A DNA stretch of 57,470 nt from Gammaproteobacteria bacterium. Lineage in GTDB: Bacteria; Pseudomonadota; Gammaproteobacteria; JABDGN01. The position numbers were made by a program, and so were the translations under genes. The notes under the pieces were generated by a model that did not search any database, was not told where the DNA came from, and worked only from the letters and a program-made list of their open reading frames with translations. Location: the NCBI GenBank assembly GCA_034110705.1, contig JAWUYR010000028.1, forward strand, positions 1 to 57,470. Direction: 5' to 3'. This document shows, piece by piece, positions 1 to 57,470 of the stretch (positions within the stretch are counted from its first letter, which is position 1; every line of letters starts with the position of its first letter).

Positions 1-1
1 A

Positions 2-172
2 GATAGTTTTGGTGAAGATAGGGTAGTGTTTGCCAGCAATTGGCCTGTCTGTAACCTGAAGGGTAGTTTTGCCCGCTGGATGGAGGCTATGGAGCTGATT
101 CTGGCAAACCAAAGTACCGAGCTTAAAGATAAGCTCTTCTATCTGAATGCTCAGCATCATTACATTAAATAA
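2..172 (+). CDS. Amidohydrolase-family protein (L-fuconolactonase-like), 3' end only; runs off the window start
   Basis: Hand translation of frame 2: DSFGEDRVVFASNWPVCNL...KLFYLNAQHHYIK*. This matches the FGxDRxxFGSDWPV motif of Amidohydro_2 proteins. Confidence 0.75.
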   Translation, partial: DSFGEDRVVFASNWPVCNLKGSFARWMEAMELILANQSTELKDKLFYLNAQHHYIK

Positions 173-282
173 TAACTATTGATGTAATGATGCTGTGCTG
201 ACAATAAACAATGACAGGTCTTGATTATCTTCCCAAATCAAGCAAACAATGCCCGGGGTTTCCCTTCAAAGACCCAGTTTTT

Positions 283-495
283 TTATGCCTTATGACTATC
301 TTGCGAATGGCCGACTTTTAGTACAACTTGATAATAGGCCACCTTACCTTCTTCGATATGACCGCGTGTTTCCATCACCTCAAACCAACGAATCTTGCCA
401 TGCTTGCTATCAAGATGACTAATGGCATTACTAATCGCATCTTCGATAGAACTCACTGAGGTTCCAGCGACTTCAAAAATTTCATAACTACGCAT
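283..495 (-). CDS. Dodecin (flavin-binding protein)
   Basis: Contains GTSxxSIEDAIxNA...RWFEVxETRGHIEEGKVAYYQVVLKVG. The ATG at 495 is preceded by a GGAG RBS. Confidence 0.92.
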   Translation of the reverse strand: MRSYEIFEVAGTSVSSIEDAISNAISHLDSKHGKIRWFEVMETRGHIEEGKVAYYQVVLKVGHSQDSHKA

Positions 496-499
496 ATTA

Positions 500-1108
500 T
501 TACTCCTGTAAATCAAACCATTTATCTAAAACATCATAAACATCTTCACTGCCGGTACGCTTTAAGGCAGAAAATAATTGTACGCTAACTAAATCGGCAT
601 AAGGTTTCAGTTCCGCCAGTACAGCAAATAGCGTATTCTTTCCTGGCCCCCTTTTCAATTTGTCAGATTTATTGAGTAGCACATGTGTTGGTAAGCCACT
701 TCGATAGGCCCACTCAACCATCATCATGTCGAATGCTTTTAACGGATGGCGAATATCCATAATCAATATCACACCTTTTAAACATTCACGCTGCTGCAAA
801 TAACTATCTAAGGTATCCTGCCATTCCTTCTTCACTTTTTCCGAAACTTTAGCATAACCGTAACCGGGCAAATCCACCAAGCGACGCTGCTCGTCTAAAT
901 TGAATACATTAATTTGCTGAGTACGTCCCGGTGTTTTACTAGTGCGCGCCAAGCTCTTTTGCTGACACAACACATTCAACACACTAGACTTGCCGGCATT
1001 AGACCGTCCAGCAAAGGCTACTTCAAACCCATGGTCTGCCGGTAATTGCGACAGTTGAGCTGCGCCTAATAAAAATTCTGCTTCTTTGTAAAATGCTTTG
1101 TTATCCAT
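500..1108 (-). CDS. engB: Ribosome biogenesis GTP-binding protein YihA/YsxC (EngB)
   Basis: G motifs [25 protein letters not shown] and NKSDKL. Confidence 0.97.
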
Positions 1109-1261
1109 GCCACAGATTATACCTGTTTCTTTGTGTAACGGATATATTGATCTACTTAATTTAAATATGAGCGTCAGCCGCCATCAGGTTTCTCACTCGT
1201 TTACTATTGCCTGATTATCAGTATAATAACTCACCGATTGGAGCAATAGAGTGGTTTATCA

Positions 1262-2773
1262 ATGACAAATTCTAACCGTAATTTATTAATCTTAGGCTTA
1301 TGCCTTGCCGCCTTTATGGTTAACTTTAGCTTAGCCACTACCCATTTATTTACTCCTCATATCCAACGACAATTTCATGCCGCCACTTCACAAATGAACT
1401 GGCTCATGACCAGCTATGTGTTTAGCTTTATTCCAGCGCTGCTGGTTGCCGGCAGCTTGGCCGACCGATATGGAACACGATTATTTATTTTACTCGGCAT
1501 TATAATTTTTGCGATTGGCTGTATCGGCAATAGCCTTAGCCCAAATATTCTTTTCATGATTATTATGCATGGCATACAGGGCATTGGGGCAGGATTACTC
1601 TGGGCGGCACTTTTTGCTAGCCTGATGAATGTATTTACCGAACAAAAACAAAAACTAGCTATTGCTTGTTTGGTCTGCGTCACTTGGCTGGCCATTGTTT
1701 TGGGCTTTGTGGTCACGTTAAGTTTACACAAAACACAAAGCTGGCGCTGGTTAGCCGCACTTGATATTCTGGTAGCGATAGCCGCTTTTATTATCTGCTG
1801 GCTTCACTTACCAAAATCTACAGTTAAAAATAAAGCAGTGCTTGATTACCTAGGCATTGCTTTATTAATACTCGCTTCCGTTAGCTTAGTCTATTCCGTA
1901 CATATTATTACTATCATGGGTTTTGCTAACCTAACTACAGAAATTTGTTTATTTGTTTTTGTTATTATCTTAATGCTTTTTGTTTGGCGTGAATTTAGTT
2001 GTCAGCAGCCCATTTTGAATCTGCCTCTGTTAATAAACAGTCTATTTTTCGCCAGTTTATTTGTGCGGGCGATCACCATTTTTTCGTACATTGCTTTAAT
2101 ATTTATGCTTAATTTATTTTATCAACATATTCACCACCTCAGTGAGACTCAAGTCATTTTATTTTTCTTGCCTCTATTTATTTCAGTCACGTTATTTGCT
2201 TTTTTAACCGGACTATTATGCCGAGTTTTTTCTCCTATCACCATCATGCTCATCGGCATACTTATTATTATTCTTGGGTTTTGGTTAATCTCGAATCAAG
2301 AAAACTTTCCATTGCTCTACAGTAAGAACACTTGGCAAACACTGCTGGTAGGTGCTGGATTTGGGCTGGTTTTTAGTAGTAATGTTTTGATTGGTCTGCA
2401 AGCTTTGCCACAGAAAAACGCTGGTATGGCGGCTTCAATTTTTTACTTTTCTGGTAGTTTGCTCTGCTTATTGAGCACACCTATTTGCCATGACATTGCT
2501 AAAAGTGGTGCTATCAAATTAGTCTATGAAAACTTTCTCCGTCTTGGTGTTCCCGTTAGTCATTGGCAGCAAACTCAATTAGCCATCGCTAACTTTCACT
2601 TACGCTTAGAAAGTTATGTTAGCCAACATTACTCGTATCATGTAGTAAACCATTTTATCCCCCCACTAAACCATTTATATGCACATTCATTTGATAATGC
2701 CAGCACCTTAATTATTGTGTTATTGTTGATTGCCTTTACGTTTATGGCATTGGTTGCGGCAGGAAGGAAGTAG
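1262..2773 (+). CDS. MFS transporter, DHA2/EmrB-QacA-like (about 14 TM)
   Basis: Motif A GSLADRYGTR, QGIGAG, LDYLG; hydrophobic throughout. Confidence 0.85.
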   Translation: MTNSNRNLLILGLCLAAFMVNFSLATTHLFTPHIQRQFHAATSQMNWLMTSYVFSFIPALLVAGSLADRYGTRLFILLGIIIFAIGCIGNSLSPNILFMIIMHGIQGIGAGLLWAALFASLMNVFTEQKQKLAIACLVCVTWLAIVLGFVVTLSLHKTQSWRWLAALDILVAIAAFIICWLHLPKSTVKNKAVLDYLGIALLILASVSLVYSVHIITIMGFANLTTEICLFVFVIILMLFVWREFSCQQPILNLPLLINSLFFASLFVRAITIFSYIALIFMLNLFYQHIHHLSETQVILFFLPLFISVTLFAFLTGLLCRVFSPITIMLIGILIIILGFWLISNQENFPLLYSKNTWQTLLVGAGFGLVFSSNVLIGLQALPQKNAGMAASIFYFSGSLLCLLSTPICHDIAKSGAIKLVYENFLRLGVPVSHWQQTQLAIANFHLRLESYVSQHYSYHVVNHFIPPLNHLYAHSFDNASTLIIVLLLIAFTFMALVAAGRK

Positions 2774-2863
2774 TTTTAAACCACCTTCACGCTAACAATG
2801 CCATCAAAATTCATGCTATCATACCCCTTTATTTCACTCGTATTATTTACTATTGAGGACATC

Positions 2864-3493
2864 ATGAAAAAAGCAATTATCTTGATCATCAGTTTTGTTT
2901 TTATCATTGGCCTAGCCAATGCAGAATCTTTTGTCGCCGGCAAAGATTACACCGTTATTAATAAAAGTGCGCCTCAACAAAAACAGGTAAGCGTTACTGA
3001 GTTTTTCAATTATGGTTGCCCATGGTGTGACTTTATTGAAAAGTCAGTTGAAGGTTGGCAGAAAACAGTGCCCAGCTATGTTGACTTTAATCGTGTACCA
3101 TTGACCTTTGAACAAGGTTGGACAGCTTACGCTAGAGCGTATTATTTAGCCGTCGCTTTGGGTATTGAAAAAGATATCACACCAAAACTTTTCTTGGCCA
3201 TTCATGGCCCCAAAGATACGCGTGATAATGACTTAAGTTCACCACAGGCAATCACGGCCTTCTTTGTTAAACACGGCGCCAAGAAATCACAAGTTGAAAA
3301 AGCCTTTAATAGTGGCTCACCAAGCTTAGAGGCACAGGTGCAATATGGTTCGGTCTTAATGAAGCAATATAAAGTTTGGGCTATTCCTACTTTTGTTGTC
3401 GCAGAAAAATATAGTGTTAACTTAAGTCAAGCAAAAAAATCAGATCGTATGATTCAGATCTTAAATTACTTAATCAAAAAATCACATAAATAA
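2864..3493 (+). CDS. dsbA: Thiol:disulfide interchange protein DsbA
   Basis: Signal peptide MKKAII..ANA, EFFNYGCPWC active site, cis-Pro IPTFVV; GAGG RBS before the ATG at 2864. Confidence 0.9.
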   Translation: MKKAIILIISFVFIIGLANAESFVAGKDYTVINKSAPQQKQVSVTEFFNYGCPWCDFIEKSVEGWQKTVPSYVDFNRVPLTFEQGWTAYARAYYLAVALGIEKDITPKLFLAIHGPKDTRDNDLSSPQAITAFFVKHGAKKSQVEKAFNSGSPSLEAQVQYGSVLMKQYKVWAIPTFVVAEKYSVNLSQAKKSDRMIQILNYLIKKSHK

Positions 3494-3516
3494 TATTGTT
3501 ATGACAACAAACATAG

Positions 3517-5709
3517 ATGGGAGATGGTAGCGTGGATGACGTCTCCCACATTTTAAATGAACTCAATGACAAACAACGCGAAGCCGTTTCAGCTCCGGTT
3601 GGCCATCGATTAGTACTCGCCGGCGCAGGCAGTGGTAAAACGCGAGTTTTAACACATCGCATCGCTTGGTTAATTGAAGTTGAACACTCATCACCTTTTT
3701 CTATTTTAGCGGTAACCTTTACCAATAAAGCAGCAGCAGAAATGCGTGGCCGAATCGAAACCTTGCGCGGCATTCCTGCTGGCGGCATGTGGGTTGGTAC
3801 GTTTCACAGCATTGCGCATCGTTTATTACGCACCCATTACCAAGAAGCGGGCTTACCACAAACTTTCCAGATCATTGACAGCAACGATCAATACCGCATG
3901 GTACGTCGCGTACTAAAAGAGCTTGGCTTAGATGAGAACCAATGGCCAGCGAAGCAATCGCAATGGTTTATTAATAATAAAAAAGATGAAGGCTTACGCC
4001 CGAATCATATTCAAACCCATGATGATGTCTTCACCAAAACCATGGTCAAAGTTTACGAAGCCTACGAGCATGCTTGCGCGCGCGCAGGGCTGGTTGATTT
4101 TGCAGAGTTATTATTACGCTCTCACGAATTGTGGTTAAACAACCCAGAATTATTACAACACTACCAAAGTCGCTTTCAGCATGTTTTGGTTGATGAGTTC
4201 CAAGATACCAACACTTTACAATACGCATGGCTACGAATGTTAGCCGGTGATAAAGCCCATATCATGTTTGTCGGTGATGATGACCAATCTATCTATGGTT
4301 GGCGCGGTGCAAAAATTGAAAATATTTTACGCTTTAGTAGTGATTATCCAGACGGTGCGACAACACGCTTAGAGCAGAACTATCGCTCTACTAGCAATAT
4401 TTTGAATGCAGCAAATGCCTTAATCAGTCACAATGGTGAACGCTTAGGCAAAGATCTATGGACCAACAAAAAAAATGGCGACTTAATTTCGCTGTATGCC
4501 GCATTCAATGAAATCGATGAGGCTCGTTTTATTGTTGGTCGTATCCAAGACTGGTTTAATAATGGTAATCGTTATAGTGAAGCTGCTATCTTATATCGCT
4601 CCAATGCACAATCGCGCGTATTGGAAGAAGCACTACTGCAAAAAAGCATTCCGTATCGTGTTTATGGCGGGCAACGATTTTTTGACAGAGCAGAAATTAA
4701 AGATGCTTTAGCTTACCTGCGCTTATTATCTAATCGTTCTGATGATGCCGCTTTCGAGCGCATCGTGAACACCCCCACTCGTGGTATCGGTGATAAAACC
4801 ATACAAACCATGCGTGAGACAGCACGCGCGCAAGACATTTCCTTATGGCAAGCAGCTATGCATGTAACAAACCAAGCTTTGTTACCCGCACGAGCAACAA
4901 ATGCCGTTAAAAACTTTTTGCTATTAATTGATGATATGTCGACGGATACTAAATCAATAGAATTGTATGAACAAACAGAACACGTTATCCAAACCAGTGG
5001 CTTATATGCCCATCATAAAAAAGACAGTGGCGAAAAAGCGCAAATGCGCATTGAAAATTTAGCCGAGCTAGTAACAGCAACGCGACAATTTGATCCAAAC
5101 TTACACGAAGAAATCGAGAATCTTACACCATTACAAGCTTTTTTATCACATGCAGCACTTGAGGCAGGTGAATCACAAGCAGGGCCAGCACAAGATTGCG
5201 TACAAATGATGACGCTACATTCTGCAAAAGGCTTAGAATTCCCACTAGTCTTTATTACTGGCGTAGAAGAAGGTTTATTCCCGCATGAGCGCTCACTTGA
5301 TGAACCAGGTCGCTTAGAAGAAGAACGACGCTTGTGCTATGTAGGTATTACTCGCGCCATGCAGAAATTATACTTAACGTATACGGAAACACGACGATTA
5401 TATGGTCGCGAGGTATACCATAAGCCATCGCGCTTTCTCAGTGAGCTACCAAAAGATGTCTTAGAAGAAGTCCGCTTGCAAGCAAAAGTATCTAACCCCG
5501 TTTATGTACGACAAAATCGTAACGCCAGTAGCTTTGCTGACAATGCTCAACCCTACAAACTCGGCTCTGTCGTCAGTCATGCTAAATTTGGCTCAGGAGT
5601 TGTGTTAAATTATGAAGGTCAAGGTGGTCATTCACGTATTCAAGTGAACTTTAATGATACGGGGACAAAATGGTTGATGTTGTCACACGCAAAGTTACAT
5701 AAGGGATAA
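3517..5709 (+). CDS. uvrD: DNA helicase II UvrD (start may be GTG at 3532)
   Basis: AGAGSGKT, VDEFQDTN, LEQNYRST, HSAKGLEF, EEERRLCYVGITRA. Confidence 0.97.
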   Translation: MGDGSVDDVSHILNELNDKQREAVSAPVGHRLVLAGAGSGKTRVLTHRIAWLIEVEHSSPFSILAVTFTNKAAAEMRGRIETLRGIPAGGMWVGTFHSIAHRLLRTHYQEAGLPQTFQIIDSNDQYRMVRRVLKELGLDENQWPAKQSQWFINNKKDEGLRPNHIQTHDDVFTKTMVKVYEAYEHACARAGLVDFAELLLRSHELWLNNPELLQHYQSRFQHVLVDEFQDTNTLQYAWLRMLAGDKAHIMFVGDDDQSIYGWRGAKIENILRFSSDYPDGATTRLEQNYRSTSNILNAANALISHNGERLGKDLWTNKKNGDLISLYAAFNEIDEARFIVGRIQDWFNNGNRYSEAAILYRSNAQSRVLEEALLQKSIPYRVYGGQRFFDRAEIKDALAYLRLLSNRSDDAAFERIVNTPTRGIGDKTIQTMRETARAQDISLWQAAMHVTNQALLPARATNAVKNFLLLIDDMSTDTKSIELYEQTEHVIQTSGLYAHHKKDSGEKAQMRIENLAELVTATRQFDPNLHEEIENLTPLQAFLSHAALEAGESQAGPAQDCVQMMTLHSAKGLEFPLVFITGVEEGLFPHERSLDEPGRLEEERRLCYVGITRAMQKLYLTYTETRRLYGREVYHKPSRFLSELPKDVLEEVRLQAKVSNPVYVRQNRNASSFADNAQPYKLGSVVSHAKFGSGVVLNYEGQGGHSRIQVNFNDTGTKWLMLSHAKLHKG

Positions 5710-5803
5710 TAAAGAGTACGCTAAAAAAATGCTACTTAAGCCCCTTCCCCCGGTAAGGAGAAAGGCTGGGATGAAGTATTAACTCCCTACGAAGTAAGCA
5801 TTC

Positions 5804-6547
5804 TTAGCCTGTTTGGCGTACCTTGAAATCATTCAACAGCACTAACGCTAAAGCAGCAAACCAAGGCATAAAGACTGTGCCAATAATCAAGTTTACAATA
5901 TCCAACAAATAAGCGTTCATTAATGGGTGTACAAAGTGCGTCAGCAAATTAGGAAGACCTACCACAATCACAGCGACAAGCGCATACCCAATGCCATAGC
6001 AGATCATGGCAAATGATAAGACCCAAAAAGTACGCCACCAATTACCCCACGTTAAGCGGACGCTCTCGCCGAAACCCTCTAGCGGGCCTTTACGATCGAT
6101 AATAACAATGGGTAAATAAACAAATAATGCCACGAAAAAGAATATCCCCGGGATAAGGAAAACCATACAACCAACACCGACGACCAAATAAGCTAATACA
6201 ATAGAACCTAACACCGGCCAAAAAAGTTTTAAGCTGGCACGCAAAGCTTCATTACGAGAAAGAGCTAGCTGCCCATGTAGATTTTTAACCACAATACTAA
6301 CCATGGCGCTATAGGCACTGATGCCAGTAATAACAGCCACAACAAACATGACCACAGAAATAATACTAATCAAAATAGCAACTCCGGTCGACATAGCAGG
6401 AATATGCCAGACTAAACCGCCAAGTAAAGCCATAAGACTGACCACAAAGGCAAGTAATAAGACTTTTTTATAAGTGCAACAACACAGCTTGAGACTATGG
6501 CTAATAATATCGCTAATCGATAGAGGTTGCTTTGATGCTTGGGACAT
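5804..6547 (-). CDS. Integral membrane protein (YciC/UPF0259-like)
   Basis: About 6 TM segments; 'LIPGIF' and 'SVRLTWGNWWRTF' motifs. Confidence 0.6.
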   Translation of the reverse strand: MSQASKQPLSISDIISHSLKLCCCTYKKVLLLAFVVSLMALLGGLVWHIPAMSTGVAILISIISVVMFVVAVITGISAYSAMVSIVVKNLHGQLALSRNEALRASLKLFWPVLGSIVLAYLVVGVGCMVFLIPGIFFFVALFVYLPIVIIDRKGPLEGFGESVRLTWGNWWRTFWVLSFAMICYGIGYALVAVIVVGLPNLLTHFVHPLMNAYLLDIVNLIIGTVFMPWFAALALVLLNDFKVRQTG

Positions 6548-6637
6548 GGCGTAATCTCCTATTAAAACGCTATGGTAAATAGTATACCTGAAAATCTGCT
6601 ACACTCTACCCCCTGTTTTAGCTATTAAAATTCGACT

Positions 6638-9600
6638 ATGCCAACGGTTACAAATCGCGAAATCCCCTATAACTACAATTCATGCACCGATCAAGACATC
6701 GTTATTCGCTTGCTCGATAACAAAGCTTGGGACATCATTAGTGAATTACGCCTACAGCGTAAAATCGGCTATTCAGCACGCATGCTCTTTGAAGTACTTG
6801 GTGATCTCTGGGTCGTATATCGCAACCCCTATATTCAAGATGACTTAATCAGCAACCGACGCCGACGCCATGCACTGCAACAAGCCTTATTGCATCGTTT
6901 AGATATGATAGCCAGTCGCGCTGATACCAATACAAAGGTATTAACATTATTAACGATAGCGCGTTCTGCGGTTGAAAAATTTAATCTGCACCTCATCGAA
7001 CAAAACAAAATGCGCCGCAAAGCCTATAAAACGCTAGGCAAAGTATTGCGCAAAGATAATATCTGCTTTGATGGTTTATCACGCGTTGCCCATGCGACCG
7101 ATGCTACTGACTGGCGAGTCGAGTATCCTTTTGTCGTATTAAAGCCCGACAGTGAAACACAAATCGCACCTCTAGTTAAAGCCTGTATTACACTGGGCTT
7201 GACCATTATTCCCCGCGGTGGCGGCACAGGTTATACCGGTGGCGCTATTCCACTAACCCCACATAGCGCCGTTATTAACTTAGAAAAACTAGAACAGCTC
7301 AGTGCAATAGAGCCTATGACCTTACCCGGTACCGATATTGTAATGGCCACGGTTAACGCTGAATGTGGCGTAGTGACCCGCCGCCTAGGCGACTTGGCAA
7401 AAACTCAAGATTTAGTTTTCGCCGTCGACCCCACGTCTCAAGATGCCAGCACGATTGGTGGTAATGTGGCGATGAATGCCGGCGGGGGAAAAGCCGTACT
7501 ATGGGGCACCACTCTAGATAACTTAGTCTCTTGGCGCATGGTCACCCCACGTGGTACTTGGCAAGAAATCGTGCGACAAAATCATAATGTCAGCAAAATA
7601 CATTTACAAGACAACACCACCTTCAGTATTACCGAATATGCAGCTGATGGTAAAACACCACTAGCTGACCCTACACTATTAACGATTCCAGGTGCGAGCC
7701 TACGCAAAGAAGGCTTAGGTAAGGACGTTACCGACAAATTCTTGTCCGGTTTACCTGGCGTACAAAAAGAAGGTTGTGATGGCTTAATCACCTCTGCGCG
7801 ATTTATCTTACACAAACCACCACAACATATTCGCACTGTCTGCATGGAATTCTTTGGTGATAATTTACAAAAAGCCGTGCCAGCAATTGTCGAGATCAAA
7901 AACTACCTGGATGCCCTACCTGAAGTTTTGCTCTCAGGTCTAGAGCATCTCGACGAACGTTATATCAAAGCCGTTAAATACACCACCAAAGTGACTCGAG
8001 CCGAACGGCCAAAAATGATTTTATTGGCCGACATAGTAAGTGACAATGAAAATGCCTTAAATGCAGCAGCGGCAGAAATGGTACGTTTGACTAATTTGCG
8101 TAATGGCGAAGGCTTTACTGCCAGTAGCTCCGCCGCACGTGCAATATTTTGGTTAGATCGTACTCGTACCGCCGCGATTGCCACTCATACTAACGCATTT
8201 AAAATTAATGAAGATGTTGTTATTCCGCTGCCTCGTTTGGGCGAATATAATAACAGTATTGAACGTATCAATATCGAATATTCATTAGGCAACAAATTGG
8301 CCATGTTGGCGACACAACTAACTTTTTTACAGGCGCTGGCCGACAAACATAGCGAACAACCGCTTCTGTTAGAAAAAATTAATGCCGCATATTCCATTGT
8401 TATTCAAACTCAAAAACAATGGCAAATTATCGCTAATGATTTAGACACTTATTTTATCGAACTGCAGTCTCGCACATTACGCATCTCCTACAAAACCACC
8501 ATCAGCAAACCATTACTCACTATTTTTGCAGGGGAAGAGCATAGTGGTATACGCGACAGCCTAAACTAAAATCACAAGACCATTTTACAAAGCCGTTTAT
8601 TTGTTGCCTTACACATGCATGCTGGTGACGGTAATGTGCACACCAATATTCCAGTTAATTCTAATGATGCAAATATGCTCGCCGAAGCCGAAAAAATTGT
8701 AGCCCGCGTGATGCACTTAGCGAAATCACTCGATGGTGTCATCTCCGGTGAGCATGGCATTGGTATTACCAAAATTCCTTTTTTAGAACCAGAAACACTT
8801 GCCGCGTTTAAACAATATAAACAGCAAGTCGACCCACATGGACACTTTAACAAAGACAAGTTAACCAGCAACATAGGGATGGAAAGAGCTTATACCCCAT
8901 CACTGCGTCTACTACAGCAAGAAGCGTTATTATTAGAAGCTAGTGAGCTTGGCGCATTGAATGAAGCGACAAAAAATTGTTTACGCTGTGGTAAGTGCAA
9001 ACCCGTTTGTATGACACACATTCCTCGGGCCAATATGTATTACTCACCGCGCGACAAAATTCTAGGTACCGGCGCCTTAATTGAAGCTTTTTTATATGAA
9101 GAACAAACCAGACGTGGTATTTCATTACACCACTTTTAACAATTTAATGACATCGCCGACCATTGCACTACGTGTCATAAATGCCTAAACCCTTGTCCTG
9201 TAAACATCGACTTTGGCGATGTCTCAATTAAAATGCGAAACATTTTACGTCAACGTGGACAAAAGAAATTTAGTATCGGTACCAAGCTTGCCCTCTTCTT
9301 TTTAAACACCACTAACCCACTCTCGATTAAAATTCTACGCAACACGTTAATTAAGCTCGGCTTTCATGGCCAACGCTTTTTAAATAAAGCCTATGTAATC
9401 ACAAGCAAAACTAAAAAAGAAAGTTTGCCCGCCAGCAGTACCGGTAAAACACCGATTAAAGAACAAGTGATTTATTTTATTAAACGGCCCATGCCAAAAA
9501 AAGTCCCCTCAAAAACTGCCAGAGCTTTGCTCGGTGTTGAAGATAATAAAACTATTTCGATTATTCGCGACCCGAAAAAAGTTGACCATAACACTGAGTC

Positions 9601-10398
9601 TGTATTCTACTTTCCTGGTTGTGGCTCAGAGCGTTTATTCAGCCAAGTTGGATTAGCGACATTCGCCATGCTGTATTATGCTGGCGTAAAAACCGTATTA
9701 CCGCCAGGCTATTTGTGTTGTGGTTATCCACAAACAGCGGCAGGTGACGCTAAAACCGGTGAGCAAATGAGCATTAATAACCGAGTCCTATTTCACCGCA
9801 TGGCCAATAGTCTTAATTATTTAGACATTAAAACCATTGTCGTTTCCTGCGGCACATGCCTAGATCAATTAGAAAAATATAAATTAGATGAAATCTTCCC
9901 CGGCGCAAGGTTGATGGATATCCATGAGTTTCTAATGGAAAAAGAAGTTCATATTCATAGTGACGAAAAATATTTATACCATGACCCATGCCACAGCCCA
10001 ATGAAGGTGCATGCTCCCAAGGAAGTAGCGAGCCGTTTACTCGGACAAGATATCACAGAGTCAAAATTCTGCTGCGGCGACGCTGGAACTCTCTCCACCT
10101 CGCGCCCCGATATAGCTAATCAGTTAAAGTTCCGAAAAGAAGACGAAATCAAGAAGAATATTGAGGCTCTAACCGGAAGAATATTGAGGCTCTAACCGAA
10201 GGTGATAAAAACAAACAAGTCACCATGCTAACGTCGTGCCCCGCATGCTTGAAAGGCTTAGCCAGTTATGAAAAATCAACCGGGATTAAATCTGATTATA
10301 TTGTTGTACAATTAGCCAAAAAGTTACTAGGTCAACAATGGCAAGAAGAATTTGTTCAACAGGTCAATCATGGCGGCATTGAGAAAATCCTACTGTAA
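6638..10398 (+). pseudogene. Large FAD-linked/Fe-S oxidoreductase (GlcD/GlcF-like fusion, DUF3683/DUF3400 type), disrupted
   Basis: ORFs 6638-8569, 8615-9139 and 9233-10195 are in one frame, split by TAA at 8567 and 9137. Motifs PRGGGTG, HAGDGNVH, ISGEHGIG, CLRCGKCKPVC and CCG. A 23-bp duplication at 10153-10198 shifts the frame; the true C-terminus (TSCPAC...GGIEKILL*) ends at 10398. Confidence 0.88.
10153..10198 (+). repeat. Perfect 23-bp tandem duplication (GAAGAATATTGAGGCTCTAACCG)x2
   Basis: Read directly from the sequence; it causes the frameshift. Confidence 0.95.
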
Positions 10399-10641
10399 GC
10401 CTAAATCCTTCGATTCAAAGAATACTTAATGATTATTATCTAAAAACTGGTCTCATTTAGAAATTCATGATAACGTATGTCTATAAAGAAATGAAGGAAA
10501 GGGATTTTTTATTAACATAAATGACAGCTTTTAAGGACTGTACTCTTATACAATTAATAAGTTTTATCTGAATGACCATTCTTTAGGCCACTTATGTTAT
10601 ATATTAATATCCATTTTAGTCTTTTAATCTATGGTGAAAGT

Positions 10642-11868
10642 ATGAAACAAGAGCACATTAAAAATATTCAAAAAAAGATCGTTTTATTACAATGGTTAAA
10701 AAAGCACAAGTATTTACATATGATGCAACGTGTTTTTAAAGGCATTCAAACCAACATAGCCACAACTAAATTTAGCTTCAGCTCCGAGCATAAAAACAAT
10801 CAATACCAAAGCTTAATTCATCTCTCGTCTTACAACTATGCTGGTTTAAGTGGCCATCCTAAAATTATTGCTAGCGCCAAAGATGCTTTAGACAACTACG
10901 GAACAAGTACTAGCGGTGTGCGTTTACTTAATGGCACTTACGATTTACATTTAATGTTAGAACAAAAACTTGCTAACTTTCTTGACACTGAAGCCGTCGT
11001 TACTTATAGCAGTGGTTATGTTGCAAACATCTCAGTTTTATCTACGCTTTGCGATGAGGGTGATGTTGTTTTTTCTGATCAGTTCAATCACCAATCCATT
11101 ATTGATGGCTTGCGTTTATCCAGGGCAAAAGTTATTACTTTTCCGCATCTTGATTATGAAAAATTAGAAGCTCTGCTTGCTGAATATTCCTCAAAACACC
11201 AAACCTTTATCGTCAGTGATGGTGTTTTTAGCATGGACGGTGATATTGCTGACTTGCCAAAAATTGTTGCTCTAAGCAAAAAATATGATTCCATTACCAT
11301 TATTGATGATGCACACGGCACCGCAGCTCTCGGTCCACAAGGACAAGGTAGCAAGCATCATTTTTCCATCAAGGAAGGTATTGATGTTATCACCGGAAGC
11401 CTAAGCAAAGGATTGCCTGGTATTGGAGGCTTTGCAGCCTGTAGTGAAACAATTGCCGATTCACTCCGCTTTGGCTCTGGTGGGTATATTTTTTCCGCCT
11501 CTCTTACACCTGCCACCGTTGCGGGACTAATTATGGCAATTGATATTTTAGAAAATGAACCAGAACGTCAGATAAAATTACAAGAAAACACTAAAATGCT
11601 CAAACAAGGCTTACAATCAATCGGGTTGAATACAATGCAGAGCACAACCGCTGTTATTCCAATTTTAATGCCCTCAAGAGAAAAAGCATGGCAACTTTCT
11701 GAGTGGCTTCATGAGCATGGAGTTTTTATAAACGCAATTTCTTTTCCGGCTGTCCCACTTGATTCTCCGAGACTAAGATTAAATGCAAGTACTGCTTTTG
11801 AAAAAGAAGATATTGCACAAGCATTGAATTTAATCGAAGAAGCAGCAAAGCATTTTCAATTAATTTAA
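10642..11868 (+). CDS. PLP-dependent alpha-oxoamine synthase (class II aminotransferase; AONS/SPT/KBL/CqsA family), candidate autoinducer synthase
   Basis: SYNYAGL, GVRLLNG, SGYVAN, NHQSIIDG, DGVFSMDGD, DDAH, GSLSKG (PLP Lys), FSASL, RLR. It converges on a CqsS/LqsS-like kinase. Confidence 0.85.
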   Translation: MKQEHIKNIQKKIVLLQWLKKHKYLHMMQRVFKGIQTNIATTKFSFSSEHKNNQYQSLIHLSSYNYAGLSGHPKIIASAKDALDNYGTSTSGVRLLNGTYDLHLMLEQKLANFLDTEAVVTYSSGYVANISVLSTLCDEGDVVFSDQFNHQSIIDGLRLSRAKVITFPHLDYEKLEALLAEYSSKHQTFIVSDGVFSMDGDIADLPKIVALSKKYDSITIIDDAHGTAALGPQGQGSKHHFSIKEGIDVITGSLSKGLPGIGGFAACSETIADSLRFGSGGYIFSASLTPATVAGLIMAIDILENEPERQIKLQENTKMLKQGLQSIGLNTMQSTTAVIPILMPSREKAWQLSEWLHEHGVFINAISFPAVPLDSPRLRLNASTAFEKEDIAQALNLIEEAAKHFQLI

Positions 11869-13152
11869 TGGCAAGATGATCGTAAAGATAGAACCTTCAT
11901 TTTCTGCTGGTGAGGCTTGTATCGTACCGCCATGTCGTTGAATAATATTATAAGACAATGAAAGCCCAAGCCCCACACCATTTTCTTTGGTGCTCACAAA
12001 AGGAAGAAATAGTTTTTTCGCAATATCAGGTTGAATCCCTTCTCCTGAGTCCTCAACTTCCATAATGACTTTGTCTTTTCCGACGATTGCTGTACGAATA
12101 ATTAAAGAGTGCCTACTATGTTCAATTACAACCATTGATTCAAGTGCATTTTTTATCAAGTTAACCAACACTAACTCAAGCTGAGTGTGATTGCCCATAA
12201 CCTTTGGTGAACGTGGGTCTAGTTTAAGTTGTAATTTTATACGTGCTTCATTCAAACCATCTTCCATTAAACGTATCACGTTTTGAATCAGCTGATTCAA
12301 GTCAGTAGGCTCTTCTTTTATCTCCTCTTCGCAAAGAAAGTCTTTCAAGGTATGAATAATATCACCTGCACGCTGAGCCTGTTCAGAGCTTTTGCTTAAG
12401 GCTTCATAAATCTCGCTCGATAAATTTTCACCATACATTTTTTTTAGCCTACGCTGACATGCCTGGGTATAAATTTTTACCGCACTTAAAGGTTGATTTA
12501 ATTCATGAGCCACAGCCATAATCGCTTCTTTTATCGAATTCTTACGAGATAAATAGGCAAGGCTTTCTTTTTCCTGCTCAATAAATTTAGTATATATGCG
12601 TTCTTGTTTAACGTTGCGATTACGCCGGTTTGATAAAATCAATCCTAAAATCATGCCTAAGATATACCATGGTAATGCCGCTTGTACATCCGCAGGAATA
12701 AAAACCTTACCCGATTGCAAGAAAAATAAAATGGCGGCAGCTCCAATACCAAAAACTTGTAATAAAATAATCAACAAAGTATCTGATATCATGGCAAAAA
12801 CGGTTATTAACATAATCATTTCGCCAAGCTCATAACCGCTATCATGCGGATTAACAAGTAAATTATAAGAAAAATTAAAAGGGAAAATTAAAATAAGAAA
12901 CAAATACCAAACAATAACTAAAGAATGAAGTTTAAGCTTATTTTTGGAAAACAGTAATACCACACATGCAAGTGTACAAGTGAGATCTAGCCACAATTGC
13001 TCGGTTCTAGGCATTACAATATAAAAAACGGGGAACGCAACAAGACCCAATAATGCCATTGGGGTTGCAAAATGAAGTGTCGTTCTCAAGTTAAATGCTA
13101 AATAACTTGTGAGTTTAAATAATAAAGTTTGAAGCCCTTTTTTAGTACGCAT
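11860..13152 (-). CDS. Membrane sensor histidine kinase with a CqsS/LqsS-like 6-TM input domain and no receiver domain
   Basis: N-terminus GLVAFPVFYIV...WYLFLILIFPFNFSYNLLVN...SDT..II resembles the CqsS/LqsS sensor. H-box AHELNQPL, N-box NLIKNA, G boxes DSGEGI and GVGLGLS. Confidence 0.8.
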   Translation of the reverse strand: MRTKKGLQTLLFKLTSYLAFNLRTTLHFATPMALLGLVAFPVFYIVMPRTEQLWLDLTCTLACVVLLFSKNKLKLHSLVIVWYLFLILIFPFNFSYNLLVNPHDSGYELGEMIMLITVFAMISDTLLIILLQVFGIGAAAILFFLQSGKVFIPADVQAALPWYILGMILGLILSNRRNRNVKQERIYTKFIEQEKESLAYLSRKNSIKEAIMAVAHELNQPLSAVKIYTQACQRRLKKMYGENLSSEIYEALSKSSEQAQRAGDIIHTLKDFLCEEEIKEEPTDLNQLIQNVIRLMEDGLNEARIKLQLKLDPRSPKVMGNHTQLELVLVNLIKNALESMVVIEHSRHSLIIRTAIVGKDKVIMEVEDSGEGIQPDIAKKLFLPFVSTKENGVGLGLSLSYNIIQRHGGTIQASPAENEGSIFTIILPLN

Positions 13153-13246
13153 AGTCCTTTATTCTTGATTAAAATATAAACAATACTCTACCGCTATTAA
13201 AGAACATTTACTAGGCTAAAAGACCCCTAGGTGTTTCTACCATGGC

Positions 13247-14144
13247 TTACTTTTTCAAGATCTTCTCTAACAAAGCAACAATTTTCGTTCGTGGGTAGCT
13301 TTGTCGATAAGCCAAGGCGATTTCTCGCACCGGCTGTTCACCGGCGAAGGGTTTGCTCACCAAGTAATCGTCGGCATATTGATTAATATTTAAAGCAGAT
13401 TCTGGCATAACTGAAATACCAAGGCCGGAAGCAACCATATGGCGAATAGTCTCTAATGAACCGCCTTCCAACATCTTCTCTTCATCACTGATGGCTTTAG
13501 CATTAATGCCGCAGCGTGGACAAGCCCGTAAGACATCATCACGAAAACAATGGCCTTCACCTAGTAACAATACAGCTTCATCATTTAGCATTTCTGGCTT
13601 AATACTGTCTTTCTGCGCCCAAGCATGCTCGGCCGGCATAATAACTTTCAAAGTCTCTTGATATAACGGCTGCACGGTTACACCATTAATTTCATAGGGC
13701 AAAGCAACGATGATGACATCTAGCTTACCTTGCAATAAATTCTTCGTTAAATTTTTGGTGTAATCTTCGCGAATAATAAGCGGCATATTTGGCGCTTGTT
13801 TACTTAAGGCAGGGATCAACGTGGGTAACACGTAAGGGCCAACGGTATAAATCGCACCGAGGCGCAGAATATCGTTAAACTCATCTTGCGATTGCTTAGC
13901 AAGCTCTTTAACTTCAGCCGCTTGGTCTAAAGTGCTTTGTGCTTGCTGAATAATTTTTTTACCGATGGGTGTAATCAGCACTTCTGTTTTTTGTCGCTCA
14001 AAGATTAAAATATCCAACTCTTCTTCTAATTTTTTTATCGCAACACTTAACGTCTGGTTGACTGACAAAACATCTCTCGGCAGCACGGCCAAAATTGCGC
14101 TCTTGAGCAACAGCGACAATATATTTAAGCTCGGTTAAGGTCAT
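13247..14144 (-). pseudogene. oxyR: H2O2-responsive LysR regulator OxyR, frameshifted in the HTH
   Basis: ATG at 14144 gives MTLTELKYIVAVAQERNFGRAAERCFVSQP. One extra base near 14056 precedes TLSVAIKKLEEEL. Redox motif GHCFRDDVLRAC and GGSLETIRHMVASGLG are present. Confidence 0.85.
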
Positions 14145-14698
14145 GAGACTTTCCTTATTATGCTGTCGAATTTTTCTTTGCGTAACGTAACTTGTGCATT
14201 AGTCGCAGCATTGATAGAGCCAAACGGCCCTACTTGTACTCGATACCAAACAGTTCCTGTTGAAGTGATTTTTTTCACTTGTACATTATAACCATTAAGT
14301 ATGAGTTTGGCTTTCATGGTATCGGCATCGCTGAAGTTTTTCAGTGAAGCCACTTGTAAAATATAACGAATTTGTTCTTGCGGCTGCTGAACGGTACCTG
14401 TGTTGACGGTAGGTAAATTATCATTTTCTTTTGGTAACAAATTGTAAAATTCGAACTTTATTTTAGGTATTATGGGTTTTTTCTTTACTGGATTTTTCTT
14501 TTTTTCTACCTTAACAGAAACAACCTTCATACTTTGCTTTTTACTACTAAGCTGACTCAACCAGTACAACCCACTAACAAATACAACGATTAATAAAACC
14601 ACGACTAACCACATAACAATAGGTTTTTTACCAGAGCTCTTTTTCTTTTTGCTCTTCTTTTTTTTATTCGCGCTGTAGGATTTATAATCTTTCGACAT
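14141..14698 (-). CDS. SPOR-domain cell division protein (FtsN-like)
   Basis: Basic N-tail, one TM, FEFYNLLP, C-terminal SPOR domain (LQVASL..A...WYRVQVGPF). Start overlaps the argS stop (TAATG). Confidence 0.85.
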   Translation of the reverse strand: MSKDYKSYSANKKKKSKKKKSSGKKPIVMWLVVVLLIVVFVSGLYWLSQLSSKKQSMKVVSVKVEKKKNPVKKKPIIPKIKFEFYNLLPKENDNLPTVNTGTVQQPQEQIRYILQVASLKNFSDADTMKAKLILNGYNVQVKKITSTGTVWYRVQVGPFGSINAATNAQVTLRKEKFDSIIRKVS

Positions 14699-16461
14699 TA
14701 CATTTCTTCCGGGGCACTCACCCCCAACAAACCTAGCCCATTGGCAATGACTTGTTGTACGGCACAAATAAGATTTAAACGCGCTTGACGCAATGCAGCA
14801 TCCTCTACAATGAATTGCTGACTATTATAATAACTATGGAACTCATTAGCTAATTGACGCAAATAATGCACTAATTGATGCGGCTCGTAATTGATTGCTG
14901 CCGTTTCAAGTAAGTTTGGATAATGATTGATGGTTTTTAATAACTGACGCTCAGCTTCTTCAGTGAGTAAGCTTAAATGCTCTAACCCCTCTCCAACACT
15001 CCAACTAATGCCTTTATCAATTAATTGACGCAAAACACTCGCTACCCTAGCGTGTGCATATTGAATATAATAAACGGGATTTTCATTACTTTTAGAAATG
15101 GCTAATTCTAGATCAAAATCCATCGCTTGATCGCCTTTCCGCATCACATAAAAAAAGCGAGCCGCATCATTACCAACTTCTTGGCGTAATTGACGCAACG
15201 TAATGAACTCACCACTACGAGTCGACATCGCAACTCTTTCTGTGCCGCGGAATAAGCTAACAAATTGAATTAACGGGGCGCTTAAAGCATCAGCCCTGCC
15301 AGAGAACGCCTGCATCGCAGCTTTAACACGCGGCACATAACCATGATGATCAGCACCAAGTACATCGATCACCTCATCAAAACCGCGCTCTAGCTTAGTA
15401 AGATGATAGGCAATATCATTGGCAAAATAGGTACGAGCACCATTGGCACGCTGAATCACACGATCTTTGTCATCACCAAAATCTGTGCTCTTAAACCACA
15501 AAGCGCCTTCATGCTTATACAAATAGTCTTTTTCTTGTAATACCTCGATAGCATGATCAATAGCACCATTATCAACTAATTGTTGCTCTGAGAACCAATC
15601 TTGATAGTTCCCACCGAACTCGCTCAAATCTTGTTGGATATCACTTAAAATCGTCTCTAAAGCTAAGCTAAATATCGGCTGGTACTCATCGCCTAACAAT
15701 TGTTTGGCATTAGCGATTAAGCCATCAATATGTTTTTCTTTATCTCCACTGCCGTCAGCTTGCGCATCTTGCACTACGTTTTGAAAAACCGCATTCACTT
15801 CACGATTCAATTGCTCGGCTTTTTGTTGATGCACTACCTTAGCAATATCAATAACGTATTCACCTTGATAACCATTACGCGGAAAATCAAAGGTTGCCCC
15901 AAGAAGCTTTAAATAACGTAACCAAACACTGGTGGTCAAAATATGCATTTGTCGGCCAGCGTCGTTAACATAATACTCACGGTGTACTTGGTAACCCACA
16001 GCTGCCAGCATATTAGCCAAGGAAGCTCCGTAAGCAGCACTGCGACCATGACCAACATGCAGCGGCCCGGTAGGATTAGCCGAAACATATTCTATATGCA
16101 GCTTGGTACCAGCATGTGCCGTGCTATGCCCATATTGAGTTTTCTGTGCTAAAACCTCAGCGATACACTGCTGTGCCACTGTAGCTGCGAGAAAGAAATT
16201 GATAAATCCAGGGCCGGCTATTTCGACTTTAGTGATATTGGAGTCTTTAGGTAATTGAGCGACAATAAGCTCCGCTAGATCACGAGGTTTCATTTTAGCC
16301 ACTTTTGCTAACATTAAAGCCATGTTCGAGGCGTAATCACCATTTTTGCCTTCTATTGTTCGCTCAACATGAACAATAGCCGGGACAGCTTCTGGTAAAA
16401 CATTTTGTTGTTGTAATTGGGCAATAGCTTGAGCTAAATGCACTTGAATTGTCGACTTCAT
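14698..16461 (-). CDS. argS: Arginine--tRNA ligase
   Basis: AGPGFINF, SANPTGPLHVGHGR (HIGH), YYIQYAHAR, LGVSAPEEM. Confidence 0.98.
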   Translation of the reverse strand: MKSTIQVHLAQAIAQLQQQNVLPEAVPAIVHVERTIEGKNGDYASNMALMLAKVAKMKPRDLAELIVAQLPKDSNITKVEIAGPGFINFFLAATVAQQCIAEVLAQKTQYGHSTAHAGTKLHIEYVSANPTGPLHVGHGRSAAYGASLANMLAAVGYQVHREYYVNDAGRQMHILTTSVWLRYLKLLGATFDFPRNGYQGEYVIDIAKVVHQQKAEQLNREVNAVFQNVVQDAQADGSGDKEKHIDGLIANAKQLLGDEYQPIFSLALETILSDIQQDLSEFGGNYQDWFSEQQLVDNGAIDHAIEVLQEKDYLYKHEGALWFKSTDFGDDKDRVIQRANGARTYFANDIAYHLTKLERGFDEVIDVLGADHHGYVPRVKAAMQAFSGRADALSAPLIQFVSLFRGTERVAMSTRSGEFITLRQLRQEVGNDAARFFYVMRKGDQAMDFDLELAISKSNENPVYYIQYAHARVASVLRQLIDKGISWSVGEGLEHLSLLTEEAERQLLKTINHYPNLLETAAINYEPHQLVHYLRQLANEFHSYYNSQQFIVEDAALRQARLNLICAVQQVIANGLGLLGVSAPEEM

Positions 16462-16537
16462 AATTTCCTCAATCGCTCCCAAACCCTAGAGAGTGCGAGC
16501 GAGGATACCGTTAATTTTGCCCCTTGTAAATCTTTTA

Positions 16538-17107
16538 CTATTCATATGTCGGCTGCTCGGGCGTATACTTGGGCGGAGGTTCTACGTTATGATCCCTGGG
16601 CTCTTCATGATCCCCGCCATAACCAGATGTAAAGCCACCACTCGTCGTTGTTCCTGTTGTTGTAGGAGCTTTTGTGTCAGTACCAGAAGGGTCACCTTCA
16701 ACTAGCGGAGGCTCCGTTATATGTGTAATATGCCCGTTAAGACCTCCTAATAACTGGCTTGTACCATCACCTCCTATTTCACTTACTAGCAGATCACTGA
16801 GCTTAGTGCTCATCTCCGCTCGAATCGCACCTATATTATCTTTGGTTTGCTGTAATCCAATAAGTCTTTAACGGCAGTCGCTGGGGTGACAGCCTCTAAT
16901 TGTTTTTGCAAATCCTGTGCTTTGACAATGGTGCTGGTTAAAGAATCTTCTGCTGGGATTAAGGCGCTAATCACTGGCGCCTTAACAGAGGTAGAAGGTG
17001 TACTCAATGGTAGAATAGATGAGTCTATCGATACGTTATTTGCAATAACTTGTTTTAACAACAACCGTAAGCACAAGCAAAATTATTGTTAGCTTTATGA
17101 TATCCAT
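16538..17107 (-). pseudogene. Degraded signal-peptide protein of the acidic His/Pro-tail family (two frameshifts)
   Basis: MDIIKLTIILLVLTVVV from ATG 17107 joins KQVIANNVS.. after a shift in an A-run near 17057. A second shift near 16860 leads to the tail GHITHITEPPLV...DHNVEPPPKYTPEQPTYE. Confidence 0.6.
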
Positions 17108-17233
17108 ATCTTTATTTTCCATTTCCTCATGTTGTGCTAGCTTAGTATTATTTATCGGCTATTCTTTACCTTAAATGTTATAGCATTAATTGTTCGCATC
17201 TCGGCTATCGTTATCCAACCTCTTACCCTCAAT

Positions 17234-18634
17234 CTACTCTGATGGAGTCTCAGGCTGCTCTGGTGGAGGAATCACATGATCTGGGTCATCAGTGTCGCCA
17301 TGATCGACAGGATTATCAATAGGTGTTCCCAAATGCGTTTGGTCTGTAGTAGAGCCTGCAGTCGTTACTGTGGTAGTAGGAGTTCCATCGACAGGACTCT
17401 CTGTATGTGTTGTCACCACGCCTCCTGGAGAACCTAGCGTTTCAGGCACTTTTGCTGGTGGAGATTCACTATCTATAGTTGTATTGATTTCTCCAACCGC
17501 GCTATCTGTATCATTAAGCTGGGATTGTAGTGCATTCAAGATTTCCTCGTCCGTTGATGGCAATAAATTTCTCAGTCCTGGTATTGCTCGGCCAAATTTG
17601 TGCACGTCAGCCACAATAGAAGCCCAACGAGAACGTCCAGAAATCCTTGTGCTGGTGTTTATTATTTTCTCACCAATGGCTTTCAAGTTTTCGATTTGTG
17701 AATCTAACGAATCGACTCCGTAAGTATGGTTTGTCTCCCAACGCCCATCCTCAATCTGTAATGCACCTACCCCGGTAAGCTTATCTGTTAATGCTTGTAA
17801 ATCCGCAACCGTGCTATTATAGTGCTCTACTGCTTCATTAATCTTATCAGTACTACCAGCCGGAGCCTCAATAGGCTCAAGCTCGAGTGAGTCTGCATAA
17901 GCTCGAAAGAGTGTGGGGTTACTTTTTTGAAGTTCTAATGTCTTCACTAATGCCTCCCCAGGAACTCCATTTTTGAGCTTCTCTAGACTATTAATCCCCC
18001 TTATCTGATCTTTATAAGAGTCTATGTTCGTTAGCAATTTACCCAGTCGTGCAGAATCAGTATCATCATTATCTGCTTTGATACTGGCGTCTAAATCTTC
18101 TGCCTCTTTCAAAAGACCATTAAGCTCAGTGAGCGCATTCGGGACCTCTGCCGTTAAGCCATCTAAAGCTTGAAGGTAAGCACTAACCTTGGTCGGTGAA
18201 AATTTTACAATATCTTTTATTGTCAAGGAGCCCAACTCTGTAGAAACAACTTTTATTTGTTCAGAAATAGATTTTCTTTCACCTTCCTTAAAACCACTAT
18301 ACAAATCAATAGTTTTATTATAAGAAGCTTTGTAAGCCTCGGCATCAAAGCTATCCATAGTGCCCGCTTTGACCTTGGCTGCATCTATGGCGATTTTCCC
18401 CTCATATTGCTGAACAAGATTTTGGGCCATCTCGTATATTTCTGGCGTCACCTCAGCCGACAAAGGAGACCGAGTGCTTGCCGCAACGTGTACTGTGTTT
18501 GTACCTCCAAAACTCACCCCTTTTTTAACGGGGGCATCTGAAGATGCAGGAGTTGGGGCGGCTATTGCCGCTCCACCCCAGACCAACCCTAATGCCATCA
18601 CTAGTATTGTTAATTTATTTTTATTCATGTTCAT
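17234..18634 (-). CDS. Hypothetical exported alpha-helical protein with acidic His/Pro-rich C-tail
   Basis: 466-aa ORF with a Sec signal (..LGLVWGGAAIA|AP) and tail ETLGSPGGVVTTHTESPV...DHVIPPPEQPETPSE. Confidence 0.8.
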   Translation of the reverse strand: MNMNKNKLTILVMALGLVWGGAAIAAPTPASSDAPVKKGVSFGGTNTVHVAASTRSPLSAEVTPEIYEMAQNLVQQYEGKIAIDAAKVKAGTMDSFDAEAYKASYNKTIDLYSGFKEGERKSISEQIKVVSTELGSLTIKDIVKFSPTKVSAYLQALDGLTAEVPNALTELNGLLKEAEDLDASIKADNDDTDSARLGKLLTNIDSYKDQIRGINSLEKLKNGVPGEALVKTLELQKSNPTLFRAYADSLELEPIEAPAGSTDKINEAVEHYNSTVADLQALTDKLTGVGALQIEDGRWETNHTYGVDSLDSQIENLKAIGEKIINTSTRISGRSRWASIVADVHKFGRAIPGLRNLLPSTDEEILNALQSQLNDTDSAVGEINTTIDSESPPAKVPETLGSPGGVVTTHTESPVDGTPTTTVTTAGSTTDQTHLGTPIDNPVDHGDTDDPDHVIPPPEQPETPSE

Positions 18635-18655
18635 TGCTTCCTACTAGATTAGTTT

Positions 18656-19471
18656 CTAGATATTTTCATCAGGTTCAACAGGCTCAGGCTCATCCACAGG
18701 CTCCACTCCATGAGTATACTCACCATCTCGATCTATAGGATGCACATCTGTTGTGGGATCAGTTCCACTAGATCCTTTAGGATGAACGACAGGTGCCTTC
18801 TCCGTGTTCTCTGTAACACCACCACTCGCCGTTGGTGCCTCCAAGGTCTCATCACCACCCTTCCCAGAATTCTCTACTTTTTCAGCCAATTGGGCTATTC
18901 TTTTTTGTCTAATTACTGCCGCCTTAGCTACCTGCTCTCTTGCCTTAAGATTAACTTCCAGACTAGTAAGCTGGTCTTTTGTCAATTTCATCTTATCTCC
19001 CCAAATCCTTTCAGATATACGAGATATTACTTTGCCCATTTTTATCGCTTTCCATGCACCAGCAAAACTTTTTTCATATTCAGGCTCATTTATTCCCAAA
19101 GCAGCCCTAGCCTCTGTCTCGCTATAACCTGCGTCTTCCATGGCCTTAGCACCTTCTAATCGGGTCATTTTGCTTTTTGGCTTCGCTATCTTATCTAGAC
19201 TTGTTTTAGCAGCATCAGCTATCTTTTGATTCTCCATTATTTTATCTATAGCCTCTTTAAACTCTCCTCCATGACCCTCAGTATCAGCTTCACGGAGCTC
19301 ATCCTCATAAATGTTGGCATTCGGACTATTGTTCGTTTTAAGGTTCTGCATGATCTCGGCAAAAGTAGAGTTTACATTAGGTGGTGGAGTAGAAGAATCC
19401 GCCGACGTTGCAATGACATTGCTGTTAAACGTGAAAATTAAAATGCAGATTACAAAAAATATACGAAACAT
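18656..19471 (-). CDS. Hypothetical exported protein with acidic His/Pro-rich C-tail
   Basis: 271-aa ORF with signal peptide (..NSNVIA), GAGG RBS and tail ETLEAPTASGGVTENTEKAPV...THGVEPVDEPEP. Confidence 0.8.
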   Translation of the reverse strand: MFRIFFVICILIFTFNSNVIATSADSSTPPPNVNSTFAEIMQNLKTNNSPNANIYEDELREADTEGHGGEFKEAIDKIMENQKIADAAKTSLDKIAKPKSKMTRLEGAKAMEDAGYSETEARAALGINEPEYEKSFAGAWKAIKMGKVISRISERIWGDKMKLTKDQLTSLEVNLKAREQVAKAAVIRQKRIAQLAEKVENSGKGGDETLEAPTASGGVTENTEKAPVVHPKGSSGTDPTTDVHPIDRDGEYTHGVEPVDEPEPVEPDENI

Positions 19472-19591
19472 TATTCTTCCTCTTGTTTATTAACTGTCTT
19501 CCATGTCACTTCTTTCTGTTATTGTGAAGTGTTTTTTAAGTATAGTTGCTGTTGCTGATTTCTGCTGTTAACTTTTAACTAATTTTGTTGT

Positions 19592-20014
19592 TTAAGCGCC
19601 CATAACGGTAAATTGTACGTTGAGAAGATTGTCAGTTATTGAGTTTATTAAGTTGCCTGTGACTGTTGTAATTAACATGTCGACAACCGGCGCTCCGACT
19701 AGCAAAACTTGTGGGTTACCAGAGATAATTTTTTGTGGCCCAACGATAGTGCCATCATCAACCCCACCTATAGGAGCAGGACCGATAGGATCGGTTAAAG
19801 GTGTAACCCCAATTATTGCCAGCATACTTGCTGCTGGCAAGGCTTCAAATAAAACATTGATTACAGGAGCCACGTTTAGGGTGTACATCCCTATATTCAT
19901 TTGTGGAATTGGGGTGGGGACAGGTGCTGGCCCAACGGGCACAAGGTTAATAATAACATCAATTGGCCCTGGGGTCTGGTTCATACTCGGAGCTGAGTTG
20001 CCGAAAAATCCCAT
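19592..20014 (-). CDS. PAAR-like DUF4150 spike-tip protein (TagD-like)
   Basis: 'DV....P.GP.PVP.PIP..N', 'GGV..GTI.GP' and 'G...VL..GAP' patterns; position after the DUF3540 gene. Confidence 0.7.
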   Translation of the reverse strand: MGFFGNSAPSMNQTPGPIDVIINLVPVGPAPVPTPIPQMNIGMYTLNVAPVINVLFEALPAASMLAIIGVTPLTDPIGPAPIGGVDDGTIVGPQKIISGNPQVLLVGAPVVDMLITTVTGNLINSITDNLLNVQFTVMGA

Positions 20015-20025
20015 AGTGTATCTCC

Positions 20026-20688
20026 TTATCCTAAATGTACTTGTTCAGCGTCAATTTTGACATCTTGCTCAGCAAAAATGTCGGCGTATTCACAGTCAAG
20101 ACGATAGTCTTGCTGAACAAGCGTCTGAACGCGGCCAATCACTTCATGTTGTAAATCAGCAAGTTGGCTGAAGCTACGTTCAGCCTGTAAATGTGTGCTC
20201 TCGGTTACCGTTTCTAATAATTCTGTCTGTGTGTTTATATGCCGGACAGATTGTTGCAAAAAGTCACCTTTGTAGTGCCAGTGTGTGATCTCAGCTTTGC
20301 CTTTAGCAGCATACAAAGATAGCTCTGGACTGGTCAGTGACAAGTGTTGTTCGGCTTGTAACTCTAGATGCTCTGCTGTAATAACCGATGCATTTTCGTC
20401 GGTGTGAATAGCAAGATGTTTACTGAATTGAAATGTTTGTTCTGCACTAGCTTGTTCTAAAACAGCCAAGATATAGGGTGCTGATTCGGCCAATGCTACG
20501 ACTAATACTTTATCGCCAATATTCGGCCGCAAAATACAACTCGCGGCTAATGTTGCATTGAGTCGCTCGTTTTGTATGCAAATTTGAAAACCGTGTTCGT
20601 TTATATGCTGTACTTCAGCCATTTGCAAAGCTTCTTGTTGAGGCATAAACGCTAATCCGTTAGATGACATAGATTGGACTGTTTTCAT
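20026..20688 (-). CDS. DUF3540 protein (TagC-like T6SS accessory)
   Basis: AASCILRPNIGDKVLV, YILAVLE, C-terminal DVKIDAEQVHLG. Confidence 0.85.
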   Translation of the reverse strand: MKTVQSMSSNGLAFMPQQEALQMAEVQHINEHGFQICIQNERLNATLAASCILRPNIGDKVLVVALAESAPYILAVLEQASAEQTFQFSKHLAIHTDENASVITAEHLELQAEQHLSLTSPELSLYAAKGKAEITHWHYKGDFLQQSVRHINTQTELLETVTESTHLQAERSFSQLADLQHEVIGRVQTLVQQDYRLDCEYADIFAEQDVKIDAEQVHLG

Positions 20689-20699
20689 GTTGTACTCCT

Positions 20700-21815
20700 T
20701 TATAAATCGGTCGCTGGCATTTGCCAGCCATTTGCTTCGGCATAGTTGTCTTTAGCAGCTCTGGCAAGCTCTTTGTTGCTGCCTTGCCAATAAACATTGG
20801 CTATTTTTTTGGCTTGTAGTTCTGCAAGGTATAAATTGCAATTACTGAAGTTTGTATCAATTAATATGCTATCGGTAAAGGTTGCGGTTGCAAGATCGGA
20901 ATGACCAAAGTTAGTGCCAGTACAATTTGCTTGTTGGCAATAGATGAATTGTGCAGAAATATTCTGCATGTTCGCATTGCTTAAATTGGCTTCTTTAAAT
21001 AAAACAGAGGTCAGTTTTGCATGTGAAAAATCGGCCTCACTTGCTTCGGCTTTAATAAAGTTAGCCGAGTATAAATCACAATACGAAAAGTTTGCTTTTG
21101 TTAGATTCGCTTGCATAAAATTAACTTGGCCCATTGCTTTGCATTGACTAAAGTTGGCACCATTCGCTTTTGTCTCTACCATCATCGTCGCTGTTAACCA
21201 GCAACCAGGGAAGCTCATGTTACTAACATTAGATTGCATTAAATTAGCTTTGGTTAGGTTAGTTTCACTAAAAATAGTGTTTTGTAAATCATGCTTTTTT
21301 AACACAGCTTGTAATAAGCTGGCTCGTGTAAAGTCAACTTGCTGCAATTTACAGTCATTAAATAGAGCTTGCTTTAACAATGCTTGTTGAAAGTTAGCTT
21401 GTTGTAAATCACATGTATGCCAACGAGCTTTGGCAGATTGACTGTCTATAAACGTTGCTTGCTTAAGATCACATTGATTAAAATTGGCTTGCTCTAAATG
21501 CGCATCGTTGAAATTAACCTCACTTAAGTCACAATCTATAAAACTTAGTTTTTCGCTCACAATTGCATTGAAATTGCTGTTGGCCAATATACAGTTACGA
21601 AATGAAGGCGACGTCTTTTGTAAGTGGTGCTCATCTCCGAAGGCCACAAAGTCAATGCCGCTAAAATCACTATCGCTAAGCTGAGCTTTTTCAATAACAC
21701 GGCCTAGCTTATATTGCTCTAGTACCTCGGCTACAGACATCTTTTTCAAGTCGTCAGTTTGCCCTGGCAGGCCATAGAACTTTAATAACTTATCCGTTAA
21801 GCTAGGTTCAGCCAT
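20700..21815 (-). CDS. Pentapeptide-repeat protein (TagB-like)
   Basis: Long run of A(N/D)(F/L)xx pentapeptide repeats. Confidence 0.9.
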   Translation of the reverse strand: MAEPSLTDKLLKFYGLPGQTDDLKKMSVAEVLEQYKLGRVIEKAQLSDSDFSGIDFVAFGDEHHLQKTSPSFRNCILANSNFNAIVSEKLSFIDCDLSEVNFNDAHLEQANFNQCDLKQATFIDSQSAKARWHTCDLQQANFQQALLKQALFNDCKLQQVDFTRASLLQAVLKKHDLQNTIFSETNLTKANLMQSNVSNMSFPGCWLTATMMVETKANGANFSQCKAMGQVNFMQANLTKANFSYCDLYSANFIKAEASEADFSHAKLTSVLFKEANLSNANMQNISAQFIYCQQANCTGTNFGHSDLATATFTDSILIDTNFSNCNLYLAELQAKKIANVYWQGSNKELARAAKDNYAEANGWQMPATDL

Positions 21816-33264: not shown

Positions 33265-34875
33265 TTAGCTAGACTTTGTTAATTTTTGGTACAACTTGTT
33301 GTCCAAAATCATTAATTTTGCTAAAGCATATTGCTTTTGCTCATTATTTGCACCATTAGCTAGCTGACTATTAGCCTTATATAGCAGACTAAATAATTGC
33401 GCGGCCAAATCTGGCTCCCAAGCAATAACTTGATACTGCTCAATATAATTTTGTAGTTCTGTTAAATACACAGGTAATAAATCAAGCGTATTAAACATTA
33501 ATAAACATTCACAAAGAGTCATTTGAGAAACTACTCTCTCGCGGATAGACGTTGTCGTACTGATAGTCTGCTGAAGATACTGAAGTAATTCCTTTTGCTC
33601 TTGTTCATTTGAATTAGAACCTACTTTATTTAATAAGGTTGCTAATTTTTGTCCCTCTCCTTCCATTTGAGTAATAGGAGGTATAGTACATTTCTCGGCA
33701 GTGTGCAAACTTCCTAGGCTTAATAGCCATTTTTTTGTCTCCAAACTGCTGCAACGAGTACCATCGGAAAATTTTAACTGCGTGACTTGGGGAAAACGCT
33801 CCTGCAACATTAATAAAAAATACTTTAACACGGCTAATATTGTCTGATGACCACTTTTATTGGCTAGACTTTGGTACAAAATACGGTGGAGATCTAACCA
33901 AAATGGATAACGCTGTGCATACGCCTCTAGCGCTTTAATTTTTGTAGTCGAATATTTTTGCTCTTTAAATCGCTGAATATCCAACTCTATCATCTTATTT
34001 GGAAAAGAAATATACGTTTCAAAGTTCTCATCATGCTCGGGTAACTGTGTTAAATCCCCCCAAATTGCAGTGCGGCTGAGCACATAAGCTCGAACATCTT
34101 GATAGTCATCTTGTAACAACGCATTTGATTTTTTCAATAATCAAAATTCCACATCAGCTGTGCTTTCTTTAATTATATTTACTTTTTCTTCTTCTTTTTC
34201 TTGTCTAGCATCCAATGCAGCAATAGGCTTTATAAGCTCAGGCTCATCTAGAGCAGTACTCACCTCAGTATTTTCTTCAATCGGTTCAGCTACAATAGGG
34301 CTTGCTTCTGCTGCCAACTGTAACTTACGCTCAATACCAGCCATTTGCCGAGTAATTCCCAGTACCAAGCTTGCAATGCTGTCATCTTTAAAGTGTTTCT
34401 CAGCGGCTTGATTTAAATGCTGAAGAGATGATTTGAATTGCGATATATGTTTTTTATCTAATGAGGAAAAAAAAGTAGCGTTGAAGTTTTTTTGTAATTG
34501 CTTCACCAACCAGCCCAATGCAATGGAATAACTCTTTGGGCGTGTCTGAGGCTGTAAATCGCGGGAAAACTTATTAGTTAATTCTGTTAAAAAATCCAAA
34601 CCTTGGACCAAACCTTCTGTACCGTAAACTTTACTCAAGGCAATCACCAAATAAACTGCCACTAAAATATCTTTACTTTCAGTTTGCAAAATGGCTAATG
34701 ATTGTTTGGAAACTTTACTCCAATTAACATTAACATGCCCTGTAAACTGTTCCATCTTACGCACTTCACCTTTAAGCTCAGCAAAAGATGTTGTTTGACG
34801 TATATCTAGGCCACAAGGGTTTTCCGGAGAAACCTTATTTTTAATGACTTTTTGTAATGCTGACTTATTAAACAA
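33265..34875 (-). pseudogene. tssA: T6SS TssA (ImpA_N + VasJ-type), one in-frame stop
   Basis: PENPCGLDIR, VNWSKV, SKDILVAVYL, PFWLDLHR, LKFSDGT, WEPDLA; in-frame TGA at 34141. Confidence 0.88.
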
Positions 34876-34989
34876 TATTCAATACCTACAGCTTCGTTAA
34901 AATTTCACTTTCCAAAAAAATTCTTTATCGATCTAGTCAACTTGACTAATATTGAAATTTATTTTTTTTGTTTCACTATTATAAAAAGT

Positions 34990-37900
34990 TTAGCCTTGAC
35001 TATTGGTCCAACACAATGCAATTTTTTGTGGCATAGCGCCATCATGTAAATACTTTTGTTCATTTTCCAAAAGCTGTTGTCGCAGTGTAAAGAATTGATT
35101 TAACGTATGCAGCATTGTTTCAACACCTGAAATTTGATACGAAGGCATGATGGTTTTGATCTTATAGGCATTTAACAATTTCAGTTGCTGTGGAAAATTA
35201 GCAGCAGTAAAGCTTGGCTGCCCCTCACCAAAGTCTTTAATGAATTTAGCAAATTCATATCTACCTGGATAACTTTTCGTTAACGTCATTGCTTTAAAAT
35301 AAATAGAGATGCTAGCCGGACCACACTCACCTAAATTCCATTTTAACGTTTGATTGACAGGAAAGTTAAAGTTTTTTATTTTCACCATTTTCTTATTACA
35401 AATCTTTCGCAGAATCGTTTTATAAGGCAACATTCTAGCCCCGGCATTTACATTAGTAGAATAACTGTTCACCGTAATAAGGCGACCACCATTTTCATTA
35501 GAATAACGTTCAAACTGTGCTTCTTCGCGACTAATCGCTTGAATAGTTAAACCTCGATTTATAAAGTTATAGAACTCATCACTAAATGGGAAAATATGCC
35601 CATAAATAACTCTCGGCACATAAGAATCTTGTTTTATCTCTAAAAAGGGCTGTATAAATTTACTAACAAACTTCCACACCACACCATCTTGAGAAAATAA
35701 AGTCTTTGTTAACTCGTCTCCTGATAAACCTGCTACTGGTTTTAATACACTTTCTACCCATTGTTGCTGAACATAACAAGAAGCATTACGGTTATTGTAA
35801 TCCATGTAGTAATCGAATGGTCCACGAACAATTGACCAAAAGACACTATCGTGAACATCAGATAGGCCAACTAACTTACGCATTAAAGCGTAACTATCAT
35901 AAGCTTTAGTCAAAGCTTTTGAATCACCACTTTTTTTTTAAGAAACTGCTGAATCATAGACAGACCAAATCGATTTGTATGATTGACCAATTGAATCAAC
36001 ATTGCTAACAAACAACTTTTCTAAATCAATCTGGTATTGTACAAAAGCATTTGCAGCTCTTAAATCGACATTAAAATCACTCCGATACAATCCCCCTAGC
36101 GCACCACGTCGACTAATGTCAGATGGTTTTTCGACAATAGTGTCTATAAATCTTAGCGTTACCGAGGCTACATCTTTATAATTATCTACACTTTTATGCT
36201 TAACTTGAAAGTCTAGCAGTGAATAAAAATTCTCGACTTGTTTTATCCAAGATGGTGAGGATTTACGTTTCGTCGCACCAAACTCTGTCATTAGGACATC
36301 AAGTAAATGATAATAAGGACCTTTGGTTAATAAAATAACATCTGGATTATATATACTATCCCACTCTGTTTTGTAATTAAGAGTCTCCGTTCCACGATGA
36401 AAATATAAAATAAAGTTATACCAAGCATTTAAACGTTCGGTGTTATACCAAGTTTTAAATATATCTTCTTGATAATTAATATTTAAGTGACCTGGTAATG
36501 CTTTATTAATTTCATGCAAAAACTTAAAAACTCTTCTAGCCCCATCTTTGCTATAAGCTTTATCTATCACTAAATTTTTAGTTATTGAACTTCCCTTCCA
36601 AAAAGTTTTTAGCGTTGTTTGCTTAATGTCTTCTTGTGCATTTACCCAATCAACAATCCAATTTAAACTGGACTGATCACTAAGTAATTTGAACTCGATT
36701 ATCCATCGCTTCAATTTCACTTCTTCGACACTTAACGCTTGCTTATTGTTTTGCCAAATAATGTAGGTTTTATACAGGGCGCCAAAATTATCTAAGATAG
36801 TACTTGGTATCTTAGTAAAGCCTAGGTGCTCTAATTCCGGTGAGTCAATCGCCATAAGCGCCTCATAGGAGTGGCCACTCAGCTTAGCTTGGATGAGCCT
36901 AATGCGCGAGACGATATTTTCGACTAGGTAAGCTCGCTGTAGCGGTGTCAAGTGATCGCTGTTTTGCCTTAAAAAACTTTCTAAGTGCTCATCAAATAAC
37001 GACGAGACATTTCGTTGAAACTGGCTAACATATTTTTTTGAATATAGCTTTTCAATTTTATTTAAACCGAAATGAAAAGGTACAATACGAATTGTCTAGC
37101 GCTGACGGAAGGTTAGAATGTTACGCATTAAATTATTATAACTTGTTATTGTAACTAAGTTACGACTAAAGCTATCTGAATAGTGCACCTTGGGTGGCAC
37201 AGCCTTAATCAAACTAACTAAATTACGACTGGTCACAAGAAAAGAATAGATTGTATATAAAGATAAAACTGCAAATATAGTATAGACGGAATAAAAAGCG
37301 ATACCCTTACGAATGGATATCCTTTCCATGCTGTAAGCTGAGATTTTTGGCAAAACATTTTGCTTCTCTAATACCGTAGAAATTAAATCGTAGGTAAAAT
37401 CAAAATGATTCTTCTCATTTTTCCCAAACAAAAAAAACCTGATAAATGAGCACTACTAGCAACCTTCGTGCCAAATAATAAATCACTCAATCGCAGCCAA
37501 TTAGTTTGCGCTGATTGAAATGCGTTGGAAAAACTATAGATCATTTCAACATTTTTATACTCACCATGCTGGAACTGTCGATCTAAAAAATCGTTCAAAC
37601 TATTTAATATACGTGGGAATGCCGTCGAATTAAAATCAGTTTCTTTGGCGGTAGAATAAAGGCCTAGAACCTGTTGTCGCTGCTCCATACTTAAAGCTTG
37701 AGTGAATTCTGTATAGCCTGGTAAAGTTTCCAAGCCTGTAAAAATAATAGAAATCGGAATGGAGTAACCGCTTTCAACAAAAATTTGTGCAATGCGATTT
37801 TTAATTGCCGTTAGTTTTGTCGTTAAATTTTCTAGTGCATCTTCACTAAACGCGGTAATCGAGACGCTAATAATTAATTTGTTGAACGCCGATCCTTTAC

Positions 37901-38429
37901 GGTGATCTTTAACGTAATCAATAAATTTCAGCCACTCAGTCCGCTTATGATTTTCTAGTAGAGCTTGTGCAGGGCGCATCATAACCAAATTGTCAGTAAC
38001 GGTCCAATAAGCTCCCATTGCTTTTTCTGAGTTATTCTTTACTTCTGGCAGCTGCTGATATGGGGTCAAAGCATACGATAAATCTGAGGAATCTATCTCA
38101 AAGTATAAATGCTATGGTTTTTGATAAAAATCTTTACGTACTCACGGATTATCAGAATGGCCTAATTGACGATGTACTTCATGTAAACTGTGCAATAAAT
38201 CATTAACATCATCTGAACGACTAGCGGCACTTTTAATGAACCCAGTTTTATGTTTATAAATTCTTTTACGAACATAATGGATCACAAACAAAATGATCGT
38301 TAAATAAACGATGAAGAAAACCACCACCGTCCAAATTGGCCAATCTACTAAGCCAAGACTAATGAAAGCTAGAACCAACGATCCTAGCATAATCAAAATC
38401 CATTTTAATAATTTTCGTATCATTGCCAT
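34990..38429 (-). pseudogene. tssM: T6SS membrane complex TssM (IcmF), four stops and one frameshift
   Basis: N-terminal TMs, LPGYTEF, WVESV, VWKFV...PF, IFPFSDEF, TNVNAGA..P..T, NFNFP, W....CG. Stops at 38142, 38112, 37096 and 35938; frameshift in a T8 run near 37430. Confidence 0.82.
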
Positions 38430-38439
38430 TCAATCAATC

Positions 38440-39093
38440 TCACATTAACGTAGCGATGTAATTCTTTACCGTAAAATGTAAAATACCGTAAAAGAACATA
38501 AAAACTAAAATAAGTAACACTACCGGTATTAACCACCAAATAAGTTTGCGTTGATACCATTTACTCACTTTCTTAACAGTAATATCAATCGGTTTTTTAT
38601 CTAAGCATGCATATAAATCTGGAAAAAATTGCTTGCTGCCACCTACAGCCATAAGTTCCAAGCAATCTTGCTTAATCGTATTCAAGTGTGTTACGTCATC
38701 CGGGCTGTAATAACGACCTTTAAAGCCTAAAACTAAGCAGCGATAGTAAACGCGAATAACACTCTTCTCATCCGTGGAAAAGCTTGCCATGCGTTCAAAA
38801 AACTCACTACCAGCATTAGCAGTAGAAAAATATTTCTCTTGTAGTAATTGTTGCTGCCATTCATTTTTGCTTTACCACGACGAGCGCTGAACAGTTTCAT
38901 CTATCCAAGCATAAACAGCAAATTTTGCAGATGCTATCGCCTTTGGCTCAATGTTTACTGTGTTACTATCAAGCTCAGTAATCACATTACTAATAGAGTC
39001 TTGAAAGGCAACAAAATCCAAATCAGAAAATTGCTTTGCTTGTTGCTCTGTCACTACATTTATTAAATCACCAAAGTAACTATAAAGTTCCAT
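38440..39093 (-). pseudogene. tssL: T6SS TssL (DotU), one in-frame stop
   Basis: AKFAVYAWIDE, LQEKYF...NAGSEFF, YYRCLVLGFKGRY, C-terminal TM; in-frame TAA at 38872. Confidence 0.9.
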
Positions 39094-39101
39094 TTTTTAT
39101 C

Positions 39102-40472
39102 TCAACTTGCAGCCATGCTGACGGTTAATTCAATGGGTAAATTACCAACATAAAGCGCCATGCGTTGATCTTTCTCAATCTTCAACCATTCCGCATTAGC
39201 TTTATCAATACTAAAATACAGACAATTATTAATATTCGGAATACCTTCGGGCACACTACCAATTACTTTTAAAGCAGCACCAGGCAAAGAGAAAGATAGA
39301 CTATTTTCAACATTACTATAAGCACATAACTTACTGGTACTATTAATATGAGTTAATACATCATCTAGTTTATCTGCATCTGTTTTCACTAAGAGATAAA
39401 AGCTTTGGTTTTCGGTGAAAAATTCTTTTGTCGCATCCATGACATATAAATTTTCCTCTTTTTTCGCTTTGATATATCTTTCAGAGGTCAGGACAATTTG
39501 ATTTAGTGTACTTAAAATTAAATCACAAGTACTAAGCAAACATTTTGATAAATCATCATGTGTATAATTCGACAGCAGGGGATTGCCTTGCTTATCTTGC
39601 CCGAGCACATTAACTTGTCTTGTAAAAATGCTAATTTCGGCGAGTAATTCTGCCAAAGCACAATAAAAATTTTCCGGATGTGCTACTTCACCATTAAGTA
39701 AATGTGTGAATTGTGTTGCATAACGGTTTAAACTACCTAAGAGCAATAAATTTTTAATATGACCTTGATTATCATAAACAGTAACTGATTTTTTTAACAA
39801 CTCAATTTGATTAATTCTATCCATTAAGTTTTCATAAAATTTTTATATTTTTACAAACAAATTTGATGAAGCTTTAATATTTAAACACACAGGAATAAAA
39901 TCAGGGTCAAGCGTAATCTTATCGGCTGTTTTAATCAGAGTGGCCACTGGCAATAAAACATAATTCTGCACTTGTGCAGCTTCAGTATCCCAAAAAATCT
40001 TAGCCGCATATTTCAATTGCTTCACATTCGCCTGCGGGCCTTTATTATATAAGTCTTCTTCATCAGCCCCTTCAGTGCTAACAAACCGAGTATTTACATC
40101 AGCACTTCCACTTGCCTCTGTGACATTAGCTTCAACAGTAGAGAATTCTTTAATGCCCAAATACACTTGGCAACGGGTAACGCCCGCTTTTGTTTGATCA
40201 GCAAAAGAACGTGGAGCAAGCTGACAGCTTACTGGGATCTGTACAACAGCACCTTGTTGTGTAACAAAAGTACCACTTTTAATGCTAAATATACTATTTT
40301 CTAACAAGCCTTCATCTATTTCACAATCAACTATACCCCAAAAGTTGGGTGAAATAAATTGCATACGTGCTGCAAGTAAATACTGATGATACAAATCTGT
40401 TAATTGAAAATGCTGTGGCTGCAAGAATAAGCCTTGTTCCCAATTAATAGGTAGTCTTGTTTGAGCCGTCAT
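39102..40472 (-). pseudogene. tssK: T6SS baseplate TssK, one in-frame stop
   Basis: WEQGLFLQPQHFQ, WGI, LDPDFIP, HPENFY, YTHDDL, SLPG; in-frame TAA at 39843. Confidence 0.92.
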
Positions 40473-40488
40473 ACTGGTCTCCTTTCCT

Positions 40489-41061
40489 TTATTGCTCACG
40501 AGAGTATGCGCTGGCAATGCCTTGCTTACCCAAATTAAGTTTCACATGCAACGGTACTGGCATATAAATTCGTTTCCAAAACTTAATGCCTTCAATCTCA
40601 TTGCCAATCGGAATATTAAATATTTTGACGACTTGGCCTGGATTCAACTGATTGTAACCTGCAACAATCACAATATGCTTCATGCCGGCCATGCGGGTTA
40701 ATTGTATAGTTTTCCTTTCGCCAGGCGCAACGAATAATTTGCTAATAAATAAGGATCTTGCTTCAGCCTGCGTATTTACTTTTTCTAATAAAGTGGCAAT
40801 GCCTTCGGAAGTATCCAATAAACTTTGCACGGCTTGTAATTCTGATACTTGAATTACAGCGAGGAGTAAGGTGTGAGAACGGCCATTAAGAGTATCTAGT
40901 TTTCGCGGAGCTTCAATGTGAATATTAATCGCGTTAGTTTTATAAGCCCACATATGTGCATTCACTGCGGGATGCTTTTCAGCAAAACAGCCGCTTAGTC
41001 CAATAATAAAAATGCCCAATAAAACAACTCGGCCAATTACATAAGCTAGATTTCTAATCAT
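40489..41061 (-). CDS. tssJ: T6SS outer-membrane lipoprotein TssJ
   Basis: Lipobox LSGC, H.L.L...Q, FVAPGE, IVAGY; first gene of the T6SS cluster. Confidence 0.85.
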   Translation of the reverse strand: MIRNLAYVIGRVVLLGIFIIGLSGCFAEKHPAVNAHMWAYKTNAINIHIEAPRKLDTLNGRSHTLLLAVIQVSELQAVQSLLDTSEGIATLLEKVNTQAEARSLFISKLFVAPGERKTIQLTRMAGMKHIVIVAGYNQLNPGQVVKIFNIPIGNEIEGIKFWKRIYMPVPLHVKLNLGKQGIASAYSREQ

Positions 41062-41183
41062 CTACCAGTTCCCTTTAGTCGTTTGGCAAAGATACATTTT
41101 CCCATGCTGAAAGTCAATTTTTTCTTAAAGCTCAAGTACTTAAATGAAGATGTTAAGACGGATTTTCTATTTTAAATAAAAAA

Positions 41184-41375
41184 TTATAAATGTTTCTTAA
41201 TATTTAACAACAGATAAAAAGCGGCCAAACCAACTACAATATAGATCAAACGGCTGACAATTGTCATGTGGCCAAAAAAGATACTAACTAAATTAATATT
41301 AAACACACCAACCAAGAACCAATTCAGTCCACCTGCTATTAACAAAACCACTGCAATAAAATTAAGTATTTTCAT
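41184..41375 (-). CDS. DUF378 (YuzA-like) small membrane protein
   Basis: LLIAGGLNWFLVGVFNINLVSIFFG...SRLIYIVVGLAA. Confidence 0.88.
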   Translation of the reverse strand: MKILNFIAVVLLIAGGLNWFLVGVFNINLVSIFFGHMTIVSRLIYIVVGLAAFYLLLNIKKHL

Positions 41376-41439
41376 TTGTTGAGCCCCTTTCGGCAAAAAT
41401 AAAATTGTTAATATACCGGAAAATACTAGTTAAGCAACT

Positions 41440-43665
41440 TTAGAGTAAATCGATGGGATCGATATCCAATGACCAGCGAACTTTACGTGCCATAGGTAAT
41501 GCTTCAATTTCATCAAGCGCACTGTTTAACAAACGATGTAAAAAACCTCGCTGCTTAGATGAAAGCACCAGCTGCCAACGATAACGTCCAGATCTTTTCT
41601 CTATTGGCGCAGGCAGTGGCCCAAGCAATGTTACTTCGCTAGCATGCTTTTGTAAGCTCAAGCGCGCATCTTGTAAAAATTTTTGGCAACTATCCGACTG
41701 TACCGCTTCAACGGTAAATAATGCTAAATGTGCATACGGCGGGAGATCTGTCTGTTGTCGTTCGATCAAAATTTTCTTTGCCACGGCATTATAGCCTTGG
41801 CTAATTAACGTTTGTAACAACACGCTATCAGGATGATGGGTTTGAATCATAACCATGCCTTTTTTCTCAGCGCGACCTGCACGTCCGGCAACCTGGATCA
41901 CTTGCTGCGCCATGGCCTCACTTGCTGAAAAATCGCCACTATACAAAGCACCGTCAATATCCAGCATCACAACTAAAGTAACATTCGGAAAATGATGCCC
42001 CTTAGCTAGCATCTGTGTACCCACTAATAATTGTGCATTGCCCTGATGCACTTGGTTAAGCTTAGCCTCAAGAGCTCCTTTTTTACGCGTACTATCGCGG
42101 TCAATTCTAGTAATGCTTATCTTTGGAAACAGACTTTGTAACGTCTGCTCCAAACGTTGTGTTCCGACCCCTATCTGCAATAATTGCTTACCGCCACATT
42201 CTACACATGCCGTGTAAACACCATGTTGTTTACCACAATGATGACAGCGTAACTGTTTTGGCTGTTGGTGCAAGGTCATTGGGGTTTGACAGCGATCACA
42301 CTCTGCAAGCCAGCCACAATCATGGCATAATAAGACTGGTGCAAAGCCGCGCCGGTTTAAAAAGAATAGAACTTGATTACCTCGCTCTACTTCAGTCTTT
42401 ACTTGCTCAATCACCGCCTTCGACAAACCCTCCTTGGCTTTCTGTTGGCGCATATCAATGAGCTGCAATAATGGCAAGCTTGCACCTGTTGCCCTAACTG
42501 ATAAAGTTAAATAATTAAATTTTCCTTGCCATGCATTGTGCAAACTACTTAATGCTGGCGTTGCTGAACCAAGAATAACCGGAATATTGGCTAATTGAGC
42601 ACGACGCACAGCCACATCACGCGCATGATATTGAAATCCTTCCCATTGTTTAAAGGAATGGTCGTGTGATTCGTCAACCACAATCACCCCTAAGTCTTTA
42701 AAGTCGGCAAAAACAGCAGAACGAGTACCTATAAGCACCGAAATGTCGCCATTTTTAGCTTTTAGCCAAGTTGTGCCACGTTCTTTGTCGGTTAGGCCCG
42801 AATGTAACAAACCAATTGCGGCACCAATCCGTAAAGTAAAGCGCGTTAAGGTTTGTGGGGTTAAGCCGATTTCCGGCAATAAAATCAGTGCTTGGCGCCC
42901 AGCTTGCACAACTTGCTCAACCACATGCAAATAAACTTCCGTTTTACCACTACCGGTAATACCATCAAGCAGAAAGGGGATAAAGCCACCTAACCTAGCT
43001 TCCATCTTTTGGCAGGCCGCTTGCTGTTCCGCATTTAAAATAGGTGCACTGTGTACCTCAGACTGTATCTGATTGATTTTTAGTTCAAATTCAACTTTTT
43101 CTACTAATTTTTTATCAGATAGTAATTCTAATATGCGTTTATCTACTCCTAAACTCTGTAATTCATGCCAAGAAATTAACAGCTTCTCTGGCTGTTCTGC
43201 ATGTAAACTCAAGAGCTGCTGATACACCTGATTTTGTTTCGGTGCGCGAGCTAAAACCTTATTCTCAATTTGCTCTCCTTGAGGCAATAAACGCCAAGCA
43301 GTTTCGGTGGCTAAATGCGCAGGCTCACCATTGCGCAATGCTTTAGGAAGTGCGCGTGCCAATATCTCACCCAGGGCGTAATGATAATAACGGCCACACC
43401 ATAAGAGTAAATCCCAAAGAGTGGGAGAAAATAAAGGTTGTTGATCGAGCAGGGCGCTAATACGTTTTAATTTATGGCGTGGAAAATCTGAGTGCGCTGC
43501 AATCTGAACCACAAAGCCAACCAGTTGTTTGCGCCCAAAGCTAACTTTTACCCGAGTACCTGGAACCACTAAATCGGCATCTTGCAAAGGTGGCAAATAA
43601 TCAAACAACTTGCGCAAAGGGGAGGGGATAGCAACTTTTATGATAAGATTTTTTTCCATGGTCAA
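41440..43665 (-). CDS. priA: Primosomal protein N' PriA
   Basis: GITGSGKTEVY, DESHD, two Zn CxxC pairs, GTQMLAKGHHFP, QVAGRAGR. Confidence 0.97.
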   Translation of the reverse strand: MTMEKNLIIKVAIPSPLRKLFDYLPPLQDADLVVPGTRVKVSFGRKQLVGFVVQIAAHSDFPRHKLKRISALLDQQPLFSPTLWDLLLWCGRYYHYALGEILARALPKALRNGEPAHLATETAWRLLPQGEQIENKVLARAPKQNQVYQQLLSLHAEQPEKLLISWHELQSLGVDKRILELLSDKKLVEKVEFELKINQIQSEVHSAPILNAEQQAACQKMEARLGGFIPFLLDGITGSGKTEVYLHVVEQVVQAGRQALILLPEIGLTPQTLTRFTLRIGAAIGLLHSGLTDKERGTTWLKAKNGDISVLIGTRSAVFADFKDLGVIVVDESHDHSFKQWEGFQYHARDVAVRRAQLANIPVILGSATPALSSLHNAWQGKFNYLTLSVRATGASLPLLQLIDMRQQKAKEGLSKAVIEQVKTEVERGNQVLFFLNRRGFAPVLLCHDCGWLAECDRCQTPMTLHQQPKQLRCHHCGKQHGVYTACVECGGKQLLQIGVGTQRLEQTLQSLFPKISITRIDRDSTRKKGALEAKLNQVHQGNAQLLVGTQMLAKGHHFPNVTLVVMLDIDGALYSGDFSASEAMAQQVIQVAGRAGRAEKKGMVMIQTHHPDSVLLQTLISQGYNAVAKKILIERQQTDLPPYAHLALFTVEAVQSDSCQKFLQDARLSLQKHASEVTLLGPLPAPIEKRSGRYRWQLVLSSKQRGFLHRLLNSALDEIEALPMARKVRWSLDIDPIDLL

Positions 43666-43747
43666 ACATTATCGCACAGCTAATGTGCAAAGTTGAAAAT
43701 TATTCTCAATTCGTTATAGTGCTGAACAAATCACTTAAGGATACATC

Positions 43748-45187
43748 ATGCAATCAACCCCTACCGCATCTAGTAATTCATATGTAATACTTATTTCAAT
43801 GGTCGCGGCTATAGCAGGGATCTTATTTGACTTTGATACTGGTGTTATCTCTGGTGCAATTCTTTTTATAAATACTCAATTTCATCTTTCTACCTTCATG
43901 AATGGTACTGTGGTCAGTGCTGTTTTATTCAGGGCATTAATAGGCTCTATCTTTAGTGGTAAAATTACCGACCACTTTGGCCGAAAAATGATTCTGATAT
44001 CAGTGGCCTTAGTTTTTGCTTTTGGAACATTACTAACCTCATTTGCACCAAATTTATTCTTATTGATATTTGGCCGTTTTATTGTCGGCATAGCGATAGG
44101 CTTAGCTTCATATGCTGCCCCGCTGTATATTTCTGAAATTGCTCCATCACAATATCGTGGCGCGCTAGTGTCATTAAATCAATTAGCCATTAGTATCGGA
44201 ATATTGCTTTCATATGTTGTCGACTACCTTTTAGCGGCACAACACGCTTGGCGCTTAATGCTAGGTCTTGGCGTTGTACCAGCCTTATTGCTCTTAGTTG
44301 GCATGATTTTCTTACCTCGCAGCCCACGCTGGATGTTTTCAAAAGGGCATCATCATAAGGCAGCCGCTATTTTGCGACGCATCCGCGGCAGTGATCGTGA
44401 TATCGATCATGAGCTCAGCATGATGCGTGATCATTTAAACCATATGAAAGGTAGTTGACATATTTTATTCTCAAAAACAATTCGCCCAGTTGTTTTTATT
44501 GGAGCGGGCTTAGCCATTTTACAACAAGTAACCGGTATCAATACGATACTTTATTATGCACCCACTATTCTTAAAGCGGTTGGCTATGGCAGTAATAGCC
44601 ATGCCATTTTAGCAACCATGGGCGTAGGTGGAATATTTGTTTTATTTACCATTGTATTCTTACCCTTGATTGATGTAGTAGGCCGTCGCAAACTGTTGGT
44701 TATAGGCTTGCTAGGGATGGCGCTTGGTTTAGCTGTCATGATCTGGTCCTTCCATCATACCAACCTTACACCACATCAAAAGCTAATTTTATTGGTAGGA
44801 TTATTTATTTATATTGCTTCATTTTCATTTAGCTTAGGTCCCATTATGTGGCTAATGGTTTCAGAAATTTATCCACTCAAAGTACGCGGCATTAGTGCAA
44901 GTTTTGCAACCAGTATTAACTGGGCGAGTAATATGATTGTCGCTTTTACCTTCTTATCTATTGTTAAAACTATTGGTATTCCCAGCACTTTTACCATTTA
45001 TCTGGTCATGTGTTTTGTGAGTATTGTTTTTGTTTTATATTTAGTACCAGAAACAAAAGGTATATTACTAGAACAAATCGAGGTCAATTTATTAGAAGGC
45101 AAAAAATGGCGTCATTTAGGTGATAACTTCACTCAACACAATAAAGCTGATATTGAACGCTTAGGTGAAGCATTAGAGAAAAATTAA
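43748..45187 (+). pseudogene. Sugar porter family MFS transporter (GalP/XylE-like), nonsense mutation
   Basis: DTGVISGA, DHFGRK, PLYISEIAP, PRSPRW, QQVTGINTILYYAP, DVVGRR, SEIYP, PETKG. In-frame TGA at 44456 where Trp is expected. Confidence 0.88.
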
Positions 45188-45190
45188 AAA

Positions 45191-45267
45191 TGGTGCGCCC
45201 GAGACGATTCGAACGTCCGACCTTTGGCTTCGGAGGCCAACACTCTATCCAGCTGAGCTACGAGCGC
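45191..45267 (-). tRNA. tRNA-Arg(CCG)
   Basis: Minus strand GCGCTCGTAGCTCAGCTGGATAGAG-TGTTGGC-CTCCGAA-GCCAA...GTTCGAATC...GGGCGCACCA; anticodon CCG and encoded CCA. Confidence 0.97.
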
Positions 45268-45350
45268 ATAAGCGCGTATTGTACTTGTTTCGCTTAATAT
45301 CGTCTATTTAAAATATTCATCGCAGATTTACAGCCAAACTCGAAAAATTT

Positions 45351-46388
45351 CTACCTTTCTACCTTGCGAAATTTATTGGACTCTCTTAGCTGCTCTAAAT
45401 ATTGCTGGTAGCTATAGATTCGGCGAGGATCAATCATTGCCGTTTCTGGATCTTTGATAAATGAGTAATAATAAATTTCTTTGCCTTGAATTTCTTCTGC
45501 TGGATAAACATGGTCTTTCCATTCCTCAGCGGAGTGTAATTTAAAATAGTCATCTGCCTTCCAAGCAAAAGGGATTTTATTACCGCTGCGGATATCTTCT
45601 AATACCGATTCTGGCGCGCCATTGTCTTGGGCAAACTCATAATGAATGTTTAAATCTTCATAACATTTAACAATTAACAGGCTTGATTGTGCATGACTAT
45701 CAATCAACAAAAAACTACCGGTTAACTCGGTTAGATAATATTCAACAATATCATTCTCGACACAGAGTTGATCGAAGAACTCACAAAATAAAGGATCTGA
45801 AATAAAACTGGGGGCCTCTTGAGCCAAAACAGCACGCATGTCTTTAGACATGCAGAGGAAATATTTTTTCTGCATTTTTTTGATCGTTTCATCAATTAAA
45901 CTCACCACATTCTTATCTTGCTTTTGAATAAAATGATCAATAATTCCTTCATTAAAAGCAGCAATAACTATTTTTTCATGCCCCTTATCGGTTAGTAGAA
46001 TTTTCTTAATCGGTTTATTAGCAAGCTTACGACACAGGTCTATTCCCGTCATGCCAGGCATATCGTAATCAACTACCACGACTGAGATTTCTGAAAAACG
46101 TTTTGGATTGTAAACTTCATCTTGTACTGTGGCTAAGTTAAGCGTGACTGTTTGATTTGTGATGGGATTACCACCAAGCTCTTGTGAAAAATCAAAACTA
46201 CGCTCACTAAGATGACTTGAGTCTTCAGAATTTTTAATACAAGCCAATGCATCATGTGGGAAAGAAAATAATCTAAGCGCTAACTGGTTATCCAGCTGCA
46301 AACTAAAATTCGTTAAAAAAGCGGTACTATCATCAACCAAAATAGCAGTAGTCGGATAAGAGTAAATCGGAATCCCTGTACTACGCAT
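45351..46388 (-). CDS. lqsR: LqsR-like response regulator (split receiver plus LqsR output domain)
   Basis: P.T.ILVDDS..FL.NF.LQLD, P.TN.TV.L.LA....EVYNP.RFSEISVVVVDY.MPGM, IKKILLT, AFNEG.I. These match Legionella LqsR as I recall it. Confidence 0.8.
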   Translation of the reverse strand: MRSTGIPIYSYPTTAILVDDSTAFLTNFSLQLDNQLALRLFSFPHDALACIKNSEDSSHLSERSFDFSQELGGNPITNQTVTLNLATVQDEVYNPKRFSEISVVVVDYDMPGMTGIDLCRKLANKPIKKILLTDKGHEKIVIAAFNEGIIDHFIQKQDKNVVSLIDETIKKMQKKYFLCMSKDMRAVLAQEAPSFISDPLFCEFFDQLCVENDIVEYYLTELTGSFLLIDSHAQSSLLIVKCYEDLNIHYEFAQDNGAPESVLEDIRSGNKIPFAWKADDYFKLHSAEEWKDHVYPAEEIQGKEIYYYSFIKDPETAMIDPRRIYSYQQYLEQLRESNKFRKVER

Positions 46389-46440
46389 GCGTCTAACTCC
46401 TTTATGTTAAATCAATTATACCGAAAAAGCTGACTGTAAA

Positions 46441-47163
46441 CTAGAGATCACCCCATAAGCTTTGCACGAGTGTTAATGCAGCTAAACCCGCTGTCTCACT
46501 GCGTAAAACTCGAGGGCCTAATAATACACTGGTAATACCTTGCTGCTTCGCCTGCGTAACCTCTTCTGGGCTAAAGCCGCCTTCAGGGCCAATCATTAAA
46601 CTAATATGACGAATAATCGTTAGCTGGTTTAATGTTTGGTTAGCACCGGGATCTAATATAACGGTATTTTTATCAGCCTGCTTGAGCCAAGCAGCGAAAG
46701 AAAGGGGAGCGTTAATGCACACCATATCACTTCGGCCAGATTGCTCACAAGCACTCACCGCTATTTTTTGCCAGTGCACTAATTTTTTAGCAGTGCGTTT
46801 TTCATCTAACTTTACATTGCCGTATTGTGTAAATAATGGCGTTAGTTCACTAACACCCAACTCCGTTGCTTTTTGGATCACAAAATCCATCTTTTCACCT
46901 TTACAAATACCTTGCACTAAATGCGTGTGTAAAGGAGATTGGGTTACTCTATCACTAGTGTCATGTATTTGCACCGCAACACTTTGCTTGCTGAGATTAG
47001 CGACCGTGCCAAAATATTCAGCACCATTACCATTAAACAAAACAATCATATCACCAACTTGCATACGCAACACTGTACGCACATGATGCGCCGCATTAAC
47101 ATCTAATTGCACGTCGGCATTAACAGTAAGCTCAGCTTGGCAATAAATTCTAATATCACGCAT
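46441..47163 (-). CDS. rsmE: 16S rRNA m3U1498 methyltransferase RsmE
   Basis: HHVRTVLR, IQKATELGV, ACEQSGR, IGPEGGFS, LGPRVLRSETA. Confidence 0.96.
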   Translation of the reverse strand: MRDIRIYCQAELTVNADVQLDVNAAHHVRTVLRMQVGDMIVLFNGNGAEYFGTVANLSKQSVAVQIHDTSDRVTQSPLHTHLVQGICKGEKMDFVIQKATELGVSELTPLFTQYGNVKLDEKRTAKKLVHWQKIAVSACEQSGRSDMVCINAPLSFAAWLKQADKNTVILDPGANQTLNQLTIIRHISLMIGPEGGFSPEEVTQAKQQGITSVLLGPRVLRSETAGLAALTLVQSLWGDL

Positions 47164-47866
47164 GTAATAGTTCCGTTAGCAAAGCAAAATTATTTAAAGC
47201 AAAAAAGTGTGCTTGCTGATAGCCCTGCGTGTTTAGCGTATCTAATAGATTTTTATAGAAGGTTAATTTTTCAGCGACATTTGCCTGCTGCAAAACATCC
47301 GGCACCGTAATGTCCACAGAATGCAGAAATGTTTGCACCGATTTAAAATCATCAATTAATAATAAACCTGGAAGAATAGGGCATAGTTGTTGTTCTTGTG
47401 TCGGCAACACGTCAGCAGTAAAACAAATCTGTGATACCGCCTTATCTGCACCAGCATCAACCTTGTCTATAAAGGCCTGCTCTGTTGCCAAATAATTATA
47501 GCTAACATAGACCGTCCAACGATTAGGAAAAGTCTTGTGAATATAGCGAACGGCATCACAAACGCTCATATCACCGGCGCCATCTCCGTGAATTAATAAA
47601 ACAGTATCAATGCCACGTTCAATATAATCAATCAAACATTCTTTTAATAAGGCTTCCGTTTTATTACCCACAGGAATATGCGGCACCAACTTAGTCTTTG
47701 TTTTCTCTTGCAACAAATCAATTAAGAATAATTGCTGCAACAAGTTATTATGGCAAGTTAAGCTAATAAATTCTGGCTTAAAATCTAACATCACATCATG
47801 CTGCTGCACTAACTCTTTTAAGCTCGCATCATTTTTAGGCGTTATCAGTTCATAACTAAAACGCAT
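47156..47866 (-). CDS. metF: Methylenetetrahydrofolate reductase-like protein (divergent, short)
   Basis: FSYE...PK, PEFISLT, VPH, HGD, KVDAGAD..VSQ..F, PILPG, HFFALN; directly downstream of ahcY. Confidence 0.7.
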   Translation of the reverse strand: MRFSYELITPKNDASLKELVQQHDVMLDFKPEFISLTCHNNLLQQLFLIDLLQEKTKTKLVPHIPVGNKTEALLKECLIDYIERGIDTVLLIHGDGAGDMSVCDAVRYIHKTFPNRWTVYVSYNYLATEQAFIDKVDAGADKAVSQICFTADVLPTQEQQLCPILPGLLLIDDFKSVQTFLHSVDITVPDVLQQANVAEKLTFYKNLLDTLNTQGYQQAHFFALNNFALLTELLHA

Positions 47867-47868
47867 GG

Positions 47869-49182
47869 TTAATAACGATAATGTTCTGGTTTATAAGGCC
47901 CTTCACTTTTAACGTTAAGATAATCGGCTTGCTCTTCGGTGAGTTGAGTTAAATTAACACCTAGTTTTTCCAAATGTAAGTGCGCGACTTTCTCATCAAG
48001 ATGTTTTGGTAAAATATACACTTGCTTGTCATAATTAGCTGTATGCTTCCACAGCTCAATTTGTGCCAATACTTGATTGGCAAATGATGTTGACATCACA
48101 AAGCTCGGATGACCTGTCGCACAACCCAAATTAGCCAAACGACCTTTAGCCAATACAATAATACGTTTTCCATCCGGGAAAATAACGTGATCAACTTGTG
48201 GCTTAATTTCTTCCCACTCGTATTTTTGCAATGACGCGATATCAATCTCATTATCAAAGTGACCAATATTTAAAACAATCGCTTGGTTTTTCATGGCCTG
48301 CATGTGGTCATGCCGAATAACGTCTTTATTACCTGTGGTGGTTACAAAAATATCTGCATCTGCGACAACATCCTCCAAACGAACCACATCGTAACCTTCC
48401 ATAGCAGCTTGTAATGCACAAATAGGATCAATCTCTGTTACTCTAACCCGAGCACCTAGACCCGAAAATGCTTCTGCCGCTCCCTTACCGACATCACCAT
48501 GGCCTAAGATAACCACGGTTTTACCTGCGACCATAACATCTGTCGCACGCTTTAAACCATCCATCATTGACTCACGAATACCGTATTTATTATCAAATTT
48601 CGACTTAGTCACCGAATCATTTACGTTAATAACAGGCACTTGAAGCTCGCCATTTTCAGCCATTTGATACATACGCTGAATACCAGTCGTCGTTTCTTCG
48701 GTAATTCCTTTCACTTGTTTCAATAATTCAGGATACTTTTCATGCATCAGCAAAGACAAGTCACCACCATCGTCTAAAATCATATTAGGGTGCCAGCCAT
48801 CTGTGCCATTAATCGTTTGCTCAATACACCACTCGTATTCTTCTTCAGTTTCGCCTTTCCAAGCAAAAACGGGCACGCCAACAATAGCAATGGCCGCTGC
48901 TGCCTGATCTTGAGTTGAGAAAATATTACATGAAGACCAACGCACTTCAGCCCCAAGCGCAATTAAAGTTTCAATTAACACAGCGGTCTGAATCGTCATA
49001 TGCAAACAACCTGCGATACGCGCGCCTTTTAAAGGCTGCTCCACTCCATACTCTGCCTGCAATGCCATTAAACCTGGCATTTCCGTTTCGGCAATGGCGA
49101 TTTCTTTACGCCCCCAATCAGCTAAGCTGATATCAGCCACCTTATAATCATTGGTTGTTTGTGGCATAGCTTGAGTCGTCAT
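47869..49182 (-). CDS. ahcY: Adenosylhomocysteinase
   Basis: [41 protein letters not shown]. Confidence 0.98.
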
Positions 49183-49307
49183 TTAATATATCCTCTATTC
49201 ACTGAAAAAGGAGTCTATTCTAACGGAAACAGATTTGCATTGCACCTGATTCATCATTGAAAGAAGCTCATGAGCTCATATTAATAGTCATTATTATTTG
49301 GAGATTT

Positions 49308-49829
49308 TCACCACATGGATCTGATTAATTTTACTTCAGACAATTTGGCCTCTGGAATATCATCACAAATCCTTTGTTCTGCGGCTTCCTTAAACCCCCA
49401 TTTAAAATAGAATTTTTTAGCTTCTACATTTTTATCCAGAACCCAAAGAAAAACATCAATTTCATCATGTAATTTCAAGTTGTCTAGCATCCGCTGTACT
49501 AATGCTGCTCCAATACCTTGACGGAAATAAGCGGGCGCAATATAAAGCGTATGAAGCTCTACTAATAGGTTCTTTTCGGATTCACAAAGCACTTCAAAAT
49601 AGGCAAAACCAATAATTTTATTCATTTCATTAGAAACAACAATAATCGAATTTGGGTCATTCACTATAACCTTTTCCCATAACTTTCTTTTGTATTTTAC
49701 ATTATAGACATCATCAAGCAAAGGCCTGGAGATAAAATCTCTATAAGCTAACTTGGCACTTTCAACATGGATGCTTGCAATTTGAAATACATCTGATACT
49801 TCAGCATTTCTAAAATAAACTGATGACAT
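49308..49829 (-). CDS. GNAT family N-acetyltransferase
   Basis: LYIAP...RQGIG acetyl-CoA motif, LWVL..N..A..FY...GF. Confidence 0.9.
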   Translation of the reverse strand: MSSVYFRNAEVSDVFQIASIHVESAKLAYRDFISRPLLDDVYNVKYKRKLWEKVIVNDPNSIIVVSNEMNKIIGFAYFEVLCESEKNLLVELHTLYIAPAYFRQGIGAALVQRMLDNLKLHDEIDVFLWVLDKNVEAKKFYFKWGFKEAAEQRICDDIPEAKLSEVKLIRSMW

Positions 49830-49992
49830 TTGATTATCTAACTCTAGTTAAAAATGGACTTAAAACACTGCATGATTTTTCTATCGACGCATTAAAAAAT
49901 AGAGAAAAAACAAGGGCAGGAAGAAGACAATAACCCTCAGCTCCCCAATAGCCATCTTTGATGATCACCTGCTTCACCCTTAAACTAAATGA

Positions 49993-51147
49993 CTATAAAT
50001 ATTTTTTAAGTAGCTCGGCCTTATCTGTTTTTTCCCAAGTGAAGCTTGGTAAGTCACGACCAAAGTGACCATAGGTCGCTGTAGAACGGTATATTGGTTT
50101 TAATAAATCGAGCATTTTAATAATGCCGCCTGGACGCAAGTCAAAATGTTCTCGAATTAAAGCTACGATTTCTGCATCTGGTAATTTACCGGTACCAAAC
50201 GTATCAATACTAATTGAAGTTGGCTCAGCAATACCAATTGCATAAGAAACTTGAATTTCACAACGCTCGGCTATGCCGGCGGAAACAATATTTTTTGCAA
50301 CATAGCGGGCAGCATAAGCTGCACTTCTATCAACTTTTGAAGGATCCTTGCCTGAAAAGGCACCACCACCGTGACGTGCCATACCACCATAAGTATCAAC
50401 AATAATTTTTCGCCCAGTTAAACCACAATCACCTTGCGGTCCACCAACCACAAAACGGCCCGTTGGATTAATAAAGTATTTTGTCTCTGGAATTAACCAA
50501 TGCTCAGGTAACACAGGCTTAATAATTTCTTCACGCACAGCTTCTATTAAATCCTTTTGACTAATGTCTGGATAATGCTGGGTTGATAACACGACAGTAT
50601 CAATAGCGATTGGCTTGTGATTTTGATAACGGAAAGTCACTTGGCTTTTCGCATCGGGGCGCAACCATGGCAAAGTGCCAGCATGGCGAAGCTTAGCCTG
50701 TTGTTGCATCAAACGATGTGCATAGGTAATCGGTGCCGGCATTAATACATCGGTTTCATTACTCGCATAGCCAAACATTAAACCTTGATCGCCCGCACCT
50801 AAATTAAGTAAATCATCAGCATTAACGCCTTGAGCAATATCGTTACTTTGTTTGCCGATAGCCGAAAGCACCGCACAAGAACCACCATCGAGGCCAACAT
50901 CAGACGAGGTGTAACCTATACTTGAAACCACCTCACGTACAATCTCATCTAAGTCTACCCAACTATTGGTACTGATTTCACCACCAACGACAACCATGCC
51001 GGTTTTAGTAAAGGTTTCACAAGCAACCCTGGCTAAAGGATCTTTAGCAATAATCGCGTCTAATATCGTGTCCGATATTTGATCCGCAATTTTATCTGGA
51101 TGCCCTTCAGAAACAGATTCTGAGGTAAATAAAGAAAAATTAGCCAT
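49993..51147 (-). CDS. metK: S-adenosylmethionine synthetase
   Basis: [26 protein letters not shown]. Confidence 0.98.
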
Positions 51148-51256
51148 GAGTGAGCCTATACAATAAAAAGAATGATGAATTGTACACGATTTTTATTATT
51201 TTGTCTGAGGCTCCGTAATAAAACCAATGACTAAAGACGAAAAGTGAATCTAAATA

Positions 51257-51910
51257 TCACGCCCAGCCTGGAAACATATGCAATAACCCAGCACCCAACA
51301 TATCAAAAGCAATAGCCGTTAGAATGAGGCCCATAATACGTGTTGTAATTTGAATAGCCGAAGCACTAACCACGCGATTGAACCAAGAGGCAAAATAAAA
51401 GCAACAACCAATAATAAGACTTAAGAAAATCACAATGCCCGTCATAAACAGCTTATCAGTGAAAATATGATCAGCTGGCAATGTTTGAGTGTGAATAATA
51501 ATAGTCGTAATAGCACCAGGACCCGCAATAAGAGGAATAGCCATTGGGACAATTGCAACGGAATCACTCGCCTTAGCCTCTTCATGTTCTGATTTACTGT
51601 AATGCAAACTACTGTGCTTTTTGCCAGAATCAGCATTGTGACCATTTAGCATTGATAACCCCAATAGAATAATAACTAAAGCACCAGCGACTTGAAACGC
51701 ACTTGTAGAAATTCCGAAGCCATCTAAAATAATGTGCCCCGTCCAAACAACAACTATCAAAATAATAAGAATACCAAGAGCACAAGTGATGGCGGCTTTC
51801 TTTTGCTCAGCAAGTGATTTCTCTTGAATAAGACTAATGAAGATAGCCAAATTACCAATGGGATTGGTGATAGCGAGCATTGAGATGAAAGAAGTAATAT
51901 ATACGTGCAT
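51257..51910 (-). CDS. MarC family membrane protein
   Basis: NPIGN, PMAIPLIAGPGAI, TRIMGLIL. Confidence 0.92.
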   Translation of the reverse strand: MHVYITSFISMLAITNPIGNLAIFISLIQEKSLAEQKKAAITCALGILIILIVVVWTGHIILDGFGISTSAFQVAGALVIILLGLSMLNGHNADSGKKHSSLHYSKSEHEEAKASDSVAIVPMAIPLIAGPGAITTIIIHTQTLPADHIFTDKLFMTGIVIFLSLIIGCCFYFASWFNRVVSASAIQITTRIMGLILTAIAFDMLGAGLLHMFPGWA

Positions 51911-52045
51911 GTCTCGTCTATCCTATTGATTGGATGCTGCAGTTTATAACTTATCTTTAAACGAAGCAAATAGATGCCGCTTACCTAATGCTGAACCACG
52001 CCTTATACAAACCTTATTTCTTCATTAGAATGAACACCTCGACAA

Positions 52046-52089
52046 TGATTCAATATTTGAATCAATTATTAATATTAATTCATTATACT
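52046..52089 (+). promoter_or_regulatory. Palindromic operator candidate plus -10 (TATACT) upstream of the amino-acid ABC operon
   Basis: Perfect TGATTCAA-TAT-TTGAATCA (52046-52064), ARG-box-like TTAAT-ATTA-ATTCA (52069-52082), then TATACT. Confidence 0.35.
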
Positions 52090-52149
52090 TAATCCTTTGC
52101 ATTTGATATTCTCCCTCTTAATCAGAATAAAGCCAACTTAGAGGCCCTA

Positions 52150-52899
52150 ATGAGTGAAATATTAACAATTAAAGGTTTAAGCAAATCGTTCCACGATGAA
52201 GTCGTGTTAGAGCATATTGACCTAACTCTAAATAGTGGCGACATTAAAGTCTTGATTGGCAAAAGTGGCTCAGGTAAAAGCACACTGCTTAAATGTATTA
52301 ATCAACTTGAACAAGCTTCGAATGGCAGCATTGATGTAATGGGCCAGCATTTTGATTTCAGTAAAACACAAAAAAACAACAAACCCGCCTTGAAAGAGTT
52401 ACGCAAGAATGTGGGTATGGTATTTCAGCATTTTTGCTTATGGCCTCACTTATCAGTTCTAAAAAATCTTAGCTTAGCACCCGTTAAATTAAAGCTAATG
52501 TCCAAACAAGAAGCCGAGCAACAAGCCGAGGAGCTCTTGCACCGTTTTGAACTAAGCCACAAAGCCTCTGCCAAACCAAGCAGCTTGTCTGGCGGTCAAC
52601 AGCAACGTGTTTCAATTGCCAGAAGCTTAATGCTTAAACCTAAAATCATGTTATTTGACGAACCCACTTCAGCGCTCGACCCAGAAATGACACAAGAAGT
52701 ACTGAACATTATTACCGAATTAAAAAGTGACAACATGGCCATGCTGCTTTGCACACATGAAATTGGTTTTGCCAAAGCCATCGCCGATGAAATTTACTTT
52801 CTACAAAAAGGGCGCATCATTGAATCTGGCACAGCATCAATTATTGATAGCCCACAAACCGATGAACTAAAACAATTTCTACAGCACACGTATCATTAA
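52150..52899 (+). CDS. Polar amino-acid ABC transporter ATP-binding protein (ArtP/HisP/GlnQ-like)
   Basis: GKSGSGKST, LSGGQQQRV, FDEPTSALDPE. Confidence 0.93.
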   Translation: MSEILTIKGLSKSFHDEVVLEHIDLTLNSGDIKVLIGKSGSGKSTLLKCINQLEQASNGSIDVMGQHFDFSKTQKNNKPALKELRKNVGMVFQHFCLWPHLSVLKNLSLAPVKLKLMSKQEAEQQAEELLHRFELSHKASAKPSSLSGGQQQRVSIARSLMLKPKIMLFDEPTSALDPEMTQEVLNIITELKSDNMAMLLCTHEIGFAKAIADEIYFLQKGRIIESGTASIIDSPQTDELKQFLQHTYH

Positions 52900-52911
52900 A
52901 AGGAAAAAAAC

Positions 52912-53661
52912 ATGAAGAAACTAGGCTTAAGCTTACTCTTGTTAATCATTAGCTGCTCGCAATTCGCATATGCAAAGCAAACACTGACCTTTGCCACAGA
53001 AGCAACCTACCCGCCTTTTGTTTCCATGACCGCAAGCGATAAAATGGTTGGTTTTGGCCCAGACTTAGTGCATGCGCTTTGTAAAATCATGCAAACTAAT
53101 TGCCAATTAGTTAACGCGCCATGGGAAAGCTTAATTCCAAGCTTAAAAATGGGTAAATACGATGCCTTATTTGGCGGTATGGGTATTACACCAGCCAGAA
53201 AAAAAGTCATTGATTTCAGCTTACCTTATTATCAGAATGCAATGGCTTTTGTTGCCAACAAAAGCACTCACTTTGTCCTAGAACCACAATGGCTAAAAGG
53301 TAAAACTATCGGCGTGCAAGGTGGCACAGCTTTTCAAAATTACCTGCAAACAAAGTTTGGAAAACTCATTACAATAAAAACCTATGCCAGTAACATGGCC
53401 GCTTTAATGGATTTAAAAGCAGGCAGAGTAAATGCTGTGTTTTTAGACAAGCCCGTTGCAGTAACCTGGCTACAAAAACCTGACAGCCAAGCTTATACCA
53501 CCATTGGCAATATCACCTCGGTGAAATTTTTTGGCCCTGGTAATGCTATCGCCATCAACCAAGGCAATACAGCTCTACAACAAAAAATTAATGTTGCCAT
53601 AAAAACGATGCAAACTAATGGTCAGCTAAAAAAACTACAAACGAAATGGTTCGGTAAATAA
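52912..53661 (+). CDS. Basic amino-acid ABC substrate-binding protein (ArtI/ArtJ-like)
   Basis: Signal peptide, FATEATYPPF, SLIPSL, GKTIGVQ.GT, DLKAGR. Confidence 0.88.
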   Translation: MKKLGLSLLLLIISCSQFAYAKQTLTFATEATYPPFVSMTASDKMVGFGPDLVHALCKIMQTNCQLVNAPWESLIPSLKMGKYDALFGGMGITPARKKVIDFSLPYYQNAMAFVANKSTHFVLEPQWLKGKTIGVQGGTAFQNYLQTKFGKLITIKTYASNMAALMDLKAGRVNAVFLDKPVAVTWLQKPDSQAYTTIGNITSVKFFGPGNAIAINQGNTALQQKINVAIKTMQTNGQLKKLQTKWFGK

Positions 53662-53663
53662 AC

Positions 53664-54311
53664 ATGCATTCTTTTTATGCCAATATCTTATTCGCGACAA
53701 AAACAACGCTTGGTATTTCTTTATTATCACTGTGTGTAGGTTTACTTTTAGGCTTACTGTTAGCACTGAGTGAAATATCACCCGCTTGGCTAAAAACCAC
53801 TATGAATGCTTGGGTGATGTTGATTCGGGGCTTGCCTGAAATATTCATTCTTTTTATGTGTTATTACGGCTTAACTCTATTATTAAAAAAATTTGCAGGG
53901 CATTATGTAGATCTAAACCCCTTTGTCTGTGGCGTGATTGTATTAGGGATCGTCTTCTCTGCTTATGCTAGCCAAATATTTATTGCGGCACTGCATGCTA
54001 TTCCTCAAGAAGATTTACTCGCCGCCCAAGCACTCGGACTAAATAAGCCAACTATCTGGCTGTCTATCATCATGCCTCAACTATTTCGCCATGCATTAAC
54101 TGGCTTATTAAATTTATGGTTAGTTTTATTAAAAGATAGTTCCATCGTCTCATTAATTGGCCTACATGATATTATGAATGTTGCGCATGTAGCGGCGTCC
54201 GAAACATTTAAACCTTTTAACTTTTATTTATTTGCCGGTGCTATTTATTTATTTTTAACGTTCATCTCTGGATTTTTAGGTAAAAAATTAGAAACGAAAT
54301 TGGCTTTATAG
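53664..54311 (+). CDS. Amino-acid ABC permease (ArtQ-like)
   Basis: IRGLPE, EAA-like loop, NLWLVLLKDSS. Confidence 0.88.
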   Translation: MHSFYANILFATKTTLGISLLSLCVGLLLGLLLALSEISPAWLKTTMNAWVMLIRGLPEIFILFMCYYGLTLLLKKFAGHYVDLNPFVCGVIVLGIVFSAYASQIFIAALHAIPQEDLLAAQALGLNKPTIWLSIIMPQLFRHALTGLLNLWLVLLKDSSIVSLIGLHDIMNVAHVAASETFKPFNFYLFAGAIYLFLTFISGFLGKKLETKLAL

Positions 54312-54318
54312 GTATAAC

Positions 54319-55047
54319 ATGTTTTCAATTATCACTCAAAACTACTCGGCTATCTTAGATGGAATTGGCACCACCTTATTCTTGCTCATTATTTCACTTT
54401 TGGCTGGGCTAATTTTATCGGTAACGTTTGCAGCCATAAAATATTATCGCATCCCCGTTCTTAAGCAAGCCGTCGATACTTTTGTGTTTTTTATCAGAGG
54501 CACACCTTTTTTAGTGCAGCTATTTTTAATTTATTATGGCCCGTTTCAATTTCACTGGATGACACATTCTTGGTTGGGCATTCCCTTTAAATCCGCTACA
54601 TTCTGTGCTTTATTAGCGCTCATCTTTAACACCACGGCTTACACAAGCAGCTTGTTTTATGGGGCTATGAGAAATTTACCTCAAGATGAAGTAACGGCAG
54701 GCACGGCCTTGGGATTATCTAACTGGCAAAATTATGTGTATATCATCTTGCCTCGATATTTTGTCCGCATTTTACCAGTCTATAAAAATGAAGTGATCAT
54801 GTTATTAAAATGTACGTCACTTGTTAGTACAATCACTATCTTAGATGTTATGGGCGTTATGCGTCAAATCATGACGCAAACCTACCAAACTATTCCCAGC
54901 TTATTAATTGCCGGTATTATTTATTTAGTGCTAGCCGTAGCGCTTAACGCCGTCATGAAGTTTTTTTACTCAAAAAAACTCCATAAGGTTAAAAATGCTT
55001 TGCTTTCTCACGTTCACCAGATTTCACTCTTATTTCTCCATTATTGA
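54319..55047 (+). CDS. Amino-acid ABC permease (ArtM-like)
   Basis: RGTPFLVQLFLIYYGP.QF, NTTAYT, NEVIMLLK.TSL.STIT. Confidence 0.88.
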   Translation: MFSIITQNYSAILDGIGTTLFLLIISLLAGLILSVTFAAIKYYRIPVLKQAVDTFVFFIRGTPFLVQLFLIYYGPFQFHWMTHSWLGIPFKSATFCALLALIFNTTAYTSSLFYGAMRNLPQDEVTAGTALGLSNWQNYVYIILPRYFVRILPVYKNEVIMLLKCTSLVSTITILDVMGVMRQIMTQTYQTIPSLLIAGIIYLVLAVALNAVMKFFYSKKLHKVKNALLSHVHQISLLFLHY

Positions 55048-55115
55048 AATCAATGCTCGTATTAACGTGAGCTGCAAACCATTTTTGTAAAACTGAGCTC
55101 CCCCTACAGCAATAT

Positions 55116-56753
55116 CTATTCCATGGGAGGAAGATCTCTAGGCTCAACTGGATGATCATTGCCGTCATTATCATGTGAGCCATTATCAGTCTCGCCATTA
55201 TTATGCCGCTCTACAGGTAATCCCTCAGGGTTAGAGTCATTCGGAGAGTCCGTTTTAGGCTCAATAGTAACAGGTGCTGCAACAACATGCTGTACCACAG
55301 ATCCATCTCCTTTTGGTACATTCAGAGTCTCATCCGGGGCTTTATCAGTTCCCTCTGTAAAAGTATTCACCTCTTGAGTTAGATCCTTTATATGTGCTGT
55401 CAAAGCATTTGCTTTTTGCTGGCGTGAGCCCTCAGTTAGTGAGAGTTTTGATAAAAAGCTTTTGAAAAAATCTTTTACACGCGCAGTTGTACCGCCAGAT
55501 TCGATAGAGGTGTAGATATCACCTAAACTAGTATGAGCCTCTTGCAAATCAGATGTTGTTGATTCTAGCTTAACTAATTGCTCAACTGATAATTGTTTTC
55601 CATCTGCTGTCTGAGCATCATAACTTTTTTTCAATGCCTTTGATGCCAATGATAATGCACCATAAGCTTCTCCATAAGCTTTGCGCAAGGAGGCCTTCCC
55701 TTTGCTCGGCATAGGTGATTGACTAACATCTGTATTTAATGACGTAAGGCTCTCAGATGCACGCTCATTCAGCACTTTAGCATAAGATTTTACATACTCA
55801 TCATAAAAACTCTCAACATTCTTTTCGTTTGTTCCACTTGGAAAGGCAGTGTCACTGCTTGGATCAGCTACACTTTTTAAGCTATCTAAAAAGCTAAGCT
55901 GGGCTTTTGGATCCATATCTTTAGTTAAGTCAAGTAAGCTATCAACACTAGCCGTGTTTGCAGCATCATCATCCGACCATTTTTTTGCTATTCTAGACAC
56001 TAGTGTATTAGCCATTGCCGCACCAAATGTTTCTGGCTTACCCTCACCATCTTTGCCGGTCACTACGGATAAAAGGTTGGTTTGCTCGTCGGCAGGTAAT
56101 TTTGAAAATGCTTCGAAAGTATCTGTTAACTCGGCCGGAGATGTAAATTTACTCATTTTCCCCAACACAGCTTCTTGAACTAACGTACCCTGGGCAGATC
56201 CAAGATAATAAGCTGCGTCTGAATCAGCCGGCAAAGCACTAATAGCAACCGTAGAAGCACCAAGCGTTGTCGCAAGACTAGGCCAATCAATCTGCCCTTC
56301 TGGCAGCTCACCTGAAGCTGTTTGTGTTTTTAATACATCAACATATGCGGCAAAATCACCGGGCGCTGCCTTTTCTTCTGCAAATTTATCCCCCATAGAG
56401 ATAACCGCATTCATTCTATGGTATTGACTATTCTGCGCATCTGTCAACTTACCGGATTTCTCCAAGCTCGTTAAGTTCTGCTCTATAACATCCAGATTTT
56501 TGTTCGTTAATGCACCCCATGCTTTACCAGACAAATTTTCTAAACTATCTAAATAACGTCCTGCAGTATCAGAGGTAATCTCGCCAGTGTTAACCGAAGA
56601 GACCAAACGCTTAACTGAAAGTGGCGGCTGAGAAGTGCTCTGCTCGGGTCCGGTAACGGTGGGGGAGCTCTCATTGGCAAAGACTACCGTGCTATTTAAG
56701 CCCAATAGAGCAACACAAATAACAGCCGTTTTACTAAAATTAAAATTGATCAT
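55116..56753 (-). CDS. Hypothetical exported alpha-helical protein with acidic His/Pro-rich C-tail (similar to the 17234 and 18656 genes)
   Basis: 545-aa ORF with signal peptide (..NSTVVFA), GAGG RBS and tail DETLNVPKGDGSVVQHVVAAPV...DHPVEPRDLPPME. Confidence 0.8.
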   Translation of the reverse strand: MINFNFSKTAVICVALLGLNSTVVFANESSPTVTGPEQSTSQPPLSVKRLVSSVNTGEITSDTAGRYLDSLENLSGKAWGALTNKNLDVIEQNLTSLEKSGKLTDAQNSQYHRMNAVISMGDKFAEEKAAPGDFAAYVDVLKTQTASGELPEGQIDWPSLATTLGASTVAISALPADSDAAYYLGSAQGTLVQEAVLGKMSKFTSPAELTDTFEAFSKLPADEQTNLLSVVTGKDGEGKPETFGAAMANTLVSRIAKKWSDDDAANTASVDSLLDLTKDMDPKAQLSFLDSLKSVADPSSDTAFPSGTNEKNVESFYDEYVKSYAKVLNERASESLTSLNTDVSQSPMPSKGKASLRKAYGEAYGALSLASKALKKSYDAQTADGKQLSVEQLVKLESTTSDLQEAHTSLGDIYTSIESGGTTARVKDFFKSFLSKLSLTEGSRQQKANALTAHIKDLTQEVNTFTEGTDKAPDETLNVPKGDGSVVQHVVAAPVTIEPKTDSPNDSNPEGLPVERHNNGETDNGSHDNDGNDHPVEPRDLPPME

Positions 56754-56973
56754 GAGCTACCTCTTTTATTAACTATTCATGTATGCGTTCAGACACGCTA
56801 AAAATTTACTAAAAATACAACATGAAACTTGGTTAATTTTGTAGTCATAAAATGTTCCCCTTTCCATGCAGCTCTTAAATTTCATTTCCATATACTTGAA
56901 AAGTATAGTGCATTAGCCTGAGATTTCCACAACTCAGAGAATTTATTTTGCTGGCTTGTTTAAAAATCACACG

Positions 56974-57470
56974 CTAACTATCAACCACTTCAATTTTACT
57001 GACTCGTTGATAACCACGTGGTAATTTATTACCTCGTTGTGCCCGCTGGCCACGATAATGCTCTAGGTCTTTCATTTTTAAGCTGATATGACGGGTGCCA
57101 GAATACAGCTGTAAAATTTGATTCGGCTTAACAATAGCAACATCAATCACAAATTCTTCTCGTGTTTTATACTTGGCCGTAGGCACGTTAATAATTTTAT
57201 TACCTTTGCCTTTAGCAAGCTCTGGCAGCTCGGAGATTGGAAACATTAATAACCGACCGATATTCGTCACGGCAACGATCTGATCCTTTTTTAAATCTGT
57301 GACTGGCGTAATGGTGAGCACGCGACCAGCTTCTGGCACTTTAATCACGGCTTTACCACTTTTGTTTTTTGTCATTAAGTCTTCGATTTTTGCAACAAAA
57401 CCATAACCTGAGTCGGCTGCTAATAAAACGGTTTGTTCGTTTGCGCCCATTGTTACTGCGTCAAAACCAC
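56974..57470 (-). CDS. parC: DNA topoisomerase IV subunit A, C-terminal part (runs off the window end)
   Basis: SGYGFV, NKSGKA, GRLLMFP..ELPELAKGKGNKII, RGNKLPRG. Confidence 0.93.
   Translation of the reverse strand, partial: GFDAVTMGANEQTVLLAADSGYGFVAKIEDLMTKNKSGKAVIKVPEAGRVLTITPVTDLKKDQIVAVTNIGRLLMFPISELPELAKGKGNKIINVPTAKYKTREEFVIDVAIVKPNQILQLYSGTRHISLKMKDLEHYRGQRAQRGNKLPRGYQRVSKIEVVDS

Follow-up and report, generated by a model that had tools for sequence, protein, structure and literature searches.

Lineage-specific substrates of the type II secretion system (T2SS) are known from intracellular and host-associated Gammaproteobacteria, e.g. the 'novel' T2SS substrates of Legionella. Host-associated bacteria also carry multigene families of surface proteins with conserved ends and variable middles. 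The C-terminal tags of the PEP-CTERM/exosortase, LPXTG/sortase and GlyGly-CTERM/rhombosortase systems consist of a motif, then a transmembrane helix, with a basic cluster at the very end. Finally, in excerpts of the type VI secretion (T6SS) literature, arrays of signal-bearing orphan immunity genes are described at T6SS loci.

We analyzed a stretch of 57,470 nt (the window) from a gammaproteobacterial assembly of 1.39 Mb that is 65.7% complete and may therefore lack additional family members or other secretion systems. As the preliminary description had it, the window carries three open genes, A, B and D, and a decayed one, C; all are on the minus strand (Table 1). Gene B starts 21 nt past the stop of gene A; gene D, with an ABC permease gene on one side and parC on the other, is 35 kb from the A–C array. 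Gene C is read in three pieces: signal-like (17039-17158, frame 0), linker with short core (16834-17082, frame 1) and coil with tail (16541-16867, frame 0); the frame path 0 > 1 > 0 implies two frameshifts. The N-terminal piece resembles the gene B signal weakly (7/17 alike), and the last piece contains a 91-aa ORF (16538-16813). Comparison of 16400-36000 with two seawater metagenome runs of one study gave 0 inserted or missing letters, though these runs are possibly the source of the assembly and thus not independent.

Table 1. Features of the protein family and of the neighbouring T6SS genes in the window
Feature	Position	Strand	Basis	Details
Gene A, 271 aa	18656..19471	minus	ORF	signal ~1-21, S/T/P linker, helical core, basic segment, tail
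Gene A, conserved basic segment				residues 139-157
Gene A, acidic His/Pro tail	18659-18862			residues ~204-271
Gene B, 466 aa	17234..18634	minus	ORF	signal 1-25, linker, long helical/coiled-coil-like core, tail
Gene B, conserved segment				residues 321-390
Gene B, tail	17237-17464			residues ~391-466
Gene C, decayed B-type copy	16538..17122	minus	three-frame reading	
Gene D, 545 aa	55116..56753	minus	ORF	signal 1-26, linker, largest core, coil, tail
Gene D, tail	55119-55346			residues ~470-545; closest tail match A; coil common with B-type
Leader motif AGTTAATAAA-N2-AGAGG	19479..19495	minus		7 nt upstream of A start codon
Leader motif, N0 spacing	56760..56774	minus		6 nt upstream of D start codon
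Intact T6SS tip module	19592..27136	minus	Pfam	
VgrG	24860-27136	minus	Pfam	tip gene
DUF2169-pentapeptide	21808-24780	minus	Pfam	tip gene
Pentapeptide	20700-21833	minus	Pfam	tip gene
DUF3540	20026-20688	minus	Pfam	tip gene
PAAR-like single-domain protein	19592-20014	minus	Pfam	tip gene, 140 aa
Decaying T6SS core	27536..41061	minus	Pfam profile ranges	

The N-termini of A, B and D each consist of a basic n-region and a hydrophobic stretch of 12 residues (mean Kyte-Doolittle 2.15-3.25), with predicted small-x-small cleavage sites (VIA|TS, AIA|AP and VFA|NE, assigned by visual inspection under the -3,-1 rule) followed by S/T/P-rich linkers; the Sec-type signal plus linker seen earlier was thus upheld in the three intact proteins, and C has a signal-like piece, then a linker. 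No lipobox was found at the predicted cleavage sites, which are of signal-peptidase-I type, and no further hydrophobic segment of transmembrane level in mature A, B or D (maximal 19-residue mean 0.39-1.11). We infer that A, B and D are Sec-exported and cleaved.

The four products have in common a tail of ~70 aa that is acidic, rich in His and Pro and predicted by composition to be disordered. Together with three foreign proteins described below, they fall into an A-type (A, D, P0004) and a B-type (B, C, P0006, P0007) subfamily. When the last 80 aa were compared pairwise (500 composition-preserving shuffles per pair), A–D (z 8.1, 0/500) and B–C (z 4.9, 0/500) were significant; the other four of six pairs were not, taken alone (A–B z 1.8, 27/500; B–D z 2.3, 17/500; A–C z 1.5, 47/500; C–D z 0.6, 132/500). 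The real score was reached by 0-1 of 1000 shuffles with leave-one-out tail HMMs, by 7-38 of 1000 with two-against-two HMMs and by 0-21 of 1000 with cross-subfamily profiles that included foreign members. With hhalign, the tails of A-type and B-type matched weakly (E 0.0074, probability 5%), and no tail match appeared between A-type and D. By the shuffle tests, the similarity of C-terminal modules noted initially goes beyond shared composition. Over their length, A and D match at 25% identity (BLASTP, 244 aa, E 1.8e-8 in a four-sequence database).

Upstream of the tail the proteins differ. The cores are low in Pro and Gly, and alignment of the N-terminal cores of B and D was no better than that of shuffles (z 0.9), as expected from the variable middle regions reported at first. 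The coil said to be common to two proteins was also upheld: a profile of the B/D coil and the region upstream of the tail was equalled by 5/1000 shuffles for D and by 28/1000 for A. Gene D bridges the subfamilies, having a B-like coil and an A-like tail and leader. The proposed basic amphipathic helix fared less well; the segment is net basic in A, B and D (+3/+4), but its hydrophobic moment, ranked within its own protein, is at the 95th percentile in A, the 86th in D and only the 58th in B, and the segments are not convincingly alignable.

No family in Pfam, NCBIfam or PHROGs was matched above curated cut-offs, and the best PDB match had E 0.49; 0/5 family queries reached a Pfam cut-off, with no known toxin, marker or immunity domain, and the sub-threshold Pfam matches of gene B were to coiled-coil families only. 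Fragments of autotransporters or adhesins were rejected as an identity, there being no match to a beta-barrel translocator or adhesin repeat in Pfam, NCBIfam or PDB. By sequence, A, B, C and D are a previously undescribed small family of predicted exported, helical proteins, as first suspected.

The five genes upstream of A correspond domain for domain (VgrG, DUF2169-PRP, PRP, DUF3540, DUF4150) to the tip gene set called 'synteny type C' or 'Class III Tvp' (PMC11883445, PMC13373197). In the excerpts of these papers, such a module is self-sufficient for spike assembly and needs no downstream cargo, and downstream signal-bearing genes are not mentioned; the tip set is a neighbour of the family, not a relative. 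The T6SS core beyond it is decaying, as had been noticed: TssF, TssC, TssA and TssK are each in two ORFs, TssM is fragmented, TssB and TssL are truncated, and TssG, TssE, Hcp and TssJ are seemingly whole. Thus, seven core genes are split or truncated while A and B stay open. Both tssC matches in the assembly (2/2) have an internal TAA, hence both T6SS loci have an interrupted sheath gene. A functional tie of the family to T6SS, among the options raised earlier, gained no support: the sheath genes and core are broken, D lies far from the T6SS locus and the tip module needs no cargo, which points to T6SS independence.

A and B nevertheless sit immediately downstream of the PAAR-like gene, and no terminator is predicted in between. 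They may thus be co-transcribed with the tip operon, which would make a role connected with T6SS, such as immunity, conceivable. The family would then consist of orphan immunity-like proteins, neutralizing in the periplasm the periplasm-acting effectors of neighbours; this would explain the Sec signals, the array behind spike genes and the survival of A and B intact beside a dead core, much as in immunity arrays at vgrG/PAAR loci, where signal-bearing paralogues are kept without a working apparatus. We consider this unlikely, since no neighbouring gene has a toxin domain (the PAAR-like protein consists of one domain only, and Pfam detected no toxin domain in VgrG or the other tip genes), sizes spread two-fold, the cores are unalignable and the tails long and disordered, D is away from any T6SS locus, and no Pfam immunity family was matched.

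A search of 1.84 billion representative proteins returned only two foreign relatives at E<=0.001, P0004 and P0006, plus a fragment, P0007; they lie on three separate contigs, possibly of one genome. The family was absent from 40 related genomes (0/40, search with D) and its profile from genomes of the order (0/6); the additional members are thus limited to the three foreign proteins. P0004 is an A-like orthologue (48% identity over A 1-203) that conserves the signal of A (16/22), supporting the 271-aa start over the 231-aa call in the database, which begins at an internal Met. P0006 is a B-like orthologue (29% identity end to end, E 1e-46). Between orthologues, identity is 73% (A/P0004) and 68% (B/P0006) in the signals and 60-69% (A; 69% in the basic segment) and 41% (B) in internal segments. 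The tail is conserved least of all, at 26% (15 gap columns) and 30% (23 gap columns). The tail HMM of the window did not recognize the P0004 tail, which ends in HE-rich repeats (840/1000 shuffles score as well). A and B are real genes under constraint, as foreign orthologues keep frame, signal and internal segments while the rest drifts.

The first 25 residues of P0007 align to B 366-390, and its tail is identical to that of the A-type P0004 at 43/47 positions. Near-identical tails on A-type and B-type proteins suggest tail exchange between paralogues; these alignments portray the tail as a lineage-specific module subject to recombination rather than as a fixed tag.

The explanation we prefer, with moderate confidence, is that A, B, D and the dead C are lineage-restricted paralogues encoding Sec-exported, soluble, mostly helical proteins of the envelope or the extracellular space that are independent of T6SS. 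After export, the proteins would stay periplasmic or surface-bound, or leave via T2SS. Sec signals in the family and T2SS genes in the genome, both expected for T2SS substrates, are present: on contig C30, GspD, E, F, G, K, L and M match profiles nearly end to end (7/7 ORFs tested), and the operon looks intact. Effectors of Dot/Icm (type IVB) systems can carry an acidic C-terminal signal; the DotH/IcmK family had no match in the 65.7%-complete assembly, control genomes being equally silent. Like the Legionella-type substrates, the family combines a Sec signal, a narrow lineage and a lack of recognisable domains with a T2SS operon in the genome; it differs in its predicted rather than observed secretion and in its shared disordered tail and paralogue array, which are not described for such substrates. 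Function would be carried by the orthologue-conserved segments (A 101-175 and B 321-390), perhaps through partner or membrane binding, the tail being a fast-evolving accessory module exchanged or homogenised between paralogues, either because all copies fit one lineage-specific partner or because it serves as an acidic, possibly cation-binding spacer. The site behind the tip genes may be a variable accessory-gene slot rather than a place of T6SS loading.

One could speculate that the tail is instead a true export or sorting signal for a dedicated machine (T2SS, a T6SS-tip remnant or another, unknown system). The module occurs on otherwise different exported proteins and is unique in the assembly; among 958 stop-to-stop ORFs of >=200 aa, the last 70 aa were >=70% polar/disorder-type in four, i.e. 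the three intact members and RNase E. Its similarity among paralogues and drift between orthologues would fit co-evolution with one lineage-specific receptor. This is improbable given the low tail identity between orthologues and the P0004 result, the lack of a hydrophobic anchor or terminal motif, the absence of an identified sorting enzyme and a broken T6SS. The tails share with PEP-CTERM, LPXTG and GlyGly-CTERM tags a C-terminal position on exported proteins with different cores, and they contain VEP/PEP tripeptides. However, no stretch within the last 40 residues is hydrophobic (best 9-residue hydropathy -2.02 to 0.13) and the termini are acidic, which excludes these known tags. The conserved secretion or sorting tag of the preliminary description thus gained no support, given the orthologue divergence and the lack of an anchor or known motif architecture. 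A long shot of comparable rank is an anchorless recognition module of Sec-exported proteins, with paralogue tails fitting one lineage-specific receptor (secretion, sorting or host factor); a module that co-evolves and is copied between unrelated cores would be most similar among paralogues yet least conserved between orthologues.

Composition invites another thought, that these are periplasmic or surface cation-binding proteins whose Asp/Glu/His tails bind Zn, Ni or Ca for metal buffering or scavenging. In the window's four proteins, His makes up 4-6% of tails vs 0.6-1.1% of cores, and the last 70 aa have a net charge of -8 to -13 and 13-17% Pro; in all seven sequences, tail His is 4-11% vs 0-1.1% in cores and net charge -8 to -25 per 70 residues, and the HE-rich repeats of P0004 fit as well. 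Still, this is an argument from composition, no metal-binding family was matched, and no metal transporter is assigned among the neighbours (ABC permeases adjoin D), which makes it rather doubtful.

That there is no true family, only unrelated exported proteins with tails alike by composition, would agree with the four non-significant pairs and the weak hhalign support; it is very improbable in view of the profile tests, the identical motif order in all four, the leader shared by A and D and the bridging position of D. Least probable of all is classical T6SS cargo on the VgrG/PAAR-like spike, a role suggested by gene order only and opposed by the Sec-type N-termini of every intact member and of the two foreign orthologues (vs cytoplasmic loading), by two interrupted sheath genes in this incomplete assembly, by the lack of toxin or marker domains in all five queries and by a tip module described, in the excerpt of PMC13373197, as self-sufficient.

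The proteins form a family without detectable relatives in curated libraries, so far known from two uncultured organisms, and a small clean example of a disordered C-terminal module exchanged among exported paralogues, with rapid drift from species to species. Should the tail turn out to be a recognition signal, it would represent a sorting principle of a new kind; otherwise, the members would remain candidates for envelope or secreted factors of a bacterium that is losing both T6SSs, useful for asking what reduced marine bacteria retain at the surface.

The arrangement recalls multigene surface-protein families in the conserved 5' signal and leader, shared 3' module, variable core and near-identical foreign tails. 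Unlike in such families, the window's copies have no DNA-level identity (blastn, word 7, E<=1), hence no cassette recombination is active here. The leader motif (spacing N0-3) has just two sites on both strands of the assembly, before A and D; its first 10 bases alone have 21.

Three of the four genes, A, B and D, which encode proteins predicted to be exported, are open; the fourth, C, a decayed B-type copy between B and argS, is a pseudogene, because it carries two frameshifts (see table). Over 16400-36000, contigs from two coded seawater metagenome runs agreed with no inserted or missing letters; both runs belong to one study and may be the source sample, therefore the agreement only argues against an assembler artefact. 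A separate start for the terminal 91-aa ORF of C (16538-16813) is unlikely, as GGAG abuts its ATG with zero spacer. This ORF and P0007, a foreign B-type protein of 93 aa, both open with Met-Ser-Thr at the same position of the B-type coil; they could be either remnants cut at one point or a short tail-only product. The database gene call for A (P0003, 231 aa) takes an internal Met as its start and thereby lacks the signal.

Reading frames of the four genes and content of the pieces of C
Feature	Coordinates	Strand	Reading frame	Content
A	18656-19471	minus	open frame, 271 aa	
B	17234-18634	minus	open frame, 466 aa	
D	55116-56753	minus	open frame, 545 aa	
C, first piece	17039-17158	minus	frame 0	signal-like start
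C, second piece	16834-17082	minus	frame 1	S/T/P linker and short core
C, third piece	16541-16867	minus	frame 0	coil and tail

The N-termini of A, B and D each have a basic n-region followed by 12 hydrophobic residues (mean hydropathy 2.15-3.25) and then a site of small-x-small type; S/T/P-rich linkers come directly after the signals, as the preliminary description had it (Sec-type signal plus linker). Cleavage sites were read by eye; as no Cys is present there, the proteins are not lipoproteins. The mature parts contain no near-transmembrane segment (maximum 19-residue mean hydropathy 0.39-1.11). Cores, the regions between linker and tail, are low in Pro (3-4%) and Gly (5-7%), and their only sub-threshold Pfam matches are coiled-coil families, consistent with helical structure. 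Of the basic amphipathic helix described for the three intact proteins, the basic character was present in all, but the segment is clearly amphipathic in A and D only (95th and 86th percentile, against the 58th for B).

Analysis of the three proteins showed mature parts predicted to be soluble, conserved internal segments and acidic tails of disordered type. With moderate confidence, we read them as T6SS-independent, Sec-exported envelope or secreted proteins. They would be exported by Sec and, after signal cleavage, either stay in the envelope or be released through the T2SS; function would reside in the conserved internal segments, the tail being an accessory module held alike among paralogues. 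The assembly has a gsp operon with GspD, E, F, G, K, L and M all matching their profiles, and also a PilQ-type secretin. Closest in working, export being read here from sequence, are lineage-specific Sec/T2SS-exported proteins; in layout the family is like multigene families with conserved ends.

The genes upstream of A, all whole, code for VgrG, a DUF2169-pentapeptide fusion, a pentapeptide protein, DUF3540 and a 140-aa PAAR-like protein, an arrangement corresponding to ‘synteny type C’ (PMC11883445) and to the ‘Class III Tvp’ accessory system (PMC13373197). In the portions of these two accounts at hand, the module supports VgrG-PAAR spike assembly, and signal-bearing genes downstream are unmentioned. 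That the family members are orphan immunity-like proteins is, in our view, unlikely; one of them, D, is encoded just downstream of parC. A same-genus genome (G001) keeps the order parC, metK, ahcY, but the place of D after parC is taken by a 109-aa ORF (L033, 3226-3555) that is unrelated, rich in Cys and signal-like at its start; because this different signal-bearing ORF is found there, the position is a variable slot for exported ORFans. No close counterpart of the window's VgrG and DUF3540 was found among the relatives searched. A 107-aa ORF between tssG and vgrG (27193-27516, minus strand) had no Pfam match.

The family was described as unrecognised, and indeed no match over a cut-off came from Pfam, NCBIfam or PHROGs, or, with the family profile, from PDB sequences; weak matches to V-SNARE_C, P10, Laminin_II, FadA, SMC-like and GldL were coiled-coil noise, and a SNARE-mimic reading was dropped as unsupported. 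It is a new family and belongs to none described so far; orphan exported paralogue families are, as a kind, already known. D had no match in 40 related genomes, nor had the family profile in the order's six other genomes, one of which is of the same genus and 94% complete; word-based searching, for B and for D alike, recovered nothing but the query among 8000 scored candidates. When 1.84 billion representatives were scanned in full with HMMER, six proteins reached E<=0.001: the four from the window and the foreign P0004 (A-type, 282 aa, E 4.8e-23) and P0006 (B-type, 468 aa, E 8.9e-6); P0007 was added by further search. Further members do exist abroad; in the assembly (65.7% complete) an HMM of the four tails gave no fifth, the next best of 10,693 ORFs having E 7.7. 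Each of the three foreign proteins forms a single-member cluster from ENA, and their contigs are separate and 11.3, 3.6 and 3.2 kb long; no locus was confirmed for them in the metagenome-contig and genome-contig collections scanned. Together the searches show a family apparently restricted to two organisms. As to a mobile origin, tblastn gave no match for D among plasmids and none for B among phages. The GC content of the family genes (42-44% vs 39% in the assembly) is not a signal of horizontal transfer: it is explained by tail codons, and the 1-kb profile has no sharp island.

P0004 is the orthologue of A (48% over residues 1-203, E 1e-59) and P0006 that of B (29% end to end, E 1e-46). A and P0004 agree at 73% of signal positions, 60% of residues 101-140 and 69% of the basic segment 141-175, but at 26% of the tail, where the alignment has 15 gap columns; for B and P0006 the identities are 68% (signal), 41% (residues 321-390) and 27-30% (everywhere else, tail included). 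The window tail HMM scored P0006 and P0007 above shuffles (12/1000 and 3/1000), but not P0004 (840/1000). P0007 combines a first 25 residues aligning with B 366-390 and a tail identical at 43 of 47 positions to that of the A orthologue P0004. The divergence between orthologues together with this near-identity suggests that the tail drifts rapidly between species, yet is common to different cores within a lineage. It is the paralogue likeness against the orthologue divergence of the tail that makes the family unusual; such behaviour is that of a recombining or homogenised module rather than of a fixed tag. The conserved C-terminal tag proposed earlier is not supported, given the low identity of orthologue tails and the HMM missing that of P0004; a genuine recognition tag is improbable, and the tails are none of the known C-terminal sorting tags, since they lack the hydrophobic anchor that defines these. 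As a separate observation, the signals are the best-kept parts between orthologues (16/22 at 19409-19471 and 15/22 at 18560-18634, vs 48% and 29% overall); such strong conservation of a signal peptide is unusual.

The last 70 residues have a net charge of -8 to -13, 13-17% Pro and 4-6% His (about 1% in cores); foreign tails keep this composition (net -13 to -25, His 7-11%). Among 958 assembly ORFs of at least 200 aa such a polar tail occurred in four, A, B, D and RNase E, the tail of the latter being basic, unlike the others. One could speculate that tails so rich in acidic residues and His bind cations, an explanation still harder to credit than a tag.

Very improbable is a composition artefact with no true family behind it. 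When the last 80 residues were compared with composition-preserving shuffles, two pairs of tails stood clear (A-D, z 8.1; B-C, z 4.9), and the remaining four had no clear excess (z 0.6-2.3). The real score was reached by 0-1 of 1000 shuffles for leave-one-out tail HMMs, by 7-38 for two-against-two HMMs and by 0-21 for subfamily profiles with foreign members added, so the common C-terminal module claimed at the outset holds beyond low-complexity controls. For the stretch immediately preceding the tail, the B-type profile recognised D (5/1000) and, weakly, A (28/1000), but not P0004 (214/1000). A and D align by BLASTP at 25% over 244 residues (E 1.8e-8, four-sequence database), and the leader AGTTAATAAA-N0-3-AGAGG has only two occurrences assembly-wide, 6-7 nt before the start codons of these two genes. 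Profiles, alignment and leader together define an A-type subfamily (A, D) and a B-type subfamily (B, C), with D as the link between them. Recent gene conversion in this genome was rejected, with no DNA-level match among the four genes; as no such identity is left between the copies, any exchange of tails in the window would be old.

T6SS cargo is the least credible reading, given signals of Sec type and a T6SS core that, as described initially, decays while A and B stay open: TssF, TssC, TssA and TssK are in two ORFs each, TssM is in pieces, and TssB and TssL are truncated. An internal TAA interrupts tssC both in the window (31187-32641) and in the second T6SS locus (contig C67, 12500-13819); in five of six related genomes, TssC matches run uninterrupted (one to six per genome). 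Loss of both T6SSs seems to be under way in this genome. Decay is wider than the T6SS, since an MFS sugar-transporter gene (43748-45187, plus strand) is also split into two ORFs (profile positions 2-234 and 295-450). Promoter and terminator scans did no better than shuffles.

As to a host-associated lifestyle, ATP/ADP translocase had no match, the control genomes being silent too, and the ankyrin check gave one ORF. Beside argS in another genome compared (G002), an 824-aa ORF (L035, 616-3090) has about eight 33-residue repeats, ankyrin-like by eye, possibly suggesting a host-associated lineage. Near parC of G002 (L034, 2838-6702), a tandem array of three paralogous ORFs (412-427 aa) shows motifs that are kinase-like by eye (HRDL..N / HGDIKPEN, DFD).
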